Part shown: positions 1-64,000 of the stretch, in pieces
How positions within the stretch are numbered: position 1 is the stretch's first letter
How the letters are laid out: each line of letters opens with the position of its first letter
Virus record (IMG/VR): IMGVR_UViG_3300017917_003822
Location: 124,001-188,000 of that record
Length of the DNA: 64,000 bases
Reading direction: 5' to 3' (one strand)
Notes under the pieces: generated by a model
The model's input: only the letters and a program-made list of their open reading frames with translations
Databases searched by the model: none
What the model was told of the DNA's origin: nothing
Position numbers and translations under genes: made by a program

Positions 1-20
1 AAGCCGACTTAGAATAGTAT

Positions 21-2984
21 ATGGCTCAATTTCCAATCAATCCCCGAATAGGGCAAGCTTTTCTAGCAGATTCCAAAATATATGTTTGGAGTGGAACTCA
101 GTGGGTTGCGGCACAGGTTGGAGGGACAGGAGACGGATCATCAGGAACCTCTGGAACTAGTGGAGTTGATGGAAATTTTTATGGATCCTCTGGAACCTCT
201 GGAACCTCCGGGGTTAATGGATCCAGTGGAACAAGTGGTACACCGGGATCTTCTGGAATATCAGGATCTTTCGGAACAAGTGGATCTAGTGGAACATCAG
301 GATCTACCGGAAGTCCAGGATCTTCTGGGTCTAGTGGATCTTCTGGTGCTAATGGTTCGTCTGGAACATCAGGAATTAATGGATCCAGTGGAACAAGTGG
401 CTCGAATGGATCATCAGGAACTTCTGGATCTAGTGGAAGCAGCGGAACTTCAGGCACTAGAGGATCTAGTGGAACTTCGGGTTCTTCGGGAACATCTGGT
501 GCTAATGGTTCTTCAGGAACATCTGGATCTAATGGATCTTCGGGTGTCAGTGGAATTAATGGTATAGATGGAACTTCTGGATCTAGTGGAACTTCAGGTA
601 CTAGAGGATCTAGTGGAACTTCTGGTTCTTCAGGAACATCTGGTGCTAATGGTTCTTCAGGAACCTCTGGTGCTAACGGTTCATCGGGTTCATCGGGAGT
701 TAGTGGAATTAATGGTGTTGATGGAACCTCAGGATCTAGTGGAAGTAGCGGAACTTCAGGTACTGGCGGATCGAGTGGATCTTCGGGTTCTTCCGGAACA
801 TCTGGCTCTAATGGTTCTTCAGGAACATCTGGTGCTAATGGTTCATCGGGATCTTCGGGTGTCAGTGGAATTAATGGTGTTGATGGAACTTCAGGATCTA
901 GCGGTACTTCTGGTGTTAATGGCTCTAGTGGAACATCCGGTTCATCAGGATCGTCAGGAACCAGTGGAATCACCGGATCGTCGGGATCTAGTGGATCTTC
1001 GGGTGTCAGTGGAATTAATGGTGTTGATGGAACTTCAGGATCTAGCGGTACTTCTGGTGTTAATGGATCTAGTGGTACTTCGGGATCTGGTGGATCGAGT
1101 GGAACTTCAGGATCTGGTGGATCTAGTGGAACTTCGGGATCTAGAGGATCTTCAGGAACCAGTGGGACAAGTGGATCCTCAGGGTCTAGTGGAGATTCTG
1201 GCTCTAGTGGAACATCCGGTTCATCAGGATCGTCAGGAACCAGTGGAATCACTGGATCGTCGGGATCTAGTGGATCGTCGGGTGTCAGTGGAGTTAATGG
1301 TGTTGATGGAACCTCAGGATCTAGTGGTACCTCTGGTGTTAATGGATCTAGTGGTACTTCGGGATCTGGTGGATCGAGTGGAACTTCAGGATCTAGAGGA
1401 TCTTCGGGAACCAGTGGAACCAGTGGATCTTCAGGATCTAGTGGAGCTTCTGGATCTAGTGGTACCTCCGGTTCTAGTGGTTTATCAGGATCTAGTGGAA
1501 CTTCGGGATCTAGAGGATCTTCGGGAACCAGTGGAACCAGTGGATCTTCAGGATCTAGTGGATCTTCAGGAGTCAGCGGGGTTAACGGTGTTGATGGTTC
1601 TTCCGGATCCAGTGGAACATCCGGAAGTAACGGAACTCCGGGTTCTTCAGGTTCTTCAGGTTCTTCAGGTTCTTCAGGTTCTTCAGGTTCTTCAGGAACT
1701 TCGGGATCTAGAGGATCCAGTGGAACATCTGGTATAAACGGTTCTTCCGGCTCTTCGGGAACGTCAGGGTCCAGTGGAACATCAGGGACAAGAGGAACTA
1801 GCGGAACATCTGGTATAAGTGGAAACGACGCATCTAATTCAGGGAGATGGGAATATTCAAATTCGATTGCACCGACCAATCCAGGCACCAGCAGATTCTG
1901 TACAAATAGTTCTTCTCTAGGATCTGTTAATGTATTAAGTATTAGTATTTACGACATAAACTCGGTGGATTACACTAAATGGTTTCAAGCATCTGACACA
2001 TTGGAAAACAATGGATATCCGCTTTATTTACAGGTAACCGAGGTTGGATCCAATAGTATTATTGCAATCTTCCAAGTTAAGAAGGTCAATGATAATTCCA
2101 CTTATTTTGATATTGAATTTACTGGAACCCTGGCATTTAACGGAACTCTAAGTGGAGGAAAAATATACACGATTTCGTGGGTCTATAATGGAATAAACGG
2201 ATCTTCGGGAACATCAGGTATTAACGGAACCCCAGGTTCCAGTGGATCATCAGGAACTTCAGGTTCTCGTGGATCCTCGGGAACATCAGGTATTAACGGA
2301 ACCCCAGGTTCTAGTGGATCGTCGGGAACTTCGGGTTCTCGGGGATCTTCAGGAACCAGTGGAATTAGCGGATCCCCGGGATCTAGTGGATCCTCCGGTG
2401 TCAGTGGGGTTAATGGTGTAGACGGATCATCAGGAACCAGTGGAATTAGCGGATCCCCTGGATCTAGTGGATCATCTGGAACTTCTGGAACAAGTGGGGT
2501 TTCTGCAACTATAAATAGTAATGCTGACAACAGGGTAATTACTGGTAGTAACACTGCAGGGCAATTAAATGGTGAATCTGCTTTTACTTTCAATGGAACC
2601 ACCGCATATGTGAATGGAGCTCTTGGTGTAGGTACTGATACACCCACAACGGTTGGTTTAATTAGAGCAACGAACGATGTCGTAGCTTATTATTCCTCCG
2701 ATGAAAGACTGAAGGAAAACAAAGAAATTATCAAGAACCCACTGGATAAGCTAAATGGTCTTTCCGGATATGAGTTTGATTGGATACCTAAAAAGGGAAT
2801 ACATGAAAATGAAGGTAGAGACATCGGTGTAATTGCTCAGGAGGTCGAGAAAGTTTTTCCTCAGTTGGTTCAAACAAGAGATAATGGTTATAAAGCTGTA
2901 AAATACGAAAAGCTAGTGCCCGTTCTGATTGAGGCAATTAAGGAACTTCGAAATGAAATTGAAATTTTGAAGAGAAGAGATTAA
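21..2984 (+). CDS. Collagen-like Ser/Gly-rich tail fibre/spike with C-terminal intramolecular chaperone (peptidase S74-like)
   Basis: Long G-X-Y runs (GSS/GTS/GIN/GVD), a non-repetitive insert around aa 610-725, and a C-terminal SDERLKEN...GVIAQEVEKVFP...V.YEKLVPVLIEAIKEL typical of S74 chaperones. Confidence 0.85.
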   Translation: MAQFPINPRIGQAFLADSKIYVWSGTQWVAAQVGGTGDGSSGTSGTSGVDGNFYGSSGTSGTSGVNGSSGTSGTPGSSGISGSFGTSGSSGTSGSTGSPGSSGSSGSSGANGSSGTSGINGSSGTSGSNGSSGTSGSSGSSGTSGTRGSSGTSGSSGTSGANGSSGTSGSNGSSGVSGINGIDGTSGSSGTSGTRGSSGTSGSSGTSGANGSSGTSGANGSSGSSGVSGINGVDGTSGSSGSSGTSGTGGSSGSSGSSGTSGSNGSSGTSGANGSSGSSGVSGINGVDGTSGSSGTSGVNGSSGTSGSSGSSGTSGITGSSGSSGSSGVSGINGVDGTSGSSGTSGVNGSSGTSGSGGSSGTSGSGGSSGTSGSRGSSGTSGTSGSSGSSGDSGSSGTSGSSGSSGTSGITGSSGSSGSSGVSGVNGVDGTSGSSGTSGVNGSSGTSGSGGSSGTSGSRGSSGTSGTSGSSGSSGASGSSGTSGSSGLSGSSGTSGSRGSSGTSGTSGSSGSSGSSGVSGVNGVDGSSGSSGTSGSNGTPGSSGSSGSSGSSGSSGSSGTSGSRGSSGTSGINGSSGSSGTSGSSGTSGTRGTSGTSGISGNDASNSGRWEYSNSIAPTNPGTSRFCTNSSSLGSVNVLSISIYDINSVDYTKWFQASDTLENNGYPLYLQVTEVGSNSIIAIFQVKKVNDNSTYFDIEFTGTLAFNGTLSGGKIYTISWVYNGINGSSGTSGINGTPGSSGSSGTSGSRGSSGTSGINGTPGSSGSSGTSGSRGSSGTSGISGSPGSSGSSGVSGVNGVDGSSGTSGISGSPGSSGSSGTSGTSGVSATINSNADNRVITGSNTAGQLNGESAFTFNGTTAYVNGALGVGTDTPTTVGLIRATNDVVAYYSSDERLKENKEIIKNPLDKLNGLSGYEFDWIPKKGIHENEGRDIGVIAQEVEKVFPQLVQTRDNGYKAVKYEKLVPVLIEAIKELRNEIEILKRRD
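130..2510 (+). repeat. Coding 9/18-nt periodic repeats (GGATCTAGTGGAACTTCA-like) with larger duplicated blocks
   Basis: Visible recurrent ggatctagtgga/ggaacttc units; blocks such as GSSGVSGINGVDGTSGSSGTSG recur several times. Confidence 0.9.
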
Positions 2985-3013
2985 TTAAAATGGAAACAAA
3001 ATCCAATAATCTG

Positions 3014-3023
3014 GAATATATAC
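3014..3023 (+). promoter_or_regulatory. RATATATA putative phage late promoter; also at 7876, 9036(-), 10542, 14677, 17310, 26642, 28705/28714(-), 33039, 33562, 37273, 42297, 47675, 48315, 63588
   Basis: Recurrent intergenic octamer a short distance upstream of starts; resembles T4 late TATAAATA. Confidence 0.75.
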
Positions 3024-3026
3024 ACT

Positions 3027-3440
3027 ATGAAAAATATACTAAGTTTTAAAGATTACGAGCCCTCGGAGGAATATAAGACCGAATCGAGGAGATCACTTAA
3101 TCTGGATAGTGTTAGAAGATCTAAAGAGTATAAGAGAATAATAAAACTTGGATTTGAGGAGGAAACTTCGCATCAACAAGAGATAAACAACACCATGAAG
3201 TTTGTAAGATCCAAACATAAGCAGAAGGAGAAGGGACACGATGATGTCTTTTATACTATACATCCGACTGGAACTGTTAGAAGATATAATCCTATAAAAT
3301 CTGAGGATGTTCCTCAAGGTAACGGTAATGACATCAAAAAATTCATAGAACCTTTTGAAAAGCCTAAAGATTATATAAAGGGATTAAATTATTTATGGCA
3401 GTACCTAAAAAGAAAAGAAGCTAAAAAAGATTTCAGATAA
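3027..3440 (+). CDS. Hypothetical protein with CTS-like N-terminus (MKNILSFKDYE)
   Basis: ORF; GAATATATAC at 3014-3023 upstream. Confidence 0.7.
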   Translation: MKNILSFKDYEPSEEYKTESRRSLNLDSVRRSKEYKRIIKLGFEEETSHQQEINNTMKFVRSKHKQKEKGHDDVFYTIHPTGTVRRYNPIKSEDVPQGNGNDIKKFIEPFEKPKDYIKGLNYLWQYLKRKEAKKDFR

Positions 3441-3451
3441 TACAAGAAACT

Positions 3452-3688
3452 ATGAGTAACGATTGTGGATGCGGAGCAGTAAACATCTCCGATTATATTG
3501 AAAGAAAGCATGACAAGGAAATAAGCCTAATAATAAATAAATGGGTAATAGATAATCTTGGAAGGAAGCTTCTTATACAGGAACCTATCTACGATATATA
3601 TAAAGATATCATAGGATACATAACAAAAAACACTGACGGAAACACGGTCAGGATTTTTTCACATAACATAAAAGAAATACTGGATTAA
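3452..3688 (+). CDS. Hypothetical protein
   Basis: ORF tightly packed with neighbours. Confidence 0.6.
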   Translation: MSNDCGCGAVNISDYIERKHDKEISLIINKWVIDNLGRKLLIQEPIYDIYKDIIGYITKNTDGNTVRIFSHNIKEILD

Positions 3689-3689
3689 T

Positions 3690-4139
3690 ATGTTTTACCC
3701 AAAGCTAGAAAATAGATGCCTAGTCTGCATGAAGGACGAAGAGAATGAAATCGAGGAGGCTCTTTCAAATAAACAACCCTCAGAAATTCTTGATGCACTC
3801 ACCGAATGGTTAAATGAAAAATCATATTGTGTTGAGAAAGTGCAATTGGAAAAATATCTGGCAGACAGAGGAATAGTTATGAAGATCGAGGAAGATGATA
3901 TGGGCGGAGGTTCACCTGGTCCGGCTTTGGCCTCTTTGGGTGATGTTAATGGAATGGGTAATCCAACACCTCCTTCGAACGATGGAACTAATGCTGGTTT
4001 CTATGATGCAACGAAGAGTGGATCTGGGGATAGATTTACGACATTAACTGCTGGTACCCCCGCAGCTAAAAATAAGAAATATAAAAACTATAAATCACTT
4101 CTTTCATATGTAGATTTCATAAAAAAGAGAAAAAAATAA
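3690..4139 (+). CDS. Hypothetical protein, Gly/Pro-rich linker, basic C-terminus
   Basis: ORF followed by a terminator. Confidence 0.65.
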   Translation: MFYPKLENRCLVCMKDEENEIEEALSNKQPSEILDALTEWLNEKSYCVEKVQLEKYLADRGIVMKIEEDDMGGGSPGPALASLGDVNGMGNPTPPSNDGTNAGFYDATKSGSGDRFTTLTAGTPAAKNKKYKNYKSLLSYVDFIKKRKK

Positions 4140-4153
4140 TTTTTTTTAGTATA

Positions 4154-4182
4154 AAAAAAGCCTACCTAGAGTAGGCTTTTTT
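4154..4182 (+). terminator. Intrinsic terminator
   Basis: AAGCCTAC-CTAGA-GTAGGCTT followed by a T-tract. Confidence 0.8.
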
Positions 4183-4284
4183 GTTGACTTTTTGTCGGGT
4201 TGAATATCACCAATTATGACAATTTGTCCTAGTCTATTGTTTGGAATTGAATTTGATATATTTGAATTAAAAAAAATAAAATAT

Positions 4285-4659
4285 ATGAATTCGAAAAATT
4301 TTTACCAAACGGCTATAAGCTCACTGTTCGAAGGGAAATGCCCCGGAGATAACTTATTTAATAAATTCTTAGAATCAATTGATGATTCATGCAGAATCGA
4401 AAAAAAAGAATCCGGATGGGAATTAAGACTGGCACTCCCTGGGGTTACAAAAAATGAAACCGAAATTAAGGTGGATGGAAATAATCTTATTGTTAACATC
4501 GATTCTAAAAATGGGTGGGTTAAAAAATCTCAAAAGGCTTTTATTCTACCAAGATCAGCTAATCATGAATCTATATTTGCTGAGATGAAGGATGGAATAT
4601 TATCAATATCCATATCTACAAAGAATGATCAGAAATCTAAAAATATTAAAATAAATTAA
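4285..4659 (+). CDS. Hsp20/alpha-crystallin small heat shock protein
   Basis: LALPGV.K.E..IKVDGN.L...F.LP...[13 protein letters not shown]; start moved to ATG 4285. Confidence 0.85.
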
Positions 4660-4663
4660 GAAA

Positions 4664-6553
4664 ATGGCAAAAGTAATTGGAATCGATTTAGGTACTACAA
4701 ACTCATGCGTCTCCGTAATAGAGGGGAATTCTCCGGTTGTTATCGTTAACCAGGAGGGAAAAAGAACAACGCCTAGTGTTGTTTCGTTTAGAGAAGGTGA
4801 AATTAAAATAGGTGATCCTGCAAAAAGACAGGCAGTGACAAATCCCAAAAACACTGTTTATTCTGTTAAGAGGTTCATCGGATCTAATTTCGATGAGATT
4901 AAAAAAGAAGCCAAGAAGATGGCTTATACTGTAAAAGCAGGAAGTGATAAAAAGAAGGTGGTTGTTGAGACCACTGAGAAGGAATATGTTCCTCAAGAGA
5001 TATCAGCTATGGTACTTCAGAATTTAAGAAAGACCGCCGAGGATTATTTGGGTGAGGATGTTAGACAAGCTGTTATTACTGTACCTGCATATTTCAATGA
5101 CAGTCAGAGACAGGCAACCAAGGAGGCTGGAGAAATTGCTGGATTAGAGGTTTTGAGAATTATCAATGAACCCACAGCTGCTGCTTTAGCATACGGTCTA
5201 GATAAGGCAGATAGGGACATGAAGGTTATAGTTTATGATTTGGGCGGTGGTACCTTTGACGTTTCTGTTTTGGAAATTGGATCTGGTGTTTTTGAGGTTC
5301 TGTCAACAAATGGAGATACACATCTGGGTGGGGATAATTTTGATGAGAAAATTATCGATTGGATAGTTCAGGAATTTAAAACCGAATCTGGAGTTGATGC
5401 TTCACAAGATCCGATGGCATATCAAAGAATCAGAGAAGCGGCAGAGAAAGTTAAGGTTGAATTATCGTCCTCTATGGAGTCTGAGATCAATTTACCATAT
5501 TTAAGTGCAGATTCCACTGGACCTAAGCACTTTGTCAAGAAACTTTCCAGAGCACAATTTGAGTCTATGACATCTGATCTGGTTCAAAGAACATTAGAAC
5601 CTTGCAAAAAAGCACTATCTGATGCCGGATTAAAAGCGTCCGATATTGACGAGGTTATTTTAGTTGGTGGATCAACAAGAATACCTAAAGTTCAGGAGGA
5701 AGTTGAAAGATTGTTTGGAAAAAAACCTTCCAAGAATGTTAATCCCGATGAAGTAGTTGCTATTGGTGCTGCTATTCAGGGAGGAGTTTTAACTGGTGAG
5801 GTTAAGGATGTTCTTTTACTTGATGTTACTCCTCTTTCTCTCGGTATAGAAACTATGGGTGGTGTATTTACAAAACTGATCGAATCTAATTCGACCATAC
5901 CAATTAGAAAGAGCCAGGTTTTCTCTACTGCGGTTGATAATCAGCCATCGGTGGAAATCCATGTTCTGCAGGGGGAAAGAGCGATGGCATCTGATAATAG
6001 ATCACTAGGAAGATTTCAGTTAACTGACATTCCGCCAGCTCAAAGAGGAGTTCCGCAAATTGAGGTGACTTTTGATATTGATGCAAATGGAATTATTAGC
6101 GTTTCTGCTACGGATAAGGGAACAGGTAAACAACAGAACATTAAGATAGAATCTGGATCTAAGTTATCTGAGGAAGAAATTGAAAAAATGAAATCAGAAG
6201 CACAAGCTAACGAAGCTTCTGACAGAGAAAGATTAAAGAAAATCCAGATTTTAAACGACTCTGATTCTTTAATTTTTCAAATAGAAAGATCACTAAATGA
6301 TTTTGGTGATAAAGTTACTGAGAGCGATAAGGAGTCCGTTAACAAGATCATCTCTGAATTAAAGAATGCCAGAGAGAGTGAGGACGTTGATCTTATCGAA
6401 TCTAAAATGAAGGAATTGTCGGAGGAGATGTCTAAGGTCTCGGCTTCCGTTTATGCCTCACAAGAACAAAGTAACGAAACACAAGAAAATGAACATGCTC
6501 CGGAACCAGAGGATCACGAGGATATTGAGTTTGAGGAGGTTGAAGAAAAATAA
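4664..6553 (+). CDS. dnaK: Chaperone DnaK (Hsp70)
   Basis: [50 protein letters not shown]. Confidence 0.98.
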
Positions 6554-6577
6554 GATTTTATAATTCTTTCTATGAAT

Positions 6578-6599
6578 AAAGCCAGGATATCCTGGCTTT
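6578..6599 (+). terminator. Intrinsic terminator
   Basis: AAAGCCAGG-ATAT-CCTGGCTTT. Confidence 0.75.
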
Positions 6600-6600
6600 A

Positions 6601-6632
6601 TTTTTTTGTTCCGAGTTTTTATTTTATATTTG
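6601..6632 (+). promoter_or_regulatory. Bacteroidota-type sigma-A promoter (-7 TAnnTTTG) with T-tract/CCG upstream element; also at 19807, 31018, 34108, 57674
   Basis: TATATTTG or TACATTTG at five intergenic sites, each after a T-tract plus (A)TCCG/ATCG. Confidence 0.7.
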
Positions 6633-6647
6633 TAAAAAAATATAAAA

Positions 6648-7460
6648 ATGCCAGAAGGACCAGAAGTAAGAAGAATGGCCGAAGGATTGGCCAGAAGAAT
6701 AGAAGGTAGAGATTTAGTCTGTGCTGAAGTTCTCGGAGGTAAGTGGTTAAAAAAAGAACCAACCGGAATTAGCGTAATTACGGAAGCTTTAAAATCAGGA
6801 CCAATTAGGGTCGATTCAGTAAACGTCAAGGGTAAAGCTATTTATGTGAAGATTGGTGATATCTTTATGTGGAATACTTTAGGAATGGGTGGAGGCTGGC
6901 GGGATGCCAGAGGAAAACATTCTCATTTTTCTTTATCATTTTCCGATGGTCGTGAAGTTTTCTTCGAGGATATTAGAAGATTTGGTAACATCTCTTTCTA
7001 TATGGGTAGAAATGAAATTGATCATAAATTAAATCAAATCGGACCGGATATGTTAAATGAACATGTTACGTTCGAAGCATTTAATGAGAGGATGCTCAAG
7101 AGACCTAATAAAAATATATGTCAACTCCTGATGGATCAAAGAGTCATATCCGGAGTTGGTAATTATATAAAATCAGAAGCATTATATAGAGCTGGAATAA
7201 ACCCACATTCCACTCCTTCCGAACTAAGTGGAGATCAGATGAAGTCCCTCTATGTTTGGATAAGAACAATTATAAGAACTTCTTATGATCAGGGTGGTGC
7301 CACAATAGCAACCTACACTGATATGGATAATAATAGGGGAAATTTTGTTTTTTCGTTCCATGTCTATAGAAAAGATTTCGATCCTGTTGGAAATCGAGTA
7401 GTTCATGAGATTACCCCTGACGGGAGAATGACTCACTGGGTTCCGTCATTACAAAAATAG
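6648..7460 (+). CDS. Fpg/Nei family DNA glycosylase/AP lyase (zincless finger)
   Basis: N-terminal MPEGPEV, KGK, D.RRFG, H2TH LMDQ..ISGVGNYIKSEALY; no Cys4 finger. Confidence 0.92.
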   Translation: MPEGPEVRRMAEGLARRIEGRDLVCAEVLGGKWLKKEPTGISVITEALKSGPIRVDSVNVKGKAIYVKIGDIFMWNTLGMGGGWRDARGKHSHFSLSFSDGREVFFEDIRRFGNISFYMGRNEIDHKLNQIGPDMLNEHVTFEAFNERMLKRPNKNICQLLMDQRVISGVGNYIKSEALYRAGINPHSTPSELSGDQMKSLYVWIRTIIRTSYDQGGATIATYTDMDNNRGNFVFSFHVYRKDFDPVGNRVVHEITPDGRMTHWVPSLQK

Positions 7461-7847
7461 ATGGAAAGAGAAAGATTAATACAGGAGGAATATCTGGACG
7501 ATCCTTGGAAAATGATGGTCTGCTGCATATTATTAAACCAAACAAACAACAAGCAGGTAAGACCCATTTTAAGCTCCGTATTCGAGCTTATACCAAATCC
7601 AATATCTGCTATTAGGTGTGATGTAGAAGTGCTGGCAGCTGTCATAAAAACAACCGGATTTCAGAACTTAAAGGCTTCTCGAATACGGAGGATGAGTCAA
7701 AAATGGCAAGATGGATTTTCCGATGTTATGGATCTTCCGGGGATTGGAAAATACGGCAGAGACTCATGGGAAATATTCATAAACAAAAATCTAGAGACCA
7801 GCCCAACGGACAAGAAACTCATGCTATATTTGGATTTTGTAAGATAA
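7461..7847 (+). CDS. MBD4-like HhH-GPD mismatch glycosylase (short)
   Basis: DPWKMMVCCILLNQT, LPGIGKYG.DSW.IF, D..L..Y resemble the MBD4 catalytic domain. Confidence 0.85.
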   Translation: MERERLIQEEYLDDPWKMMVCCILLNQTNNKQVRPILSSVFELIPNPISAIRCDVEVLAAVIKTTGFQNLKASRIRRMSQKWQDGFSDVMDLPGIGKYGRDSWEIFINKNLETSPTDKKLMLYLDFVR

Positions 7848-7888
7848 ATTCCCCGATGGATTTATTTTTTATATTGATATATACGTAT

Positions 7889-8719
7889 GTGGAATTCAAT
7901 ATTAAACATCTAGATAATAATGAGTATTTTCCAAGCAGAACAACGAAGGACACAATCTACCTGCATCACACTGCAGGATCTCATAGACCAGACTGGACGA
8001 TTGATGCTTGGAACAGAGACAGGTCTGCCACAGGTAACAAAGTAAAAATCGCAACATCTTACGTCATTGGTGGAATTAGCACAAGAACTGATAACAAGGA
8101 ATTTGACGGTAAAATATATGAGGCCTTCGACCCAGTTTACTGGGCACACCATCTGGGGGTAAAATCCAAGAACAACACATTCCTGAATCAGAAAAGCATA
8201 GGTATAGAACTATGTAATTATGGTCCTCTGACAAAAACTTCAGATGGGAGGTTTTTTACTTACGTTAAAACGGAAATCCCAAAAAAATATGTAACTAAAT
8301 TGGATGAGCCTTTCAGAGGTCATCTTTACTATCACTCCTACACAAAGGAACAACTAAAATCACTGGAATTTCTATTGATTGACTTATCTGATAGATTTGA
8401 GATAGATGTTACTAAGGGTCTCAAGAGGGAAATAGAAAGATCAGAATTGGTTATGCCATCAGGTCTCACAGTTAGAGAAAAACAGGTTTGGTTAAATAAG
8501 AACGGGTTTACTGACAGAAGAGGTAAGAAATTATCGGAGGATAATGTCTACGGTCCAAAAACGATTGAGGCCGAAAGTAAAATAGGATTTAATCCACTTG
8601 AATTCAACCAGAATGCTGTTGACGGGTATCCGGGGATATGGTCACATACAAATGTAAGAATAGATAAGAGTGACATATTTCCACAACCTGAGTTACTAGA
8701 TCTGCTTAAAAATATTTAA
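7889..8719 (+). CDS. N-acetylmuramoyl-L-alanine amidase (Amidase_2) with peptidoglycan-binding-like insert
   Basis: IYLHHTAG, LNQKSIGIELCN, C-terminal SHTNVR.DKSD; probable GTG start at 7889 after GATATATA. Confidence 0.8.
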   Translation: MEFNIKHLDNNEYFPSRTTKDTIYLHHTAGSHRPDWTIDAWNRDRSATGNKVKIATSYVIGGISTRTDNKEFDGKIYEAFDPVYWAHHLGVKSKNNTFLNQKSIGIELCNYGPLTKTSDGRFFTYVKTEIPKKYVTKLDEPFRGHLYYHSYTKEQLKSLEFLLIDLSDRFEIDVTKGLKREIERSELVMPSGLTVREKQVWLNKNGFTDRRGKKLSEDNVYGPKTIEAESKIGFNPLEFNQNAVDGYPGIWSHTNVRIDKSDIFPQPELLDLLKNI

Positions 8720-9021
8720 TCTTTCTTTTTGATTGACTTTTCTTTGAAGGATTCCTTAATGTAGTTTGTTATATCAGATCCTGATTTTTTACCCTCACTT
8801 AGAAATTTATTAAAATTCTCGGACTTCCCCTCCTGATCTAAAAAATCGTGGAAATAAGAAGCTTCGAACATTGCATCGTATACTTGTGGCATCGTCGGAT
8901 CGGTTGAGTGATAATTTCTTGATCTGACTCTATTTTCGTACGAATCCCCAGGAACGTCTATGCTTCCGGGTGAATCGATCCATTCATTTACGAAATTGTG
9001 AAATTTTTTTAGATTTTTCAT
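8716..9021 (-). CDS. Hypothetical protein with CTS-like N-terminus (MKNLKKFHNFVNE)
   Basis: Start reassigned to ATG 9021; GAATATATAC on the minus strand at 9036-9027. Confidence 0.7.
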   Translation of the reverse strand: MKNLKKFHNFVNEWIDSPGSIDVPGDSYENRVRSRNYHSTDPTMPQVYDAMFEASYFHDFLDQEGKSENFNKFLSEGKKSGSDITNYIKESFKEKSIKKKD

Positions 9022-9101
9022 ATAAAGTATATATTCACCCGGAACATAATTTCGAATCGGGGGTAAAACATCTACATTAATAAAGAACCAAAAGATCATA
9101 A

Positions 9102-10508
9102 ATGATAATTGACATTGAAAACAAAGGTACGTATCTCAGGGTTTCCCACTTTGGACCTGAAGGTGATTTAGCTTTTTTAGAGGTCCCTGTACCTGAAGAT
9201 CAGAGATTCAACTGGGAAAAATGCAGTCCACATGATCCCAAGAGAGATAAGGAATGGACGAATTGGATGGGTGAGCCAGTTAAGAGAGTTAAAACAGACA
9301 GATATGATAAATATCGGCTTGCACAGATTCTTATTGAGGCACCAGAAGAATTAACTAAGCCCTTATGGGAATTTCAGAATCCAAAAAAATACTTTGTCGA
9401 CATCGAGGTAGAGATAACGGAGGATATGGGAGCTGCTCTTGACACAGAGAATGCTAAAAATCGAGTTATCTCTATCGGGATCGCAACAGACAAAAGAAAG
9501 CTTATAGTTCTAGGTCTTGATCCCTTAACCCCCGAACAACAAGCCAGCATTTACAATAAACTTAATGAGTATTTCAAAAGTACTGGTGACGAATGGTCTT
9601 TCAAATACAAGCAATTCGAAACTGAGTATGATATGATGTACACGTTCTTCCGGGAACTTGGTCCTAAAATGCCGGTAATAACTGGATGGAACTGGCTTGG
9701 CTATGACTGGCCTTATCTAATTAATAGAGCAAAAAGGCTTGGGATAGATCCAAAGATAATTTCGCCTAGCGGAGTCCTTTTAGGTAAAGCACAACTTCCG
9801 ATGCATTTACTTATGTTTGACTACCTTGAAATCTATAAGAAGTGGGATCGCGTAATTAAGATCAAGGAAAGCAATAGACTTGATTATGTTGCAGATAAAG
9901 CTGTTGGATTTAAAAAGATAGAATATAACGGTACACTTAAAGATTTATATCAATCCAATTTCGAAGATTTTATTTACTATAACGCAGTTGACTGTGCGCT
10001 GGTTCATTATATAGATCAGAAGCTAAAAACCATGCAAACATTCTTTAAGATAGCTATGATTTCCGGTGTTGAGATCAATCGATGTCTTTCACCAGTTTGG
10101 TCAACCGAGGTTATGATGCTTAGAAAATTCCACGATAGAAAGCAGGTATTTACTTCAGAAAAAAAAGAGGAGGTTCATGTTAAGTTTGCTGGTGGGTATG
10201 TCAAAGATCCGCTAAAGGGACTACATGAATGGGTGGCATGCTATGATTTTGCCTCACTATATCCTAACACTATGGTTCAATGGGGGATTTCACCCGAAAT
10301 CTACAAAGGTAAAAATCTATTAAATCCCAAGGAAGAATGGGTAAAAACAGCTTCTGGTGCATTTTTCGGATCCGCCGAAGAGAATCCAATTCTCAGAACA
10401 ATTATTAAGGATTTGTACTCCAGAAGAAGAAAAACAAAGGACAGAATGCTAGAGTTGGAGCGAGAAATTGACCAACTAAAAAAAGTTTTAGAAAAAGATA
10501 AAAATTAA
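9102..10508 (+). CDS. Family B DNA polymerase, N-terminal subunit (exonuclease + motif A)
   Basis: ExoI FVDIEVE, ExoII TGWNWLGYDWPYL, ExoIII YNAVD, motif A YDFASLYP; ends in the fingers helix. Confidence 0.92.
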   Translation: MIIDIENKGTYLRVSHFGPEGDLAFLEVPVPEDQRFNWEKCSPHDPKRDKEWTNWMGEPVKRVKTDRYDKYRLAQILIEAPEELTKPLWEFQNPKKYFVDIEVEITEDMGAALDTENAKNRVISIGIATDKRKLIVLGLDPLTPEQQASIYNKLNEYFKSTGDEWSFKYKQFETEYDMMYTFFRELGPKMPVITGWNWLGYDWPYLINRAKRLGIDPKIISPSGVLLGKAQLPMHLLMFDYLEIYKKWDRVIKIKESNRLDYVADKAVGFKKIEYNGTLKDLYQSNFEDFIYYNAVDCALVHYIDQKLKTMQTFFKIAMISGVEINRCLSPVWSTEVMMLRKFHDRKQVFTSEKKEEVHVKFAGGYVKDPLKGLHEWVACYDFASLYPNTMVQWGISPEIYKGKNLLNPKEEWVKTASGAFFGSAEENPILRTIIKDLYSRRRKTKDRMLELEREIDQLKKVLEKDKN

Positions 10509-10602
10509 CGTACTCTAGAACCTGGATCCAGGATCGGGGTTGATATATAAAAAACCCGGTGGATTTAGGCCTAGACAATAAACCTAGTCAAAAATCAAAA
10601 AT

Positions 10603-11082
10603 ATGGCAAATATAGACAACCAATGCAAAGATCTTCCCGTTGAGAATGACTACGTGAAGTCCACAAACCACCTGGAAAAATTGATGAACCTTCAGAAAAA
10701 TACGCAAGAAGGTGTTTATGGTTACGATTTTAAAAACCTCACCTTAGGTGAAATTAAGGATTTCTGGTTATGGAATACCAGAGCAATAGATGATGAGATA
10801 TCGGAAGCATACGACGCTTTAGGCGGTGTTTCTAACAACGGAGAAACATCAATCGGAAATGCAGTTTGGAAGCCATGGAAAAGCAATCACAAGAAAGCTT
10901 ACACCATGAAAGTATCGGACCTTTCGGAGGATGATCAGAAAGAACTTAAGATGGAACTTGTTGATATCCAACATTTCCTTTTTAATATGATGATCTCTGT
11001 GGGAATGACTGCGGAAGAACTATTTAACTATTACCTCTCCAAGAATAAGGAGAATATCAGAAGACAAGAAAATAATTACTAA
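10603..11082 (+). CDS. Dimeric all-alpha dUTPase/dCTPase (MazG-like, T4 gp56-like)
   Basis: EISE, KPWK and ELVDIQHF motifs. Confidence 0.8.
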
Positions 11083-11096
11083 AAAAACAAAAAACA

Positions 11097-12080
11097 ATGG
11101 AGAATTTTTATCCTTTACCAGAACCGATCCTTCAGGAAAATCCAAATAGATTTGTTCTTTTCCCTATAGAGCATCCGGATATCTGGCAAATGTACAAACA
11201 ACAAGAAGCGTGTATCTGGACAGCAGAGGAAATAGATCTAGCACAAGATCTTAATGACTGGAGAAACAAATTAAACGATGATGAAAGATTCTTTATAAAA
11301 AATGTATTAGCTTTCTTTGCTGCTTCTGATGGAATAGTAAATGAAAATTTAGCTGAAAATTTTGTTTCTGAGGTTCAATATACCGAAGCAAAGTTTTTTT
11401 ATGGGTTTCAGATAATGATGGAAAATATCCATTCTGAAACTTACTCCTTACTAATCGATACCTATATTCAGGATGCCGCTGAAAAAGACAGACTTTTCCG
11501 TGCGATTGATACAATCGATGCTGTTAAGAAAAAGGCTGAGTGGGCTCTTAAATGGATCGAGTCTCCTCACTTTCAGGAGAGGCTTATTGCTTTCGCTGCG
11601 GTTGAGGGAATTTTCTTTAGTGGATCATTCTGCTCTATCTTTTGGCTGAAAAAAAGAGGTCTGATGCCAGGATTATCTTTTTCTAATGAGCTTATATCTA
11701 GAGACGAGGGTATGCACTGTGATTTTGCAGTAATGTTACATAACAACCACTTAGCTAATAAAGTTTCTGAGGAAAGAATCAAAGAAATTATTACCAGTGC
11801 CTTAGAAATTGAGAAGGAGTTTATTATAGAGTCACTGCCTGTTAGACTTATAGGTATGAACTCGGATTTGATGAAACAGTATCTTGAATTTGTTGCTGAT
11901 AGATTACTTGTTGATTTGGGATGTTCTAAAGTTTATAATTCAGAAAATCCTTTTGATTTTATGACAAACATCTCACTACAGGGTAAAACTAATTTCTTCG
12001 AGAAGAGAGTTGGTGAATACCAGAAATCCGGTGTAATGAACAAATCGGAAGATCCTTTTGATTTTGACGGCGAATTCTAA
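11097..12080 (+). CDS. nrdB: Ribonucleotide reductase class Ia beta subunit
   Basis: [50 protein letters not shown]. Confidence 0.97.
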
Positions 12081-12190
12081 ATTTATACCAATCAAATCTA
12101 AACTTTCCTGTGTTATTTTTTAATCCAGGGGAAAGCTAATATTATATTGGCTTTAAAAGAAATTTAATAAAAAAAAAACAAAAAGAAGAA

Positions 12191-14677
12191 ATGCAAGTTG
12201 TAAAAAGAGACGGTTCTAAAGAACCGGTAAGGTTTGAGAAGATTTCTAACAGAATCAGAAAAATGACATATGGTTTAAATGCTGATTATGTTGACGCCAT
12301 GGAGATAGCACAAAAAGTAATTGCTGGTATTTATGACGGAATATCAACCCAGGAATTAGACAATTTAGCTGCAGAAACAGCAGCTTCACTTATTCCTAGA
12401 CACCCCGATTATTCAATTCTTGCTTCAAGAATTGCGGTTTCTAGATTACATAAAACAACAAAGAAAAAATTCTCGGAAACGATCCAAACTTTATATGACT
12501 ACATAGATCCTGAGACGAATCTTCCGGCTGGTTTAATTAATGAAGAAACTTATCAGACGGTAATGAAGCACAAACAAAAATTGGATGGTGCTATCATACA
12601 TGAAAGAGATTTTGAATTTGAATATTTTGGATTTAAAACACTGGAAAAAAGTTACCTATTAAAAACCCACGGTGAGGTCTGTGAAAGTCCTCAGCACATG
12701 TATATGAGAGTTTCAGTTGGTATTTGGGGAGAAGATATCAAGAACGTAATTAAAACTTATGAGCTACTTTCCAATCATATGGCCACTCACGCAACACCAA
12801 CATTATTCAATGCAGGTACTAAAAAACCACAGCTTTCTTCTTGCTTCTTATTGACCGTATCCGATGACTCCATTGCTGGAATTTATAAAACTCTTTCTGA
12901 CGTAGCTATTATTTCACAGAATGCTGGTGGAATAGGTTTAGCTATCCATAATGTCAGAAGTACAGGTTCTTATATCAGAGGAACTAACGGTACCTCAAAC
13001 GGAATTGTACCAATGCTTAAAGTTTTCAACGAAACTGCAAGATATGTAGATCAGGGAGGGGGTAAAAGAAAAGGATCTTTCGCAATTTACTTGGAGCCTT
13101 GGCACTCTGATATTGAGGATTTCTTAGATCTAAGAAAGAATACTGGTAAGGAAGAATTAAGAGCTAGAGATCTTTTCCTAGCATTATGGACTCCTGATCT
13201 TTTCATGAAGAGAGTTAAAGAGGATGGAATCTGGAGTTTATTCTCACCATCTGAAGTTCCTGGTCTTTGGGAAAAATATGGAGATGAATTTGAAAAAGCA
13301 TACACCGAAGCTGAGGAAGCTGGTAAGGCAAGAAAAACCATTAAAGCTAGGGATTTGTGGACAAAGATTATAGAATCACAGATAGAAACAGGAACACCTT
13401 ATATGCTGTATAAGGATGCTGCAAATAAAAAATCAAACCAGAAGAATTTAGGTACCATTAAGAGTTCAAACTTATGTACTGAAATTTTGGAATATACAGA
13501 TAAGGACGAACAAGCAGTTTGTAACTTGGCTTCGATCCCAGTTAACAAGTTCCTAAAATCAACTGATGCTAGAACATCTAAGATTTGCAAAGGAAGATGT
13601 GAGGTTGACCATAATGCTCTTTATGATGTTGCATATCAGATAACATTGAACTTAAATAAGGTTATTGACGTTAACTACTATCCAACTCCTGAGACTAAAA
13701 AATCAAATTTAAGACATAGACCTATTGGTATAGGTATTCAAGGTCTGGCTGATTTGTTTGCAATTATGGGTATTCCTTTTGCATCACCAGAAGCCAAAAG
13801 AATTAACGAGGAAATATTCGAAACTATTTATTTTGCCGCAATGTCAGCCTCAATGTATTTGGCCAAGAGAGACGGTAAATATGAAACTTTCGATGGTTCA
13901 CCATTAAGTCAAGGACAATTCCAATTTAATTTATGGGGATTTGAGGACAAAGACCTTTCTGGAAGATGGGATTGGGACAAATTAAGAAAGGATGTGATGA
14001 AGCACGGAGCTAGAAACTCTTTATTATTAGCTCCTATGCCAACAGCTTCTACAGCTCAGATTATGGGTAACAATGAGGCATTCGAACCTTTCACCTCGAA
14101 CATCTACACTAGAAGAACTCTTAGCGGTGAATTTATATTAGTTAACAAGCACCTAGTTAAGGATTTGATTGCTCTGGATCTTTGGAGCGAAGATATGAAG
14201 AATTTGATCATCTTACATAAAGGATCTGTTCAGAACATACCTCAAATTCCTGAAAATATAAGAGAAACATATAAAACAGTTTGGGAAATAAAGCAGAAAG
14301 ATCTAATTGAGATGTCTGCCGGTAGAGGTAAATTTATTTGTCAATCCCAATCACTAAATTTGTTTATTGAGAATGTTAATTCTGCTAAACTTACTGCTGC
14401 ACACTTCCACTCTTGGGAACTTGGTCTTAAAACGGGAATGTATTATCTAAGAACAAAATCTGCTGTTGATGCTATTGCAGGTTTGGGAATAGACATGGAG
14501 AAAGCTAAGAAAGCTCAGAAACTTGCCGATGAGGGATCTCTGATTCAAGAAAAAAGGGAATCTAAAATAGATCTTGGTATGACTAGCGAAGAACTCAGTA
14601 AAGCTGCAGAAGAAGTTGCATCTGGGATAACATGCAGTCTGGATAACCCCGACGATTGTATAGCATGTGGATCTTAA
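12191..14677 (+). CDS. nrdA: Ribonucleotide reductase class Ia alpha subunit with ATP cone
   Basis: VVKRDG ATP cone, [38 protein letters not shown]-terminal CIACGS. Confidence 0.98.
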
Positions 14678-14699
14678 ATATATAGAATAAAAAACCGAG

Positions 14700-15320
14700 A
14701 TGGAAAATATAGTTAAAAGTTTTAGTGGATTTTTAAATGAAAGAGAATTACCAGACGAACAAGGTGACATCCTAGTTATGCTAGGAGCACCAGGTTCTGG
14801 TAAAGGTACACTTTCCAAAGAACTCCAGGATAAGTATGGAATACATCATATTTCCACCGGAGATCTCATCAGAAAATCTGATGATCCGGAGCTTAAAAAA
14901 ATCATAGACGGTGGTAATTTTTTACCCGATGATATGATGATTAAGATTTTAAGGAAAGAACTTAAAAAAGTGGATGTAACTAAAGGAATAATATTTGATG
15001 GTTTTCCAAGAACTATCAAACAAGCTAAAAGACTTGATTCCATGCTAGGTAAAATGGGTCTTGGTCTTAATCATGCAATCTTTTTGGATCTTCCTGAAGA
15101 AACTGCCAAAAATAGAATCAGAGAAAGAGCTAAGAAGGAGGACAGAAAGGATGACACCAGTGACGAGATCATCAACAAAAGGTTCGATGAATATCACGAG
15201 AAAACATTTCCTCTTTTAGATTTCTACAAGAGAAGCAGAAAACTAATAAAGATTGATGCATCTGAAGGCAAGGAGGGAGTATTAAAATCAGTTTCTAAAA
15301 AACTGGGATTGAAGAAATAG
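14700..15320 (+). CDS. adk: Adenylate kinase (short LID) with CTS-like N-terminal extension
   Basis: GAPGSGKGT, HISTGDLIR, FDGFPRTIKQA, R.DD. Confidence 0.93.
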   Translation: MENIVKSFSGFLNERELPDEQGDILVMLGAPGSGKGTLSKELQDKYGIHHISTGDLIRKSDDPELKKIIDGGNFLPDDMMIKILRKELKKVDVTKGIIFDGFPRTIKQAKRLDSMLGKMGLGLNHAIFLDLPEETAKNRIRERAKKEDRKDDTSDEIINKRFDEYHEKTFPLLDFYKRSRKLIKIDASEGKEGVLKSVSKKLGLKK

Positions 15321-15337
15321 CTAATAAAACCAAATAA

Positions 15338-15985
15338 ATGGAAAAAACCAGTGGGGATTTTGTAAAATCCTTGAAGGATAAAATTAGCAAACAGAAAAAG
15401 CAGGAGAAATTTCAGAGAAATATATTGCACGATTCCCTTGATTATTTAGTATCGATAATCAAGGGATCTTCGCAAATAGAGCTAAGATCAGTAAAAAATT
15501 TTAAGACCAGCGAGATCTCTTGCTTTTTAAATCTGTATTGCGAATCCGATGATATCCCATCATCAATAGAGTCTCTATTTAATGAGAATAATCTGGACTT
15601 TCGAAAGGTACAACTCGATGAAAAAAAATTTTTATACCTGGTGGACTTCGGTGAAAATATCGTGTCCTCCGGGAGTGAACATAATTGGTTCTTTTTAGAG
15701 TTTTATTTTAAGGGAAAATACATATTTGAATCTAAATTGACCACTAATAGCGACGATCTTTTCTATTCTGTATTCGATAGAAAATATTACGGTATAAAAT
15801 TTTGGGTGTGCGACAATCTAGAATTATCTGTTTATGAATTTCCGATAAGAAATTTTGATAGAAATAAAAATAAAACAAAGGTTGATCTTGACGAGAAATA
15901 TTCTCTTACGATCCTGTTTGATCAGGTTGGAGAGGTAGAAAAAATAAATATTTCCAGAAGAATAGGGAGAAAAAAAGAGAAATGA
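15338..15985 (+). CDS. Hypothetical protein
   Basis: ORF in operon. Confidence 0.6.
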   Translation: MEKTSGDFVKSLKDKISKQKKQEKFQRNILHDSLDYLVSIIKGSSQIELRSVKNFKTSEISCFLNLYCESDDIPSSIESLFNENNLDFRKVQLDEKKFLYLVDFGENIVSSGSEHNWFFLEFYFKGKYIFESKLTTNSDDLFYSVFDRKYYGIKFWVCDNLELSVYEFPIRNFDRNKNKTKVDLDEKYSLTILFDQVGEVEKINISRRIGRKKEK

Positions 15986-16012
15986 TACTATAATATCTAA
16001 AACCATAGTTTA

Positions 16013-17293
16013 ATGAGTAAAAAGAATAAAACAAAGAAAAAATCAACGCCTATTAAGATGGCTTCGCCAATTAAGAGTCCGCTGATTATTAAGCCTCAGA
16101 TTTTATCAAAGGAGCAAACAATCAGCCTATGTTTGGTTATGATTGTTAAGGATGAGGAGGACACAATCAGAAGATGTCTTACAGCTGTTGCCCCTTATAT
16201 TAAATATTGGGTTATTGTTGATACCGGATCTTCAGATAACACAATTCAGGTTATCAACGAAACAATGCAGGAATTAAATATTCCGGGTGAACTACACGAG
16301 AGGCCTTGGGTCAACTTTGAAGTTAATAGAACCGAGAGTTTGAATCTGGCTAAAGGTAAATGTGACTATAGATGGATCATAGATGCCGACGATACTTTCT
16401 ATGTGGACCAGCCAGGGCTTAATCCATTTGCTGGACTTGATACAACTCCTGATTGTTATCAAATATCATATAAATTAAATGCCCTCCAATATCACAGAGC
16501 ACAGCTAGTTAGATCAAGCCAGAATTGGGTCTATAAAGGGGTTCTTCACGAATATCTGTTTTTGGATGAGCCTAATGCACAACCAACTCAGGCACAAATT
16601 AATGGATGTCATGTCGTAGCTGACATTTCTCCGCTTAAAAGAGCTTCTAGCTTGGAGGAAAAATACGCTAACGATGCGAAGATACTTGAGGATGCACTAG
16701 TCAAAGAGCCTGATAATGATAGGTATATGTTTTACCTAGCACAAAGTTATAGAGACTCTAGCCAGTTAGAAAAAGCTATAGAAGCTTATAAGAAAAGAGT
16801 TGCTATGGGTGGATGGGAGGAAGAAGTCTACTATTCTCTTTATATGATTGGTAAAATCAGCGAAAAAATGGGTGTTGATGATGAGACCGTTACCAATTTA
16901 TATTCTAAGGCATGGGAGTATAGACCATCCCGATTAGAGGCTGTGTTTCATGTTATGAGAAAGCTCAGAGATCAAAAAAGATATTTGGTTGCTTTTGCTT
17001 ATGGAGACGTTGCTATAAAAACAAAAGGAACCGCTGATATTCTATTCATAGAACCAGAGATCTGGCAATGGAGACTTCTGGATGAGTATTCTCTGGCTGC
17101 TTATTATATAGGAAATCCTGAAATTGCGGTTGAAAAAACATCAGCCATTATAAATGCACCCTTCTTTAAAGATATTGCAATGGAAGAGCAAAATAGGCTT
17201 AGAAAAAATTTATCATTCTATCAGAAAGGTGCACAAGAAAAGGCTAAAAAAATACAAGAAATGCAACAGTTACAGAAGCTACAGGGGAAATAA
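16013..17293 (+). CDS. GT2-family glycosyltransferase with C-terminal TPR repeats
   Basis: LCLVMIVKDEE, VIVDTGSSDNT, IIDADD; RYMFYLAQSYRD and EEVYYSLY TPR-like helices. Confidence 0.88.
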   Translation: MSKKNKTKKKSTPIKMASPIKSPLIIKPQILSKEQTISLCLVMIVKDEEDTIRRCLTAVAPYIKYWVIVDTGSSDNTIQVINETMQELNIPGELHERPWVNFEVNRTESLNLAKGKCDYRWIIDADDTFYVDQPGLNPFAGLDTTPDCYQISYKLNALQYHRAQLVRSSQNWVYKGVLHEYLFLDEPNAQPTQAQINGCHVVADISPLKRASSLEEKYANDAKILEDALVKEPDNDRYMFYLAQSYRDSSQLEKAIEAYKKRVAMGGWEEEVYYSLYMIGKISEKMGVDDETVTNLYSKAWEYRPSRLEAVFHVMRKLRDQKRYLVAFAYGDVAIKTKGTADILFIEPEIWQWRLLDEYSLAAYYIGNPEIAVEKTSAIINAPFFKDIAMEEQNRLRKNLSFYQKGAQEKAKKIQEMQQLQKLQGK

Positions 17294-17340
17294 AAAGTAT
17301 TTCCGTGAGGATATATAGAGAAAAATATTTTTTTAAAGTA

Positions 17341-17892
17341 ATGAAGCATCTTTTAGAATACGAGAGTTACTCTCCAGTAAATGAATTTGAGGTTAAGGGT
17401 GGAGTTCCGGTTTATAACGAACCAGAATTTGTTAAGAACCCTAAAATGAAACCTGCTATGATGATAAAAACTCCCGAAATTATCTCGGTTGTTGATGATT
17501 TTATCAAAAAGCAAGAAAATGGTGATATTGAATCAATCGCGGTTGTGGCTGATATACCAACTCAGGGAAAGAGAGTACCTACTTACGTTGCAGATGAATT
17601 GGCAGCAGAGAGAAAAAGAATGGCTGCAAGAAAAGCTGCTATCTACGGAAGTAGAATAGAAAGAGCTGATAGACCTGAGGATGAGGATTACACCGACGAG
17701 ATCAATATTTTCGTAGATTCTGAGTTTGTTGTTAAGGGTGTGATTAACAAATTAGGTAAGGATTACGTGATAGGTATACCTGCTTCACATAAGAAAAAAG
17801 CAGAGGCTAGTAAAGATGCTGAGGAATATTACTCTACCTACATCGAGCCTAACCAGATTTTTGAAATTTATTTTACCCCAAAAAATAAATAA
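17341..17892 (+). CDS. Hypothetical protein with CTS-like N-terminus (MKHLLEYESYSPVNE)
   Basis: Start reassigned to ATG 17341, after GATATATA 17310. Confidence 0.7.
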   Translation: MKHLLEYESYSPVNEFEVKGGVPVYNEPEFVKNPKMKPAMMIKTPEIISVVDDFIKKQENGDIESIAVVADIPTQGKRVPTYVADELAAERKRMAARKAAIYGSRIERADRPEDEDYTDEINIFVDSEFVVKGVINKLGKDYVIGIPASHKKKAEASKDAEEYYSTYIEPNQIFEIYFTPKNK

Positions 17893-17911
17893 TTGAAAAA
17901 TAGATAAATTT

Positions 17912-17942
17912 AAACCTCCAGTAGAAATATTGGAGGTTTTTT
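17912..17942 (+). terminator. Intrinsic terminator
   Basis: AAACCTCCA...TGGAGGTTT followed by a T-tract. Confidence 0.75.
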
Positions 17943-17994
17943 ATTGAGAACAATTTCTAAAAACACTATATAATACTAAACCAATATTAGAAGG

Positions 17995-19782
17995 ATGGAT
18001 AAAGTTAATAAAACAATTGAGGTACTTACAGATTTCGAACACATCATTAAAAGACCGACTATGTATGTTGGTTCGGTTAAGAAAAGTGAAGAAACCCTTC
18101 CGATTATAGGCGACGGTTTCATTAAAGCAGTCACAAAGGAACATTCGATAGGAATGTATAAATTGTTTGACGAGGTCTTTGCTAATTCAGTTGACGAAGC
18201 TAAGAGAATGTCGGTGCCCATGAAAAAAATCACGGTTGAGGTTGATGTCAAGGATAATAAAATATCAATCACAGATACCGGTGATGGATTTACTAACGGT
18301 TCTACTATCAATAAGAAAAGTGGATTAAGTAATATCGAGACCGCTGTTTCTATGCTTAGAGCAGGTTCAAATTTCGACAATGATAACATCAGCGAATCGA
18401 TAGTTGGTACTAATGGTATGGGTGTGAGTTTAGTTAATGCTCTCTCAACCAGATTCGAGATCGAAACAACAAATAGTAAGGAGACATATTTCCAATACTG
18501 GGATTCCTTTATAGCTGGAAGTGCCAAGGTAACTCCAAAAACGAAAAGTAAATCAACAGGAACTAGAGTTTCCTTTGTTCCGAACAGCTCAGTTTTTGAT
18601 GGTTCTAGATGGGACTATTCAACAATCAAATCCTATCTCTGTTTAAAGAAAAGAGTACTTGAGACCGAAGAAAAAACTTCATCTCTTAAGGTGGAATTCA
18701 TTTGGAATGGTAAGTCTGAAATTATCGAATCCGAGCTAAAACCAGATTGGTCACATAAGACAAACATCGGAGAAATATTAGTCTGGGAGAAAAGACCTGA
18801 AGCTGGAACGTTCTCATTTGTAAATAGTGCACTATGTACCGGAATACATCAAAAGATAGTTCAGGATAGAATCAATATTCAGCTCGAAGACACACTAGGA
18901 CACCATTTTTACGACACTTTAATCATTTTGAATCTATCACCTAAGATTGTCCGTTTTGGTGACCAAAACAAGACTAAATTCGTTTCTAAGAGGGAGGAGG
19001 TAGAACCCACAATAGTTAGAAGTTTTGATTCTGCTCTTAATAAGTTTTATAAGAGTGATATTTTTAAGAGAATCAAAAAAGCTGTTGATGATAGAAAGAA
19101 GGACACCGAACTTAAAAAAATAAGAAAGGAAAAGAAATCGATAAGAATAAAGCACTCCAATAAATATTTTCCAGCAACTTCAACTAAGGCGGAGAATCTT
19201 TTTATAGTCGAAGGACTAAGTGCAATGGGATCAATCCTACAGAAAAGAGATCCAAAGAAGGACGGAGTTTATGCACTTAAGGGTAAAATTAAAAATGCTA
19301 GAAGTCTTTCAGATCTTTCTGACAATAGAGAAATTCTTGAGCTTATGCAGATTTTAAATCTGGACCCGGAAGGACAAAATTTAGTGTGTCCATTTGAGAG
19401 GGTAGTGATAGCAACGGATCAGGATCCTGATGGTGCTCATATCACCTCACTTTTAATTAACCTCTTTTATAGCTGGTTCCCATGGATGGTTAAACAAGGG
19501 AGAGTTCATTTTCTAGAAACTCCTTTAGTTACGGTGGGAGATCGAGCTAAGAAATATTACTATTCACTTGATGAGTTTAAAAAGGGAGCCGGTAAAGGTG
19601 AAAAATCTAACGTTAGATATCTTAAAGGTCTAGGTTCACTTTCTCTTGAAGATTGGGATTATGTTATGAAGAACAAGAGAATTATAGCATTGAAGGAAGA
19701 CCCCCAAACCAAGAAGCACTTAGAGATGGCATTCGGTAAATCAGCTAATGAAAGAAAAAAGTGGTTAGGATCCGAGAAATAA
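17995..19782 (+). CDS. Type IIA topoisomerase ATPase/TOPRIM subunit (T4 gp39+60/GyrB-like)
   Basis: EHIIKRPTMYVGS, DEVFANSVDE, GTNGMGVSLVNALS, LFIVEGLSA, DQDPDG.HI, YLKGLGS. Confidence 0.95.
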   Translation: MDKVNKTIEVLTDFEHIIKRPTMYVGSVKKSEETLPIIGDGFIKAVTKEHSIGMYKLFDEVFANSVDEAKRMSVPMKKITVEVDVKDNKISITDTGDGFTNGSTINKKSGLSNIETAVSMLRAGSNFDNDNISESIVGTNGMGVSLVNALSTRFEIETTNSKETYFQYWDSFIAGSAKVTPKTKSKSTGTRVSFVPNSSVFDGSRWDYSTIKSYLCLKKRVLETEEKTSSLKVEFIWNGKSEIIESELKPDWSHKTNIGEILVWEKRPEAGTFSFVNSALCTGIHQKIVQDRINIQLEDTLGHHFYDTLIILNLSPKIVRFGDQNKTKFVSKREEVEPTIVRSFDSALNKFYKSDIFKRIKKAVDDRKKDTELKKIRKEKKSIRIKHSNKYFPATSTKAENLFIVEGLSAMGSILQKRDPKKDGVYALKGKIKNARSLSDLSDNREILELMQILNLDPEGQNLVCPFERVVIATDQDPDGAHITSLLINLFYSWFPWMVKQGRVHFLETPLVTVGDRAKKYYYSLDEFKKGAGKGEKSNVRYLKGLGSLSLEDWDYVMKNKRIIALKEDPQTKKHLEMAFGKSANERKKWLGSEK

Positions 19783-19832
19783 TTTTTTTAGATCGATTTT
19801 TTTAATTACATTTGCTGTATTAATTTTATACA

Positions 19833-20771
19833 TTGTACATGGAAAGAAGATATGGTTATTGTTGCATAAATCTATCACTCTCGGAGTCTAAGGAAAAAGT
19901 AACAACAAATAGAGGAATGGTCAAAAAAACATTTTTAGAAAGAGGTCTAGAATATGCCTCCGAGCTTGCTTTAAAGAATGTTATTGATCTCAGGAGAGTT
20001 TTAGAATGGAATGACGACAACAATATAAGGATGTATAGAATGTCCAGTGATATATTTCCTTGGTCTTCCGAATACGAGATAAGTGATCTCCCTGATTACG
20101 ATCAGATTTCATTAATTTTAAAATCTTGTGGAGACTTTGCAAAAAGAACAGACCAGAGAATAACATTTCATCCGTCACCTTATGGGGTTTTAGCTTCTGC
20201 TAACCCTGCCGTTGTTGAAAACGCCATTAAGGAATTGAATCAACACGGTGAGATTTTTGATATGATGGGATTAGATCAGACACATTTCTATCCAATCAAC
20301 ATTCACGTAAACACAACACAGCCATCAAAAGAGGAAGCTGCAGGCAGGTTCTGTTTAAATTTCCAAAGATTGTCTGATTCTGTTAAGAAAAGATTGGTTG
20401 TGGAGGTTGATGATAAAAAATCTCAATATACAGCTGTTGATTTGTTCCATATGATACATAAGCCACTAGGAATTCCAATTACTTTTGATTATTTACATAA
20501 CCAGTGTAATCCATCAATGTATAATGAGGAGGAAGCTTTATCTCTTTGTCTTTCAACTTGGCCAGATGGAATACCAGCAATTACTCATTATTCCGATTCC
20601 AAAAAAATATACGAAGACAACACGGCAAAGGAAGTTGCTCATACCGACTGGATATGGGGAAAGGTCGAAACTTATGGTCTGGATTTCGATATAGAATTTG
20701 AGGTAAAAATGAAAGACAAGGCTCTTTTGAAATTCCTAGAAAAAAAAGATTTTTTATATGAAAAACAGTAA
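19833..20771 (+). CDS. uvsE: UV damage endonuclease UvsE/UVDE
   Basis: GYCCIN, RMYRMSSDIFP, RITFHP, TFDYLH, H.D...EVKMKD. Confidence 0.92.
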   Translation: MYMERRYGYCCINLSLSESKEKVTTNRGMVKKTFLERGLEYASELALKNVIDLRRVLEWNDDNNIRMYRMSSDIFPWSSEYEISDLPDYDQISLILKSCGDFAKRTDQRITFHPSPYGVLASANPAVVENAIKELNQHGEIFDMMGLDQTHFYPINIHVNTTQPSKEEAAGRFCLNFQRLSDSVKKRLVVEVDDKKSQYTAVDLFHMIHKPLGIPITFDYLHNQCNPSMYNEEEALSLCLSTWPDGIPAITHYSDSKKIYEDNTAKEVAHTDWIWGKVETYGLDFDIEFEVKMKDKALLKFLEKKDFLYEKQ

Positions 20772-20982
20772 AGAAATAGAGGATTTTGAAAAATCCATTA
20801 ATGGCCCTGAAAATTCAGAGATAAAATACACAATCGATAGGTCGATAGAGGCATCTGTTAGATATGAGTACCTTATCGAGAACTATGGTAAGGAGAAGGT
20901 TGATAGCGTGGTTCCTGATTTTCTTGAATTGTACGATAGTGAAATCTTCTCGGAGATCAAGAAAAAATTAGAGTCTGAGTAA
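20758..20982 (+). CDS. Hypothetical protein
   Basis: ORF overlapping the uvsE stop. Confidence 0.55.
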   Translation: MKNSKEIEDFEKSINGPENSEIKYTIDRSIEASVRYEYLIENYGKEKVDSVVPDFLELYDSEIFSEIKKKLESE

Positions 20983-20984
20983 TA

Positions 20985-21335
20985 ATGGATAGTCTAGATG
21001 GAGGTGGATTTACATTTGGTGCTGTTGAACCACCACAACATCCACAATACAAAATACTGAGAAAGCACATAGAAAGATCGATACAGGATATTTTTCTCGG
21101 ATCGCTAAGGAATCAGGACGTTGAATTCCTATATGTTTTTGAAACGGAGGAACAAATTGACGGATTTATAAAAAGAACTCTATCATACTGGGAAAAATTC
21201 GAAAAGTATGAGATTTGTAAGGAAGTCCTGGATCTCTCTGTAACACTTAAGGAAAAATGGAAAACTCGAGACGATCTAAGGGAGAGTGAGGGTGTAATAA
21301 GAATAAAGGATATATTCGGATCAACTTTTAAATAA
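20985..21335 (+). CDS. Small protein with UVR-like E.YE.C motif
   Basis: FEKYEICKEVLDL. Confidence 0.6.
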   Translation: MDSLDGGGFTFGAVEPPQHPQYKILRKHIERSIQDIFLGSLRNQDVEFLYVFETEEQIDGFIKRTLSYWEKFEKYEICKEVLDLSVTLKEKWKTRDDLRESEGVIRIKDIFGSTFK

Positions 21336-22379
21336 ATGAAAGATTATTATAAAATATTAGGGGTTTCCAGACAAGCCACTCCAGACGAAATCAAGAAAGC
21401 ATATAGAACTTTAGCAATAAAATATCATCCGGATAAAACTGGAAATGATAAGGATGCTGAAATGAAATTCAAGGAGGTCTCTGAGGCATACGAAACTCTA
21501 TCTGACCCGGAAAAGAAATCTTCCTATGACAACCCATATTTTGGAGGTAGCAATGCATTTAATGACATGTTCAGAAATGCTTTCAATGGCAGAAATCCCT
21601 ACCAAAGTGCAGATTTTTCTTCGTTCTTTACTAGAGGAAATCCTGCTCATGAGCCAATGATAAGCAAGGGAAAAAACATTAATATTTATGTTAGCGTCAC
21701 ACTGGAGGAGATGATGAATGGAACAGTTAAGAAGGTTAAGGTCAACCGAAGAGTTCTATGTGATCCCTGCAAGGGTACAGGGGCAGAAAACGGGGAAACT
21801 GTTAACTGTTCAAGTTGTGGAGGTGTTGGTAGAATTAACAAGACGGTACACCATGCATTCGGTGAGGTTGTTATGCAAGAAACATGTAGATCCTGTAATG
21901 GGGTGGGTTCAATAGCAAAATCATACTGTAAGGAATGTTCGGGAGCAGGCACAGTCAGAAAGGAGGAGGAACTTGATATAAACATTCCGAAGGGATCTAT
22001 CAGCGGAGTTTCTTATTTGGTTGTTGGTAAGGGAGACTGGGCAAGATCTCCGTCAAATCCTGGTGATTTGATAGTTAATGTCGAGGAATATGTTCATCCA
22101 GTTTACGTTAGAGATGGGATTAATTTAATACACAATAAATACATTTCATTTAAGGAAGCATGTCTTGGTATCGATGTTGATCTCCCAAATTTAAAGGGAT
22201 CTACGCTCAGAATAAAAATACCACCTGGAACTTCTCCGGGTAAGATACTAAGATTACATGCAAAAGGTCTTCCCGAGTTCAACGGATTTGGGAATGGTGA
22301 CATTCTAGTTAAAGTTCATATATTAATACCTCAGGATCTAACTGAGGAACAAATTAAAGCATTAGATTATTTCGATTAG
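21336..22379 (+). CDS. dnaJ: Chaperone DnaJ
   Basis: J domain with HPD, four CxxCxGxG-type repeats, C-terminal GDILVKV. Confidence 0.96.
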   Translation: MKDYYKILGVSRQATPDEIKKAYRTLAIKYHPDKTGNDKDAEMKFKEVSEAYETLSDPEKKSSYDNPYFGGSNAFNDMFRNAFNGRNPYQSADFSSFFTRGNPAHEPMISKGKNINIYVSVTLEEMMNGTVKKVKVNRRVLCDPCKGTGAENGETVNCSSCGGVGRINKTVHHAFGEVVMQETCRSCNGVGSIAKSYCKECSGAGTVRKEEELDINIPKGSISGVSYLVVGKGDWARSPSNPGDLIVNVEEYVHPVYVRDGINLIHNKYISFKEACLGIDVDLPNLKGSTLRIKIPPGTSPGKILRLHAKGLPEFNGFGNGDILVKVHILIPQDLTEEQIKALDYFD

Positions 22380-22380
22380 T

Positions 22381-22743
22381 ATGGAGATGTTAATATTTTT
22401 ATTGTTTACTGGATGGAGCATAACATCCGGTATAGTGAACGGATCTCTCCTTGATCCGATAAGAAATTGGGTTTTTGTAAAAGCACCTTTTTTCAGTAAG
22501 CTTTTTACGTGCATTCGTTGTTTGGGTTTTTGGGTTGGATTTTTACTTTTTGGTAGTCTTACTTTCCTTGAGATAATTGGTCCAGTGATTCCTGGACTGG
22601 AATCAGGGTCGATCATTAACTACCTTCTTTTTCCGTTCATACAGAGCGGTAGCGGAATCCTTATTGAGTCGGTAATCATTTTCCTTATGAGAGATAGAAA
22701 GATTGAAATAAACAACTATAACACGCCAGATAAGAAAAATTAA
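22381..22743 (+). CDS. Membrane protein (DUF1360-like)
   Basis: Hydrophobic helices with a TCIRCLGFWVG CxxC motif. Confidence 0.55.
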   Translation: MEMLIFLLFTGWSITSGIVNGSLLDPIRNWVFVKAPFFSKLFTCIRCLGFWVGFLLFGSLTFLEIIGPVIPGLESGSIINYLLFPFIQSGSGILIESVIIFLMRDRKIEINNYNTPDKKN

Positions 22744-22745
22744 GT

Positions 22746-24155
22746 ATGAACAAATATTTGAATATAACCGACCAGATAAACACACAGTATAGAACGTATG
22801 CACTCTATGTTCTTCAAAGTAGAGGAATTCCTAATTTTTATGATGCACTAACTCCAGTTCAGAGGTTAATTTTAGAAAACTCACCTAGTAAGTTTAATAA
22901 GACAATTGGATTAGTTGGTGAGGTCATTAAAACTGGTCTTTATCACCACGGGGATTCTTCTTTAGCTGGTGCAATCTCTAAGCTAGCAAGACCTTTTGGG
23001 TGTTCCTATGGTATTCTTGAGGGTGACGGATTTTTCGGATCCCCAGTAAATCCAAGTCCTTCCGCTCCGAGATACACCTCAGTTAAAATAAACCAGAAAG
23101 TCAAGGATATTATTTCGAAGAATTATGATCTGAATGAAAAAAACAGTGAGGGTGGTCATGACTGGATTCATGTCGAAGTTCCGCTTGGTCTTTTGACACA
23201 CGTTGTTGGTATTGCTGTTGGGTATAGAAGTAATATACTTCCCAGAAAATTTGAGGATATAGTTGAATACCTTCAGGGCTCACCAAAATTACTTAAACCA
23301 TATTTCAAGGACTTCTCTGGTAAAATAACCAAGTACATGAATGAGGAAAATACATGGTTAATAGAGAGTGGAATTGAAATAGATCAGAATAAAAAGACGA
23401 TAAGAATTTTCGATCTCCCTCCAGTAATGAGATATGATAGCTTCATAAACAAACTGGAGGAGAAACTAGAAAGAACCGGACATGATTATCGTATAGAAAA
23501 TAGATCACAGAGCAAATGTGAATTGATAGTTTCTTTAAGAGGAATAGGTAACTCAGATGCTTTCAAAGATGTTTGTGACGTTGTTTCTAAACTTACCAAG
23601 ATAATTGTAAAGGAGGATATTATTTTTATCAAGGATGGTAACGTGATGGAATTCAGTTCAGTTAAGGAGTATTTGGATCATTTCAGGGGACATTTAGAAT
23701 TTGTCAGGTTAAAAAGATTAATGAGAGACGAGGCTAACCATTCCAGAGAACTTGCTTTTCTGGAGGCTAAACTCAAATTTCTTAATTTCATGGTTGCCAA
23801 AAAAAGAACCAATGATGAGATCTTCAAATTTTTAGGAGATTTTGAGGGTTGGATTTCTGCTAGACTACAGAGAATAGAAGCTGTGAAACTAAGTGCTGAA
23901 CATATTAAACAAACTGAAATAGACATACAGGAGCTTAAAAAGAAAATAGCACAAACTAAGAAGGATATTAAAGAACAGGATAAGGTATACAAATCCCGAA
24001 TGAAGGATATCCAAAAAATGGCCAAAGGTAAAAACACCAGATTCACAAACACAGCACTATTCGAACCTACCCATTCTGACGGTATAGAAATATTCCAGAT
24101 AGTTGAAGAGGAAGAGGAAAATAACGCGGAAGAAATTGAAGAAGATGAAATATAA
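22746..24155 (+). CDS. Type IIA topoisomerase breakage-reunion subunit (T4 gp52/GyrA-like)
   Basis: RGIPNFYDALTPVQR, YHHGDSS, catalytic APRYT. Confidence 0.93.
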   Translation: MNKYLNITDQINTQYRTYALYVLQSRGIPNFYDALTPVQRLILENSPSKFNKTIGLVGEVIKTGLYHHGDSSLAGAISKLARPFGCSYGILEGDGFFGSPVNPSPSAPRYTSVKINQKVKDIISKNYDLNEKNSEGGHDWIHVEVPLGLLTHVVGIAVGYRSNILPRKFEDIVEYLQGSPKLLKPYFKDFSGKITKYMNEENTWLIESGIEIDQNKKTIRIFDLPPVMRYDSFINKLEEKLERTGHDYRIENRSQSKCELIVSLRGIGNSDAFKDVCDVVSKLTKIIVKEDIIFIKDGNVMEFSSVKEYLDHFRGHLEFVRLKRLMRDEANHSRELAFLEAKLKFLNFMVAKKRTNDEIFKFLGDFEGWISARLQRIEAVKLSAEHIKQTEIDIQELKKKIAQTKKDIKEQDKVYKSRMKDIQKMAKGKNTRFTNTALFEPTHSDGIEIFQIVEEEEENNAEEIEEDEI

Positions 24156-24192
24156 AAATAAAAACGACTAGAATATTTAAATAACAAAAATC

Positions 24193-24963
24193 ATGAAATT
24201 AAGAATTACAAGTATCCCAAATCTAATCTCCTTTCTAAAAAGAATGAAAACTGTTGACCGCAGTGTTATTTTAGAATTAAATGGCGATAAATTATTTTCA
24301 AAGGTTCACACTGCAGATAAATCAGTAATGAAATATTCGAGTGTAGTCTTCAGCGATGTTTTGGAAGGTGAGATTGACTGGAAAGCCGTAAATGCGGACA
24401 GAATTAAAATCGGTATCATTGACATTACAAGACTAATAGAGGCCTTCAAGCACTTCAGACCAGAGGAGGAGGTTCACATTGAGCTTTCCCTAGCAACATC
24501 TGGTGATTCTTGTGTTGCTAATGAGATTAAACTGGTTTCATCTTCACTTAACATTAAATTAAGATGTGCCGATTTAACTTTATTGTCATACGTCGAGGAT
24601 AGTATACTAAATCTTGTACATTCCAAGGAGGAATGGGAGGCTAATTTTAGAATTTATCAATCTGATTTCAGTACAATAATTTCTTTATGTGGTCTAGAAA
24701 CCAATTCGGAGGAGATATTATGTTTTGAGGTGAAGGAAAAGAACGTCCATGCTATTGGTGAATCTTTTAATTATAAATTGAACATAGGATCTTCGGAAAT
24801 TATTTTTGAAAATCCCGAAACAACATCCTCTCCAAATATTTACAAAAATCAACTTTCTTACATGGAGCAGGAAACATGTCAAGTTTATGTGCATGAAAAT
24901 AGATTGGTTCTTGTTTCAGAACAATCATCAACATCAATTGCTATCGGATTAGTAGAAAAATAA
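24193..24963 (+). CDS. Putative sliding clamp (gp45/PCNA-like)
   Basis: 256 aa, alternating beta/alpha pattern, directly upstream of the PolB C-terminal subunit; no diagnostic motif. Confidence 0.55.
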   Translation: MKLRITSIPNLISFLKRMKTVDRSVILELNGDKLFSKVHTADKSVMKYSSVVFSDVLEGEIDWKAVNADRIKIGIIDITRLIEAFKHFRPEEEVHIELSLATSGDSCVANEIKLVSSSLNIKLRCADLTLLSYVEDSILNLVHSKEEWEANFRIYQSDFSTIISLCGLETNSEEILCFEVKEKNVHAIGESFNYKLNIGSSEIIFENPETTSSPNIYKNQLSYMEQETCQVYVHENRLVLVSEQSSTSIAIGLVEK

Positions 24964-24969
24964 TAGACA

Positions 24970-26118
24970 ATGACTGCAGAGGAAAGAATAGAAATACAGG
25001 AAAAGATCGAAAGCCTGACTTCTCTTAAGAATGAGTTGAAAAACGAGGAACAGGCAATTAAATTGACAATGAACTCCATCTATGGTGCGATTGGTAACAA
25101 CTGGTTTGTTTGTTTCAACCCGGATGTAGCTGAAGCCGTTACTTTGCAGGGTCAGGATCTAATTAAATACTCGGAAAAAATTCTACATAAATATTTTCAC
25201 GAACATTGGCATCTTGACACGGAGCTCCATGAAAAGTTAGGAGTTACTGAGGTAAAGAAAGTAACCAAGCCTCTTGTTATTTATGGAGACACTGATTCTA
25301 ATTATGTTACATTCCAGGAGGTTGTCGATTCGTGTAACTATCAGGGAGATGCGAAGGATTTGATTTTAAAGATTAATGAATATAGACTTAATGAGTATTT
25401 AAGAAAATGCTTCGACATCTACTCTAAAAAATGGAACACTGACAACTATCAGGACTTTGAGCTTGAGACTCTTTCTTTTAATGCTATCTTTTTAGGTAAG
25501 AAAAAATACGTTGCTAACTTAGCTTATGACTCTGGTATTCACACTGATCCTCTTTCACAACTTAAATTTACTGGAGTTGAGATGATAAAGGGTGGGACCC
25601 CACCTTTTGTTAGAGAGAAATTGGTTTATTTAACAAGATTCATATTCTCCCGAGGTAGAAATTTTGACATAAGGGAGTTTGTTAGGGAACTTAAGAATAT
25701 CAAGAAGGAATTCAAAGTACAGGAGCCAAAGAATATATCTGCTTCGGTTAACATTAACAACTACGAAAAGTTTATATTAAATGATACCACTGCTTTTGAG
25801 GTTGCAAAAGCATGTCCGATTCACGTCAGAGCTTCCGGCTATCATAATTTCCTTCTAAATAATTCTAAATACAAGAGCAAATACTCTCTTATCAGAAGCT
25901 CAGAGAAGGTTAATTATTATTTCGTTAAAACAAAATCTGTGGCAGACAATAATGTTTTCGCATACCCTCAGGGAACATTTCCGTACGAGTTTGCCCCACC
26001 AATAGACTATGACGAGCAGTTTACCAAGACTATTCTCGATCCGATTAATAGATTTATTGAAGTAATGGGGTATAATAAGATAAGTCCAAATCTTTTCATG
26101 ATAAACGCTTTATTTTAA
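24970..26118 (+). CDS. Family B DNA polymerase, C-terminal subunit (motifs B and C, thumb)
   Basis: KLTMNSIYG, YGDTDS, KKKY, FTGVE. Confidence 0.93.
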   Translation: MTAEERIEIQEKIESLTSLKNELKNEEQAIKLTMNSIYGAIGNNWFVCFNPDVAEAVTLQGQDLIKYSEKILHKYFHEHWHLDTELHEKLGVTEVKKVTKPLVIYGDTDSNYVTFQEVVDSCNYQGDAKDLILKINEYRLNEYLRKCFDIYSKKWNTDNYQDFELETLSFNAIFLGKKKYVANLAYDSGIHTDPLSQLKFTGVEMIKGGTPPFVREKLVYLTRFIFSRGRNFDIREFVRELKNIKKEFKVQEPKNISASVNINNYEKFILNDTTAFEVAKACPIHVRASGYHNFLLNNSKYKSKYSLIRSSEKVNYYFVKTKSVADNNVFAYPQGTFPYEFAPPIDYDEQFTKTILDPINRFIEVMGYNKISPNLFMINALF

Positions 26119-26119
26119 T

Positions 26120-26335
26120 ATGGGATTTAATGTAAGATATCTGCCAGAACTCGAGGTTCTCCTGGAAAGAAGAAAAAAATACGAAACTGATGAGGATTTT
26201 TTATGGGCAGTTGTCGGTAAATCTGATTCGATAGCTGGACCCAATAAATCTGTGGAATATCTTGATTCAATCTACGAGAAAATAAAAAACAAGGAGAAAA
26301 AAGAAGAAATTGAAAAAAGTGGAGAAGACGAATAA
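26120..26335 (+). CDS. Hypothetical protein
   Basis: ORF in operon. Confidence 0.55.
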   Translation: MGFNVRYLPELEVLLERRKKYETDEDFLWAVVGKSDSIAGPNKSVEYLDSIYEKIKNKEKKEEIEKSGEDE

Positions 26336-26606
26336 AAACCGCAACTCTGAATCTTTCGACATATTAAGGGATTCCGAGGACTTCTCGGAATACCGACTCC
26401 TCATGATAGAGGAGGCTGATTTTATCTTATCCAATAAGAAAGAATATATTCAGCAGAGTTTTTTACCTGACGAGATTAAAATAATTAGAATCTGTGCCCT
26501 GATTGATTTCTTTATCTTGGAGGATGAGGATTCCATAGTTGATGATTTATTAAAGCTCGAGGAGGTTATAAGACTAAAAAAATTTATAAATTTAGGGTAC
26601 CTTTAA
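26310..26606 (+). CDS. Hypothetical protein
   Basis: ORF in operon. Confidence 0.5.
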   Translation: MKKVEKTNKNRNSESFDILRDSEDFSEYRLLMIEEADFILSNKKEYIQQSFLPDEIKIIRICALIDFFILEDEDSIVDDLLKLEEVIRLKKFINLGYL

Positions 26607-26675
26607 ATCACGCAGGAAGGTAAAACATTCTTCTGGTCTTGGATATATAGACTACTAAAATAATAAGAATAATTA

Positions 26676-28133
26676 ATGTCAGGTAGAAAAATACTTAACT
26701 TTTTCTCTTTTCTAAACGAAGCTAAAAGTGAAACCACAAAGGTTATTGTTCTAACAGGTAATGTTAAGGGTAGTAAAACCTCAAGTTCATTTATGGAGGA
26801 GTGCAAGAAAAGAGGGATTGAATGCCACGTTGTTGATGTAAACGATGCAACATTGGAAAAAGTTTATAATGGGCACCTATTAAAAACTGAGGAGGAACAA
26901 ATATTAATAGAACCAAACTCAACGGTTATAGTTCCTAGAAGAGGAGTATTAGAAAACTCCCACACAAAGCAAATACTCCTTTCTTTGGAGGAAGCTAGAT
27001 ATTTCACAGTAAACACTCTGGAATCTATGGAGATGTGTGAAAATAAGTTCATTACATCTCAAATAATGGAAGAACATAATTTACCCGTACCTAGATATTC
27101 CTTAGTACCAAATGAGGATTTCTTGGATAAGGCTCTTGAAGCTGTTGGAGGTAAATTCCCTGTTGTGATGAAGTTACTTTCGGGAACCCAAGGTATCGGT
27201 GTTTCTATTGTTGATTCCTATGCATCACTGAAATCTGTTTATCAAACAATCAGAAAACTTGATGACACCAATGAGATATTGATACAGGAAAAAATAGATT
27301 CCAAATCTGATCTTAGAATACAGGTTATTGTTAAGAAATTCGACCCATTAAATGCAGGTAAAGATAACTGTATAATTCTCGGATCTATGAAAAGAGAGGC
27401 GGTGGAGAAAGATTTTAGGACTAATTATTCATTAGGTGGTAAAGTTTCTAAATTTGACATTCCGGAGGAATTGGTTGATATAGCTTGCAAAGCAGCAAAT
27501 GCAGTTGGATGTCATTGGTGTGGTGTTGATATTATGATAGATGAAAAAACACAAAAACCCTATATATTGGAGGTCAATTCTTCACCAGGGACCGAGGGTA
27601 TATCCAAAGCTATAGGTAAACCTATTGTTGATGATGTTCTTGATTACATTCTGGATAAAGAAAATTGGGCATTTTCAACACTTGAAGTTGGATATTTAGA
27701 AAATGTCAATATACCAGGAATTGGTTATATGGTAGCTAAATTTGATACTGGGAATGGATCTAAATCTTGCACACTCCATGCTGATGAGGTTGAGGAGAAG
27801 GATGACAAACTTATTTGGAAAGTTGGTGACAAAAAATTCGTAAATGATATCGTTGGATATTCTGATGCTGAAATCGGTAAGGATATTCACACTAGACCTA
27901 TGATAGAGATGGACGTTGTTATCAACGGAGTTACTATACCAAAGGTAAAAATTTCGCCGACCGACAGAACTGATAAAAGTACACCATTCTTAGCAAATAG
28001 AGCTTTTATGAGAAAGGCTGGTTTAATAGTTAATCCACACAAGGCATTTGTTATTAGTGATGAGCCAGAAACTAAATACGAAGTTGGTAAAGCTAAAGGA
28101 GAACCTCATGCAGGAATAGAATTTGAAAAATAA
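26676..28133 (+). CDS. RimK-family ATP-grasp ligase fused to a C-terminal RimK-associated aspartic protease domain; CTS-like N-terminus
   Basis: NKF.T, FPVVMKLLSGTQGIGV, FRTNYSLGG, GVDIM, LEVNSSPG; then AKFDTGNGSKS...R..M...L.NRAF. Confidence 0.9.
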   Translation: MSGRKILNFFSFLNEAKSETTKVIVLTGNVKGSKTSSSFMEECKKRGIECHVVDVNDATLEKVYNGHLLKTEEEQILIEPNSTVIVPRRGVLENSHTKQILLSLEEARYFTVNTLESMEMCENKFITSQIMEEHNLPVPRYSLVPNEDFLDKALEAVGGKFPVVMKLLSGTQGIGVSIVDSYASLKSVYQTIRKLDDTNEILIQEKIDSKSDLRIQVIVKKFDPLNAGKDNCIILGSMKREAVEKDFRTNYSLGGKVSKFDIPEELVDIACKAANAVGCHWCGVDIMIDEKTQKPYILEVNSSPGTEGISKAIGKPIVDDVLDYILDKENWAFSTLEVGYLENVNIPGIGYMVAKFDTGNGSKSCTLHADEVEEKDDKLIWKVGDKKFVNDIVGYSDAEIGKDIHTRPMIEMDVVINGVTIPKVKISPTDRTDKSTPFLANRAFMRKAGLIVNPHKAFVISDEPETKYEVGKAKGEPHAGIEFEK

Positions 28134-28142
28134 TAAAAAAAC

Positions 28143-28355
28143 ATGGAAAATTTAAAACCGTTCAAACAAGTAAATGAATCTGAGCAGTCAGAAAAGACTG
28201 AAAAAATACAGGTGCTTCTATCTAAGGAAGATTTAACTGACTTAGGTAGAAAAATTTCTAAGGAAGCTCTTGCTAAGGGAGAAGCACCAGTTTCAGTTTC
28301 TCATTATGTGAGAAAGCTTATCAGAAAAAATCTTGGTAAAACTACTACAGATTAA
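28143..28355 (+). CDS. Small protein, possible ribbon-helix-helix, CTS-like N-terminus
   Basis: MENLKPFKQVNES; IQVLLSKEDL...SVSHYVRKLIR. Confidence 0.55.
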   Translation: MENLKPFKQVNESEQSEKTEKIQVLLSKEDLTDLGRKISKEALAKGEAPVSVSHYVRKLIRKNLGKTTTD

Positions 28356-28678
28356 TTCGAAGAAAGAAATTCAGAATAACTAAGTACCCTGCGGATTCCC
28401 TCCGGCGGGGTATTTTTTTGTTCCTCGTCTGAGTCGACATCTTCCGTTTGGTCTTCAACCTCACCCTGATTTGTTTCTTCCTGGTCCGCATCATCGATGT
28501 CTGATTGTGATTCTTCTTCCGTCGATGTTTCCTCTGTGTCTACATCAACACCAGCTTCAAAATCTGTTGTTTCTTGATCAGTTTCGTCTTGGTTATTCCA
28601 TGTACCTTCACCTTCACTTCTTTCTAATTCAGAATTTAATGAATTCTGAGGAGTTTCTAATTCGTCGTTTTCGAACAT
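28352..28678 (-). CDS. Highly acidic protein (possible scaffold/internal protein)
   Basis: D/E-rich; GATATATA on the minus strand at 28714-28707. Confidence 0.65.
   Translation of the reverse strand: MFENDELETPQNSLNSELERSEGEGTWNNQDETDQETTDFEAGVDVDTEETSTEEESQSDIDDADQEETNQGEVEDQTEDVDSDEEQKNTPPEGIRRVLSYSEFLSSN
28385..28419. terminator. Hairpin terminator at the convergent gene junction
   Basis: TACCCTGCGGA...TCCGGCGGGGTA plus a T-tract. Confidence 0.6.
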
Positions 28679-28716
28679 AATATTAATATTTAAAAAGTTT
28701 ATGAAATATATATCAC

Positions 28717-29037
28717 ATGAGAAAAATATTAGAATTCGATGATTATCTGGAGGATGATCTCGATCTTAATGACTTTGAAAAATCCCAAATAAGAACCTGG
28801 ATAGGAAAATATGAGAGGTATTTCAATTTTCATGACAGCGGAAATTTCATAGATTCAATAGATCAAATAACAAAAGATGCTGTCCAGCAGCTTGGTATAG
28901 ACAAAAGTAAAACTGATGCCGTCCAGGATTATCTGGAGAGTTTATATGATCTTTCGGATGGGCTTTCCGTTATTATGGCACCCGGACCAGAAATAATTCA
29001 AACTGGAATCGATCAGGTTCAAAGATTCCAATATTAA
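28717..29037 (+). CDS. Hypothetical protein with CTS-like N-terminus (MRKILEFDDYLE)
   Basis: ORF; AATATATA at 28705. Confidence 0.7.
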   Translation: MRKILEFDDYLEDDLDLNDFEKSQIRTWIGKYERYFNFHDSGNFIDSIDQITKDAVQQLGIDKSKTDAVQDYLESLYDLSDGLSVIMAPGPEIIQTGIDQVQRFQY

Positions 29038-29038
29038 A

Positions 29039-29068
29039 TTGAAACTTTTTTTTAAGCTCGTCTATAAA
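29039..29068 (+). promoter_or_regulatory. TTGAAACT-N16/17-TAT(A/G)A(A/T) promoter class; also at 48862 and 55230
   Basis: Three intergenic copies with an 18-19 nt spacer between hexamers. Confidence 0.6.
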
Positions 29069-29089
29069 TCATAAATAATCGAGATATTT

Positions 29090-30514
29090 ATGGACTTACT
29101 TTCAGCTTTACAACAAGAGAATACCGTAACCGAGAATGGTATGGTGACTAACTCTAGCTCTCTGAAAAATACACTAGATCTTTTCTTTAGAATAGGTGCT
29201 TTGAGAGCAGCGGACCAACAGGATATAGTAAGACAATTTACTCTAGCTTTTGATGAGTCTCCTCAGGATGCTCTTAGAATCTTATTCTGGGCAAGAGATG
29301 TGAGAGGTGGTGCTGGTGAAAGAAGAGTTTTTAGAATCTGTATGTCTCACTTGGCTGAGAGCAATCCACAATCTCTGATTAAAAATTTACACCTAATCCC
29401 AGAATACGGTAGATGGGACGATCTGCTTGTTTTCGCAGGGACTAAGGTTGAGGATGATGCTTTCGACATAATTAAGACCGCATTATATAGTGCTGATAGA
29501 CTTTGTGCCAAATGGATGCCAAGAAAAGGAACCGTTTCCAATGCACTCAGAAAGTATTTGGGGCTAACTCCGAAGGAATATAGAAAACTTCTTGTCGAAA
29601 CCACTGATGTTGTTGAGCAAAAAATGTGTTCCAATAAATTCAACGAAATCGATTATTCAAAAGTTCCTTCACTTGCTGCCGCTAGATACCAGGCCGCATT
29701 TATTAAGAAGGATTCTGATAGATACACCGAATACTTATTAGAGCTGCGAAAACCAGAAGGTGAAAAAACAGCTAAGATTAATGCTTCCGCGGTCTACCCA
29801 TATGATGTTGTCAAATCTCTAAACAGAGGAGTTTGGGAGGTTGCAAATGAACAATGGAATGCACTGCCTAATTATATGGAAGGATCTAGTGAGATGGTAC
29901 TTCCGGTTGTTGATGTCTCTGGTTCAATGACGTCTCCCGTAAGTAGAGGAGGTACACTTAGCTGTATGGACGTTGCTGTTTCATTGGGTCTTTATATTTC
30001 GGAAAGAAATGATGGTCCTTTTAAAGATCATTTCATTACCTTCTCTGAAACTCCAGAATTACAAAAACTTGGTGGTAATTTAAAGGAAAGGTATTTACAA
30101 CTGCGATCATCTGAATGGGGAATGAGTACTAATTTGATCTCCGTATTTGATCTTATTTTGAATCAAGCAACCAAACATAATGTTCCACAGAACAACATGC
30201 CAACCAAAATTCTAATTCTTTCTGACATGGAATTCAACGAGGCGATAGAAGACGGTGAAAGTGTTTCGGCTATAAAAGCAATCAGATCTAAATATGATGC
30301 TGCTGGATATAAAACACCTGACGTAATATTCTGGAATATACAAAGCAGAAGAGGAAATAATATACCGGTCAGATTCGATGAGAGAGGAACTGCTTTAATC
30401 TCAGGATTCTCACCTTCCATTATGAAGTCACTACTTAATGGAAAATCGATTAGTCCTATGGATATCATGTACGAAACTATAAATTCACCTAGATATGAAA
30501 GTATTAAGGCCTGA
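29090..30514 (+). CDS. TROVE/Ro60-like vWA protein (DUF2828 family)
   Basis: FWARDVRGGAGERR, EYGRWDDL, AKWMPR, MIDAS VVDVSGSM, ILILSDMEF, ISGFSPS. Confidence 0.88.
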   Translation: MDLLSALQQENTVTENGMVTNSSSLKNTLDLFFRIGALRAADQQDIVRQFTLAFDESPQDALRILFWARDVRGGAGERRVFRICMSHLAESNPQSLIKNLHLIPEYGRWDDLLVFAGTKVEDDAFDIIKTALYSADRLCAKWMPRKGTVSNALRKYLGLTPKEYRKLLVETTDVVEQKMCSNKFNEIDYSKVPSLAAARYQAAFIKKDSDRYTEYLLELRKPEGEKTAKINASAVYPYDVVKSLNRGVWEVANEQWNALPNYMEGSSEMVLPVVDVSGSMTSPVSRGGTLSCMDVAVSLGLYISERNDGPFKDHFITFSETPELQKLGGNLKERYLQLRSSEWGMSTNLISVFDLILNQATKHNVPQNNMPTKILILSDMEFNEAIEDGESVSAIKAIRSKYDAAGYKTPDVIFWNIQSRRGNNIPVRFDERGTALISGFSPSIMKSLLNGKSISPMDIMYETINSPRYESIKA

Positions 30515-30758
30515 AGCTAGTGAATGTATAAGAGGCGAATCTCTTATTGATGCACTCCTAGATGATGCTGTCATCCAGGCATATAATATAACCGATGATG
30601 AGTATAATAAAATCTGTAGGGAAGCATCGACTGAGGAACTAGATGATTTTTTAGATCCAGTATTTTCATCATCAGGGGTTACATTTTCATCAAGGAAAAA
30701 AGGATTAAAAATAAGAAATAAATATATCGATTATTATCGAAACATTTTTTCAAATTAG
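30495..30758 (+). CDS. Hypothetical protein
   Basis: ORF overlapping the previous stop. Confidence 0.55.
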   Translation: MKVLRPEASECIRGESLIDALLDDAVIQAYNITDDEYNKICREASTEELDDFLDPVFSSSGVTFSSRKKGLKIRNKYIDYYRNIFSN

Positions 30759-30780
30759 GTATATAATATTATATAAATAA

Positions 30781-30932
30781 AGAATCGTTTCAGCAAAGAT
30801 TACAACTATATGACAGCGAATCAGACTTCAATGCCTGATTTAAAAAAAACCGATTCTGAAAAAATACAAGGGATTGTTACAGCACAATACACAACTATTA
30901 TATTTAAGCAATAATTTAGAAAACCAATCCCG
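30781..30932 (+). ncRNA. Two tandem stem-closed small RNAs (candidate Y-RNA-like)
   Basis: AGAATCG/CGATTCT and GGGATTG/CAATCCC stems; shared TT(T/A)CAGCA-N6-ACAACTAT. Confidence 0.6.
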
Positions 30933-30939
30933 CTAATTT

Positions 30940-30970
30940 AAACCCGGTTCCAACAGGACCGGGTTTTTAT
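30940..30970 (+). terminator. Intrinsic terminator
   Basis: AAACCCGGT...ACCGGGTTTTT. Confidence 0.8.
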
Positions 30971-31049
30971 TTGATCGTAAAAATCATAAATATTTTTTTT
31001 AATCCGAGGTACTTTCTTATATTTGTGAAACAAAAAATAAAATATAATT

Positions 31050-31379
31050 ATGGAAAAACCAAAAATTAATTTTAAGGAACTTGCTGAATCTTTTAAGAAA
31101 TTTTTCAGTAATTTAGGTAAGGTAGTTGTTATTTTAACTTCTATCGCATCGGGCTACGCAGCTGCAGAAATCTATCACAGATATGAAATGTCAATATCTG
31201 TTCAGAAAATGCAGACTCCTAGAGAGGGTGAGGAAATATCAGCTTTTGCAAATAACGAGGTGTTAATTATCATGGATAGTAAATCTGGGAGATATACATC
31301 CTATACAAAGGATGCAGCTATCGAGATCTCCAATGTTGTTATCAAGAACCACATTTTAAATAACAAGAGCAATAAGTAA
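31050..31379 (+). CDS. Hypothetical membrane protein
   Basis: Hydrophobic VVVILTSIASGYAAA; TATATTTG promoter at 31018. Confidence 0.65.
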   Translation: MEKPKINFKELAESFKKFFSNLGKVVVILTSIASGYAAAEIYHRYEMSISVQKMQTPREGEEISAFANNEVLIIMDSKSGRYTSYTKDAAIEISNVVIKNHILNNKSNK

Positions 31380-31900
31380 TGTTTAGAGCCATATTTACAC
31401 TTCTTGGTGCATTTATGTTGGCCACACTTACTTTCTTTTATTTTGAAACCAGTGAGTTAGTAATTATGGAGGAAACTAGGGTAAATGGTGAACCGATAGA
31501 TTCCAGTTCACCACCTAGTCTCCAGATGTACCATTACATTGAGAAGTATGCCAATGAGTATGATATCCCAAGGGATTATGCTTACGGTATAGCCTGGAAG
31601 GAAACACGATATCGTGGTCCATTTCAGTGGGAATATAACCACGCTCAAACAAGCTATGCTGGAGCGGTGGGACCTATGCAAATTATGCCATCTACTGCAA
31701 ATATGATGTGGAGAGGTAAAAAAATTTCTAGATCGGAGCTTAAAAATAACATAGAATTAAATGTTAAAACTAGTATGAAGCTTCTACGTCATTTAAAAAA
31801 CAGATACGGGAACTGGAAAATAGTTTTCGGTGCTTATAATACTGGACGTCCGATGGTCAACCAGTATGCGATAGATGTTTATAATTTTAAAGCAAATTAG
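31379..31900 (+). CDS. Lytic transglycosylase (SLT) with N-terminal TM anchor
   Basis: AWKETRY (catalytic E), GPMQIMPSTA, GAYNTG. Confidence 0.9.
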   Translation: MFRAIFTLLGAFMLATLTFFYFETSELVIMEETRVNGEPIDSSSPPSLQMYHYIEKYANEYDIPRDYAYGIAWKETRYRGPFQWEYNHAQTSYAGAVGPMQIMPSTANMMWRGKKISRSELKNNIELNVKTSMKLLRHLKNRYGNWKIVFGAYNTGRPMVNQYAIDVYNFKAN

Positions 31901-31906
31901 AACCAA

Positions 31907-31987
31907 ATGGTTAAACTTTTTCTAATATTATGTGTGGTGGTCATATTTTTATGGCTAGTGAGTCCCGACGAAAAAAAGAATCCCTGA
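31907..31987 (+). CDS. Small membrane peptide MVKLFLILCVVVIFLWLVSPDEKKNP (absent from ORF track)
   Basis: Translated by hand; single TM helix with charged tail, directly after SLT. Confidence 0.4.
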   Translation: MVKLFLILCVVVIFLWLVSPDEKKNP

Positions 31988-32072
31988 TGGATTCTTTTTG
32001 TTTTTAGTGATATAATTAATTTGGGAGTTATTTTTTATTTCAATCCCCTCTTATAAATTCTTAAAAATATTA

Positions 32073-32999
32073 ATGAAACCAACTAAAGCACTTTATGTGG
32101 ATTGGCATTTACCCAAAAAGTTCCAGGGTAAAAATAGGCCATCCAAGAGACCCTGGGAAATAGCTATGGTAATCAGAACAACATTTTTTTCCAGAGAAAT
32201 GAATAATCTATCCCCTATTTTATATTGCGATCAGGATATGTATGATTATTATGAGTCGATAGATTTACTTAAGCATTTCGATGAGGTGTATCCCATTCTA
32301 CCCACTGACTTATCATTTAATGATTTTAATCCATCGATATTTTGGGCCGCTGGTAAATTTCTTGCTATGCAGCACTGCAAGGATAATTTTTTAATGATTG
32401 ATTTAGATGCAGAGATTAGATTTAAACTAGATTTTGAAGAATGTGATGTTTTCTGTGCTCATAGGGAGGAAGTTTCTGAAGGAGATTTGTGGTTTTATCC
32501 AAACCCTGAATATCTCGATACTAAAAATTATTTAGCTGAAAGACACAATATTTCTTGGTCTAATATGGCTTATAATACTTCGGTTCTGTGTTTTAAAAAT
32601 CTTGACGATGCTAAGGAATACGCTAATTCAGCTCTTGATTTTATTAAAAGTATAGATTCCATAAACCCAGCTTTCGAGAGAGTTGCTTATATACTTTTGG
32701 CAGAGCAAAGATTTCTTTATGAGTATTGCAGATCAAAAAATCTTGATGTTAATGTGCTCATAAACGGGAAGTACATTCCGACAGGAGCAAAAAGTGGGGT
32801 TTCTCCATTCGTTGATTCAAATTTGGAAGAAGTTGCAGAGAGAGGGTTTTTGCATGTATGGGGATTTAAAAACGAAATGGCAAAAGACAAAGACACTGAG
32901 GATTCTTTTTTTGGCTCTCTGATGTCATCAAGACTAAATCTAAGAGATGATATTGTTAATTCAGTTTCAAAAAATTACGAGCTTTATATGGATAAATAA
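32073..32999 (+). CDS. Glycosyltransferase-like protein (DUF6734-like)
   Basis: FWAAGK, MIDLDA (DxD), NTSV, AEQRFL, FLHVWG. Confidence 0.5.
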   Translation: MKPTKALYVDWHLPKKFQGKNRPSKRPWEIAMVIRTTFFSREMNNLSPILYCDQDMYDYYESIDLLKHFDEVYPILPTDLSFNDFNPSIFWAAGKFLAMQHCKDNFLMIDLDAEIRFKLDFEECDVFCAHREEVSEGDLWFYPNPEYLDTKNYLAERHNISWSNMAYNTSVLCFKNLDDAKEYANSALDFIKSIDSINPAFERVAYILLAEQRFLYEYCRSKNLDVNVLINGKYIPTGAKSGVSPFVDSNLEEVAERGFLHVWGFKNEMAKDKDTEDSFFGSLMSSRLNLRDDIVNSVSKNYELYMDK

Positions 33000-33051
33000 T
33001 ATCCATATAAGTGAAACAAAAAAAGAAACTGATAGTTTAATATATAAATAT

Positions 33052-33522
33052 GGGGCTGACCAGGTATTGATTGGCAGAATTGGTTCTTTGAGATGCAGGC
33101 AGAGTTAGTATTGGAAACTCTTTAATAACCTATACAAAGCTTTAAACGGCAAAACAAATGTTTGGGATGCTATCAACGCGTTTGGTGCTCCCGTAGCTGA
33201 AGTTGAGTACGCAGTAGCTGCTTAACCTCCGGGCCTCACTTGCCTAGAAACAGAAAGGTGAAAGAAAATCCAGATGGCTCCCTTAATAGTCTTGGCTGAC
33301 CAAGAGCATCTGACCGTAATCGGTCTATACAGGGGGCGAAAGAGTGCGGGTAGCAGGGGCAGGCCCGTCTAAAATAACTAGTTGCCGACCAGGTTGTTTG
33401 GAAGTTTGGTTCCCACATATATCAAATTTCATATTTTGCTAATTTAGAAAAATTAGCTAAGCCTGTGAATGAGTCCTTAGGGTTAACTGAGCAAGACGGC
33501 GGTTCGATTCCGCCCAGTTCCA
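33052..33522 (+). ncRNA. ssrA: tmRNA; tag (A)GKTNVWDAINAFGAPVAEVEYAVAA* at 33148-33225
   Basis: 5' GGGGCTG pairs with 3' CAGTTCC-A (G3.U); T-arm GGCGGTTCGATTCCGCC; ORF ending YAVAA-TAA. Confidence 0.95.
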
Positions 33523-33525
33523 CTG

Positions 33526-33553
33526 AAAGTTCCGGTAACACCGGAACTTTTTT
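33526..33553 (+). terminator. Terminator of ssrA
   Basis: AAAGTTCCGG-TAACA-CCGGAACTTTTTT. Confidence 0.85.
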
Positions 33554-33591
33554 AGTTTAGCGATATATAATTTAAAAATAAAACAAATCTT

Positions 33592-34017
33592 ATGACCACA
33601 TTTATTGTAATTTTAATTTTAGCTTCTCTTGCTATTGGAATTTACTTTTTCTTTAAGGAAGAACCTAAAAAGAGCCCAATCAAAAGTAATAATGGAAGTA
33701 CCTGGACCGGTTGGTCAGGATCTGGTTCTCCGGCTGGATCTGGTTCAACATCTGGTTCAGCTAAACCTCTCGGAAAAATTGAAACTCCAAAGGCACCTAA
33801 AGTAGAATCGGTAACCGAAGGGACCATTAAGGAAGAACCTAAACTAGAAACAACAGAGGTTGTTAGCGAGGAACCTAAATCAGAAATGATTGAGACTGTT
33901 AAAGAGGAGCCTAAAAAAAAGAAAACGTACAAGAAAAGAGATCCAAAAAAACCAGGTGCTAAGAGAGGTAGAAAACCTAAAAATAATAACGGAAACGATC
34001 AGCTTCTACTTAGCTAA
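33592..34017 (+). CDS. Membrane-anchored protein with low-complexity linker and Lys-rich tail
   Basis: N-terminal TM helix; KKKKTYKKRDPKKPGAKRGRKPK; GATATATA at 33562. Confidence 0.7.
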   Translation: MTTFIVILILASLAIGIYFFFKEEPKKSPIKSNNGSTWTGWSGSGSPAGSGSTSGSAKPLGKIETPKAPKVESVTEGTIKEEPKLETTEVVSEEPKSEMIETVKEEPKKKKTYKKRDPKKPGAKRGRKPKNNNGNDQLLLS

Positions 34018-34038
34018 TTATAATATAAAAATCAATTC

Positions 34039-34074
34039 AAAAATCTTATTCACACAGGAATAAGATTTTTTTTT
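34039..34074 (+). terminator. Intrinsic terminator
   Basis: AAAATCTTATTC...GAATAAGATTTTTTTT. Confidence 0.8.
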
Positions 34075-34136
34075 ATGCAAATTTTTTTTTAATCCGGAAC
34101 AAGTCCATATATTTGTGTAAAATAATAAATTCAAAA

Positions 34137-34613
34137 ATGAGACTAAGAAGAATTCGAAAAAAAATTAAAGTTTTTTTAGCAAGAACTTCAAGAATGTTCA
34201 CTCGGGGGGTTTATGGGAAAAGAATTCCCAAAAGTAAACAGGAAAGGGTGTTACTGAAAATAGTTAGAACCTTATTGAATACTCCGGACAGTAAAGTCTA
34301 CTGCTTGCCAGCCAGTTCAAGAATATACATACATCCGAAGGACAAGAAGTACATAATTGTATTCGATTATGATGGTATTAAAATAAGTAATCACAGATTC
34401 TTTTTTAACACTTCCATAAAATATAGAATCGGTGAGGAGATGGTTAATGCAGCAAAGGAGAGAATGGAGAGGGATTTAACAAAGCTTAATCAGGAAATAT
34501 CATATAATGAGGAAAACTTTTTAGACGAGGTTTATTCCAATTTCAAGAGAGCCAAGGAGAGATCAACCTCATCAACTATGGATCCTATTCATAAAATACT
34601 AACCGATATTTAA
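34137..34613 (+). CDS. Hypothetical protein
   Basis: Start reassigned to ATG 34137 after TATATTTG 34108. Confidence 0.6.
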   Translation: MRLRRIRKKIKVFLARTSRMFTRGVYGKRIPKSKQERVLLKIVRTLLNTPDSKVYCLPASSRIYIHPKDKKYIIVFDYDGIKISNHRFFFNTSIKYRIGEEMVNAAKERMERDLTKLNQEISYNEENFLDEVYSNFKRAKERSTSSTMDPIHKILTDI

Positions 34614-34988
34614 ATGAGAATAGCTGTAATTGCACACGATAACAAGAAGGCAGATATGGTTGCCTTTATTATGAAGAGGCTTGATTTCTTTTCTAAGGTT
34701 CAAATAGTTGCTACTGGAACAACCGGACAACACATAGAGCACGCAGGCTTGGATGTTGACTTAAAAAAATCTGGACCTAAGGGAGGTGACGCACAAATAG
34801 CCAGTGAGATAGTTGAAAATAAAATTCAGGGTGTTCTGTTCTTTATAGATCCTTTAACATCACATGCTCACGAGGTTGATGTACAGATGCTTCTTAGACT
34901 GTGTAATGTTTATAATATACCAATAGCTACTAATTATGCTACAGCTAAACTACTAGTAAAATCAATAAAAAATAACAGGGAAGAATAA
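34614..34988 (+). CDS. mgsA: Methylglyoxal synthase
   Basis: IAVIAHDNKK, ATGTTG, SGPKGGD.QI, FFIDPL..HAHEVDV..LLRLC. Confidence 0.95.
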   Translation: MRIAVIAHDNKKADMVAFIMKRLDFFSKVQIVATGTTGQHIEHAGLDVDLKKSGPKGGDAQIASEIVENKIQGVLFFIDPLTSHAHEVDVQMLLRLCNVYNIPIATNYATAKLLVKSIKNNREE

Positions 34989-35683
34989 TGAGAATAGTAT
35001 TTATTTCAGATACACATACACAACACGCACACTCGGGATTAAATAAAATGCTGTCTGATATACTTGACGAAAACCCGGAATCTGTGTTGGTTCATTGTGG
35101 TGACATTTCTTCCAGAGGTAGAATACAAGAGGTTACTGATTTTCTGGATTGGTTTAATGGATTAGGATTTAAATATAAAATATTCATTGCGGGGAATCAT
35201 GATTTTCTTTTCGAGGATGATCCCGAGATGATAACGGATCTTTTGTCAACTAAATATAAAAATTTAATATATCTTAATGATAGTGGAGTAGAAATTGATG
35301 GAATTAAATTCTGGGGAAGCCCGGTCACTCCTAGATTTTTTAATTGGGCTTTTAATAGAGACTCCGATATTCAATACCACTGGTCAATGATTCCGTATGA
35401 CACCAATGTTCTAATTACACATGGACCTCCGTATGGCATTTTAGATTTTACACAGAGAGACAGAAAACCTGTGGGTTGTCATTATCTTAGGAGAAGACTC
35501 TTTGATTTGAAGGATTTGAAGATTCATGCGTTTGGACATATTCATGAGGCTTTTGGTAGTCAGGTGGGAGATACTGAGGATGATTTTTCCGAAGAATCTC
35601 TTAATAATATACATTTTGTTAATGCTAGCTATCTTAATTTAGATTATAGACCGGTGAATAGACCGATCTGTATCGATATATGA
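34988..35683 (+). CDS. Calcineurin-like metallophosphoesterase (MPPED-like)
   Basis: ISDTH, HCGD, IAGNHD, THGPP, FGHIHE. Confidence 0.92.
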   Translation: MRIVFISDTHTQHAHSGLNKMLSDILDENPESVLVHCGDISSRGRIQEVTDFLDWFNGLGFKYKIFIAGNHDFLFEDDPEMITDLLSTKYKNLIYLNDSGVEIDGIKFWGSPVTPRFFNWAFNRDSDIQYHWSMIPYDTNVLITHGPPYGILDFTQRDRKPVGCHYLRRRLFDLKDLKIHAFGHIHEAFGSQVGDTEDDFSEESLNNIHFVNASYLNLDYRPVNRPICIDI

Positions 35684-35746
35684 TAATTTTTTAATTTGTA
35701 AAGTGAAATAATTCCATAAAAAACAGTAAAACATATAAACCAAACA

Positions 35747-36541
35747 ATGAAAACATTTTACAAACCTTCGGAGGCAATCAAATGGACAAAAGAGCGTCTC
35801 TATAATCATGGTTATGTTGTTAAAACTGAAAAGTGGCAAGGTATAGAATCACCCGATGATATGTGGGAAACCATGAACCACTCATTTCAGTTCTTTATTC
35901 CTCATACAATAGAAGAACTAGTGGATGAGGTTAAACCTAATCTTCCATGGGCAGACGATCATTTCGAGGAGAGAGTTGGTAGACTCCCAGTAAATCCTCC
36001 ACCTTCACACACCTACTGGCCATTCGCTAGAAAGAACAACGAGCAATTTGGGGGTAATACAAAATTCTCTCACACATACCCAGAGAGAATCTGGCCAAAA
36101 AGAGCCCCAATAGATAACGAAACGGGAAAGGTCGCAAAGAAACCTCTGAAAGGAATCCGGTACGAATATGGAGATTTTGGAGATGTTGTTGATCTAATGG
36201 AGAAAGAACCATTTACCAGACAGGCATTTTTACCTATATGGTTTCCCGAAGATACTGGAACAGTACACGGTGAGAGAGTACCTTGCACTATTGGATATCA
36301 CTTTATGAGAAGAGGCGAGAATCTTCATATGGTTTATTATATTAGATCTTGCGACTATGTTAGGCATTTTAGAGATGATGTTTATATGGCATGCAAGAAG
36401 CTTATGTGGATGTTGGATATTCTTAAAAAAAGAGATTCTAAAAACTGGGCAAAGGTTAAACCTGGTTATTTTGCTATGCACATTACGTCATTGCACTGCT
36501 TCAATAGCGAAAAAGGTATTTTAAAACAATCAAAAGTATAA
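35747..36541 (+). CDS. Thymidylate synthase-fold protein, probable dCMP hydroxymethylase/methylase
   Basis: VPCTIGYHF (catalytic C), RSCDYVRHFRDD with Asp at the Asn177 position, HITSLH. Confidence 0.8.
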   Translation: MKTFYKPSEAIKWTKERLYNHGYVVKTEKWQGIESPDDMWETMNHSFQFFIPHTIEELVDEVKPNLPWADDHFEERVGRLPVNPPPSHTYWPFARKNNEQFGGNTKFSHTYPERIWPKRAPIDNETGKVAKKPLKGIRYEYGDFGDVVDLMEKEPFTRQAFLPIWFPEDTGTVHGERVPCTIGYHFMRRGENLHMVYYIRSCDYVRHFRDDVYMACKKLMWMLDILKKRDSKNWAKVKPGYFAMHITSLHCFNSEKGILKQSKV

Positions 36542-36542
36542 T

Positions 36543-36725
36543 ATGGAACAGAATCTTTTAGACTTGGTAATAAAAGTAGTCAAAATAACTCCCAATGATT
36601 CAGAATTGGGGAGCAGAATAAGAAGAATTATGATGATCACAGATAACGGCGAGAAAGAAGTTGCTGCTGAGGAGATTTTAGAAAATCTTAATATCAATAT
36701 TAACGGGAATCAAAATGGCAAATGA
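36543..36725 (+). CDS. Hypothetical protein
   Basis: Small ORF with PNDSELGSRIRR. Confidence 0.55.
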   Translation: MEQNLLDLVIKVVKITPNDSELGSRIRRIMMITDNGEKEVAAEEILENLNININGNQNGK

Positions 36726-37002
36726 ATTTAAAATATCTACCGAGTTTAAGAGCATCAATGAACCATCGGATAGTCTAAAGACACACTACTCCAACTTATA
36801 TAAAAGAAACCAGGATAAGTTTATTAGGAGATCTAAGTTGGAGATTTCTCATCTGGGTGAGGAGTTCGAATACGAAGGTAAGACTTTAAAGTTAATAGGG
36901 TCAATTGACTCCAATTTGATGATTGTTGTAGATGTTAATGAAAATAAATATTATAGAATTCATTCCGATATCGTTACTGACGGAATATTAAATAAGAGTT
37001 AA
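36715..37002 (+). CDS. Hypothetical protein
   Basis: ORF in operon. Confidence 0.6.
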   Translation: MANEFKISTEFKSINEPSDSLKTHYSNLYKRNQDKFIRRSKLEISHLGEEFEYEGKTLKLIGSIDSNLMIVVDVNENKYYRIHSDIVTDGILNKS

Positions 37003-37004
37003 TT

Positions 37005-37229
37005 TTGCTAGAATTTTATATAAAATCAACGGATCCAAGATCACATATTCAACTATGCGAGCTGATCTCTTTAACTGGGATGGAAATCCTGAGTGATTCA
37101 TTCGGTGATCCCCCATATGAGGATTATTATGGGATGTTTCATGTCAAAGGGTCGGAGGAAGACTTTGAGCTCATCTCAGAGTTTCCTGATCTCATAATAG
37201 GAATACCATCAGATAAAATAGTCCGATAA
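37005..37229 (+). CDS. Hypothetical protein (TTG start)
   Basis: ORF in operon. Confidence 0.45.
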   Translation: MLEFYIKSTDPRSHIQLCELISLTGMEILSDSFGDPPYEDYYGMFHVKGSEEDFELISEFPDLIIGIPSDKIVR

Positions 37230-37332
37230 TAATATTTGAACTTTTTTTAATCCCCTTTAGGGGATTTATTGTGATATATAGTCTCGTAAAGATCTTTTGG
37301 GAATCGGGCAATAAATCCAAAAGAAATAGGAA

Positions 37333-37716
37333 ATGCAAGAAAAAGACGTAACGCAGACTTTATTAATGAAACAAATACTAGACGAACTGTCTAGACTTAA
37401 ATCCAATATGCCGAATGGCGAGATAAAACACTTGCAGGATGGCATAGAGGGGCTTAGACAGGATCAGAAATCACTTAAGGACGACATTTCGGACATCAAG
37501 AAGAAGTTGTTAGATCCGGATGACGGTGTTATCGTTAAAGTTAATGAGAACACTAAATTCAGAATACAGGAGGAGGACAGATATGAGGACTACCTTCAGT
37601 TTAATAGTGATGTAAAGGAACTTAAGTCATGGCAAAGTGGCGTGAATAAAGCGTTATGGATACTGTTTGCTGCTATAATAGGTATTGGCCTCAAGGTAAT
37701 ATTCGGAGTCGGTTAA
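37333..37716 (+). CDS. Coiled-coil protein with C-terminal TM helix
   Basis: Heptad repeats then ALWILFAAIIGIGLKVIFGVG; GATATATA at 37273. Confidence 0.65.
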   Translation: MQEKDVTQTLLMKQILDELSRLKSNMPNGEIKHLQDGIEGLRQDQKSLKDDISDIKKKLLDPDDGVIVKVNENTKFRIQEEDRYEDYLQFNSDVKELKSWQSGVNKALWILFAAIIGIGLKVIFGVG

Positions 37717-37740
37717 ACCCCATTAAAAACAAAATAAACC

Positions 37741-38028
37741 ATGGAATCGGGATCATTTAAGGAGTTCATGGATCTAAGGAACCAAAATAACCAATATCTA
37801 GGTGATTTAATCTACAAAAAAGTCAGACATGCTATTTTGTATAACCTAGATTCAGCTGTTTTATTCACCATGTTTCCAACGGAAACTGAAACATCCGCTC
37901 AGGGTGTTGTGTTCACCCTCAATAAGGATCAATTCCCCCAATTTTTAGACGGTTATCTGAAGAGGTGTGAAAACGAGGAGATGTACGAGATCTGTTCGGA
38001 GATTCTAGATCTTAGAGAGCTCTGTTAA
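37741..38028 (+). CDS. Small protein with UVR-like motif
   Basis: EEMYEICSEILDL. Confidence 0.6.
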   Translation: MESGSFKEFMDLRNQNNQYLGDLIYKKVRHAILYNLDSAVLFTMFPTETETSAQGVVFTLNKDQFPQFLDGYLKRCENEEMYEICSEILDLRELC

Positions 38029-38042
38029 TTTAATCAAAGATA

Positions 38043-38255
38043 ATGCGGATGAGACAAGATGAGAGAAGATTTTACGAACAAGCTCTTGCTGATTATTCCA
38101 ACATAATCAGAAGCGGTGGAAACTCATTAGACCAGATAGAGGAATGCATAAGTGTGCTGGAAAGATTTGAGGATTATGAAAAATGTAAGGACCTACTCGA
38201 AATTTTAAGAGCATACAGATCTAAAAACAACAAGGAAGAAGATAACTTAAAATAA
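38043..38255 (+). CDS. Small protein with UVR-like motif
   Basis: FEDYEKCKDLLEIL. Confidence 0.6.
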   Translation: MRMRQDERRFYEQALADYSNIIRSGGNSLDQIEECISVLERFEDYEKCKDLLEILRAYRSKNNKEEDNLK

Positions 38256-38518
38256 TGGAAAGGAAACTCAATAGATTAATTTTCGAAAATGCTATCATCA
38301 GTATGGAAAAATATGGGAGAGAAAGTATGATGTCACCCAGAGTTTTTAATAAAAGGAATGATATTAAAAAATCACTTTTGGCCTACTATGAATCCACTGA
38401 GGAATTTGAAAAATGTAAATTTATCAAAGAGTTCTTCGAAGATTTGGATAGGGTTGCTGACGAGTTAAAAACTAGAGATTTTATAGGAGCAACTGGAGAA
38501 TTTGAAAGAATATCTTAA
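38255..38518 (+). CDS. Small protein with UVR-like motif
   Basis: TEEFEKCKFIKEF. Confidence 0.6.
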   Translation: MERKLNRLIFENAIISMEKYGRESMMSPRVFNKRNDIKKSLLAYYESTEEFEKCKFIKEFFEDLDRVADELKTRDFIGATGEFERIS

Positions 38519-38624
38519 ATTCTGGAGATTGTATGGTATTAATATACGAGGTTTCGGAAATATTTCTGAAACCTTTGTTTTGTTGATAGATATAAAAAAA
38601 GATTATAACCTTAAACAACATTAA

Positions 38625-40199
38625 ATGAAGTTTGAAGACTTAACTCCAGAGAACATCTATGAGATTTCAGCAATATACTGGAATCGGGATTTGAGCTGGG
38701 ATGAGAGAATGGAAAGCCTAAGAAAATACTTAGGAAAATCCGAAAGAACAATACAAAGCTGGATATCCAAGCTTGGGATAACGGAAAAGGCTTTACAGGA
38801 ATCCCCACAACTAATAAAAGCCAGAGAGAAAAAATTCGACAAAAAGAAGAAAAGATTTATAATTACCTGGGCTCAGAATGATACACCAATTCATGAAGCC
38901 TTTGTGTCTAACATGGAGGCATATGCCAATTTTCTAGACGCTGATATACACGTAATCGCGGGAAGATATAAAAATCCAACCTCGGTTTTTGCTGATGCTG
39001 AGTATGACACTTGGTCCCCACGAATAGAAAAATATCTGGATGCCAATAGGCATGAGGTACATAAACACATGTGGATCATGTCTGATATAAAGATCCAGCC
39101 CACTGCTGTCGATCCTATGACTGGTCTTCAGGGTATGAGCGGAATCAATTCATGTGTATTCGGTTCACCCAAGGTTCACATGGAAACCATCCCGGTTTTG
39201 GATGGGAATATGCCTAAATTGATGATGACGACTGGATCATGCACGGTTAAAAATTATACTGATTCCAAGTCTGGTAAAAAGGGTGAATTTCACCACTCGC
39301 TTGGATTTGTTATTATAGAAATTAAGGATAAGTCAACATTCTTTGCAAGACAAGTTACCGCAACGGATGATGGAGATTTCCATGATTTGTATTATAAAAC
39401 ATCATACAATCCAGATTCGGGAGAAAGCGAAGTAACTAAGATTGATTCGGTTGCAGCTGCTGTTTTAGGCGATCTTCACTATGGTCAGCATGACGAGAGG
39501 GTGATCTCTAAAACCCTCGATATGTTTAAGATAATAAAACCGGATAATGTTGTTTTACATGACGTATTTGACGGTCTTTCAATAAATCATCATGAATCCA
39601 AAGATCCGTTTATTCAATTCCAGAGAGAGATGGACGGAACAAATTCACTCAGAAGAGAAATTAATGATATGCTTGATGGTCTGGGATCTTTTGTTGATTA
39701 TAACGTTACTATAGTTAGAAGTAATCATGACGATTTCTTGGATAGATGGTTAAAAGGAACGGATTGGAGAAAAGCGTCGACACTAAAAAATTCCATAGAA
39801 TATATGGAGTACAGTGCTCTTCTTTTAAAAGGTGAAGCCCCTAAAGGTGTCATACCATATTTAATCAATCAAAAATACCCGGCATTTAAAACTCTTGGAA
39901 GAAGTGACAGTTTTGTCGTAAATGGATGGGAACTTGGTCAGCATGGTGATATAGGATCCAATGGTAGCAGAGGTTCTCTTCTGCAATTTAGAAAACTAAA
40001 CACCAAAATAATCGTTGGTCATTATCACTGTCCAGGGAGAAAGGACGGAGCTTTAGCTGTTGGTACATCAACAAAATTAAGAGTCAATTATAATTTAGGA
40101 CCTAGCGGATGGTTACAATCACATGTTATCATTCATCATGACGGTAAGGCCCAACACATTAACTTTATTAAAGGAGAGTATACAACTCTAATCCCCTAA
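38625..40199 (+). CDS. N-terminal HTH plus calcineurin-like metallophosphoesterase (large-phage family)
   Basis: LGKSERTIQSWISKL; GDLHYG, HDVFDG, SNHDDFL, GQHGD, GHYH.P. Confidence 0.7.
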   Translation: MKFEDLTPENIYEISAIYWNRDLSWDERMESLRKYLGKSERTIQSWISKLGITEKALQESPQLIKAREKKFDKKKKRFIITWAQNDTPIHEAFVSNMEAYANFLDADIHVIAGRYKNPTSVFADAEYDTWSPRIEKYLDANRHEVHKHMWIMSDIKIQPTAVDPMTGLQGMSGINSCVFGSPKVHMETIPVLDGNMPKLMMTTGSCTVKNYTDSKSGKKGEFHHSLGFVIIEIKDKSTFFARQVTATDDGDFHDLYYKTSYNPDSGESEVTKIDSVAAAVLGDLHYGQHDERVISKTLDMFKIIKPDNVVLHDVFDGLSINHHESKDPFIQFQREMDGTNSLRREINDMLDGLGSFVDYNVTIVRSNHDDFLDRWLKGTDWRKASTLKNSIEYMEYSALLLKGEAPKGVIPYLINQKYPAFKTLGRSDSFVVNGWELGQHGDIGSNGSRGSLLQFRKLNTKIIVGHYHCPGRKDGALAVGTSTKLRVNYNLGPSGWLQSHVIIHHDGKAQHINFIKGEYTTLIP

Positions 40200-40204
40200 T
40201 CAAT

Positions 40205-40771
40205 ATGAAATATAATCTTATAGCCGGAGTGGACGAAGTTGGCAGAGGATGTCTCTCTGGGCCGGTTGTTGCAGCAGCTGTTATCTTGCCCGAGGGTTTC
40301 AGTGATCCCCGAATTAAGGACAGCAAATTGATAAAAAGTCCTAAAAAAAGGGAAGAGATAGCCAGGGTTATTAAGGAGAATGCTATTTCTTGGGGAATTG
40401 GTGCTAGTTCACCGCAGGAAATTGACCAGATGAATATTCTACAAGCGACATATTTAGCTATGAGAAGAGCCATCGATTCATGTTCAAAAACACCAGATTT
40501 CTTGTATGTGGATGGCGATAAATTCATAGGACATAACGGAATTCCCTATGAATGTGTAATTAAAGGTGACTCTAAAATATTGCAAATTTCTGCTGCTTCG
40601 ATACTTGCTAAAGTTCACCGCGATCAACTGATGCAAACTTTAGATTCCGAATATCCCAAATATTTGTGGTCAAGAAACGTTGGATATGGAACTGCGGACC
40701 ACATCAAGGCTATTAGAGAGATAGGAATAACTAAACACCACAGAAAAACATTTTGTCAAAATTTTATATAA
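40205..40771 (+). CDS. rnhB: Ribonuclease HII
   Basis: AGVDEVGRGCLSGPVVAAAV, DSK, VDG, KGD, AASILAKV.RD, GYGT..H. Confidence 0.96.
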   Translation: MKYNLIAGVDEVGRGCLSGPVVAAAVILPEGFSDPRIKDSKLIKSPKKREEIARVIKENAISWGIGASSPQEIDQMNILQATYLAMRRAIDSCSKTPDFLYVDGDKFIGHNGIPYECVIKGDSKILQISAASILAKVHRDQLMQTLDSEYPKYLWSRNVGYGTADHIKAIREIGITKHHRKTFCQNFI

Positions 40772-40772
40772 T

Positions 40773-41090
40773 ATGCAAGAAGAAAAAGATTTCCCGTTAG
40801 AAGGACAGATCCCAGACGAGGCTACAGAGATGAAGATTTTGGGCATAGAAGAATTTAAACAGGCTGAATGGGTTTTTCAGTTTGATGACGATGAACCTGT
40901 TATCATAGCTTGGAGCAACGATGAATCCGAAGCTGGCGAACTTTCTTTCGTATTGAAAGCAAATTCTGGAACCAATATTGTTTTCCAATCACCCGATGGT
41001 AAAAAAACACTCAGATTATTCCCTAGAGAGATGAGCGAAGAAACCAGAAAAAAAAGAGAACAAAGATATAGAGGAAATGACACAGTCTAA
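40773..41090 (+). CDS. Hypothetical protein
   Basis: ORF in operon. Confidence 0.6.
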   Translation: MQEEKDFPLEGQIPDEATEMKILGIEEFKQAEWVFQFDDDEPVIIAWSNDESEAGELSFVLKANSGTNIVFQSPDGKKTLRLFPREMSEETRKKREQRYRGNDTV

Positions 41091-41337
41091 AGATAAACCT
41101 AATAAACCGACAACCTTACAAAGCCTGATAAATTCAGTTAAGTATATGGATATGAACGGAATCGAGCTTACCCATAAGGGGTTGCTTACTATGTTGGAGA
41201 ATTCAATCGACGATGAAATGGAAATGATTGGGGAAGCATGGTATAATGGGTATATTTCAGGATCTAGAAAAGGTGATAACGTGTCTGAATCTGAAGTTTC
41301 TGGTTCTGATTATTATCACGAGAGATATATGGGTTAA
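41077..41337 (+). CDS. Hypothetical protein
   Basis: ORF in operon. Confidence 0.6.
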   Translation: MTQSKDKPNKPTTLQSLINSVKYMDMNGIELTHKGLLTMLENSIDDEMEMIGEAWYNGYISGSRKGDNVSESEVSGSDYYHERYMG

Positions 41338-41338
41338 T

Positions 41339-41803
41339 ATGAAGTACGTTTCAATAAATATCACTTCGCTCAATAATATTGATAGTGTATCTGACGTTAT
41401 TTCCATGGGAATTATGTTTGGTGATACCGATTCATCTAATAGTGAATATCTTGAGTTTAATATTATACATGAAGATTATTTTCTAAAACACTCCGAGATT
41501 GAGGGAAGTATAGAAAAATTAAGAGATCTTATTAGTAGCGAAAGAATATCTTGTTATTTTGAAAATCTTATTAGCTATCTGGAAATGCATCTATTTGATA
41601 GATCAATATTAACTGGAGATAATATACAGGTAGTTACCTCACGCTGCGAGAATAAAATGGATATTCTAAGATCAGTATTCGTGAATTATGATCTGGAGAT
41701 TTTCAACATTCCAAGTTGTGTCGGCCACATAGGTAGCACAACTAGAGAAATGTGCGAGAATCAGGGTAAGTATTTTGAAAAATTCTACAGAATATCCAGA
41801 TAA
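41339..41803 (+). CDS. Hypothetical protein, possibly a degenerate DnaQ-like exonuclease
   Basis: Start at 41339; MKYVSINITSL...VISMGI resembles ExoI without its acidic residues. Confidence 0.4.
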   Translation: MKYVSINITSLNNIDSVSDVISMGIMFGDTDSSNSEYLEFNIIHEDYFLKHSEIEGSIEKLRDLISSERISCYFENLISYLEMHLFDRSILTGDNIQVVTSRCENKMDILRSVFVNYDLEIFNIPSCVGHIGSTTREMCENQGKYFEKFYRISR

Positions 41804-41844
41804 ATTGAAATTTATTTTGGTATATAGGTAAAAAATACTACTAA

Positions 41845-42291
41845 ATGAAATCGGATTATTTTTTAAATGTTGAGCTAATTTCTAAAAGAAGGCTTACACA
41901 GAAGGATCTGGAGGAGTTTAGAAATTCCATAGAATTAAATGACGAGTTTTTAAGCTTCTGTATGCTTTTTTCAAAGCACTCCGAGATAAATTTCTCGGGA
42001 CATCTTGAGGTTTATATCGAGGATCAACCCTTCGAGACTGATTTATTACTGGATGTTGAAAGCATAATTGATGTTATTGAGGATTTTATACCTGGAGGCT
42101 GGGACGATGATTCTAAAGTTGAATGGATATCAGAACTCCCACCAAGCACAACTTATGTTTGGTTCAAGGAAGGTAATAGCTGGAAATCTCTTAGTAGAGA
42201 ACACGAAAGAGGTTTTTTAGGAGAGGATGAGGAATGGGACGATGATGATTACCCAAATTACGATGACAGAGATTTTAGTGAGGATTATTAA
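41845..42291 (+). CDS. Hypothetical acidic protein
   Basis: ORF. Confidence 0.6.
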   Translation: MKSDYFLNVELISKRRLTQKDLEEFRNSIELNDEFLSFCMLFSKHSEINFSGHLEVYIEDQPFETDLLLDVESIIDVIEDFIPGGWDDDSKVEWISELPPSTTYVWFKEGNSWKSLSREHERGFLGEDEEWDDDDYPNYDDRDFSEDY

Positions 42292-42310
42292 TTGTTGATA
42301 TATAAAAAAC

Positions 42311-43332
42311 TGTATTGAAAGGTGCCTTTCATACTTAGTGTCCCGGGTCAATTAAGGCCCTAGAGTTATTCAATTTTGAGTAGCAAAGGGATTTTAAAAA
42401 AAAGGTAAAAAATGAAAAACAACAGAAGACTGGTCTTAAATAGTAAAGACCAAAAACCAGAAGCTTGGGTTGCCGTATCCAACAACAGACAAAAAATCTA
42501 CGGCTCAGATAACGATCTAGTTTATCTTGAAGACGGACAGGAGTTCCAAATAGAACTCTTTAATCCCACACAAATTTCCTATCTAGCAAAAATCTACCTA
42601 AATGGTAAGCTCATCAGTAGTTCAGGATTAGTTATTAAACCTGGACAGAGATACTTTTTGGATAGACACATCGACGAAAAGAAAAAACTACTTTTCTCAA
42701 CGTACGATGTTGATGATGCTCCAGAAGTTAGGAAAGCAATCAAAAACAATGGAAAGATTAAGGTTGAGTTTTATCCCGAGGTGTTTATTAGCAACTCTTG
42801 GATCAATAGCGGTACCACTTACGTTCCGTATAACCAACAATGGGGTGGTAATAATCTAACCATTCCAAATAATCCAATAACATGGGCAACAACATTTGGT
42901 AGGACAAACACCTATTTTTCGGGTGACTTGAACACTAAGACCACAACTAATCTTAACTACACTTCGACAAATACCGGAGGGATTACGTTCAGCACCGCAA
43001 ATTCAATATCTGGAAATTCAGTAGCATTCAACTCGAATACAGGAGAGATTAAATGCTCAACTGCAGGATCATTTGAAACTGGTAGAATAGAGAAGGGTGA
43101 AAAATCGGACCAAACATTTGGAAGCGATTACGGTTCATACTCATCAATTTGGAGTTATTGTTCCGAATACACAATCATGCCAAGATCCGTTAAGCCAGTC
43201 GAGGTTTCTGAAATCAGATCATATTGTACCGGCTGTGGAACTAGAATGAAAAAGAAAACATGGAAATTCTGCCCTAACTGCGGGGAATCTCTAGAATAAT
43301 TTAATTTCGTATAAAGGCACCTTTTCAATACA
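42311..43332. repeat. Imperfect ~24 bp inverted repeat flanking the 42412-43299 gene (arms 42311-42334 and 43309-43332)
   Basis: TGTATTGAAA-GGTGCCTTTCATAC versus reverse complement TGTATTGAAAAGGTGCCTTT-ATAC. Confidence 0.9.
42412..43299 (+). CDS. Conserved hypothetical protein with beta-rich N-domain, T/N/S-rich linker and C-terminal zinc ribbon
   Basis: DGQEFQIELFNP; C-terminal CTGCG...KFCPNCG. Confidence 0.75.
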   Translation: MKNNRRLVLNSKDQKPEAWVAVSNNRQKIYGSDNDLVYLEDGQEFQIELFNPTQISYLAKIYLNGKLISSSGLVIKPGQRYFLDRHIDEKKKLLFSTYDVDDAPEVRKAIKNNGKIKVEFYPEVFISNSWINSGTTYVPYNQQWGGNNLTIPNNPITWATTFGRTNTYFSGDLNTKTTTNLNYTSTNTGGITFSTANSISGNSVAFNSNTGEIKCSTAGSFETGRIEKGEKSDQTFGSDYGSYSSIWSYCSEYTIMPRSVKPVEVSEIRSYCTGCGTRMKKKTWKFCPNCGESLE

Positions 43333-43389
43333 ATTTACGAAATTTTATCAACAAATAACACTATAAATTCTTATTAAAAGAAAAATTAA

Positions 43390-45342
43390 GTGAGAATAGC
43401 CTACATAGTACCACATCTTTCAACCGGTGGGATGCCTGAATATCTCAGAAATAAGATAGAAAAGTTAAGAGAAGTTTCCGATGTTTGGGTTTTTGAAAAA
43501 TTTAAAGAACCGGTCTATAATACCATTCGTTTAAGAATTGAGAAAATAATAGGTGAGGAGAGGATAATAACATGGGGAAAGGATCAAACTGGATCTTTCT
43601 TGAATAAGATTTTTGAAATAAATCCTGACATTATTCATTTTGAGGAACCATGCGAACAATTTGTCGATGATTTCCTTCTCGATGTAATATATTCAGGTGA
43701 TAGAAAATATAAAATATTTGAGACCCTTCATGACTCCTCGATTAAACCGGAGGAGAAAAGATACCTTCCTGATAAGTTTATCGTTGTTAGTCCATGGCAG
43801 GTTTATTTACTTAAAGACCTTGGTGTCCCGATTGAGATTATTGAACACGAGCTTAGTGAAAAAATTCTACCGTCGAGAGAAGAATGTATGAATCAACTTG
43901 GGTTGGATCCCAATAAAAAACATGTTGTTCAGATAGGTATTTTTACCCCAAGAAAAAATCAGAAGGAAACATCTGAAATTGCTAGATTTTTACCTGACGT
44001 TCAATTCCATTTTGTTGGTACATTGGCCGATAATTATGCTTGGTATTGGGAACCGATAGTTAGAGGTCTTCCGCCAAATTGTAAAATATGGGGTGAAAGA
44101 GATGATGTTGATCTTTTTTATAAGGCATGTGATCTCGTCATATTTCCATCAGTAGAATTGTTTAATGACAAGGAGACAAGTCCACTAGTAATTAGAGAAA
44201 CCATCAACATCGGAACCAAATTACTACTAAGAAACTTACCTGTTTATGTTGGAATGTATCAGGAATCTGATAATGTCACATTTATGAAAAACACAGCAAT
44301 TGAAAATGCTAATCTAATAAAAAGTACACTAAATATGGAACTCACCGGAACAAATAACAGAAACTTAGAAATCAGATTTAATCCCGAAAATAATGAGATT
44401 TCATTCTCCTTTTTGAGAAATGATTTGGTAGGTAACTTCTGGATCTCAGTTAAGGATGTTGATTCAAACGCATGTATCTATGCTTTCCAAATAAATTTGG
44501 AAGGTCCATGGCAGAATTTCTGGTGCATTCCGATACCTAAAGAATTTTATGATTTCGGCGGTGACAAGAATTTCACTGGATTCAAATTAGAAATTTATGT
44601 GGATAAAATGGATTCTTCTCCACTCATTTCTGAGAATTTCATAATCAAGAAAAGGATTAATAAAAAGATGATACCTAGCAACCCTTTTATAAATTTCGAT
44701 CCAGTTTTCGTTAACTACTCTCAATTTTTTATCGACGGTATCTATAATTTATTCTTTGCTGGACAGAGAATAAAAACAGCTATCGACATTGGTGCTAATG
44801 TTGGTCTTTTTACTGAATGGGTGCTTGATAGATTCGGCAGTGATACGGAGGTGATCTCGGTGGAACCTAACGAAACCGCAGCAAGGGCTTTCCAGGAGAT
44901 TCATAAAGATAAGAATAATGTGAGATTAGCAAAATATGCTCTTTCGGACAAATCGGGTGAATTCATAGAGATGCTGGTAAACCCGGACAACAGCTTGATT
45001 TCAAGTATAGAAGGGACAGGTGAAGGATACAGTGAAAGGCAAACCGCTGAAACCATCACCCTGATGGATCTGATGGAGAAATATAACATGACAGGGGCTG
45101 ATCTATTAAAAGTTGACATAGAGGGAGCTGAATATCAGATGTTTGATGCTGTGACTTCGGATGATCTAAGAAGATTTAAGAATCTCCTGATAGAATTCCA
45201 TAATAATGATGGTCGAGCGACACAGCTTATTAAGAAAATCAGGGAGGCTGGATTTTATATCGATCTGAGAGATGATGACACTAGATACACAACGGACGAG
45301 AATAATGATAGAGGTACAATATTCGCAACAAGAATAGATTAA
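43390..45342 (+). CDS. GT4-like glycosyltransferase fused to an FkbM-family methyltransferase
   Basis: PHLSTGGMP, RKNQ, E..PLVIRE; IDIGANVG, SVEPN, LLKVDIEGAE. Confidence 0.88.
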   Translation: MRIAYIVPHLSTGGMPEYLRNKIEKLREVSDVWVFEKFKEPVYNTIRLRIEKIIGEERIITWGKDQTGSFLNKIFEINPDIIHFEEPCEQFVDDFLLDVIYSGDRKYKIFETLHDSSIKPEEKRYLPDKFIVVSPWQVYLLKDLGVPIEIIEHELSEKILPSREECMNQLGLDPNKKHVVQIGIFTPRKNQKETSEIARFLPDVQFHFVGTLADNYAWYWEPIVRGLPPNCKIWGERDDVDLFYKACDLVIFPSVELFNDKETSPLVIRETINIGTKLLLRNLPVYVGMYQESDNVTFMKNTAIENANLIKSTLNMELTGTNNRNLEIRFNPENNEISFSFLRNDLVGNFWISVKDVDSNACIYAFQINLEGPWQNFWCIPIPKEFYDFGGDKNFTGFKLEIYVDKMDSSPLISENFIIKKRINKKMIPSNPFINFDPVFVNYSQFFIDGIYNLFFAGQRIKTAIDIGANVGLFTEWVLDRFGSDTEVISVEPNETAARAFQEIHKDKNNVRLAKYALSDKSGEFIEMLVNPDNSLISSIEGTGEGYSERQTAETITLMDLMEKYNMTGADLLKVDIEGAEYQMFDAVTSDDLRRFKNLLIEFHNNDGRATQLIKKIREAGFYIDLRDDDTRYTTDENNDRGTIFATRID

Positions 45343-45344
45343 TA

Positions 45345-47669
45345 ATGAGAATAGCTCAAGTAACACCAGGCAACATACCAATTCCAACTAAGGGGTGGGG
45401 TGCTGTTGAAAAAATAATATGGGAGTATACCAAGGTTTTGAGAAATCTAGGTCACGAGGTTGAAGTACTTTATGCTGATGATGTTATACCCGGTGAGTGG
45501 GATGTTGTTCATGTTCACATGGCAAATTTAGCCTTGATCTTAAAGGAGAGAGGTATACCATATGTTTTCTCGCATCACGATCATCACGCATATCATTTCG
45601 GTAAGAACTCGGATGTTTATAAACAGAATTTAGAGGCAATAAAAGGGTCACAACTTTCTTTTGTTCATGCTAAATATCTGGTTGAATATTTTGGTTCACC
45701 TAAGAATCTCAGATATTTGAATCACGGAGCAAATACTAAGGATTATGGATTTTTTGACAGATCCAGAAATGTAGAAGAAGGTAATATTAGACTTCTGATG
45801 ATGGCAAACAATGGGCTTGGTGGAAATCATATGTATGACAGGAAGGGATTTATTCCTGGGGTAGAAGCTGCAAGATTACTTGGATTACCTATCACCATAA
45901 TTTGTCCTAAATCCGGTAATTACGATCTTATCTCTAGCATTAGTCCATATGATAAGATGAATGTTCTATATGATTTAGAATATGAGGATACGCTAACTGA
46001 GATGTCAAATCACGAGATATTCCTTAATCCCTCTATGTTAGAAGCAGGACATCCAAATCTAACAGTAACCGAGTCTATCGCCAGAGGGGTACCTGTAGTC
46101 GGAACAGCGGAGGAGGAGATACCGGGGATCAGAAGAATACCACTTCCAACAGATTTAACCGTTGATGTCAATGATCTTGTTGATGGAATCTCTGAAGTCA
46201 TATCCAAATACCCGTCATATGTTCTCGAATGCAGGGATCAGAGAGAAATTTATTCCTGGGAGGTTGTGGTGTCCAGGATGTTAATGGACTACACAAATCA
46301 TTTGAATATAAGTCAGAAAAGTCTTCTTCTTGACAGCTATAAATCAACAACCAAGAGAGAAGTTTCAAAAACACCTCATAGCGGGATCTATTCCTGGTTT
46401 AAATCTAGACCTTTCTTGTATAAGTCAACGAAGACTAATTATGGAACTTCCGTTTCTTTTATTGACAAAATCACTGGTGAAATCATACATAAATGCAATT
46501 TCCCGACAGAACCTAGATCCTGGATACGTGCCATCTTTCCATCGGATAGGTATATTGATTGGAAAATAGTTGTTAGAGAAGGGGCAAAAATAATACATGA
46601 GAATGAGATGGATCTCCGAAATCATCACGTTCTGGTTAGAGGAGCCAACTCGGAGGACTATCAAAAACTAATTGAGTTTACCAATCTAACTCATTGTATA
46701 CTAACCGTTGATTCTGATAGTGATCTTCCATTTTTTAAATTAAAAGAAAACACAAACGATCATTATTATCTTGAGTTAAATATGAGCCAGATTTTGGACT
46801 TCTTCATAGAGAAGCCTAAGGTACAAAAAAGAACTCTGATAAACTTATCTCCTGAGTCTCTAGGTGACAATATTGCGTTCGTCCCATATGCAAACGAATA
46901 TGGTAAAAAAATTGGGGAGATAGTGGATGTTCACTGTAAGTATGCATTCCTATTTGATGGAGTTTATGAATACATTAACTTTATTGACAACCCGGATTCT
47001 CAAAAATACACAGACTATATTAACATCGATTATCTTTTCGATGTTCCGCTTCAGAGAGGATTCTCCGACCAATTGCTTCTAAATTATGAGGAGATTCGTC
47101 CAAGGGTAAAAGAACCTTCAGGTCAACCACAAAAAATTACCGGGAAATATATCTGTTTTTCCATGCACAGTACTGCTCAGGCTAAGCATTGGAATAATAA
47201 CAATTCTTGGTCTAAATTGTGTGATGAGCTTAAAAAGGTTGGTCTTAAGGCAGTTTGTATCGACAGACATTACTCGTTTGGCATAGAGGGTCATTGGAAC
47301 GAGATACCATCCAACTGCATAAATATGACTGGAGGAGACCTGAATAGTATGTCATTACTCATTCAAAATTGTGAGTTTTTCATAGGATTATCAAGCGGAT
47401 TGTCTTGGTTGGCACATGGTCTAGGTAAGAAAGTCGTTATGATCTCCGGGGTAACATCCAAAGATAATGAGTTTACCAAAGATTGCATCAGATTGCACAG
47501 AGAAGATGTTTGTAATTCGTGTTTCAATAAACCAGATCAATATAAGTTCGACAAGGGAGATTGGCTTTGGTGTCCTGTTCACAAAGGAACGCCAAGAGCT
47601 TTTGAATGCACAAAGAAGATCTCAGCCAAACAGGTTATGGATTCACTGAAAGCAAATAAGTGGATATAG
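45345..47669 (+). CDS. GT4-like domain fused to an Aah/TibC-type (autotransporter) O-heptosyltransferase-like domain
   Basis: N-terminal IP.KGWGAVEK, EAGHP; C-terminal SLGDNIAF, HSTAQAKHWN, FIGLSSGLSWLAH, C.SC...WLWCP.H...ECTK. Confidence 0.8.
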   Translation: MRIAQVTPGNIPIPTKGWGAVEKIIWEYTKVLRNLGHEVEVLYADDVIPGEWDVVHVHMANLALILKERGIPYVFSHHDHHAYHFGKNSDVYKQNLEAIKGSQLSFVHAKYLVEYFGSPKNLRYLNHGANTKDYGFFDRSRNVEEGNIRLLMMANNGLGGNHMYDRKGFIPGVEAARLLGLPITIICPKSGNYDLISSISPYDKMNVLYDLEYEDTLTEMSNHEIFLNPSMLEAGHPNLTVTESIARGVPVVGTAEEEIPGIRRIPLPTDLTVDVNDLVDGISEVISKYPSYVLECRDQREIYSWEVVVSRMLMDYTNHLNISQKSLLLDSYKSTTKREVSKTPHSGIYSWFKSRPFLYKSTKTNYGTSVSFIDKITGEIIHKCNFPTEPRSWIRAIFPSDRYIDWKIVVREGAKIIHENEMDLRNHHVLVRGANSEDYQKLIEFTNLTHCILTVDSDSDLPFFKLKENTNDHYYLELNMSQILDFFIEKPKVQKRTLINLSPESLGDNIAFVPYANEYGKKIGEIVDVHCKYAFLFDGVYEYINFIDNPDSQKYTDYINIDYLFDVPLQRGFSDQLLLNYEEIRPRVKEPSGQPQKITGKYICFSMHSTAQAKHWNNNNSWSKLCDELKKVGLKAVCIDRHYSFGIEGHWNEIPSNCINMTGGDLNSMSLLIQNCEFFIGLSSGLSWLAHGLGKKVVMISGVTSKDNEFTKDCIRLHREDVCNSCFNKPDQYKFDKGDWLWCPVHKGTPRAFECTKKISAKQVMDSLKANKWI

Positions 47670-47702
47670 AACTAAATATATAGAGGAAAATATAACTATT
47701 AA

Positions 47703-48296
47703 ATGAAAAGAATTTTATTTATTTTTCTACTTCTTCCTCTGATATCCTTCTCCCAGATTTTAAGGGATTCGGTTAGAGTAAAAAACGAGATCTATGAGGT
47801 GATTTACAGTGAAAAATTGGAACAACCCAGATGGATCAGATACGCCGTTCAATGTCCAAACGGAACAGCTTCTAGATCTGGAATGGACTTCTATACCAAT
47901 GACACGATAAAAACTTCTAGTCACGAAGATTATGTAAAAAATGTTTATGATAAGGGGCATTTAGCACCAGCCGCTGATTTTAATTGTACCAGAGAGCTAC
48001 TATACAAGACTTTTAGCTATTTAAACTGCGCTTTACAGAATCAGTATCTCAACAGAGGAGTTTGGAGAATGTTGGAGGAGTATGAAAGAGAATTAGCTAA
48101 GAAGGAACCAGTTATAGTGGAGATAGAGGTAGTTTTCGACTCAAATTCATTAAAACTGCCTACCGGGGCAACAGTTCCTAATGGATTCTATAAAACAATT
48201 ATTCTGGAGAGGTCCAAAAAAACCATTAAATATTATTTTCCAAACGAAGCTCCAAAGAAGGCCAGGTTCTTTGACTATGAAATATCGAAGAAATAA
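47703..48296 (+). CDS. Secreted DNA/RNA non-specific endonuclease (NucA/EndA type)
   Basis: Signal peptide ...ISFS-Q; YDKGHLAPAAD, LNRGVWRMLE, VPNGFYK. Confidence 0.9.
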   Translation: MKRILFIFLLLPLISFSQILRDSVRVKNEIYEVIYSEKLEQPRWIRYAVQCPNGTASRSGMDFYTNDTIKTSSHEDYVKNVYDKGHLAPAADFNCTRELLYKTFSYLNCALQNQYLNRGVWRMLEEYERELAKKEPVIVEIEVVFDSNSLKLPTGATVPNGFYKTIILERSKKTIKYYFPNEAPKKARFFDYEISKK

Positions 48297-48343
48297 GAAA
48301 CTTAACCAAAAAAAGATATATAATAAAAATAAAAAATATAAAC

Positions 48344-48805
48344 ATGGAAAACAAAATAGCTTCATTTGAAGAGTTTAAAAAAAGAGCCGCAAACGTTACT
48401 GAAGAAAATGCAGAGATGGCTCAGGATAATCATCAACACGAGGGGAACGACCACGAAGGTCATCAACACTATATGTTCTTTCAAAATCTAGCATCAATTA
48501 AGCATCACATTGAGGAGATTCTAAAAATGAATCCAGATCAGATAGATGCTTTATTAAAAGATGGACACGATTGGGCATCTGATCATATTGCAACTTCCAA
48601 AGATGATATTCAAGAAGTTGCTGAGTGGCTTAGAAATGAAACTGAAGGAGCACACGATAATCACGATGAAGAGGAGGAGGTTGAAACTTCGGTAGTTATC
48701 GAAACACCAGAGGGTGGAGAGGAAGAAGAGAGCGACGAAGAGGAGGAAGACGATGATGAAGAGGAAGAGACTGAGGAAGAGGAATCAGAGGAGGAAGAAG
48801 GGTAA
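48344..48805 (+). CDS. Acidic protein with CTS-like N-terminus and poly-Glu tail
   Basis: MENKIASFEEF; YMFFQNL...HDWA.DHI; GATATATA at 48315. Confidence 0.7.
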   Translation: MENKIASFEEFKKRAANVTEENAEMAQDNHQHEGNDHEGHQHYMFFQNLASIKHHIEEILKMNPDQIDALLKDGHDWASDHIATSKDDIQEVAEWLRNETEGAHDNHDEEEEVETSVVIETPEGGEEEESDEEEEDDDEEEETEEEESEEEEG

Positions 48806-48832
48806 TTAAAAACCACAAATATCAATATATCA

Positions 48833-48860
48833 CAGGGGGCAGATTAATCTGCCCTTTTTT
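48833..48860 (+). terminator. Intrinsic terminator
   Basis: GGGCAGA-TTAA-TCTGCCC followed by a T-tract. Confidence 0.8.
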
Positions 48861-48907
48861 ATTGAAACTAATTTAAAACCATTCCATATGATATTAAAAA
48901 TCACATT

Positions 48908-49540
48908 ATGAAGGTAGAATTTGCTGAATCATTTGGGGATTCAATTAAGAGACTAATCAGAAGGGAAACTTGGTGGTACAAGACATACTCAACTCTTAGA
49001 TACGATCTCCCACACTTTTTCAAAAACATATATCTATTCAGAAAGAATCTTTGGAACCACAGATGGTGGGATTATCGATTCACACTCGATCTTATGAAGA
49101 CCTCATTGGAAATAATGGAGAAGGGTATGCACAACGGACTGGAGGTACATGAATCTAGGGATAAGAAAATTGCCAAAATGCAAAGGGTTATCCAGATACT
49201 AGATAATATCCAGAAGGATTCCTATATAGAAATGGCAGAATCGGAATTGGGTGATCTTGTGATGAGAGACTGGGAATTTGAGGATATCCCAGATAAACCT
49301 GGATTTTCTAGATTGGTTGATAATGAAACCGAGGCAGAAAAGAAACACAACAGAAGGGTTTTTAGTAGGGCAAGAAAACTGGAAGAATCCGAATGGAATG
49401 AATTGTGGGATATTCTGAAAGGACCTGACCATAGGAAATTCAAAAAGCATTTGAAGACTCTAAGTGAGGAGGAGAGAAATAAAGATTCCGTTTATTATGA
49501 ATGGTTTGATGGATCTGGGTTAAACGGATGGTGGGATTGA
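48908..49540 (+). CDS. Hypothetical protein (common in Bacteroidota phages)
   Basis: ORF ending GLNGWWD. Confidence 0.65.
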   Translation: MKVEFAESFGDSIKRLIRRETWWYKTYSTLRYDLPHFFKNIYLFRKNLWNHRWWDYRFTLDLMKTSLEIMEKGMHNGLEVHESRDKKIAKMQRVIQILDNIQKDSYIEMAESELGDLVMRDWEFEDIPDKPGFSRLVDNETEAEKKHNRRVFSRARKLEESEWNELWDILKGPDHRKFKKHLKTLSEEERNKDSVYYEWFDGSGLNGWWD

Positions 49541-50166
49541 TGAACAAAGTTAAGTACACAGAGAAACAAATTCAGGATGCTTTAGAAAAGCATTATGATA
49601 AGAGTGGAATAAAGTACACAGTCAGTAATTTATATCTGTTTAAGTACAATTGGGAAACTGATTTTCTCGTTGTCCAGAAGGCTTCCAAATACTGCTACGA
49701 AATAGAAATAAAAACTAGCAGAGCGGATTTCTTTAATGATTTCAAGAAAACAGAGAAACACACGATACTTAAAGAGGGTACACACCAGGTAAAAAAATAT
49801 CGTTATAAATATGACCCGGTGACTAAAAGAAACACCCCGGACCATTATTACGAGACTCAGGAATGGAAATTCAGGCCCAATAGATTCTATTATTGCGTAC
49901 CTGAAGATCTAATAAAACCTGAAGAGGTTCCTGATTATGCAGGTCTGATGTATATTAACGATACAAATAAAATCCGAATAGTAAAGGAAGCAACATTTCT
50001 ACATAAAGAAAAACTTGAGTTAATTAAGCCTCTCTGTGACAAGTTTTATTACTACTGGAAAAATGCAAGATCTGCCAATCTTATACTCGAGAAAAAGATT
50101 AATGAATACAAAGAAACTTACAATATAAGCGAATCTAAAAAACCTAAAAAATTCAAAGAAAAATGA
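49540..50166 (+). CDS. PD-(D/E)XK nuclease-like protein (MmcB-like)
   Basis: ETDFL...YEIEIKTSRADF, FYYCVP. Confidence 0.7.
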   Translation: MNKVKYTEKQIQDALEKHYDKSGIKYTVSNLYLFKYNWETDFLVVQKASKYCYEIEIKTSRADFFNDFKKTEKHTILKEGTHQVKKYRYKYDPVTKRNTPDHYYETQEWKFRPNRFYYCVPEDLIKPEEVPDYAGLMYINDTNKIRIVKEATFLHKEKLELIKPLCDKFYYYWKNARSANLILEKKINEYKETYNISESKKPKKFKEK

Positions 50167-50921
50167 TCTGGAACCTTCTAATCAAAAACACAACTCCCTA
50201 CAAAGGAAAACTTAAAGTTAAATTTGAAAAATCACCGTATTACATAGGTTCTTCTTCAGGCAAGTTAAATAAAGTACATCTGAATCTGGGGTTCACTAAA
50301 TTGGTATCCAGAATGATGCCATTCCAAAATTTGGATGGATGGATGGCCGACCCTAAGAAAATCGAGACGATAGAAAAATACACCGGAGGAAAGATAGCTT
50401 CGCATGTTGTTGATAATAGACCTTCCGATGAATTCACTTTACACAATTCATTTCTAACATCCGACAAAAAATATATCGGTGATATAGAGAGGGCCTGGTG
50501 GTATTACACTTCGAATTTGGTCGTGTGCGATGATTACCCACATGGTGTTGCAATAAAAGTTAATCCGGATCTTTTTAAAGGTAATCATAATCCAGTAGAT
50601 TCATACTCAGCTTCATATATCGAGGGGTATTACGGGTACACACACAGGGGTGGATCACTATTTAAAATAGGAGACAGATTATTTGATGCTGACTATGTAC
50701 CAGTTGAAAGTGACTATCCCGAGTGGCAGTGGGCTGGTTGGCAAATAAAATATGATGAATCTCTCAAGAAAGCAAAGAAGGAGAATGATGAATTCACGAT
50801 CAAATATCTCGTTGAGGATGGGGTTGGTTCATTTATACCATTCAGGCTAAGAGGGAGAAAGGAAATAGAAAATCTCGAAGAAGCATTACAAGCAGCAATA
50901 AACCTATCAAAATACCTTTAA
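50163..50921 (+). CDS. Hypothetical protein
   Basis: ORF in operon. Confidence 0.6.
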   Translation: MIWNLLIKNTTPYKGKLKVKFEKSPYYIGSSSGKLNKVHLNLGFTKLVSRMMPFQNLDGWMADPKKIETIEKYTGGKIASHVVDNRPSDEFTLHNSFLTSDKKYIGDIERAWWYYTSNLVVCDDYPHGVAIKVNPDLFKGNHNPVDSYSASYIEGYYGYTHRGGSLFKIGDRLFDADYVPVESDYPEWQWAGWQIKYDESLKKAKKENDEFTIKYLVEDGVGSFIPFRLRGRKEIENLEEALQAAINLSKYL

Positions 50922-51670
50922 TGAAAACTACGGCAATATCCAGAAGAGCATATCAGAAGTATCTGTCAGCTGTCAAGTTGAGCAGCTCCGGTGAGTGGTG
51001 CAAGATAATTAGTAATGATGAATCAAATTCACCAGAACCCTACGCTATTGAAGAATTTATAAACCTTCTATTGGTTGATGATGAGTTTTATTCAAAATGG
51101 GGTGATGATTGTTGTGATGAACTAACCTATGAGGAGAGATATAAGTATTGGTTCGCCAATAATTATGAAACAGGAATGGAATATTACGAGGGGATTGTTC
51201 CAGATTTTGATAATAGTTATTATAGACCCACTCCCAAAAGAAAATTAAGAGAATCCATCACCGAGAAGTACATTGATTTTATATTAAATGAAATGATACC
51301 GTCGGTAATGAGAGTGGAGTTACCTTCACCACAAGAAGACGGAAAGCATCTGTGGGTTAAATTAGGTCCTGTTGTTTACATGGATGTTAAGCTGGATGTT
51401 ATTGAGAGGTACACTAGGTCCGTTTTATTAAGGCTTTCTTTTGACAGATATGAGATTGATCAATTATTTTTTATTCCAATAGAATCTGCACCAACCAGAA
51501 TCAGAGATAAATTTTACAGTAAAATCTCAAGGATAGCTTATCAGGCTTTTCTAGATGACGACAGACGTGATGACGTGAAGAGAATGTATGAGGAGAAGTC
51601 TAGAAAAATATTTTCCTCCATAGGGGATGTCGTTTCGAAAATGAATGACCATAAAAAAGCACAAGAATGA
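50921..51670 (+). CDS. Hypothetical protein
   Basis: ORF in operon. Confidence 0.6.
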   Translation: MKTTAISRRAYQKYLSAVKLSSSGEWCKIISNDESNSPEPYAIEEFINLLLVDDEFYSKWGDDCCDELTYEERYKYWFANNYETGMEYYEGIVPDFDNSYYRPTPKRKLRESITEKYIDFILNEMIPSVMRVELPSPQEDGKHLWVKLGPVVYMDVKLDVIERYTRSVLLRLSFDRYEIDQLFFIPIESAPTRIRDKFYSKISRIAYQAFLDDDRRDDVKRMYEEKSRKIFSSIGDVVSKMNDHKKAQE

Positions 51671-51753
51671 AGTTGATAAGAGGGTTTTTATTTATAGCCG
51701 GTATTATAATTAACAGGCTTAAGAGAAAAAGAAAATCCGTTTGGGATTTATGA
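51667..51753 (+). CDS. Small peptide MKLIRGFLFIAGIIINRLKRKRKSVWDL (absent from ORF track)
   Basis: ATGA overlap with the upstream stop; fills the gap. Confidence 0.35.
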   Translation: MKLIRGFLFIAGIIINRLKRKRKSVWDL

Positions 51754-51777
51754 TAAATTTAAAAAATTAAATACAAT

Positions 51778-51969
51778 ATGGACAGGGAAGAATCAATAAA
51801 AGAAAAACTCAAAGAACTCATTGATGAAATGGAGGAGGTCTGGGGAGAATTAGAGGGATTCGAGGTACGTCTCGAACATCCGATTGTAGAAGGTCAAAGG
51901 CAGTCTTTTGCTAATATAAAGGAGTTTAATATACTATACTTGAAAAGAGAATCGATTATTGTGGATTAG
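51778..51969 (+). CDS. Hypothetical protein
   Basis: ORF. Confidence 0.55.
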   Translation: MDREESIKEKLKELIDEMEEVWGELEGFEVRLEHPIVEGQRQSFANIKEFNILYLKRESIIVD

Positions 51970-52015
51970 TGGATCAATTCCTAAAGATATCTAAAGTAAA
52001 ACACAAACAACAAAC

Positions 52016-52462
52016 ATGAAGAAAAATTCAAAAAAATCGCTGGAGCTTTTAAATTTCGAAGGACCAGTTTTGCTTGCAGTTAAAGATTCGGATGGAATCA
52101 AGATACTGGATCAGTGGAAGAAGGAGGTTGCACACTTAACGGTGGAGGAGCTTAGACAGTTTATGAATGGCGGGATCACTATAACGGATTCCGAAGGAAA
52201 AACTTGGAATTATACAAAAGAACATGAAGGTGCAAAATCTTCGGATGCTGATATTCAGAGATTTCTGAGTACTGATGGAATTGAACCGATAAAAGAACAA
52301 GTAAGGATCTCATTTTCTTCTGACGATAAGGATTATGATTTTGAATCAGTTCTCAATACACAGAGCGGTTATGAATTTGTTAGTTGCGAGAAAATAGAAA
52401 ATCTAACCAATCCGAATTGGCCTAAATGGTCAATTATTGTAAACTATAAAAGAAACTTATAA
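52016..52462 (+). CDS. Hypothetical protein
   Basis: ORF. Confidence 0.6.
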   Translation: MKKNSKKSLELLNFEGPVLLAVKDSDGIKILDQWKKEVAHLTVEELRQFMNGGITITDSEGKTWNYTKEHEGAKSSDADIQRFLSTDGIEPIKEQVRISFSSDDKDYDFESVLNTQSGYEFVSCEKIENLTNPNWPKWSIIVNYKRNL

Positions 52463-52473
52463 ATTCATATGCG

Positions 52474-53115
52474 ATGGAAGATTTAGATAAAAAATACCAG
52501 TCTCTTTTGCAAGATGTTCTTAATAATGGGGTAACAGAGGAGAAACTTTTAGAAATAAAAGAATACTCAGAGAAACAAATTGAGAAAATTAGACAAGAGG
52601 AAGAAAATGAAATCAGGAGGAAAAATTCAGTAAAAAATAAAACTAAATTATCTCAGCTTACATCAGATGATAGAATTTTAGGGATAAGAATTTCATGGAA
52701 TGATGATTCTAAAGGAGTTAAGATAGATGAATTAGGTAATAGTTGGTCTGTTGATATAATTGGGTATTGTGATGTTAGAGGGTATGAGGATAAGAAAAAG
52801 AGAAAAAGTGACTATCATAGAATATCAATTAGTCATAAAAAAGAAGCGTTTGGCCACGCAGTATCACTGACTGATGAGGAATCAGAAAATCCATATTTAC
52901 TAGTTATTGATACTATGGGAAATGGGTACGATTCTTTTTTCACTTTATCACCTGAGACTTGGGAAGAAGATTTAATGAAGGCTTTAATCGACCAAAAAGA
53001 ATGGAGAATTAGACAGCATCATAGAGAAATTTCAATCTTAAGAAAAAAAGTTGGAGCTTTCTTAAAAAGTAAAAATAAAATCAATAAATTCATAAAGAAT
53101 GAACAATCTAGATAA
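52474..53115 (+). CDS. Hypothetical protein beginning with a copy of the ThyA N-terminus
   Basis: MEDLDKKYQSLLQDVLNNGVT matches the next gene's start. Confidence 0.65.
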   Translation: MEDLDKKYQSLLQDVLNNGVTEEKLLEIKEYSEKQIEKIRQEEENEIRRKNSVKNKTKLSQLTSDDRILGIRISWNDDSKGVKIDELGNSWSVDIIGYCDVRGYEDKKKRKSDYHRISISHKKEAFGHAVSLTDEESENPYLLVIDTMGNGYDSFFTLSPETWEEDLMKALIDQKEWRIRQHHREISILRKKVGAFLKSKNKINKFIKNEQSR

Positions 53116-54319
53116 ACAATACCAAGCACTTCTTCAAGACATTCTTGATAATGGGGTAACAAAACAAGACCGTACAGGAACGGGAACAATCTCAGTATTT
53201 GGAAGACAAATCAGACATAAAATGTCAGAAGGGTTTCCACTTCTTACAACTAAGAAAATGCCATTCAAAACCATCGTAACAGAACTTCTTTGGTTCTTAC
53301 GAGGTGATACAAACATCAAATACTTGGTTGATAATAATTGCCATATTTGGGATGGAGATGCTTATAAGAATTATTGCAAATCATTTGAAAATCAATCAAT
53401 TTTGGATAAGTATTCGTTTGATACAGACCCAATCACAATAGAGATGTTTGTTGAGAAAATCAAAACAAATAATGAGTTTGCTAAAAAGTGGGGTGAATTA
53501 GGTCCAATTTACGGTAAGCAATGGAGAAGTTGGGTAAGAGGTGTTGATTATGATGTTGATTATGAAAATGGAATACAGGATGAAATAGACCAAATAACAA
53601 ACTTAATCAACGACCTTAAAACAAATCCAGACTCAAGACGATTAATGGTTAATGCTTGGAATGTTGGAGAATTAGACCAAATGGTTCTTCCACCTTGTCA
53701 TTATGGATTTCAAGTTTATACAAGAGAGTTGAGTGATAGTGAAAGAGCAAAATTATACGAACAGAAAACAAATGTAGACACTTCTTTCTTTCCTGTTCTT
53801 AGAGAAACATTAGATTTTCACAACATTCCAACCAGAGCAATCTCTTTAATGTGGAATCAACGTTCAGTAGATACATTCTTAGGTTTACCATTTAATATTG
53901 CATCGTATGGGCTATTGCTTGAAATTATTGCAAAGGAAGTAAATATGGTTCCTGATGAATTGATTGGTAATTTAGGTGATGTTCATTTATATTCAAATCA
54001 TATTGAACAAGCAAAAGAGCAAATTGGTCGAGAGCTTACATGGGAAGAAAAAATCCAATGGGTAATGAAGAACACTGATGTCGAGCTTGAGAACCTGTAC
54101 ATAACTGAAGCAGCTGCTGCTTTAGAAGCAACAACTAGGTGGCCATACCCTCTACCAACATTAAAAGTCAGTTGGTATATCGATAATTGGAATACTCCAG
54201 AAGCTAAAGAAGTTAGGAAAAACGAGTTTGACGCTTATATAAGACAAATGAGGACTAGTGATTTCATTCTTGAAAATTATAAATCACACCCAGCAATTAA
54301 AGCACCTTTAAGCAATTAA
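53099..54319 (+). CDS. thyA: Thymidylate synthase (with insertions)
   Basis: DRTGTGT, FPLLTTKK, ELLWFLRG, GPIYGKQWR, LPPCH, RSVDTFLGLPFN, HLYSNH. Confidence 0.97.
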   Translation: MNNLDKQYQALLQDILDNGVTKQDRTGTGTISVFGRQIRHKMSEGFPLLTTKKMPFKTIVTELLWFLRGDTNIKYLVDNNCHIWDGDAYKNYCKSFENQSILDKYSFDTDPITIEMFVEKIKTNNEFAKKWGELGPIYGKQWRSWVRGVDYDVDYENGIQDEIDQITNLINDLKTNPDSRRLMVNAWNVGELDQMVLPPCHYGFQVYTRELSDSERAKLYEQKTNVDTSFFPVLRETLDFHNIPTRAISLMWNQRSVDTFLGLPFNIASYGLLLEIIAKEVNMVPDELIGNLGDVHLYSNHIEQAKEQIGRELTWEEKIQWVMKNTDVELENLYITEAAAALEATTRWPYPLPTLKVSWYIDNWNTPEAKEVRKNEFDAYIRQMRTSDFILENYKSHPAIKAPLSN

Positions 54320-54332
54320 ATTAATTTTAAAT

Positions 54333-55229
54333 ATGGAAACATTAAACATCGAAAGAGATACAATATCTCTTGAATTCAGAGATGATGAATTCTTAAACAC
54401 AGCATTTAAAATAAAAATGCAAAGCCCTCATGGAACAATATCCTACTTGGTACCGACTTTGGATGATGCTGGAAATATGTCATTAAATGTTCAGCATAGA
54501 ATGGTCGAGGCATCCGGATATGAAACATCTTCAACCACATCAAAGGAATCTTTAGCTGATCTTTCGAGATTTAATATAGATGCGGAAGGCGAGATCATCA
54601 AAGCGATAGATAACGAGTCACTCATCACATCTCAAAGAAGACTAAAATCAATCTATTACGATCTCGGAAAAAAATCCAGGATGGGCTCGTATGGAAAGTG
54701 GAAATCATTCCTAAACAAGCATCTGGGTATCGATTTCCCGCTGTATGTTTCTGACGATGAAGATATTTGCAAGAAGATATTTTTACTGAGTAATCTGATT
54801 GCAGCTGGATCCAGAAGAGGTCCCGCTAATTTCATAATAGTTTCTGGTGGTATGTGGGCCAGGATAGCTCTGGACCCCTCATGTGTAATCTACGAGAATA
54901 ACAACGATTCTGTCCCTTTTATTCGTCCGGTTGGCAATATTGCAAATAAAATTAACGTCTTTGTAGATTCGTCAACATCTTTCAACAATGGTCTAATCAT
55001 AATGGGAATTAAGACTGAATCCCCATACCCTGGAGTTTTATTTGGCCAGTATTCCAGAGAGGTTTTAAAAATTGACAGCTACGATCCATTTAGCTTTTTA
55101 CCCAATGTTGAATATAAGCTGATTGAAAGATATGCTTTAAGAGATTTTGGTGACCCCGAAAAATGCTATTATACAAACGAAATATTAAATGAAAAGAAAC
55201 CTCTCTGGAGAAGATTGATCGGTGCTTAA
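54333..55229 (+). CDS. T4 gp23/gp24-like capsid protein paralogue (C-terminal part)
   Basis: IAAGSRRGPANFIIVS and VGNIANKINVFVD...IIMGIK resemble the gp23 RG.GNFII and G.L....VYID regions. Confidence 0.6.
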   Translation: METLNIERDTISLEFRDDEFLNTAFKIKMQSPHGTISYLVPTLDDAGNMSLNVQHRMVEASGYETSSTTSKESLADLSRFNIDAEGEIIKAIDNESLITSQRRLKSIYYDLGKKSRMGSYGKWKSFLNKHLGIDFPLYVSDDEDICKKIFLLSNLIAAGSRRGPANFIIVSGGMWARIALDPSCVIYENNNDSVPFIRPVGNIANKINVFVDSSTSFNNGLIIMGIKTESPYPGVLFGQYSREVLKIDSYDPFSFLPNVEYKLIERYALRDFGDPEKCYYTNEILNEKKPLWRRLIGA

Positions 55230-55290
55230 TTGAAACTTAAATGCACACTGGACTTATAATAGAGTGAAGGAAAAACAAATTAAATAATCA

Positions 55291-56400
55291 ATGAGTAAGA
55301 AGAATCAAGAAACAAGCAAGGAATTTTTAAGGGAGTATTTAAATGGATATTCCCCAGTTGCACAGGAAACTGAGGGTCAAAAGATCTGGATCGACTACGT
55401 AAAGGACCTGGTGGGGTTTAGTAATGTTAAGATGGATGCTTATGGTACGGCCTACGCAATAAAGTTTGGTGACCAGCCAGATTTATCATACAGATTTGGT
55501 GAAAGGTATAAAGTTGTAATAGAAGCACACTGTGACGAGATTGCTTGGATCGTAACTTACATAGAGAAGGACGGATTTCTGAGGGTAAAAACCCACGGTG
55601 GATCCGACAACATGATCGCACCATCAAAAACTGTGTTGGTCCACACCCACAACGAAACCAAAGTTAAGGGTGTCTTCGGTTCACCTGCCATTCACGTTAG
55701 AGAAAAAAGAACGGAGATGGGCACTGAGGTGCATGATCTGTGGATAGATCTTGGAGTGGATTCCGATGAGAAAGTAAAAGAGCTTGGTGTTGAAGTTGGT
55801 AACATCGTAACATTCGATACTCAATTTGACGAGATTGGAGATTACTATGTTGGAAGATCATTAGACAACAAGATAGGCGGGTATATCATTGCGGAGACTT
55901 TAAAGAATCTAAAGGATGAGAAACTGCCATACGATCTTTATGTTGTAAATGCGGTGCAAGAGGAAGTTGGATTATTTGGAGCCCGATTAATTGCACAGAC
56001 AATCAAACCTGATATTGCTCTGGTTCACGATGTGTGTCACAACACAAATCACCCTAAAATGAACAAAGCTAAGGACGGAGACATCAAAGGTGGTGAGGGT
56101 CCTTGTTTGGAATACACCGCTCAGAACCACAGAAAAATCATCAAGATGTTCAAGGAAGTTGCTTCAATGAATGAAATTAAGTTACAGAACACAATCGGTT
56201 CTTACGGTAACGATACAGTTTCTTTCTTCCTAGAAAATATACCGACCGCTATCGTTGCTTCCCCGTTGAAATATATGCACACGACAGTTGAGATGGTTCA
56301 CAAAAGGGATGTTGAAGATGTCATTAGGTTGTTTACTCACACCCTAAGAGAGATCACACCGGAATGGATAGATTCCGTCAAATATCCGAAAATCCAATAA
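55291..56400 (+). CDS. M42 family aminopeptidase
   Basis: IEAHCDEI, RSLDNKIG, VQEEVGLFGA, HDV, MHTTVE. Confidence 0.93.
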   Translation: MSKKNQETSKEFLREYLNGYSPVAQETEGQKIWIDYVKDLVGFSNVKMDAYGTAYAIKFGDQPDLSYRFGERYKVVIEAHCDEIAWIVTYIEKDGFLRVKTHGGSDNMIAPSKTVLVHTHNETKVKGVFGSPAIHVREKRTEMGTEVHDLWIDLGVDSDEKVKELGVEVGNIVTFDTQFDEIGDYYVGRSLDNKIGGYIIAETLKNLKDEKLPYDLYVVNAVQEEVGLFGARLIAQTIKPDIALVHDVCHNTNHPKMNKAKDGDIKGGEGPCLEYTAQNHRKIIKMFKEVASMNEIKLQNTIGSYGNDTVSFFLENIPTAIVASPLKYMHTTVEMVHKRDVEDVIRLFTHTLREITPEWIDSVKYPKIQ

Positions 56401-56411
56401 TATTGAAATAG

Positions 56412-56975
56412 ATGATAATACTTAAAGGAAAAAGGAAGGGTATGGTTCATACCATGAATATTGAATGGAGACACATTAGAGCTGTCTTTTTTCCCAGAGG
56501 GTTCCATGAAAAATATGGGTATCTTGGTTCCGTTCCCTACCAAAATGATAGACCCTATTTTAAAGCCATATACCCATTGGTACTCTCCATGGACTATGAA
56601 GCCAAGCCAAAATGGTGTCCAAGATGGTTCCTGAGATTTCTTCATTTATTTGGAAGCGACAATTCAGTGGTTAGAGTTAGAAACTTCTATCTCCATGGTC
56701 TATCAAAGAAGCTAACTAAGGGAATATTTTTCTGGGACTGGAAAACCAAATGGACCGATTATGATCTCCGAATTAGCATCAGCGGACCAGAACATCTTCA
56801 GAATTTAGCGGACGCCATCGAGAGCCAGTTCTACCGAGAAGGATATAGGAATGAGCTGCTGGAAAAAATAAAAGATCTAGCTCCTGATATGGAAATATAC
56901 AACACGTCAACTAGCAATCTGAAAAAAATTCTTGCAGATTTAAGAGGTGACGACGTTGACGATGACCAATTTTAG
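56412..56975 (+). CDS. Hypothetical protein
   Basis: ORF. Confidence 0.6.
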   Translation: MIILKGKRKGMVHTMNIEWRHIRAVFFPRGFHEKYGYLGSVPYQNDRPYFKAIYPLVLSMDYEAKPKWCPRWFLRFLHLFGSDNSVVRVRNFYLHGLSKKLTKGIFFWDWKTKWTDYDLRISISGPEHLQNLADAIESQFYREGYRNELLEKIKDLAPDMEIYNTSTSNLKKILADLRGDDVDDDQF

Positions 56976-57014
56976 AGCTCTTTAAGGAGACTATTTGAAA
57001 AATAATATCAATCC

Positions 57015-57458
57015 ATGGAAAAAAGAAAAAGAGGCGTTATAGCCGGTAATTTCGATGTTATACACCCGGGTTACATCCTAATGTTTAATGAGTGCAAGAA
57101 AAACTGCGAACATCTCTACGTTCTTCTTCATGAAGATCCTAGTTTAGAAAGACCGGAGAAATTAAAACCAGTCCTATCGGTTGACGAGAGAATGTCCATA
57201 CTGGAATCTCTGAGACAGGTACATAGGGTTATAACATACAGGAGAGAATCTGATCTGTATGAAATACTGAGACAGCTTTCCCCCGAGGTTAGATTTCTGG
57301 GTGATGATTATATAGGGAGAGGATTTACAGGGGACGATTTACCGATTGATATTCATTATCTCAACCGAGATCATGGGTGGTCAACGACGAAATATAAGAA
57401 TTTAATAGCTGATAGCGTTAGGAATAATTCCTATCAGGAAACAAAGGATCCGGTTTAA
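57015..57458 (+). CDS. Cytidylyltransferase (TagD/RfaE-like nucleotidyltransferase)
   Basis: GNFDVIHPGY, ER..IL, GDDY, STT. Confidence 0.88.
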   Translation: MEKRKRGVIAGNFDVIHPGYILMFNECKKNCEHLYVLLHEDPSLERPEKLKPVLSVDERMSILESLRQVHRVITYRRESDLYEILRQLSPEVRFLGDDYIGRGFTGDDLPIDIHYLNRDHGWSTTKYKNLIADSVRNNSYQETKDPV

Positions 57459-57630
57459 TTTCCGGATCTTTTTTATTTTTCATATACTCGATCGCAGTTT
57501 GCCCCAGTTGATCCATCAATCCCGGAAGTTTATACCCATTAAGTTGCTCGTCAGAAGATTTACCAACCCCGGGATTCATCGCTTCAAGTCTCTTTGCGAT
57601 ATAATCTAAATATTCTTTGCTTGGTTTCAT
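57418..57630 (-). CDS. Hypothetical protein
   Basis: ORF in a gap, convergent with the cytidylyltransferase. Confidence 0.55.
   Translation of the reverse strand: MKPSKEYLDYIAKRLEAMNPGVGKSSDEQLNGYKLPGLMDQLGQTAIEYMKNKKDPEIKPDPLFPDRNYS
57443..57474. terminator. Bidirectional terminator between convergent genes
   Basis: AAAGGATCCGG...CCGGATCTTTTTT. Confidence 0.7.
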
Positions 57631-57713
57631 AAACTATATAACCAAAATATTTTTTTTAACCGAAAATCTACCCTATATTTGCTAAAAATTAAAAAACTAG
57701 GAAAAATAAATCA

Positions 57714-58163
57714 ATGGAATACTCGCAGTTCGCTGAGATCATACTCAGATTAAAGAAACACTCTGAAAATGTAGATAAGGCATATAAACTCAAAATAGAT
57801 CTGATTGACTTTAATGATGATCTGAATAGAATTATTGATATTCTTATTAAGGAGATTTACGGTGAGGAGGGATATGATTGGTTCACCTGGTTCTGTTACG
57901 AGAATGATTTTGGAGAGAAAGATTGGAGCGGATTACCTTGTTACAGCATGGTTGACGGCAAGATGATTAAAATACACGAGGTTGGAGAAGTTAGGTTTGG
58001 TGCACATGATGAGAATGGGAATCCGATATGTCACTCAATAGAGTCAACCTGGGAATATCTAGAAAAGAACTATAATAAAAGGAGGGAAACCCCATGGGAA
58101 AACATAGAAAAAAATTTCGAAAAGATCAAAAAAAATAAGTCCAATGAGACGGGTAGAAAATAG
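57714..58163 (+). CDS. Hypothetical protein
   Basis: ORF after TATATTTG 57674. Confidence 0.65.
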   Translation: MEYSQFAEIILRLKKHSENVDKAYKLKIDLIDFNDDLNRIIDILIKEIYGEEGYDWFTWFCYENDFGEKDWSGLPCYSMVDGKMIKIHEVGEVRFGAHDENGNPICHSIESTWEYLEKNYNKRRETPWENIEKNFEKIKKNKSNETGRK

Positions 58164-59145
58164 AGAAAGTTTACTAAGAATAATAAAACAAAAAGCAAAT
58201 ATGTTAAGAGAAGAGCTAGAACACCCTAACACAGAAGTAACTGAAATCGAGATGGATGACAATTTTGAAAAGATAGATTTTCATCAATGGTCCATAGTTG
58301 GTGACGGTACATTTTTACCCTCGCCAGAAACAACCAGAACTCTAGTACCGGGAATGTACGATCCACACTATAGCAACAGAGCAGGTGAATGGGGTTTAAG
58401 AAGACAGAGAATTAATACCGACGAACTCTACGAACTTCCAACCAAGGAGATCCAGGTTATATTATCGGATTTAAAAAGCTTCTGGAAAAAGAAAGACATC
58501 TACAAGAAATATAAGCTGATGCACAAAAGAGGGATTTTACTTTATGGTGATCCCGGATGTGGTAAATCTGGAATACTACAGCTCTGTATGAAACATATTA
58601 TTGAGGATCTATCCGGACTGGTTATCAATTTAAAGGACGATGAGGCGGTGAGAGGTTATATTGACATCATTCCTAAATTAAGACAGATAGAACCTGAAAG
58701 ACCTCTGGTTGTAATTATTGAGGATATTGATGCTATTGCTGGGGACAGCAGCTATATAACATCTCAGCTCTTAAATCTATTGGATGGAGTAAAACAGATT
58801 GAAAATGTTGTTTACATAGCAACAACAAACTACCCGGAAAAGTTGGCAGAGAGAATCACCAACAGGCCATCCAGATTTGACAGAAGATACCTTATTGAAC
58901 CTCCAACCAGAGAGGTTAGACTATCATATCTTAAAAATAAGATAGGCGAGGAAGCTAAAATTGATTTTGAAACATGGGTGGATGACACTGAGGGCATGTC
59001 AATGTCACATTTAAAGGAGCTTTTCATTTCCGTCTTCCTTCTTGACAACAAGTATGATGATGCAATAGCTAATTTGAGAGAACTTAAGAAGTCTCCAAGA
59101 ACTAAGAAACAAAAATCCATGGGATTCGACCGAGATAGAACATAA
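58144..59145 (+). CDS. AAA+ ATPase
   Basis: Walker A GDPGCGKS, Walker B IIEDID, LLNLLDG, TTNYPEKL, RPSRFDR. Confidence 0.92.
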   Translation: MRRVENRESLLRIIKQKANMLREELEHPNTEVTEIEMDDNFEKIDFHQWSIVGDGTFLPSPETTRTLVPGMYDPHYSNRAGEWGLRRQRINTDELYELPTKEIQVILSDLKSFWKKKDIYKKYKLMHKRGILLYGDPGCGKSGILQLCMKHIIEDLSGLVINLKDDEAVRGYIDIIPKLRQIEPERPLVVIIEDIDAIAGDSSYITSQLLNLLDGVKQIENVVYIATTNYPEKLAERITNRPSRFDRRYLIEPPTREVRLSYLKNKIGEEAKIDFETWVDDTEGMSMSHLKELFISVFLLDNKYDDAIANLRELKKSPRTKKQKSMGFDRDRT

Positions 59146-59146
59146 T

Positions 59147-59638
59147 ATGAAAGTTATATTTTTAGATTTTGATGGAGTTCTTAATGTGATCCCACAGGGG
59201 CATGATGATTTTGGTGGAATATTCCACCCGGAATTTGTACAAAACCTGGAAAGGATCATAGAGGAAACTGGGGCCAAGTTAGTCATCAGTTCATCCTGGA
59301 GACATATGGGTTTGGAGAGACTCCACCAAATGTGGGAACTTCGAGGATATCCAGGAGAAATAATCGGAACAACTCCCGATCTTTGGAGAGGGGTTGAAGA
59401 TGAAGAATTTCACGAAAAGATGGAAAGAGGTCATGAAATACAAGCAATCCTCGATCAATACTATCAAATAACAAATTATGTTATCCTTGATGACGATGAT
59501 GATATGCTACCAACTCAACGAGGTAATTTCGTTAGGACTTCTAATAACATTAATCATCCTGATTGCATAGATATCGGTTATGGACTAACCAAAGAATGTG
59601 CAAATCGAGCAATAAGAATTTTAAATAGACAAATATGA
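59147..59638 (+). CDS. HAD domain protein (Swiss Army Knife RNA-repair-like)
   Basis: IFLDFDGVLN, VISSSWR, RG.EI, YVILDDD. Confidence 0.85.
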   Translation: MKVIFLDFDGVLNVIPQGHDDFGGIFHPEFVQNLERIIEETGAKLVISSSWRHMGLERLHQMWELRGYPGEIIGTTPDLWRGVEDEEFHEKMERGHEIQAILDQYYQITNYVILDDDDDMLPTQRGNFVRTSNNINHPDCIDIGYGLTKECANRAIRILNRQI

Positions 59639-59874
59639 AAAATGCATTTTATTTTTTACTAGGACTTTCACTGATTGTTCTAACATCAGCAACTACAGCA
59701 AGTATTATGACGGTGACACCTGCAAAGCCAAAGTCAGTAATTGTTTTCAGTAGTTATTCGACTGCGGATGTTCGTGATCAAATTAGAGCCAGCAGTAATT
59801 TAGGCTATATTGTTAAATCATGTAACGCAAATTCTGCTGGTGGATTATGGTTAGTTGTAATGGAAAAATATTAA
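59635..59874 (+). CDS. Small secreted or membrane protein
   Basis: N-terminal hydrophobic helix. Confidence 0.55.
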   Translation: MKNAFYFLLGLSLIVLTSATTASIMTVTPAKPKSVIVFSSYSTADVRDQIRASSNLGYIVKSCNANSAGGLWLVVMEKY

Positions 59875-59878
59875 GAAT

Positions 59879-60106
59879 ATGACAGAAGAATTTATTAAAG
59901 AAGCAAAGAATTTCAGAAGACAAATGAAATGGGTTTCTATTATGTGTTGGGTTGCTACATTAGCTTTCATTACACTACCATTTAAAAATCCGAATGCTGA
60001 TTATGATTGGGTTCTTGTTCCAGTTGGAGCGGTCATATTTTCAATCATCTACTTTAGCATGGATTCAAATATCAAAAAATACGAGGAGCTGAAGAAAAAT
60101 GAATAG
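59879..60106 (+). CDS. Small two-TM membrane protein
   Basis: Two hydrophobic segments. Confidence 0.55.
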   Translation: MTEEFIKEAKNFRRQMKWVSIMCWVATLAFITLPFKNPNADYDWVLVPVGAVIFSIIYFSMDSNIKKYEELKKNE

Positions 60107-60365
60107 TAAACAAACATATACCCGAGGAAGCGTTATTGTCGAGAACATCAAGATTGGAGACATTCACTATGAATATGAGTATGGTGTAGTTATTAAGTCG
60201 GAAGTTATCACTCTCCCTGTTCTTAATGAGGATGGACAATACCAATGGAAAAATAAGGTTTTAAGTACCGGTAAGATCATAGATTACATGGTTCATACAA
60301 AATATCAACACTATTCACCAAACTTATATGACTATGAGGCATATAAGGTAAAAGTACAAATATGA
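60099..60365 (+). CDS. Hypothetical protein
   Basis: ORF in operon. Confidence 0.55.
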   Translation: MNSKQTYTRGSVIVENIKIGDIHYEYEYGVVIKSEVITLPVLNEDGQYQWKNKVLSTGKIIDYMVHTKYQHYSPNLYDYEAYKVKVQI

Positions 60366-60679
60366 TGGAAGATAAAAATTCACCGCATAAAATTAAAGTC
60401 GAGAAGCAAATCTATTGGGGGAGAAACAATAGTCCAATTAATTGGAAGGATATCAAGCATCTTCAGCTGGAAGACGATGATGTAATCCGTTCGGAATGGG
60501 TTGAAGATGACAATTTTGATTATCACGGTTATTGGCATACTGAAATTACCCGAATGGTTGAGGAAACCGACGAAGAATTTGAAAAACGTATCACCAGAAA
60601 CAAAAAAAGTGCTGAAGAAATGAAGCAGCGAAGATACGAGAGCTATCTAAGACTTAAAAAAGAGTTTGAGAATGATTAA
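60362..60679 (+). CDS. Hypothetical protein
   Basis: ORF in operon. Confidence 0.55.
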   Translation: MMEDKNSPHKIKVEKQIYWGRNNSPINWKDIKHLQLEDDDVIRSEWVEDDNFDYHGYWHTEITRMVEETDEEFEKRITRNKKSAEEMKQRRYESYLRLKKEFEND

Positions 60680-60980
60680 GGAAAGTAATGAAAATATTTT
60701 ATGTGCTGCCATATGGTTAAAAGAAACTGAAAGAGCACATCATAGACCGATTAACACACCAGGTGGTGTTGTTGTTAGTGGTTTTAGACATGGTCATTGC
60801 ATATCATCTATAGTCTCACTTACTGGAAGGAGACTGCATGAACACGGGGACCATGTACAAGGATTTTTAACCAATAAAAATAGGTTTGTTGATAGAAGAG
60901 AAGGTGCTGAAATTTGGATTAAGAATGGAGGTACACTAAAATATTCGACTGACGAACTATATTCCGAAGATTTGTATTAA
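60666..60980 (+). CDS. Conserved phage hypothetical protein (G.RH...QGFLT...FVDR.E)
   Basis: ILCAAIW, GFRHGHC, QGFLTNKNRFVDRREG, LYSEDLY. Confidence 0.65.
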   Translation: MRMIKESNENILCAAIWLKETERAHHRPINTPGGVVVSGFRHGHCISSIVSLTGRRLHEHGDHVQGFLTNKNRFVDRREGAEIWIKNGGTLKYSTDELYSEDLY

Positions 60981-61271
60981 ATGAAAACACCGGAAATAAT
61001 ACAAGAAGGGTGGGTTAAATTCTCACGATTCAATTGCACTGAAGGATGTATTGATATTTGGTATGGTGATTGTGCTCATAACCCTAATAACAAAATCGAA
61101 CCGAAATGGAGTTTAAACTCCTTTGCAACATTCATTAGATTAAATGGTGAAGGTGAATGGGTTCCAAATGAATACAGAACAGGAATAAAAGGTTTCACTG
61201 GAGAAATGTGTGAAGTTTCAACCTCTCAAGAAATTTGGGATGAATTGTCAAAATATAATTACAAAGAATAA
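60981..61271 (+). CDS. Hypothetical protein
   Basis: ORF in operon. Confidence 0.55.
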   Translation: MKTPEIIQEGWVKFSRFNCTEGCIDIWYGDCAHNPNNKIEPKWSLNSFATFIRLNGEGEWVPNEYRTGIKGFTGEMCEVSTSQEIWDELSKYNYKE

Positions 61272-61765
61272 TGGAAAATAGAACTTATCGAATGTATGGG
61301 TTAGTCCCCTATAATATAAGTCCGATACAGCAAGGTATCCAATTTGGACATGCAGTTGTTGAGTATGGCTTAGAGTTTGGTAGCACTCCAGCTTATCAAA
61401 AATGGGCAAGAGAGGATAAAACATTTATCATTCTAAATGGAGGAACCACCAACATGAGATATGATGAGGACAATCATATTGGTTCTTTAAACAACCACAG
61501 GCAACTGTTGTTCGATAATGGAATCCAATTCAGTAGCTTCTTTGAGCCGGATTTGGGCGACCAATTAACTGCGGTGGTTTTCTTGGTGGATGATAGAGTT
61601 TTTGATAAAAAGACTTGGCCGGATTATGATGGACCTCTCTATATTGACGGAACCCCTGAATACACCGAATACTGGCATTGGAAAATGGAATTTGATGAAT
61701 CGGAAGCGGAAGCTGATCGAATCATATTTCTAAGAGAATTTTTAAAACAATTTAGATTTGCATAA
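61271..61765 (+). CDS. Peptidyl-tRNA hydrolase 2 (PTH2)-like protein
   Basis: GIQFGHAVVEY, KTFIIL.G, FFEPDLGDQLTAV. Confidence 0.65.
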   Translation: MENRTYRMYGLVPYNISPIQQGIQFGHAVVEYGLEFGSTPAYQKWAREDKTFIILNGGTTNMRYDEDNHIGSLNNHRQLLFDNGIQFSSFFEPDLGDQLTAVVFLVDDRVFDKKTWPDYDGPLYIDGTPEYTEYWHWKMEFDESEAEADRIIFLREFLKQFRFA

Positions 61766-62328
61766 TGAAGGTGATATTTCTAGATAATGATGGAGTAATT
61801 TGTCTCCATAATAATTGGGGTGGGCGTTCAAAAAAATGGAAAAAGTTTAAAAAACTTAATCCTGATGCAATCAACGATAAATCCGCACCAGTTGATGTTA
61901 GATTTGATGATTTCGACAAAAAGGCTATTAAGATATTAAATAACATACTCGAAGAAACCGGTGCTGAAATCGTAGTAAGCTCAGATTGGAAACTCCACGC
62001 AAGCCTGGAAGAGCTTGGTGAATATTACGAAGCACAGGGGATCATCAAAAAACCGATTGCGATAACACCAAATCTTGGGGATTTTGATCCGGGCGCTAAT
62101 GATCTATTCATGTGGAAAAGATGGCTGGAAAAAAAGAGAATCCTGGAGATTCAGGAGTACCTGGAAAGAAATCCTGATATAACTCACTGGGTTGCTGTGG
62201 ATGATTTAAACATGAGCCCAGCATCAAACGGGGGATATGGTCTTGAGAATTTTGTACTGACACCCAGATCAACCGAGGGCATAAAACAACTAGGAATAAA
62301 AGAATCAATAATTAAACACTTAAATTAA
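61765..62328 (+). CDS. Second HAD domain protein (Swiss Army Knife RNA-repair-like)
   Basis: IFLDNDGVI, IVVSSDWK, R..EI, WVAVDDL. Confidence 0.85.
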   Translation: MKVIFLDNDGVICLHNNWGGRSKKWKKFKKLNPDAINDKSAPVDVRFDDFDKKAIKILNNILEETGAEIVVSSDWKLHASLEELGEYYEAQGIIKKPIAITPNLGDFDPGANDLFMWKRWLEKKRILEIQEYLERNPDITHWVAVDDLNMSPASNGGYGLENFVLTPRSTEGIKQLGIKESIIKHLN

Positions 62329-62334
62329 AGAATT

Positions 62335-63090
62335 ATGTTTACATTTTTTAAAAAATTATTTAGAAAGAGATCTTTAGCAGAAAGGGAACAAGCACACCTT
62401 TTTGGTAATTCTTCTACCTCCGATGGGTTGGATAGATCTTTCCTTTTTGATTTTAAAAACTATCAATCAGGTTACAGAGATAATAGCAATATTACGGTGG
62501 GCACTTTTCTAATGAGCGGCAGCACTACAGGTGGCGATAACGATAGTAACGACGTGAAGAAAGAGACCAAGAGAAAAATAGAGGTTAAACCAATAGATGT
62601 TCTGAATGAGTTGGAAACTATTCCGACCCCTTGGAATCTGTCCAATCTGGATGACAAGATCTCTATACTGGAATATAAAAGGGATCTAATTACACAGAAG
62701 TACTCAAGAAGAGAGGTTGAAGCGATGATAGAGCGTCTGCAGAACAGAAAAAAATGGCATAAATTTAAAGACTTCTTCACAGGATTCCAAAACACAACCG
62801 ACGAAAAGATCGAGGATCTGTTGGACAAATACGATCTTGTAATGAAAACATCGGATCTTTTTGTACCAGAGTTTCCTGACGAGGCCATAAATATCATGAA
62901 GAGCTACAGTGACAATATGATGAAGCTTTGTAAAAAGAAACCAGTTTTCTATGTCATAGCAGAACCAGATAAATTCAAAAAAGCCTGGGAGAAAAGAGAT
63001 CCAATCTTGCTGGTGCAAAGTCCATTTGGGTTCTATTGGCAGATACTTGGTGCATGGGATAAGGAAATGATACTTTTGGGTGAACTATAA
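62335..63090 (+). CDS. Hypothetical protein
   Basis: ORF ending RDPILLVQSPFGFYWQILGAWDKE. Confidence 0.65.
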   Translation: MFTFFKKLFRKRSLAEREQAHLFGNSSTSDGLDRSFLFDFKNYQSGYRDNSNITVGTFLMSGSTTGGDNDSNDVKKETKRKIEVKPIDVLNELETIPTPWNLSNLDDKISILEYKRDLITQKYSRREVEAMIERLQNRKKWHKFKDFFTGFQNTTDEKIEDLLDKYDLVMKTSDLFVPEFPDEAINIMKSYSDNMMKLCKKKPVFYVIAEPDKFKKAWEKRDPILLVQSPFGFYWQILGAWDKEMILLGEL

Positions 63091-63596
63091 TGAAGAATCA
63101 ATTTGATGATGCATTCTACCCTCTAATATGGGCACACGTACAACAATATCAAAGGTGCGTCAGTGAATACGGGGGGAAGGAAAGAATAACAAAAAAGGTC
63201 AAGGAGTCATTAAACTCGTGTGTTCAGAAATGGTCAGATTTACCAGCAACAATGGCTTCCTCCAGCGTTATTGAATTCTTTAATTCAAAATTTCCTCATC
63301 TCGATCCTGCCAAGATAACGTGGCACCAGAAATACCTTGTTGGCAGAGATGATAAAAAGAGAGGGATGATAGTGTGGGAACACACAACCCCATTAAATAT
63401 ACTTCTCAAGGAACTGATAACAAAGAAAAATCAGAGGGAGATAAATGAATGTATGAATTCATATTCGGGGGTTTGTTTAATTACCAGGGAGGAGGATGAT
63501 AGGTTAAATGCTAGTGGATTTAGATGTGTAAGGCCTGGAGGCTGGGAAAAATGCTACAGTGATTGTGGGATTGAAGTCATCAAGTTGGATATATAA
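63090..63596 (+). CDS. Hypothetical protein, possibly HNH-related
   Basis: WEHTTP...CLITREEDDRLN. Confidence 0.5.
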   Translation: MKNQFDDAFYPLIWAHVQQYQRCVSEYGGKERITKKVKESLNSCVQKWSDLPATMASSSVIEFFNSKFPHLDPAKITWHQKYLVGRDDKKRGMIVWEHTTPLNILLKELITKKNQREINECMNSYSGVCLITREEDDRLNASGFRCVRPGGWEKCYSDCGIEVIKLDI

Positions 63597-63616
63597 TGTA
63601 AATAAAAGATCATAAG

Positions 63617-63988
63617 ATGGAACACATTTTACCATACGAAGCAATCAACGAAGGTGCAGCAGCACTCCCAGCGATGCCTTCTTTTCTCAAATCAGCTGGA
63701 GCTAAACCTACATATGTTCAATACGGAGGTCCGAGAAAAACAAATCAACCACCAAATGCCTGGGAACTAAGGGTACCAGCACCATCCGGGGTTAGCAAGG
63801 AAGAATGGGTAATTACTTTCTTTCCGGACGGATCTTTTAACACAGGGGCAGGATCACAAAAGAATTTTTTAAGAAGTAGCGGTGAATGGAAAGCTGATGC
63901 ATCATCGGATTTTATTTTCGGAACTAAAGCTATCAAGGGGGTTTCTATGAAATTCAACTCGTATATGAGATTGACTCCACTAAATTAA
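63617..63988 (+). CDS. Hypothetical protein with CTS-like N-terminus (MEHILPYEAINE)
   Basis: GATATATA at 63588. Confidence 0.65.
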   Translation: MEHILPYEAINEGAAALPAMPSFLKSAGAKPTYVQYGGPRKTNQPPNAWELRVPAPSGVSKEEWVITFFPDGSFNTGAGSQKNFLRSSGEWKADASSDFIFGTKAIKGVSMKFNSYMRLTPLN

Positions 63989-64000
63989 GAGGCTAATCAT

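What the first reader, a model, noticed from the sequence alone, without database searches (positions are those of the whole stretch)
3027..63988. Shared N-terminal capsid-targeting-like tag on about nine unrelated proteins, coupled to one promoter: a programmed virion cargo set
Seen: MKNILSFKDYE (3027), MKNLKKFHNFVNE (9021, minus), MENIVKSFSGFLNE (Adk), MKHLLEYESYSPVNE (17341), MSGRKILNFFSFLNE (RimK), MENLKPFKQVNE (28143), MRKILEFDDYLE (28717), MENKIASFEEF (48344), MEHILPYEAINE (63617). The consensus is M-x-x-[IL]-x-x-[FY]-x-x-[FY]-[LVI]-N-E. All have RATATATA just upstream except 28143, which is co-transcribed behind RimK. Known: T4 internal proteins carry MKTYQEFIAE, are packaged via this signal and are cleaved by gp21 after [IL]-x-E. 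Inference: this phage loads enzymes and small effectors into the head for injection before transcription.
Basis: partly seen in the sequence, partly recalled or inferred. Interest (0 to 1): 0.85.

Follow-up and report, generated by a model that had tools for sequence, protein, structure and literature searches.

The report
Capsid-targeting tags on phage cargo proteins
An uncultured 270 kb phage of Bacteroidota puts a short T4-like address label, ending in a protease cut site, on the front of about one in ten of its proteins, including two enzymes. The label most likely sends these proteins into the virus head for delivery into the next host cell.

Summary
The window is bases 124,001-188,000 of a 270,629 bp metagenomic contig. 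It is a distant T4-like "moraphage", related to LR756500 and more distantly to Lak phages.

Reading 179 kb of the contig raised the count to about 21 tagged proteins among 210 ORFs. Apart from the tag, these proteins share no similarity.

The tag core is [FY]-x-x-[FY]-[LIV]-N-E. These positions match the T4 capsid targeting sequence, where residues 4 and 7 target and residues 8 and 10 are processed. In 40 RimK orthologs the core residues never change while their codons do. One cargo protein has the tag in some relatives and lacks it in others.

Outside the window the contig encodes:
- a gp21-family (S77) prohead protease fused to a scaffold made of 13 tandem repeats, each carrying the tag motif;
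- a gp23-type capsid protein with S-L-N-E at the expected propeptide end.

The 462 kb relative LR756500 carries at least 24 near-identical tags.

Packaging, cleavage and injection are still inferred. This is a new variant of a known kind.

The parts
3015..3440 (+). Promoter-like AATATATA (3015-3022), then a basic 137-aa protein with the tag MKNILSFKDYE (3027-3059)
   Evidence: One ortholog keeps M-K-N-L-K-K-F-K-D-Y-D, that is the aromatic pair with D in place of E. No Pfam or PHROG hit. Only 4 nt separate the motif from the ATG.
8716..9035 (-). Promoter-like AATATATA (9035-9028), then a 101-aa protein with the tag MKNLKKFHNFVNE (9021-8983)
   Evidence: Two orthologs keep the F-x-x-F core and a [LV]-x-E end. 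No family hit.
14677..15320 (+). Promoter-like AATATATA (14677-14684), then adenylate kinase carrying a 22-residue N-terminal extension. The tag MENIVKSFSGFLNE is at 14700-14741
   Evidence: Pfam ADK covers residues 27-179. Residue 24 aligns to residue 2 of solved Adk 4jlo. Two orthologs at 86% and 70% identity keep F-x-x-F-(x)-L-N-E followed by R-E-L-P-D.
17310..17892 (+). Promoter-like GATATATA (17310-17317), then a 183-aa protein with the tag MKHLLEYESYSPVNE (17341-17385)
   Evidence: Twelve orthologs keep L-L-E-F-x-x-[FY], then a spacer of variable length ending in [LMV]-[NDK]-E. No family hit.
26642..28133 (+). Promoter-like GATATATA (26642-26649), then a RimK-like ATP-grasp ligase (485 aa) with about 21 extra N-terminal residues. 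The tag MSGRKILNFFSFLNE is at 26676-26720
   Evidence: Pfam RimK covers residues 122-325. Residue 38 aligns to residue 17 of solved ligase 7qyr. In 40 relatives at 60-90% identity the core L-[ND]-F-x-x-F-[LI]-N-E is kept, while the residues before and after it vary in sequence and length. L, F, F, L, N and E are invariant across 18 distinct DNA versions that use 2-6 synonymous codons each.
28143..28355 (+). 70-aa protein with the tag MENLKPFKQVNE (28143-28178). It has no promoter of its own and starts 9 nt after the RimK stop
   Evidence: Among 39 orthologs some carry a tag of the form M-E-N-L-K-E-F-G-x-[IVL]-x-E. Others start directly at the conserved body (E-K-T-E-K-I-Q), and some of those have their own ATATATA. 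The tag is therefore a module that is gained or lost.
28705..29037 (+). Promoter-like AATATATA (28705-28712), then an acidic 106-aa protein with the tag MRKILEFDDYLE (28717-28752)
   Evidence: Thirty-nine orthologs keep [IL]-[LIF]-E-F-x-x-[FY]-[LMIV]. The following E is replaced by D or S in some of them, so the targeting half is more constrained than the cut site here.
48315..48805 (+). Promoter-like GATATATA (48315-48322), then a very acidic 153-aa protein with the tag core MENKIASFEEF (48344-48376). No [LIV]-x-E follows directly; the nearest is V-T-E at residues 17-19
   Evidence: The start resembles that of the 380-aa protein just after the capsid gene, at contig 49805. No orthologs were found among the loci fetched. 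This is the weakest of the nine.
63588..63988 (+). Promoter-like GATATATA (63588-63595), then a basic 123-aa protein with the tag MEHILPYEAINE (63617-63652)
   Evidence: No family hit. No orthologs among the loci fetched.
36715..37002 (+). Doubtful tenth candidate: a 95-aa protein starting MANEFKISTEFKSINE, with no RATATATA upstream
   Evidence: It matches the objective pattern. However, orthologs keep only F-K-x-I-x-E-P-[ST], which continues into the conserved body. It is probably part of the protein and not a tag.

Best explanation
The shared N-terminus is a T4-type capsid targeting sequence joined to a prohead-protease cleavage site.

Proposed sequence of events:
1. Genes carrying the tag are transcribed from the phage's late promoter (RATATATA), together with head, baseplate, fibre and lysis genes.
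2. The first 10-20 residues form a short amphipathic segment with two aromatic residues three apart, followed by a hydrophobic residue. This segment binds the assembling prohead core.
3. In this phage the core scaffold is fused to the protease. It is a long helix made of 13 tandem 14-residue repeats, each containing the tag pattern Y-x-x-Y-[LVI]-[AG]-E. The tag probably docks as a mimic of one scaffold repeat.
4. Once the gp23-type shell has closed, the gp21-family serine protease cuts after Glu in [LIV]-[N/A]-E. This fragments the scaffold, removes the capsid protein's propeptide at S-L-N-E(43), and clips the tags. The untagged cargo stays trapped inside while the peptides leave.
5. At the next infection the cargo is ejected with the DNA. 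It comprises adenylate kinase, a RimK-like ligase and many small, highly charged proteins.

Shown here: the tag, selection on it at the protein level, its modular gain and loss, its coupling to the promoter motif, the protease, the capsid gene, and the scaffold repeats.

Inferred: binding to the scaffold, cleavage, retention in the head, and injection.
For: Tag position and promoter:
- Tags and promoter sites are at the stated coordinates.
- The tag pattern is enriched at N-termini: 7 against 0.37 expected, and 14 against 3.1, p = 6e-6.
- Tag and promoter motif co-occur, Fisher p = 8e-5.
- About 12 more tagged genes lie elsewhere on the contig.
- The same promoter motif precedes untagged structural and lysis genes: the protease-scaffold gene, a gp25-like baseplate gene, fibre genes and lysis-type genes. 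The tag is therefore not a by-product of the promoter or the 5' end.

The tag is a separate, selected module:
- It lies outside the conserved folds.
- The tagged proteins are otherwise unrelated.
- The six core residues of the RimK tag are invariant across 18 distinct DNA versions that use 2-6 synonymous codons each, while the two variable positions within the core and the residues flanking it differ.
- The tag is present on some orthologs of the 28143 protein and absent from others.

Head machinery on the same contig:
- Contig 46011-47960 encodes a 649-aa protein that passes the Pfam Peptidase_S77 threshold. G-E-L-D-H-P and S-S-R-x-x-G align to the corresponding T4 gp21 motifs. L-N-E ends at residue 9, as L-I-E does in T4 gp21 (PMC9026906).
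- That protein has 7 [LIVM]-N-E sites against 1.03 expected, the strongest enrichment among 210 proteins.
- It has 13 in-register repeats that carry the tag motif. AlphaFold predicts that region as one helix, pLDDT 90.
- The capsid protein scores 146 bits on Pfam Gp23. Its Y-H-S-L-N-E|S at residue 43 is invariant in 34 distinct relatives.

Comparison with T4 and with relatives:
- The T4 record shows MKTYQEFIAE on IPII and IPIII, F-G-S-F-L-T-E in gp23 ahead of the mature part, and MELITELFDE on Alt.
- In T4 IPIII, residues 4 and 7 target and residues 8 and 10 are processed. gp21 cuts after L/I-x-E (PMC9026906).
- LR756500 is syntenic with this contig and encodes gp20-, gp21- and gp23-like genes. 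It carries at least 24 proteins starting M-K-Y-I-x-x-Y-x-x-F-[LIV]-x-E. They include LRR proteins and a metallopeptidase-VWA protein.
Against: - There is no proteomic or biochemical evidence of any kind, and the phage is uncultured.
- Three of the nine window tags lack a clean [LIV]-x-E (3027, 28717, 48344). Some 28717 orthologs have D or S where E is expected.
- Tagged proteins are not significantly depleted of internal [LIVM]-N-E: 4 against 6.4 expected, p = 0.24.
- The predicted capsid cut site does not align column-for-column with the T4 gp23 site.
- No portal gene was found in the 179 kb read.
- A housekeeping-type enzyme such as adenylate kinase is unusual cargo, with no precedent that I know of.
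- The cultured relative PTm1, as well as MaF61 and a 150 kb sample of Lak-A1, show no such tags. No existing virion proteome can therefore be used as a test.
Confidence: 0.75

Rival explanations
1. The tag is a protease-removed propeptide that brings the proteins into the prohead core, but they act only in assembly. They would be extra core or scaffold components, or helpers that are degraded or expelled, and would not be retained and injected.
For: T4 gp67, gp68 and gp22 are core proteins that carry gp21 sites and are lost from the head (PMC9026906). The tagged 380-aa protein just after the capsid gene is rich in K and E and looks like a scaffold. It has a second Y-H-S-V-N-E site at residue 42. 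Several tagged genes sit next to the head and baseplate modules.
Against: Most tagged proteins have a single N-terminal site and then an ordinary folded body, such as Adk or the RimK-like ligase. That is the T4 pattern for retained proteins (IPs, Alt), not for scaffold that is cut into many pieces. The protease-scaffold protein has the strongest excess of cut-site motifs among the 210 proteins. Enzymes with no obvious role in assembly, and LRR proteins in LR756500, fit delivery better than assembly.
Confidence: 0.12
2. The tag addresses the proteins to something other than the capsid. Candidates are the phage's own DnaK/DnaJ/HSP20 chaperones, the membrane, or a degradation pathway. On this view the resemblance to the T4 sequence is convergent.
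For: The phage encodes HSP20, DnaK and DnaJ. A hydrophobic-aromatic core flanked by basic residues resembles a generic Hsp70-binding segment (my own knowledge, not tested).
Against: This does not explain the invariant N-E after the core. It does not explain why the same motif occurs at the capsid propeptide boundary, at residue 9 of the protease and 13 times in the scaffold. It also does not explain the late-promoter coupling shared with structural genes, or the residue-for-residue match to the functionally mapped T4 positions (PMC9026906).
Confidence: 0.06
3. The similarity is not a protein signal at all. It would reflect AT-rich codon bias after the start codon, constraints on leaderless translation starts next to the promoter, or chance picked out by eye.
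For: M-K-N and M-E-N starts are common in this AT-rich genome. Three tagged genes start only 4-6 nt after the promoter motif. The raw RATATATA count is barely above chance.
Against: The conserved residues are 7-15 codons into the gene. They are kept through 2-6 synonymous codons each, while neighbouring positions change amino acid. Shuffled N-termini never reach the observed count: maximum 8 against 14. Other genes behind the same promoter motif lack the tag. A relative with 24% G+C carries an even more uniform tag on at least 24 proteins.
Confidence: 0.02

Closest known systems
[quoted passage not shown]
   Same: Both are 10-20-residue N-terminal leaders on otherwise unrelated proteins. Both have aromatic residues three apart (T4 Y4 and F7), then a hydrophobic residue, one more residue and Glu (T4 I8 and E10). 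Both genes are expressed from late promoters. Both phages have an S77 protease that cuts after [LI]-x-E and a gp23-type capsid protein with a propeptide. In both cases an enzyme is among the cargo: Alt in T4, Adk and a RimK-like ligase here (PMC9026906, PMC3012670).
   Different: - Scale: about 21 tagged proteins in two thirds of this genome, and at least 24 in LR756500, against 4 in T4.
- Asn is strongly preferred before the Glu.
- The residues ahead of the core vary in length.
- The protease is fused to a scaffold whose 13 repeats each carry the tag motif.
- The cargo shows no similarity to T4 IPs or Alt.
- The host is Bacteroidota, and core proteins are only 22-30% identical to T4.
Inner-body and ejection proteins of phiKZ-like giant phages (phiKZ, 201phi2-1, SPN3US), processed by a gp21-related protease (phiKZ gp175)
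   Same: Large phages that load dozens of proteins, enzymes included, into the head. A distant gp21 homolog removes propeptides after Glu (PMC9026906, PMC5694885, PMC7411985).
   Different: According to those papers, their propeptides are long and varied, and the cut motif differs from L/I-x-E. No short, transferable, sequence-recognisable N-terminal label is reported. This lineage is unrelated to phiKZ-like phages and is closer to T4, Lak and LR756500.
Cargo-loading peptides of encapsulins (HK97-fold protein compartments)
   Same: A short terminal peptide is enough to direct unrelated enzymes to the inside of an HK97-fold shell (my own knowledge).
   Different: Encapsulin peptides bind the shell protein directly, are usually C-terminal and are not cleaved off. 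The tag here carries a protease site and resembles the scaffold, not a shell-binding peptide. The resemblance is in how it works; it is not membership.
'Moraphages', large aquatic phages predicted to infect Flavobacteriia (PMC12619734), and the huge phage LR756500
   Same: This is the phage lineage. It shares DnaK/DnaJ, T4-like gp13, gp6, gp25, UvsW, gp32, prohead protease and capsid genes, a kinship with Lak phages, and Bacteroidota-type host promoters.
   Different: That paper has no occurrence of 'N-terminal' or 'packaged' and does not describe tags. The tag system appears to be unreported for this lineage.

Membership tests
T4-type capsid targeting sequence / gp21-processed internal head proteins | Short leader at the extreme N-terminus of otherwise unrelated proteins, outside the folded domain | tested here: met
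   Searches show 21-22 residue extensions on Adk and RimK. One search finds no similarity between the tagged proteins past the tag. One search shows the tag present or absent on orthologs of one protein.
T4-type capsid targeting sequence / gp21-processed internal head proteins | Targeting residues: two aromatic or hydrophobic residues three apart (T4 IPIII positions 4 and 7) | tested here: met
   [FY]-x-x-[FY] is present in 7 of the 9 window tags; 28143 and 63617 have a single aromatic residue. The pair is invariant in 40 RimK orthologs despite synonymous codon change. The T4 sequence was read from the T4 record, and the role of these positions is taken from PMC9026906.
T4-type capsid targeting sequence / gp21-processed internal head proteins | Leader ends in the protease motif [LI]-x-Glu | tested here: met
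   Six of the nine end in [LIV]-N-E, 28717 ends in Y-L-E, 3027 ends in Y-E, and 48344 has none nearby. The density of [LIVM]-N-E with its Glu at residues 10-19 is 3.8 times the density beyond residue 100.
T4-type capsid targeting sequence / gp21-processed internal head proteins | The phage encodes a gp21-family (Peptidase S77) prohead protease with catalytic His and Ser | tested here: met
   Contig 46011-47960, outside the window. Pfam PF03420 scores 29.2 bits against a cut-off of 27. tblastn to T4 gp21 gives E = 3e-5, and the protein is 34% identical over its full length to the LR756500 homolog. The His and Ser motifs align.
T4-type capsid targeting sequence / gp21-processed internal head proteins | The same cleavage motif occurs in the major capsid propeptide and many times in the scaffold | tested here: met
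   The capsid protein has S-L-N-E at residue 43, invariant in relatives. The protease-scaffold has 7 [LIVM]-N-E sites against 1.03 expected, and 13 repeats with Y-x-x-Y-[LVI]-x-E. This is sequence evidence only; the cuts themselves were not observed.
T4-type capsid targeting sequence / gp21-processed internal head proteins | Late expression together with head genes | tested here: inconclusive
   The RATATATA motif is shared with the protease-scaffold, baseplate, fibre and lysis genes. It is strongly placed just upstream of starts. No transcript data exist, and the factor that recognises the motif was not identified.
T4-type capsid targeting sequence / gp21-processed internal head proteins | The proteins are physically present in the head, lack the leader, and are ejected into the host | not testable with these tools
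   The phage is uncultured and known only from metagenomes. The cultured relatives checked lack the tag.
phiKZ-like inner-body / ejection protein system | Membership of the phiKZ-like lineage, with its own protease motif and long propeptides | tested here: not met
   The nearest relatives are LR756500, Lak, PTm1 and T4-like phages. The motif here is [LIV]-N-E on a leader of 10-20 residues.
Encapsulin cargo-loading peptides | An uncleaved terminal peptide that binds the shell protein of a non-viral compartment | tested here: not met
   The shell here is a gp23-type phage capsid with tail, baseplate and packaging context. The tag ends in a protease motif.

The most novel reading that the evidence does not exclude
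A widespread clade of huge Bacteroidota phages (moraphages and LR756500-like phages, hundreds of contigs in IMG/VR) uses a scaffold-mimicking label to pre-load about a tenth of its proteome into the head. The tag copies one unit of a 13-fold repeat in a coiled-coil scaffold that is fused to the prohead protease. Any protein that acquires the 10-residue label therefore co-assembles with the core and is released inside by the same cuts that dismantle the scaffold. On this reading the virion cargo of uncultured phages could be read directly from sequence. That cargo includes metabolic and modifying enzymes (adenylate kinase, a RimK-like ligase, a metallopeptidase-VWA protein) and LRR binder proteins, not only small anti-restriction proteins.
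Probability: 0.45. Interest if true: 0.85.

Novelty: new variant of a known kind. Interest (0 to 1): 0.7.

Why it matters
Capsid targeting sequences have been worked out experimentally only in T4 and its close relatives, where four proteins use them. Here the same logic appears in a very distant, uncultured lineage of huge phages, on a five- to ten-fold larger scale and on enzymes.

If the inference holds, three things follow:
1. The injected proteome of hundreds of uncultured huge phages can be predicted from sequence alone. That gives a shortlist of first-minute host-takeover and anti-defence factors.
2. The repeat-mimic relation between tag and scaffold offers a concrete structural hypothesis for how a capsid targeting sequence binds the core. 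This is still unresolved for T4.
3. The tag, with its protease-scaffold partner, is a compact and portable system for loading proteins into capsids, of the kind already used as a tool in T4.

Tried and rejected
- Megablast of 20 kb of the window against cultured phages found nothing. Topoisomerase and the Gp23-like protein gave only hits of 24-30% identity.
- Exact look-up of the first ORF failed.
- Walking downstream from 188 to 217 kb found no head genes. tblastn with T4 gp13-gp24 against 58-207 kb found nothing significant.
- A portal alignment (LR756500, PTm1, T4) searched against IMG/VR returned only 80 LR756500-like contigs, not this contig. The portal of this phage remains unlocated; it is absent from 38.6-217.3 kb.
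- hmmsearch with a 13-residue profile of the LR756500 tags gave only fragmentary local matches and was dropped in favour of pattern counts with shuffling.
- Pfam and PHROGs gave no hits for seven of the nine tagged window proteins. Pfam also gave nothing above its cut-offs for ten further candidates elsewhere on the contig.
- Selection against internal cut sites in cargo was not significant.
- The raw RATATATA count is not convincingly above chance by itself.
- Alignment of the capsid N-terminus to T4 does not place S-L-N-E under the T4 cut site. I rely instead on its position relative to the conserved mature domain and on LR756500 and PTm1 having [LI]-x-E in the same column.
- I searched for the tag in Tenacibaculum phage PTm1 (95 kb sampled), Flavobacterium phage MaF61 (100 kb) and Lak-A1 (150 kb, with TAG read as sense). 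The aim was a cultured or famous relative to test against. Only background-level hits were found.
- The possible tenth tag at 36715 was rejected as doubtful.

Full report
**Observation.** Eight of them follow a RATATATA motif that ends 4-26 nt before the ATG. The ninth, at 28143, starts 9 nt after the RimK stop.

The similarity is more than chance. In the window, [FY]-x(1-4)-[LIV]-N-E lies in the first 16 residues of 7 of 90 ORFs, against 0.37 expected from the rate inside proteins.

The raw RATATATA count is only weakly above shuffles: 18 against 10.5, with 4 of 100 shuffles reaching 18. Its placement is highly non-random. In the 179 kb I eventually read, 49 ATATATA sites are on the gene strand and 13 on the other. 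Thirty-five of the 62 lie within 45 nt upstream of a same-strand start, a zone covering 2.3% of positions (p = 6e-41).

**What the sequence is.**
- The window is bases 124,001-188,000 of a 270,629 bp metagenomic contig: JGI 3300017917, Ga0192394_135162, also IMGVR_UViG_3300017917_003822.
- It has no close cultured relative.
- It carries T4-type gp32, a UvsW-like helicase, gp13, a gp6-like baseplate J protein and a gp5-like hub, together with HSP20, DnaK and DnaJ. Sequences of the Bacteroidota TAnnTTTG promoter type occur upstream of some genes.
- The nearest relatives by the gp6-like protein are the 462 kb uncultured phage LR756500 (37% identity), Lak megaphages (35%) and other huge phages.
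- The gene set fits the recently named aquatic "moraphages" (PMC12619734). That paper does not mention N-terminal tags.

**The tag set is larger than the window.** I read 38.6-217.3 kb of the contig by walking with exact-protein look-ups and with the search for related loci. The pieces overlapped without a single conflict.

Among 210 ORFs, a core-plus-site pattern hits 14 N-termini. The internal rate predicts 3.1 (p = 6e-6). Shuffled N-termini gave a mean of 2.9 and a maximum of 8.

Counting shorter variants, about 21 proteins carry the tag. One, at contig 118764, starts M-N-I-K-S-F-D-D-F-I-A-E, very close to T4's M-K-T-Y-Q-E-F-I-A-E.

Tag and promoter motif co-occur (odds ratio 8.4, Fisher p = 8e-5). 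The same motif also precedes untagged genes: the protease-scaffold, a gp25-like baseplate protein, fibre proteins, lysis-type enzymes and a tmRNA. The motif therefore behaves as a late promoter, and the tag is not a side effect of it. Past the tag, the tagged proteins share no detectable similarity.

**The tag is a selected, modular protein element.**
- It lies outside the conserved folds. Pfam ADK starts at residue 27, and residue 24 aligns to residue 2 of a solved adenylate kinase. RimK residue 38 aligns to residue 17 of a solved glutamate ligase.
- All 40 RimK orthologs from IMG/VR (60-90% identity) keep L-[ND]-F-x-x-F-[LI]-N-E, and nearly all are preceded by ATATATA. The residues before and after the core vary in sequence and length.
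- Across the 18 distinct DNA versions analysed, the six core residues never change, although each is encoded by 2-6 different codons. The two x positions take five to seven different amino acids. This rules out a nucleotide-level or translation-start explanation.
- Orthologs of Adk, 9021, 17341 and 28717 keep the aromatic core. The spacer and the residue before Glu vary.
- The 28143 protein carries the tag in some relatives and starts directly at its conserved body in others. A transferable address label would be expected to behave this way.

**The matching machinery is on the same contig.**

Contig 46011-47960, preceded by the late motif, encodes a 649-aa protein.
- Its N-terminal part passes the Pfam threshold for Peptidase_S77, the T4 gp21 family. 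It aligns to T4 gp21 with the G-E-L-x-H-P and S-S-R-x-x-G motifs conserved.
- L-N-E ends at residue 9, as L-I-E does in T4 gp21 (PMC9026906).
- The rest of the protein is scaffold. It holds 13 tandem, in-register 14-residue repeats, each containing Y-x-x-Y-[LVI]-[AG]-E, the tag pattern. AlphaFold predicts this region as one continuous helix, pLDDT 90.
- The protein has 7 [LIVM]-N-E sites against 1.03 expected, the strongest enrichment of all 210 proteins.

The next gene (47991-49709) is a gp23-type major capsid protein, 146 bits on Pfam Gp23.
- It has Y-H-S-L-N-E|S at residue 43, ahead of the conserved mature domain. The site is invariant in 34 distinct relatives.
- LR756500 and PTm1 have [LI]-x-E in the same alignment column.

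The gene after that starts with a tag-like core and has Y-H-S-V-N-E at residue 42.

**Comparison with T4.** From the T4 record, IPII and IPIII start M-K-T-Y-Q-E-F-I-A-E, Alt starts M-E-L-I-T-E-L-F-D-E, and gp23 has F-G-S-F-L-T-E ahead of its mature part. According to PMC9026906:
- gp21 cuts after L/I-x-E;
- the first ten residues of IPIII are sufficient for packaging;
- targeting depends mainly on residues 4 and 7, and processing on residues 8 and 10;
- Asp at position 10 blocks processing but not targeting.

The conserved positions here ([FY], [FY], [LIV], E) are those four. The D-for-E variants seen in some orthologs would then still be packaged.

**Wider distribution.**
- LR756500 is syntenic with this contig over the baseplate, fibre and replication modules, and encodes gp20-, gp21- and gp23-like genes. 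At least 24 of its proteins start M-K-Y-I-x-x-Y-x-x-F-[LIV]-x-E. They include several LRR proteins and a metallopeptidase-VWA protein.
- Tags of the same form occur on genes near the portal in LR756500-like IMG/VR contigs.
- I found no such tags in PTm1, MaF61 or a 150 kb sample of Lak-A1. The system marks the moraphage and LR756500 branch, not every relative.

1. Tagged proteins are expressed late.
2. The tag docks onto the prohead core.
3. The S77 protease removes the tag.
4. The mature protein is retained in the head and ejected at the next infection.

I add the inference that the tag mimics one scaffold repeat.

The sequence facts above are shown. Binding, cleavage, retention and injection are inferred by homology and analogy.

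Points against:
- three of the nine tags lack a clean cut site;
- there is no significant depletion of internal sites in cargo;
- the portal is still unlocated;
- adenylate kinase has no precedent as cargo that I know of.

The main rival is that the tagged proteins serve only in assembly. Alternative destinations and chance are poorly supported (see the rival explanations).

**Verdict.** I rate it a new variant of a known kind: the T4 capsid-targeting logic in a distant, uncultured huge-phage lineage. It operates at about ten times the scale, includes enzyme cargo, and uses a protease-scaffold fusion whose repeats carry the tag motif.

Noticed in passing
window 33039-33525: A phage-encoded tmRNA (ARAGORN: tag peptide EVEYAVAA; Rfam RF00023, 59.3 bits against a cut-off of 47, full length). 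It starts 6 nt after a RATATATA motif at 33039-33046, so it appears to be a late transcript.
   Followed up: partly
window 9102-10508 and 24970-26118: The family-B DNA polymerase is split into two genes about 14 kb apart, an exonuclease/N-terminal part and a C-terminal polymerase part. Each piece has its own separate homolog in LR756500.
   Followed up: partly
window 54333-55229 (and 55291-56400): A 298-aa paralog of the C-terminal half of the major capsid protein: Pfam Gp23 35.8 bits, matching residues 282-537 of the LR756500 capsid protein. It lies far from the true capsid gene and next to an M42/M20 peptidase gene. Its function is unknown.
   Followed up: partly
window 21-2984: A 987-aa collagen-repeat fibre protein with a C-terminal S74 intramolecular chaperone domain, in the only G+C-rich stretch of the window (43% against about 36%). 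The public gene calls instead place ORFs on the opposite strand here.
   Followed up: partly
window 28352-28714, minus strand: A very acidic 108-aa protein is transcribed divergently from the 28717 gene, from an overlapping ATATATATAT palindrome. Its C-terminus (V-L-S-Y-S-E-F-L-S-S-N, then stop) resembles the tag core but at the opposite end of the protein.
   Followed up: no
window 3015-3029, 9019-9035, 28705-28719: For three tagged genes only 4-6 nt separate the promoter-like motif from the ATG. Their mRNAs would be leaderless or nearly so.
   Followed up: no
window 42297-42411: A GATATATA motif is followed by about 107 nt with no ORF before the next gene. No Rfam family matched at gathering threshold. 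It may be a long leader or a small RNA.
   Followed up: no
window 43390-47669 and 52474-54319: Two large multi-domain glycosyltransferase genes, one of which also has an FkbM methyltransferase domain. There are also two adjacent thymidylate-synthase-like genes with near-identical N-termini (213 and 406 aa). Together they suggest DNA base modification, as annotated in PTm1.
   Followed up: no
window 27663-28133 (RimK residues 330-485): The RimK-like ligase has about 155 C-terminal residues beyond the ATP-grasp domain, with no family match.
   Followed up: no
LR756500 (L020-L029), e.g. 13446-15898, 197835-199531, 313382-316693: Tagged genes in LR756500 occur in tandem paralog clusters. The gene just upstream of several tagged starts ends in the same D-F-G-F-[FL]-D-N, then stop. 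Some cluster members are LRR proteins.
   Followed up: partly
window 4216-6553 and 21336-22379: The phage carries its own chaperone set: HSP20, DnaK, and a DnaJ-like gene identified from its sequence only. DnaK and DnaJ are features of the moraphage lineage.
   Followed up: partly

What the first reader, a model, noticed from the sequence alone, without database searches (positions are those of the whole stretch)
26676..28133. RimK ligase-aspartic protease fusion carrying the virion tag
Seen: a complete ATP-grasp domain plus a C-terminal DTG protease domain, a GATATATA promoter and an FLNE leader. Known: RimK polyglutamylates ribosomal protein S6, and the associated protease gene normally lies separately, upstream. 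Inference: an injected writer/eraser of peptide tails on ribosomes or phage proteins. Glu-rich C-termini in this window (48344, gp52, DnaK) are candidate substrates.
Basis: partly seen in the sequence, partly recalled or inferred. Interest (0 to 1): 0.65.

Follow-up and report, generated by a model that had tools for sequence, protein, structure and literature searches.

The report
Phage-packaged RimK–RimB glutamate-tail enzyme
A 270-kb aquatic phage encodes one protein that joins a RimK-type glutamate ligase to a RimB-type aspartic protease, in the reverse order of the known bacterial hybrid, with a T4-style head-targeting leader and a late promoter, so it is probably carried in the virion; its target is unknown.

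Summary
ORF 26676..28133 (+, 485 aa) has three pieces:
- a 15-residue leader ending FLNE;
- a complete RimK-family ATP-grasp ligase (TIGR00768, 154.6 bits against a cut-off of 143.4);
- a C-terminal retropepsin-like domain of the RimB/DUF785 family (profile E 2.8e-7 to PDB 9g59; Foldseek 1e-6 to 2pma), with D357-T358-G359 invariant.

GATATATA lies 26 nt upstream of the ATG. It is the most enriched octamer upstream of ORFs in the 270,629-bp phage genome and precedes the portal, tail sheath and prohead protease genes.

The leader has the spacing of the T4 capsid-targeting sequence (aromatic-x-x-aromatic-[LI]-x-E). About 30 ORFs carry it, and the phage encodes a gp21-like protease. The YerA41 orthologue was found in purified virions.

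The family is large: 511 viral loci and more than 2,700 proteins, always in the order ligase then protease. All ten Bacteroidota hybrids I examined have the opposite order.

Packaging, cleavage, enzymatic activity and substrate are inferred, not shown. Ribosomal protein S6 as the target is not supported. Verdict: a new variant of a known kind.

The parts
26642..26649 (+). GATATATA promoter element of the late/structural class, 26 nt upstream of the ATG
   Evidence: 11 copies against 4.3 expected in the window. (top enriched upstream octamer genome-wide, 37 genes against 1.7 expected). (precedes tail sheath, portal, head maturation protease). (conserved in position upstream of orthologues, with no conserved -35 element).
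26676..28133 (+). Whole ORF, 485 aa plus stop: leader, RimK ligase, RimB protease
   Evidence: Full-length AlphaFold model pLDDT 84.
26676..26720 (+). N-terminal leader, residues 1-15 (MSGRKILNFFSFLNE). Putative capsid-targeting propeptide with a predicted prohead-protease site after E15 (FLNE|A).
   Evidence: Conserved as [VIA]L[ND]F.SF[LI]NE[AS]. Synonymous codon variation, and A or S follows the Glu in 53 of 54 loci. pLDDT below 50 for residues 1-18. Same spacing as the T4 CTS targeting residues 4 and 7 and processing residues 8 and 10, and matches the gp21 motif L/I-x-E (PMC9026906).
26733..27020 (+). Pre-ATP-grasp N-domain, residues about 20-115
   Evidence: Weak Pfam Rimk_N hit (E 0.056). 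TIGR00768 alignment covers residues 35-325. Alternating strand/helix region in the AlphaFold model.
27039..27650 (+). RimK-like ATP-grasp catalytic domain, residues 122-325. Includes K166, Q204-E205, R248/N250, D285, E299-x-N301 and S303-P304-G305.
   Evidence: PF08443 E 8.2e-34. Alignments to 7qyr and 5zct. These residues are invariant in A3.
27672..28058 (+). RimB/DUF785-type retropepsin-like aspartic protease domain, residues 333-461
   Evidence: Profile hits to 9g59, 9g58 and 2pma. Foldseek. Modelled homodimer ipSAE 0.51 against a best control of 0.00, with the interface on the DTG loop.
27744..27752 (+). Catalytic D357-T358-G359
   Evidence: Read directly in the sequence. Invariant in A1, A2 and A3. 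Aligned to the DTG of 9g59 and 2pma.
28059..28130 (+). Conserved C-terminal tail, residues 462-485 (..Y..AKG.P..GI.F..), role unknown
   Evidence: Y468, G475 and G480 are nearly invariant. Lower confidence in the models.
28143..28355 (+). 70-aa ORF 9 nt downstream on the same strand, probably co-transcribed. Conserved neighbour with a leader-like N-terminus (MENLKPFKQVNE).
   Evidence: Present directly downstream in 45 related loci at 55-84% identity. No Pfam family. No terminator or GATATATA lies between the two genes.
14700..15320 (+). Adenylate kinase carrying the same FLNE leader (MENIVKSFSGFLNE). Possible co-packaged enzyme.
   Evidence: leader. (Pfam ADK E 3.6e-39).

Best explanation
The gene encodes a bifunctional RimK-RimB enzyme.

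- The N-terminal ATP-grasp domain would add alpha-linked glutamates to a carboxyl terminus, or make free poly-alpha-glutamate.
- The C-terminal retropepsin-like domain, acting as a homodimer, would cut such glutamate runs and/or stimulate the ligase, as bacterial RimB does.
- The gene is transcribed from the phage's late-type single-element promoter GATATATA.
- Its product carries a 15-residue T4-like capsid-targeting leader. This would bring it into the prohead core, where the phage's gp21-like protease removes the leader after FLNE.
- The mature enzyme then travels in the head and is ejected into the next host, where it rewrites acidic C-terminal tails of one or more targets still unknown.

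Shown here: the domain identities, the intact catalytic motifs, the conservation of order, leader and promoter, the presence of the gp21-like protease, and the class of genes sharing the promoter and the leader.

From the literature: the YerA41 orthologue is found in particles; the activities of RimK and RimB; the T4 CTS and the gp21 motif.

Inferred: cleavage, packaging, ejection, activity and target.
For: Domains.

Catalytic residues invariant across 47 sequences at 39-90% identity.

Retropepsin-type dimer: ipSAE 0.51 against a best control of 0.00. That mark was reached by 20 of 30 proteins solved as pairs and 1 of 23 solved as single chains. The three runs agree in 100% of contacts, with partner pLDDT 88 or more. 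The closest contacts are T26-T26 and D25-D25 of the DTG loop.

Leader:
- [FYW][LIV]NE is 7-fold enriched in the first 20 residues.
- 45 ORFs have aromatic-xx-aromatic at positions 4-14, against 15 expected; 16 of these have GATATATA upstream, against 39 of all 362 ORFs.
- Carriers include the gp23-like capsid protein next to the protease gene, two SLT transglycosylases and adenylate kinase.
- Selection acts at the peptide level.
- The leader is disordered in the model.

Protease: PF03420 30.5 bits (cut-off 27), and PHROG head maturation protease 4.3e-37.

Promoter class.

YerA41 gp066 (g112, 473 aa, 34% identical over 93% of the query) is marked as particle-associated by LC-MS/MS.

T4 CTS and the L/I-x-E motif: PMC9026906 and PMC5694885.

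RimB cuts poly-Glu and stimulates RimK: PMC11957791.

The family is fixed in architecture across 511 viral loci.
Against: - No direct evidence exists for this phage on cleavage, packaging or activity.
- The YerA41 virion proteome listed 63 proteins, including RNR, polymerases and helicases, so detection there is not very specific. The YerA41 gene was classed as 'middle', not late.
- The YerA41 leader is only loosely similar.
- A subfamily at about 42% identity has a different N-terminus, F.F[KQ]G.
- The D. psychrophila RimBK hybrid showed no glutamylation of the S6 protein tested, that of P. fluorescens SBW25, so ligase activity of fused forms is not a given.
- Pfam's own threshold for PF05618 is not reached by the single sequence.
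- The metatranscriptome evidence is only a few short contigs, which could be DNA carry-over.
Confidence: 0.5

Rival explanations
1. It is an ordinary cytoplasmic host-takeover or auxiliary enzyme that acts only inside the infected cell, like the RimK-only genes of cyanophages, and is not packaged. The N-terminal leader would serve another purpose, such as assembly into a complex or stability.
For: RimK-only homologues without a protease domain occur in cyanophages and Methylophilales phages, annotated as S6 modification enzymes. The gene sits among replication genes: topoisomerase, clamp-like and polymerase. The YerA41 orthologue is 'middle' class, and the YerA41 particle proteome also contains many replication enzymes.
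Against: The leader is shared with the capsid protein, SLT enzymes and a cluster of small proteins next to the prohead protease. It co-occurs with the promoter used by the portal, sheath and protease genes. The leader is the best-conserved part of the N-terminus, under peptide-level selection.
Confidence: 0.25
2. The ATP-grasp domain is not a protein-tail glutamylase. Instead it is a RimK-family ligase for a small molecule or a carrier protein (MptN/CofF/LysX-like), for instance in a phage-specific metabolite or DNA-modification pathway. The RimB domain would act only as an activator or scaffold.
For: Only the family-level model TIGR00768 is passed. The S6-ligase equivalog is far below its cut-off (87.8 against 331), and MptN scores higher (135 bits) though also below its cut-off of 350. 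YerA41 has hypermodified thymidine and a LysW-like ORF about 4 kb downstream. S6 of MAGs holding relatives lacks a terminal Glu.
Against: The DTG motif and the partner residues R431, K434, T436, L439 and R442 are invariant, which argues for a working protease and hence a peptide substrate. The family also occurs in Pelagibacter phage Mosig, where no such pathway is annotated in the 10.7-kb region around the gene. No carrier-protein gene is conserved beside the gene.
Confidence: 0.12
3. The protease domain is the main actor: a second maturation or self-processing protease of the head, in the manner of retroviral proteases, which cuts phage or host proteins at acidic stretches. The ligase domain would be regulatory.
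For: Retropepsin fold with a modelled catalytic dimer. Some relatives (L087-L090) have lost the ATP-grasp motifs but keep the DTG domain. RimB cleaves internal poly-Glu.
Against: In the main clade, all ATP-binding and Mg-binding residues of the ligase are invariant. Phage proteins in the genome contain almost no runs of five or more Glu.
Confidence: 0.08

Closest known systems
Bacterial RimBK hybrid (Desulfotalea psychrophila DP2392; Little et al. 2025, PMC11957791)
   Same: One polypeptide holds a RimB-type DTG retropepsin domain and a RimK ATP-grasp domain. The hybrid is common in aquatic bacteria, including Flavobacteriales.
   Different: Domain order is reversed. All 10 hybrids found in 201 Bacteroidota genomes have DTG at about residue 28 and ExN at about residue 422. 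The phage proteins have ExN at about 300 and DTG at about 357. The phage form adds an N-terminal leader and a conserved C-terminal tail. Its RimB domain is separated from the sampled stand-alone bacterial RimB-like proteins by a branch with 100/99 support.
Classic rimB-rimK operon with RimK as S6 glutamate ligase (E. coli, Pseudomonas; PDB 4iwx, 5zct, 7qyr)
   Same: ATP-grasp fold and catalytic residues; family model TIGR00768 passed. The protease partner belongs to the same family (PF05618 / DUF785; PDB 2pma, 9g58, 9g59).
   Different: There the two are separate genes, with the protease upstream (L128, L129, L133). The S6-ligase equivalog is not reached here. The phage gene has a different setting: a late promoter and a leader.
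T4 internal proteins and Alt with a capsid-targeting sequence
   Same: A short N-terminal propeptide with two aromatic residues three apart, followed by [LI]-x-E. A gp21-family protease and a gp23-family capsid protein are present. In T4 the cargo includes enzymes ejected into the host.
   Different: The leader is 15 rather than 10 residues, with its own consensus (F..F[LI]NE[AS]). The cargo here is a ligase-protease. Cleavage and packaging have not been shown for this phage.
Yersinia phage YerA41 gp066 (g112) and Pelagibacter phage Mosig_00005
   Same: Same architecture and length (473 and 461 aa), at 34% and 31% identity. The YerA41 protein was found in purified particles.
   Different: They are annotated only as 'structural protein' / 'putative ribosomal protein modification protein' and as 'putative glutathione synthetase'. 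The protease domain is not noted in either annotation. The leaders differ in sequence.

Membership tests
RimK family alpha-L-glutamate ligases (TIGR00768 / PF08443) | Score above the curated family cut-off | tested here: met
   TIGR00768 154.6 bits against a cut-off of 143.4; PF08443 117.3 bits against 21.
RimK family alpha-L-glutamate ligases (TIGR00768 / PF08443) | ATP-grasp catalytic residues: ATP-binding Lys, hinge QE, Arg/Asn of the phosphate site, and Mg-binding D...E-x-N | tested here: met
   K166, Q204/E205, R248/N250, D285 and E299-V-N301 align with 7qyr and 5zct. They are invariant or nearly invariant (E205) in 47 sequences.
30S ribosomal protein S6--L-glutamate ligase (equivalog NF007764) | Score above the equivalog cut-off, implying the same substrate | tested here: not met
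   87.8 bits against a cut-off of 331.
30S ribosomal protein S6--L-glutamate ligase (equivalog NF007764) | Host S6 ends in Glu, so that it can be extended | tested here: inconclusive
   S6 of the five MAGs that hold relatives ends in ..EEEEKEG..KKEEA..SAKS or ..SGKS; none ends in Glu. Host assignment rests on binning only.
RimB / Zn_protease PF05618 (DUF785) retropepsin-like peptidases | Pfam gathering score | tested here: not met
   The single sequence scores 13.5 bits against a cut-off of 27, E 0.069.
RimB / Zn_protease PF05618 (DUF785) retropepsin-like peptidases | Profile-level homology and shared fold with solved members | tested here: met
   Profile A2 against 9g59 2.8e-7, 9g58 3e-5 and 2pma 8.8e-5, over the whole domain. 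Foldseek gives 2pma 1e-6 with TM 0.60/0.70.
RimB / Zn_protease PF05618 (DUF785) retropepsin-like peptidases | Catalytic D-T/S-G in the hydrophobic-hydrophobic-D-T-G context | tested here: met
   K355-F-D357-T-G359 is invariant and aligns with the DTG of 9g59 and 2pma.
RimB / Zn_protease PF05618 (DUF785) retropepsin-like peptidases | Homodimer that brings the two Asp residues together | tested here: met
   This is a model only. ipSAE 0.51 against a best control of 0.00; the mark was reached by 20 of 30 solved pairs and 1 of 23 single chains. Runs agree in 100% of contacts, pLDDT 88 or more. The DTG loops touch.
RimB / Zn_protease PF05618 (DUF785) retropepsin-like peptidases | Cleavage of poly-alpha-glutamate tails | not testable with these tools
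   Needs an enzyme assay.
RimBK hybrid (Little et al. 2025) | RimB domain N-terminal to RimK | tested here: not met
   Here the ligase motif ExN is at residue 299 and DTG at 357. The bacterial hybrids have DTG at about 28 and ExN at about 422.
T4-type capsid-targeted head proteins | N-terminal propeptide with targeting aromatics and an L/I-x-E site, in a phage that has a gp21-family protease | tested here: met
   F9..F12-L13-N-E15, and PF03420 at G000 46011-47960. The motif and its spacing are from PMC9026906.
T4-type capsid-targeted head proteins | Propeptide is cleaved and the mature protein is present in virions | not testable with these tools
   The only evidence is the particle proteome of the YerA41 orthologue.

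The most novel reading that the evidence does not exclude
The enzyme works on the phage's own head contents rather than on the host ribosome. It would be co-targeted to the prohead with an adenylate kinase that bears the same FLNE leader, as a local ATP supply, and with leader-bearing acidic-tail proteins such as ORF 48344. There it would build and trim poly-alpha-glutamate tails or free poly-glutamate. That would create a tunable polyanion inside the capsid or in the ejected protein bolus, a kind of virion chemistry not described before.
Probability: 0.1. Interest if true: 0.85.

Novelty: new variant of a known kind. Interest (0 to 1): 0.6.

Why it matters
RimK/RimB is one of the few known systems that write and erase peptide tails on bacterial proteins, and it changes translation output. 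This family would place both activities in one protein that phages appear to carry in the virion.

The family is very large. It includes 511 loci in IMG/VR and more than 2,700 proteins. It is found in phages of Enterobacteria and SAR11, and relatives lie in Bacteroidota and gut Firmicutes MAG contigs. It occurs on contigs up to 434 kb. Near-identical DNA turns up in pond, lake, marine, wastewater, salt-marsh and soil metagenomes.

If the protein is ejected, it would be a new class of early host-takeover effector, comparable in logic to T4 Alt.

The leader also gives a simple sequence rule for predicting the packaged proteome of this uncultured jumbo-phage clade. It could serve as a ready-made tag for loading cargo into such capsids.

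Tried and rejected
- YerA41 gp065, the 'structural protein' just upstream of the orthologue, is not a homologue of the leader-bearing adenylate kinase (BLASTP E 3.7). The idea of a conserved ADK/RimK-RimB gene pair was dropped.
- megablast of window 20000-32000 against isolate phage genomes found nothing.
- The sigma-70 promoter and intrinsic terminator scans around the gene were at chance level.
- Pfam gave no family for the neighbouring small ORFs 26120, 26403, 28143, 28717, 28352(-) and 48344. My reading of ORF 28143 as ribbon-helix-helix-like is unsupported.
- S6 as substrate: the equivalog model failed, and the S6 tails in MAGs holding relatives do not end in Glu. The idea is kept only as a minority possibility.
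- DnaK's acidic C-terminus as a special substrate: it looks like the usual DnaK tail (my own knowledge).
- Self-glutamylation of the protein's own C-terminus: the last residues are not conserved and do not end in Glu.
- Metatranscriptome runs gave only three short contigs of 99% or more identity inside the ORF. This does not prove transcription.
- The large representative-protein search was not run. The word search, profile-to-PDB search and fold search settled the domain question, and its 150-row output would have been filled by the phage family itself.
- Only table 11 was used.
Full report
**1. The observation**

The window is positions 124001-188000 of a 270,629-bp viral record that CheckV rates 99% complete. 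It is a jumbo phage with 36% G+C.

**2. The ligase domain**

- Pfam RimK (PF08443) matches residues 122-325 at E 8.2e-34.
- NCBIfam TIGR00768 (RimK family alpha-L-glutamate ligase) scores 154.6 bits, above its cut-off of 143.4.
- The substrate-specific equivalogs are far below their cut-offs: S6 ligase NF007764 87.8 against 331, MptN 135 against 350, LysX 92.7 against 276.
- The domain aligns over residues 38-325 with the solved Pseudomonas RimK 7qyr (E 2.7e-24), and with E. coli RimK 5zct and 4iwx.
- In an alignment of 47 family members at 39-90% identity, the ATP-grasp residues are invariant: K124, K166, Q204, R214, R240, R248, N250, D285, E299, N301, S303-P304-G305.

So family membership is established, but the substrate is not.

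**3. The protease domain**

- As a single sequence, the C-terminal 150 residues only graze Pfam Zn_protease PF05618 (E 0.069).
- A profile of 50 homologues (A2) matches three solved members of that family over the full domain. These are RloA2 9g59 (2.8e-7), RloA 9g58 (3e-5) and Legionella DUF785 2pma (8.8e-5). The query's FDTGN motif aligns with their DTGA.
- An AlphaFold model (pLDDT 82.5) has these same three as its best Foldseek matches (E about 1e-6, TM 0.6-0.7), followed by dozens of HIV-1 protease chains.
- K355, D357, T358, G359 and N360 are invariant, as are R431, K434, T436, L439 and R442 of the second conserved block. That block reads DR..KSTPFLANR here and DRS.MK.P.LLGR in bacteria.
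- A two-copy model gives ipSAE 0.51 against a best control of 0.00. That mark was reached by 20 of 30 proteins solved as pairs and 1 of 23 solved as single chains. The three runs agree in 100% of contacts, with partner pLDDT 88 or more. The tightest contacts are between the two DTG loops (T26-T26 at 2.0 A expected error, D25-D25 at 3.6 A), which is the retropepsin arrangement. This is a model and may reflect memory of solved retropepsin dimers.

**4. What is known about such pairs**

RimB of Pseudomonas is a retropepsin-like endopeptidase. It removes poly-Glu tails from S6, needs about 5-6 contiguous Glu, cuts internal poly-Glu, and stimulates poly-alpha-glutamate synthesis by RimK. A natural hybrid, RimBK, has RimB at the N-terminus of RimK (PMC11957791).

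I checked this on genomes:
- In 201 Bacteroidota genomes, 60 carry PF05618.
- Of the 30 best matches fetched as loci, 10 are hybrids of 455-460 aa, all with DTG near residue 28 and the ligase ExN motif near residue 422.
- The remaining matches are about 150-aa stand-alone genes.
- In three loci the stand-alone gene lies directly upstream of rimK.

The phage family is the mirror image. In every one of about 70 viral loci with an intact ORF, ExN is near residue 300 and DTG about 58 residues later. In a maximum-likelihood tree, the 57 phage RimB domains sit on one side of a long branch (support 100/99) from 12 stand-alone bacterial RimB-like proteins. Those 12 come from a single order, so the bacterial sample is narrow.

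The fusion itself is therefore not new. Its order and its lineage are.

**5. The leader**

Residues 1-15 (MSGRKILNFFSFLNE) form a low-confidence N-terminal extension before the first strand of the fold (pLDDT below 50 for residues 1-18).

Conservation across the family:
- It is conserved as [VIA]L[ND]F.SF[LI]NE, followed by A or S in 53 of 54 loci.
- Synonymous codons vary freely (Leu uses six codons), so selection acts on the peptide.

Distribution within the genome:
- [FYW][LIV]NE is 7-fold enriched in the first 20 residues of ORFs.
- 45 of 362 ORFs have an aromatic-x-x-aromatic pair at positions 4-14, against 15 expected.
- Carriers include the gp23-like major capsid protein (G000 47991-49709, PF07068 140.8 bits), which lies beside the protease gene.
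- Other carriers are a run of ORFs just after the capsid gene, a cluster of small ORFs at the genome end, two SLT lytic transglycosylases, and an adenylate kinase in the window at 14700-15320.

The phage encodes a T4 gp21-family prohead protease at G000 46011-47960 (PF03420 30.5 bits, above the cut-off; PHROG head maturation protease 4.3e-37).

In T4, gp21 cuts after Glu in L/I-x-E. [quoted passage not shown] The spacing here is the same: F9, F12, L13, E15. I therefore read the leader as a capsid-targeting propeptide cut after E15. This is inference.

**6. The promoter**

- GATATATA at 26642-26649 lies 26 nt before the ATG.
- It is the most enriched octamer in the 60 nt upstream of ORFs genome-wide: 37 genes against 1.7 expected. 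Counting ORF starts within 80 nt, 40 ORFs have it upstream, out of 48 copies genome-wide.
- It precedes the genes for tail sheath, portal, head maturation protease, a head-closure-like protein and a tail-fibre-like protein.
- 16 of the 45 leader-type ORFs have it, against 39 of all 362.
- It is kept 16-32 nt upstream of the orthologue in about 50 related loci, including a 42%-identity subfamily, and no second conserved box accompanies it.

This resembles the single-element late promoters of T4-like phages. That comparison rests on my own knowledge of T4. The sigma-70 scan is at chance level.

**7. Relatives and evidence for packaging**

- The word-index search found 2,787 proteins, nearly all 485-510 aa, on contigs up to 394 kb.
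- IMG/VR holds 511 loci.
- Ten MAG contigs hold relatives. They are labelled Saprospirales, Flavobacteriales, Bacteroidetes, Paludibacteraceae and gut Firmicutes. These are probably co-binned phage contigs, and they hint at hosts.
- Among isolates, Yersinia phage YerA41 gp066 is 34% identical over 93% of the query, and Pelagibacter phage Mosig_00005 is 31% identical. Both have the same architecture.
- In the YerA41 study this protein (g112, 473 aa, 'putative ribosomal protein modification protein') is marked as found in purified particles by LC-MS/MS and is classed as middle (PMC7354516). That proteome lists 63 proteins, including many replication enzymes, so it is supportive rather than decisive.
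- Near-identical DNA occurs in metagenomes of at least 14 studies. Two metatranscriptome runs hold short contigs of 99% or more identity inside the ORF, which does not prove transcription.

**8. Gene neighbourhood**

Within the clade the gene order is fixed: topoisomerase subunit, clamp-like ORF, polymerase fragment, two small ORFs, rimK-rimB, a 70-aa ORF 9 nt downstream, then a 106-aa ORF. The 70-aa ORF is sometimes better conserved than rimK-rimB itself (81% against 51% in L047). In L047, L082 and L083 the enzyme lies on a long branch, which suggests fast evolution or allele exchange.

**9. Substrates**

The longest Glu run is five, in ORF 22746, a topoisomerase subunit. ORF 48344 has runs of four. 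That is marginal for a RimB-like specificity.

S6 is not supported. The equivalog fails, and S6 in the five MAGs that hold relatives does not end in Glu. Host assignment is weak, however, and the host group of YerA41 is one where RimK acts on S6.

The target remains open.

**10. Verdict**

This is a new variant of a known kind: a RimK-then-RimB fusion with a capsid-targeting leader. It is widespread in uncultured large phages and has not been described as such in the papers I could search.

Confidence by claim:
| Claim | Confidence |
|---|---|
| Domain identities | about 0.95 |
| Both domains catalytically active | about 0.75 |
| Packaged in the virion | about 0.6 |
| S6 is the target | about 0.2 |

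No genetic code other than table 11 was used.

Noticed in passing
window 14700-15320 (+): An adenylate kinase (Pfam ADK E 3.6e-39) starts with MENIVKSFSGFLNE, the same FLNE leader as the RimK-RimB protein. It may therefore be co-packaged with an ATP-consuming enzyme.
   Followed up: partly
window 48344-48805 (+): A 153-aa protein with a leader-like N-terminus (MENKIASFEEF), GATATATA 21 nt upstream, and a hyper-acidic tail ending ...EEEESDEEEEDDDEEEETEEEESEEEEG. No Pfam family.
   Followed up: partly
window 28143-28355 (+): A 70-aa ORF 9 nt after the RimK-RimB stop, present in 45 related loci at up to 84% identity. It is sometimes more conserved than the enzyme itself. The N-terminus MENLKPFKQVNE is leader-like. 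Function unknown.
   Followed up: partly
L047, L082, L083 (match at 4001-5458 or 4001-5470): The RimK-RimB gene is only 49-53% identical to the window's, while the flanking genes are 41-87% identical, mostly 65% or more. These three sit on a long branch (0.75) in the RimB tree. This could be accelerated evolution or allele replacement.
   Followed up: no
L087-L090 (ORFs of 393-403 aa, e.g. L087 2263-3444): High-GC contigs in Bacteroidota MAGs encode a relative whose ATP-grasp motifs are gone (no ExN, no SPG). The KFDTGNGA protease domain and the C-terminal tail are intact.
   Followed up: no
L069-L081 (viral loci, about 42% identity): This subfamily has a different N-terminal motif (F.F[KQ]G) in place of F..F[LI]NE, yet L069 and L077-L081 keep GATATATA 10-17 nt upstream. 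It may reflect a different protease specificity.
   Followed up: no
window 54333-55229 (+): A second, short gp23-like ORF (298 aa; PF07068 31.6 bits) lies far from the main capsid gene at G000 47991-49709.
   Followed up: no
window 4664-6553 and 21336-22379 (+): The phage encodes its own DnaK-like (629 aa) and DnaJ-like (347 aa) chaperones, judged from their N-terminal sequences only. The DnaK tail ...[10 protein letters not shown] resembles the ordinary DnaK C-terminus.
   Followed up: no
window 24970-26118 (+): This 382-aa ORF contains the YGDTDS motif of family B DNA polymerases but starts mid-enzyme. The rest of the polymerase must be encoded elsewhere, as in phage Mosig, where the polymerase is annotated in separate genes.
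   Followed up: no
window 52474-53115 and 53099-54319 (+): Two adjacent ORFs begin with nearly the same thymidylate-synthase-like N-terminus (MEDLDKKYQSLLQDVLNNGV and MNNLDKQYQALLQDILDNGV). The first is short. This may be relevant to base modification, as in YerA41.
   Followed up: no
window 26616-26675 and other upstream regions (alignment A4): The 5' leaders between GATATATA and the ATG are A-rich and lack a Shine-Dalgarno-like purine box. This fits a Bacteroidota-type host, in line with the MAG labels of the contigs holding relatives.
   Followed up: no
L001 626-973 and 5977-7398 (YerA41 gp059 and gp066): Two particle-associated YerA41 proteins share an N-terminal 'LN.KFE' stretch (ELNAKFEGE and LLNKFEAAD). 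This may be that phage's version of the leader.
   Followed up: no

What the first reader, a model, noticed from the sequence alone, without database searches (positions are those of the whole stretch)
29090..30970. Ro60-like protein followed by a tandem pair of covarying small RNAs
Seen: unit 1 (30781-30857) AGAATCG...CGATTCT and unit 2 (30870-30931) GGGATTG...CAATCCC, i.e. three compensatory pair changes. Both carry TT(T/A)CAGCA-N6-ACAACTAT after the 5' arm and AAAAC before the 3' arm, giving a possible bulged C. An AT-rich promoter region precedes them and a strong terminator follows. Known: Ro60/TROVE proteins bind Y RNAs through a bulged-C terminal helix. Inference: a phage RNP for RNA quality control or repair, or a decoy against tRNA-targeting defences. 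The sequence does not match canonical Y RNA.
Basis: partly seen in the sequence, partly recalled or inferred. Interest (0 to 1): 0.8.

Follow-up and report, generated by a model that had tools for sequence, protein, structure and literature searches.

The report
Phage Ro60-like protein with partner RNAs
A jumbo phage encodes a distant structural relative of the RNA-quality-control protein Ro60, followed by two small RNAs of a class not in Rfam that sits beside the same gene in many unrelated phages and is probably its long-suspected RNA partner.

Summary
ORF 29090-30514 is a Pfam DUF2828+DUF7788 protein (PHROG 850). Its AlphaFold model matches only Ro60 structures over its full length: Thermus phage phiLo Ro60 and Deinococcus Rsr.

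Units 30781-30858 and 30870-30932 lie between a TATAAT box and a strong terminator. Both belong to an RNA class absent from Rfam 15. The class has four parts:
- a 7-bp helix formed by the two ends;
- U(U/A)N-CAGCA(A/C) directly after the 5' strand;
- an A-rich, G-poor interior;
- an invariant unpaired G after the 3' strand.

A covariance model finds it only on the gene's strand, next to the gene, in 51 of 57 metagenomic loci. It also finds it in Felixounavirus, Listeria, Campylobacter, Enterococcus and cluster-L mycobacteriophages. The helix is about 96% paired, and all seven pairs covary in an independent set.

Relatives use the same module to close hairpins, tRNA-like domains and roughly 250-nt structured RNAs. 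T4-like phages carry it circularly permuted inside tRNA-like RNAs.

Most likely this is a Y-RNA-like RNP. Binding, and transcription in this phage, remain unshown. In phage Bas63 the orthologue counters the ppl defence.

The parts
29090..30514 (+). Gene for a 474-aa Ro60-fold protein: helical DUF2828 N-terminal part plus a vWA-like DUF7788 C-terminal part with an intact MIDAS motif (DVSGSM...T...D)
   Evidence: Pfam DUF7788 2.6e-51 and DUF2828 3.2e-32. PHROG 850 'RNA-binding protein' 7e-152. AF2 pLDDT 79, pTM 0.76. Foldseek 9kop/9l5y E 4e-9 with TM 0.56, and 2nvo E 8e-7. Invariant D275, S277, S279, T347, D379.
30495..30758 (+). 87-aa ORF of unknown function between the gene and the RNAs; an optional insertion, not part of the core system
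   Evidence: A homologous 86-aa ORF is present in L002. It is absent in L001 and L004-L007, where the RNAs follow the gene directly. No Pfam or PHROG hit.
30762..30767 (+). -10-like TATAAT, likely promoter of the RNA pair, placing the start a few bases before the 5' arm
   Evidence: Read from the sequence. cATATAA(A/T) lies 10-13 nt upstream of the arm in L001, L002, L004, L005 and L007. It was not listed by the consensus promoter scan.
30781..30858 (+). Unit 1: 5' arm 30781-30787; UUU-CAGCAA 30788-30796; internal hairpin 30818-30841; A-run 30842-30849; 3' arm 30851-30857; unpaired G 30858
   Evidence: CM R1 26.3 bits, E 1.8e-4, not in the seed. Fold. The five closest homologues keep a hairpin of different sequence at the same place.
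30870..30932 (+). Unit 2, the minimal form: 5' arm 30870-30876; UUA-CAGCAC 30877-30885; unstructured A-rich loop; 3' arm 30925-30931; unpaired G 30932
   Evidence: CM R1 51 bits. Helix covariation. The G after the helix is present in 58 of 60 units, and the 2 exceptions are mis-registered hits.
30940..30973 (+). Intrinsic terminator closing the RNA pair
   Evidence: 11-bp stem, 6 G-C pairs, 5-nt loop, T-run. Equivalent terminators follow the last unit in relatives.

Best explanation
The locus encodes a Y-RNA-like ribonucleoprotein of a distinct lineage.

The protein has the Ro60 architecture, a helical-repeat ring plus a vWA domain with MIDAS, but belongs to the DUF2828/DUF7788 family (PHROG 850).

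The two RNAs are probably made as one roughly 190-nt transcript running from a TATAAT box to the terminator. Each folds by pairing its two ends into a 7-bp helix.

The conserved module is that helix (G2-C and U5-A nearly fixed, the other pairs free to covary), the single-stranded U(U/A)N-CAGCAA leaving its 5' strand, an A-run entering its 3' strand, and one unpaired G beyond the helix. I propose this module is the docking site for the Ro-like protein.

Whatever lies inside the loop would then be the effector or tether part, as in Ro60-Y RNA particles. In unit 2 that is nothing. In unit 1 it is a hairpin. In relatives it is a tRNA-like domain or a roughly 250-nt structured RNA.

The particle would act on RNA during infection (surveillance, decay or repair), probably as a counter-defence.

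Shown here: the fold similarity, the RNA family, its covariation, and its linkage to the gene.
Inferred: transcription in this phage, protein-RNA binding, and function.
For: Protein
- The only significant full-length structural matches are Ro60 proteins.
- The MIDAS residues are invariant.

RNA family
- Hits with E<0.01 occur in 51 of 57 metagenomic loci. All 65 are on the gene's strand and directly 3' of the gene.
- The helix is 96.7% paired and 5 of 7 pairs show compensatory change. Controls with the partner slid by 1-3 columns give 22-59%.
- In an independent set (cultured phages and MAG contigs, protein 31-57% identical) there are 26 hits, all on the gene's strand. The helix is 96% paired and 7 of 7 pairs covary.
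- The G after the helix is present in 58 of 60 units.
- Loops contain 9% G against 20% in the background.

Linkage to the gene
- The same units lie beside the orthologue in Suspvirus SUSP2, Felixounavirus Bas63, Listeria LP-124, Campylobacter CP30A, Enterococcus VRE9_1, Synechococcus B23 and mycobacteriophage Winky. The other neighbouring genes differ among these phages.

Modularity
- The same helix and motif close roughly 240-270-nt conserved RNAs.
- They also close a T-arm-bearing RNA in Winky and in L008.
- In T4-like phages the module occurs circularly permuted, as a 7-bp hairpin whose loop usually starts with G, followed by 3 nt and CNGCA. It sits in the anticodon-arm position of tRNA-like RNAs.

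Precedent
- True TROVE phage Ro60 genes also carry 2-3 tandem Y-like RNAs, one of them tRNA-like: Bxz1 and phiLo (PMC12135203).

Function
- Bas63 gp130, 42% identical to the window protein (E 5e-121), counters the ppl defence system (bioRxiv 10.1101/2024.10.10.617714).
- The Listeria phage CKA15 homologue lies less than 2 kb downstream of three very highly transcribed non-coding regions (PMC12282133).
Against: - There is no transcript evidence for this phage. The one metatranscriptome holding it has two low-depth contigs inside the protein gene and none over the RNAs.
- There are no binding data anywhere.
- Folding energies of the single units are not exceptional.
- Pfam TROVE does not match. 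Profile comparison with a true phage Ro60 aligns only the MIDAS region (probability 48%).
- Canonical Ro-binding motifs (GGUCCGA, GNCGAA, bulged C) are absent.
- Adjacency is not universal. Vibrio K566 and Sinorhizobium phiN3 show no unit within 3 kb.
- In Ounavirinae the units sit inside tRNA arrays, which also fits a tRNA-related role independent of the protein.
Confidence: 0.68

Rival explanations
1. The units are elements of phage tRNA operons (processing punctuation, tRNA-like decoys, or ligands of a host tRNA or RNA enzyme). They work independently of the Ro-like protein, and the adjacency only reflects both being parked in the tRNA/RNA region.
For: In SUSP2 and Bas63 the units fill the gaps between tRNA genes at 10-15-nt spacing. 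tRNAs or a tmRNA lie nearby in many loci. T4-like phages embed the motif in tRNA-like scaffolds. The 7-bp terminal helix plus one unpaired 3' base resembles an acceptor stem with a discriminator base.
Against: The window has no tRNA gene in 64 kb, only a tmRNA 2 kb away, yet the units abut the Ro-like gene. In 51 metagenomic loci they directly follow the gene. In Listeria, Campylobacter and Enterococcus phages they directly precede it. The Ro-like gene is the only neighbour shared across all these phages. The permuted form lacks free ends, so an acceptor-stem role is not required.
Confidence: 0.15
2. The units are cis-acting parts of the Ro-like gene's own mRNA, acting as UTR stabilisers or autoregulatory operator sites rather than as separate RNAs.
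For: They are on the same strand. In L001 and L004-L007 they follow about 50 nt after the stop codon with no terminator in between. In Vibrio phage K566 a UAUACAGCAAAC sits in the gene's 5' UTR.
Against: A conserved -10-like box precedes the units. In Ounavirinae two tRNA genes separate them from the gene. They occur in 2-4 copies with elaborate inserts such as tRNA-like domains and 250-nt structured RNAs. An 87-aa ORF can be inserted between the gene and the units.
Confidence: 0.08
3. This is a chance inverted repeat or a DNA-level repeat (a protein-binding site or recombination site) with no RNA function.
For: The region is AT-rich. Single-sequence folding z-scores are weak. G-U (9) and A-C (5) mismatch counts in the helix do not by themselves discriminate between the strands.
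Against: All 91 significant hits are on one strand relative to the gene. The conserved motif is asymmetric and G is depleted on that strand. Covariation holds across phages of five bacterial phyla. T-arm and tRNA-like inserts occur. A terminator follows the array.
Confidence: 0.02

Closest known systems
Bacterial Ro60 (Rsr) with Y RNAs: Deinococcus Yrn1, Salmonella YrlA/YrlB (Chen et al. 2014, PMC4201824)
   Same: A ring-plus-vWA protein is encoded next to, and on the same strand as, one or more small RNAs. The 5' and 3' ends of each RNA pair. A short conserved motif sits next to the 5' strand. A second module, often tRNA-like, is variable.
   Different: The protein is DUF2828/DUF7788, not Pfam TROVE. 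The RNA motif is U(U/A)N-CAGCAA plus a 3' G, not GNCGAA(N)G. The window's own RNAs have no tRNA-like domain. No Rfam family matches.
Phage TROVE-type Ro60 with tandem Y-like RNAs: Thermus phage phiLo Ro60-Yrl1/Yrl2 (PMC12135203; PDB 9KOP, 9L5Y) and mycobacteriophage Bxz1 gp220
   Same: These are the best structural matches to the window protein. They also have 2-3 tandem Y-like RNAs beside the gene, one of them tRNA-like in Bxz1. phiLo Ro60 binds its RNAs and host PNPase.
   Different: Bxz1 gp220 matches Pfam TROVE and vWA_Ro60. Its RNAs are closed by a GGCCGA...CAUGUCU module with no CAGCAA. Sequence similarity to the window protein is limited to the MIDAS region.
Felixounavirus Bas63 gp130 (PhageMaP preprint, 10.1101/2024.10.10.617714)
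   Same: It is an orthologue of the window protein: 42% identity over the full length, E 5e-121. The authors noted its Ro60-like structure and guessed that some neighbouring 'tRNAs' are Y RNAs.
   Different: The partner RNAs were not identified there. The model built here finds 3-4 units in the unannotated gaps of the Bas63 tRNA array, at L144 10073-10139, 10240-10297, 10695-10762 and 10782-10841. A function is known there (counter to ppl) and is untested for the window phage.
Listeria phage CKA15_055 and its neighbouring abundant non-coding transcripts (PMC12282133)
   Same: The homologous protein had Rsr as its top HHpred hit. Highly transcribed non-coding regions lie within 2 kb upstream, and the authors suggested they might be Y RNAs. 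The near-identical LP-124 carries three units directly upstream of the gene.
   Different: The paper gives no RNA family. Its most abundant region maps onto a ROOL-like RNA. Whether the other two abundant regions are the units could not be checked from the text.

Membership tests
Ro60 / TROVE proteins | Match to the Pfam TROVE domain (PF05731) and the Ro60 vWA domain (PF25045) | tested here: not met
   Pfam gives DUF2828 and DUF7788 only. A true phage Ro60 (Bxz1 gp220) matches both Ro60 models. hhalign between the two aligns 41 columns around MIDAS, probability 48%.
Ro60 / TROVE proteins | Helical-repeat ring closed by a C-terminal vWA domain (three-dimensional architecture) | tested here: met
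   AF2 model with pLDDT 79. The top three Foldseek PDB hits are Ro60 proteins aligned over about 500 columns: E 3.8e-9, 1.5e-8 and 8.1e-7. The next hits are isolated vWA domains at E > 5e-3.
Ro60 / TROVE proteins | MIDAS motif DxSxS...T...D in the vWA domain | tested here: met
   D275, S277, S279, T347 and D379 are invariant in 26 homologues.
Ro60 / TROVE proteins | Binds Y RNA on the ring surface and misfolded RNA ends in the cavity | not testable with these tools
   Needs RIP/EMSA or a structure.
Y RNA (metazoan, Rfam RF00019) | Covariance-model match; conserved bulged helix GGUCCGA with a bulged C | tested here: not met
   No Y_RNA hit even at E<=10. The base before the 3' arm is variable, so there is no conserved bulge.
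Y RNA (metazoan, Rfam RF00019) | The 5' and 3' ends pair into a terminal stem | tested here: met
   7-bp terminal helix with covariation.
Bacterial YrlA-type Y RNA | Encoded within 4 kb of the Ro60 gene on the same strand | tested here: met
   All 91 significant hits are on the gene's strand, within about 1.1 kb of the gene. The gene is Ro60-fold, not TROVE.
Bacterial YrlA-type Y RNA | GNCGAA(N0-1)G motif near the 5' end | tested here: not met
   The conserved motif is U(U/A)N-CAGCA(A/C). The GNCGAA-like motif is seen in Bxz1 Y-like RNAs but not here.
Bacterial YrlA-type Y RNA | tRNA-like domain with D and T arms | tested here: not met
   Window unit 1 holds only a plain hairpin and unit 2 holds nothing. 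Relatives do carry T-arm or tRNA-like parts: Winky, L008 and T4-like phages.
tRNA | Cloverleaf recognised by ARAGORN or Rfam RF00005 | tested here: not met
   No tRNA call at the units.

The most novel reading that the evidence does not exclude
The 7-bp helix, CAGCAA and 3' G form a portable, circularly permutable protein-recognition tag. It defines a large, undescribed superfamily of phage non-coding RNAs: minimal loops, tRNA mimics and roughly 250-nt structured RNAs. All of these would be loaded onto one widespread Ro60-fold protein (PHROG 850, found in over 700 cultured phage genomes), making a modular RNP that phages use to defeat host defences such as ppl.
Probability: 0.45. Interest if true: 0.9.

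Novelty: new variant of a known kind. Interest (0 to 1): 0.8.

Why it matters
The protein family is very common. It has at least 7,956 database relatives and occurs in 711 cultured phage records, including Felix O1-like, P100/A511-like, Campylobacter, staphylococcal and cluster-L mycobacteriophages. It is annotated only as 'RNA-binding protein' or 'Ro-like'.

Two recent papers guessed that it has Y-RNA partners but could not name them. This finding supplies a concrete, searchable RNA signature for those partners. It locates them in genetically tractable phages such as Bas63, where the protein already has a counter-defence phenotype. It also shows that the recognition module is grafted onto very different RNA bodies.

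That makes the mechanism of a widespread phage RNP directly testable. It would also add several families to the catalogue of structured phage RNAs.

Tried and rejected
- Rfam 15 at gathering and E-value thresholds, on the window and on 24 related loci. Nothing was found at the units. Sub-threshold snoRNA and CRISPR-repeat hits (E 0.4-2) are chance.
- Sequence-only search of the PDB. No Ro60 was found with the single sequence, and the profile gave only E 0.13 at the MIDAS region.
- Megablast of the locus against cultured phages. No match.
- Expression. No RNA run was listed for the RNA region. The one metatranscriptome laid on the window covered only parts of the protein gene at low depth. Expression in this phage is therefore unresolved.
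- MAFFT plus RNAalifold on the long units recovered only the closing helix and two short inner helices. The full structure of the roughly 250-nt RNAs was not solved.
- Alignment-based folding of the unit-1 homologues could not align the inner hairpins. Single folds were used instead.
- The supplementary tables of Chen et al. 2014, listing their 22 phages, are not held. I could not check whether any DUF2828-type phage was in their set.
- The search for related loci with the SUSP2 protein returned only close Ounavirinae relatives.
- Helix G-U versus A-C counts (9 versus 5) were too few to serve as a strand test.

Readings considered and rejected: retron msr/msd (no reverse transcriptase nearby), type III antitoxin repeats (the units are not sequence repeats), and a CsrA sponge (the GGA lies inside the helix and is not universal).

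Full report
**Observation.**
- Unit 1 runs 30781-30857, with arms AGAATCG and CGATTCT.
- Unit 2 runs 30870-30931, with arms GGGATTG and CAATCCC.
- The two helices differ at pairs 1, 3 and 6, each change compensated.
- Both units carry TT(T/A)CAGCA, six bases, then ACAACTAT.
- A strong intrinsic terminator follows at 30940-30966.
- A TATAAT lies at 30762-30767, although the consensus promoter scan lists no full site there.
- Single-sequence folds show the terminal helices, plus a hairpin at 30818-30841 in unit 1, but their energies are ordinary (z -1.0 to -1.6).

The case therefore has to rest on comparison with related sequences.

**The protein.** ORF 29090-30514 (474 aa) matches Pfam DUF2828 and DUF7788 and PHROG 850 'RNA-binding protein'.
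- Sequence searches against the PDB do not find Ro60. A family profile touches a phage TROVE protein only at the MIDAS motif, at E 0.13.
- An AlphaFold2 model built on 26 homologues (pLDDT 79, pTM 0.76) has three significant full-length matches in the PDB, and all three are Ro60 proteins. They are Thermus phage phiLo Ro60 (9kop and 9l5y; E 4e-9 and 1.5e-8, TM about 0.56) and Deinococcus Rsr (2nvo; E 8e-7). Everything else is an isolated vWA domain.
- The MIDAS residues are invariant.

'Ro60-like' therefore holds at the level of architecture, not Pfam membership. Against a true phage Ro60, Bxz1 gp220 (which matches TROVE and vWA_Ro60), profile comparison aligns only 41 columns.

**The RNA family.** Eighty IMG/VR loci encoding 55-100% identical homologues were fetched. 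The window itself is part of a 270-kb viral contig.
- Reading downstream of the gene showed the same design in locus after locus. A 7-nt arm is followed by U(U/A)N-CAGCAA, an A-rich stretch and the complementary arm, and the arm sequences differ between loci.
- A covariance model built from 34 short units found 65 hits at E<0.01 in 51 of 57 non-redundant loci and in the window. Every hit was on the gene's strand and directly 3' of the gene.
- With filters off, the 64-kb window has only the two units. Unit 1 was not in the seed and scores E 1.8e-4. The next hit has E 0.43.
- The helix is 96.7% paired over 52 distinct sequences, and 5 of 7 pairs show compensatory change. Sliding the partner strand by 1-3 columns drops pairing to 22-59%.
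- Pairs 2 (G-C) and 5 (U-A) are almost fixed.
- The base after the 3' arm is G in 58 of 60 units, and the two exceptions are mis-registered hits.
- The loops of the short units are 50% A and 9% G, against 20% G in the background. They are probably single-stranded.

**Independent confirmation in distant phages.** tblastn finds the protein in 711 cultured phage records at 29-52% identity. All those checked are DUF2828/DUF7788. Without retraining, the model finds units beside the gene in:
- Suspvirus SUSP2;
- Felixounavirus Bas63;
- Listeria phage LP-124;
- Campylobacter phage CP30A;
- Enterococcus phage VRE9_1;
- Synechococcus phage B23;
- mycobacteriophage Winky, whose gene is annotated 'Ro-like RNA binding protein';
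- MAG contigs from the genome collection.

In this independent set all 26 hits are on the gene's strand, the helix is 96% paired and all seven pairs covary. The other neighbouring genes differ completely among these phages. The Ro-like gene is the only constant companion.

**Modularity.** In the window's clade, unit 1 always carries a hairpin of unrelated sequence just before the A-run, and unit 2 is bare.
- Other clades use the same helix and motif to close a T-arm-bearing RNA (Winky, L008).
- Others close a conserved RNA of about 240-270 nt with long-range covarying pairs. Rfam has no family for it.
- T4-like phages (Citrobacter Ci1, Aeromonas Ah1, Synechococcus B23 and one MAG contig) have roughly 115-nt tRNA-like RNAs that ARAGORN does not call. 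Each holds, in the anticodon-arm position, a 7-bp hairpin whose loop usually begins with G, followed by three bases and C(A/C/U)GCA(A/U). The T arm lies 33-37 nt further on.

That last arrangement is the same module circularly permuted. The 3' arm and its G are joined by a short loop to the 5' arm and its motif. The module therefore works without free ends, which favours a protein-binding tag over an acceptor-stem mimic.

**Comparison with known systems.** Ro60 orthologues with adjacent Y RNAs are known in bacteria and in some phages (PMC4201824; PMC12135203).
- I read the Y-like RNAs of mycobacteriophage Bxz1. There are three tandem RNAs upstream of gp220, the middle one with D and T arms. 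They are closed by a GGCCGA...CAUGUCU module and contain no CAGCAA.
- The organisation is therefore parallel, but both the protein branch and the RNA recognition module differ.
- For the DUF2828 branch, two papers speculated about Y RNAs without identifying them.
- In Listeria phage CKA15 the homologue (also found in virions) lies less than 2 kb downstream of three extremely abundant non-coding transcripts (PMC12282133). By coordinate mapping, the most abundant of these is a ROOL-like RNA.
- In Felixounavirus Bas63, gp130 counters the ppl defence system. I confirmed that gp130 is an orthologue, at 42% identity and E 5e-121. Three to four units occupy the unannotated gaps of the tRNA array just downstream.
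- I found no description of this RNA class in six full-text literature searches.

**Mechanism.** The best-supported reading is a Y-RNA-like RNP. The protein would dock on the helix/CAGCAA/G module, and the loop contents would provide a tether or regulator. The particle would act on RNA during infection, plausibly as a counter-defence.
- The surrounding genes are RNA- and translation-related: a RimK-like ATP-grasp upstream, a phage tmRNA 2 kb downstream that is syntenic in four relatives, RtcB near the Listeria locus, and tRNA arrays elsewhere.
- Not shown: transcription in this phage, since the single metatranscriptome covers only the protein gene at low depth. Binding and function are also not shown.
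- The main rival is a tRNA-operon element independent of the protein. It is weakened because the units stay next to the gene where no tRNA gene is present, as in this window.

**Verdict.** This is a real feature and a strongly supported RNA family, very probably the cognate partner of a widespread Ro60-fold phage protein. It is a new variant of the Ro60-Y RNA kind and is readily testable in Bas63.

Noticed in passing
window 33052-33525 (+): A phage-encoded tmRNA (ARAGORN tag EVEYAVAA; Rfam 59 bits). A syntenic tmRNA lies 1.2-2.3 kb downstream of the RNA pair in L001, L002, L004 and L005.
   Followed up: partly
window 26676-28133 (+): A RimK-like ATP-grasp protein (PHROG 2599, 'ribosomal protein S6 glutaminyl transferase') lies just upstream of the Ro-like gene. 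Together with the tmRNA it gives the neighbourhood a translation/RNA flavour.
   Followed up: no
window 30495-30758 (+): An 87-aa ORF overlaps the stop codon of the Ro-like gene. It is conserved in L002 (86 aa) but absent in the other close relatives, and has no family match.
   Followed up: partly
window 9102-10508 and 24970-26118 (+): The family B DNA polymerase appears to be split into two ORFs about 14 kb apart. The first holds the exonuclease domain and the start of the polymerase domain, the second a later polymerase part. The window also has phage-encoded Hsp70 (4664-6553) and DnaJ (21336-22379).
   Followed up: no
L083 1465-2016 (Listeria phage LP-124): A ROOL-like RNA scores 87.4 bits, just under Rfam's cut-off of 99.1 (E 1.5e-16). 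By coordinate mapping it corresponds to the most highly transcribed, unidentified region of phage CKA15, 26,236-26,727.
   Followed up: partly
L016-L078, e.g. L017 4510-4759 (alignment A6): Conserved structured RNAs of about 240-270 nt are closed by the same helix and CAGCAA motif. They have covarying long-range pairs and no Rfam family.
   Followed up: partly
L081 4361-4478 and 4482-4598; L112 6655-6770 and 6795-6912; L114 4869-4978: T4-like phages carry roughly 115-nt tRNA-like RNAs, annotated as tRNA-OTHER or pseudo-tRNA and not called by ARAGORN. They hold a circularly permuted copy of the module in the anticodon-arm position.
   Followed up: partly
L111 2956-2975 (Vibrio phage K566): UAUACAGCAAAC lies in the 5' UTR of the Ro-like gene itself, and no complete unit lies nearby. 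This may hint at autoregulation or may be chance.
   Followed up: no
L144 10695-10841 (Bas63); L082 4326-4496 (SUSP2): Small 'hypothetical protein' CDSs annotated in the tRNA arrays of Ounavirinae (bas63_0137, bas63_0138, ALH47156) overlap predicted units. They are probably mis-annotations.
   Followed up: no
window 30825, 30842, 30894, 30923: A 99.4%-identical strain in another metagenome (run X2) differs at four places in the RNA region. None falls in the arms, the CAGCA motif or the 3' G.
   Followed up: no
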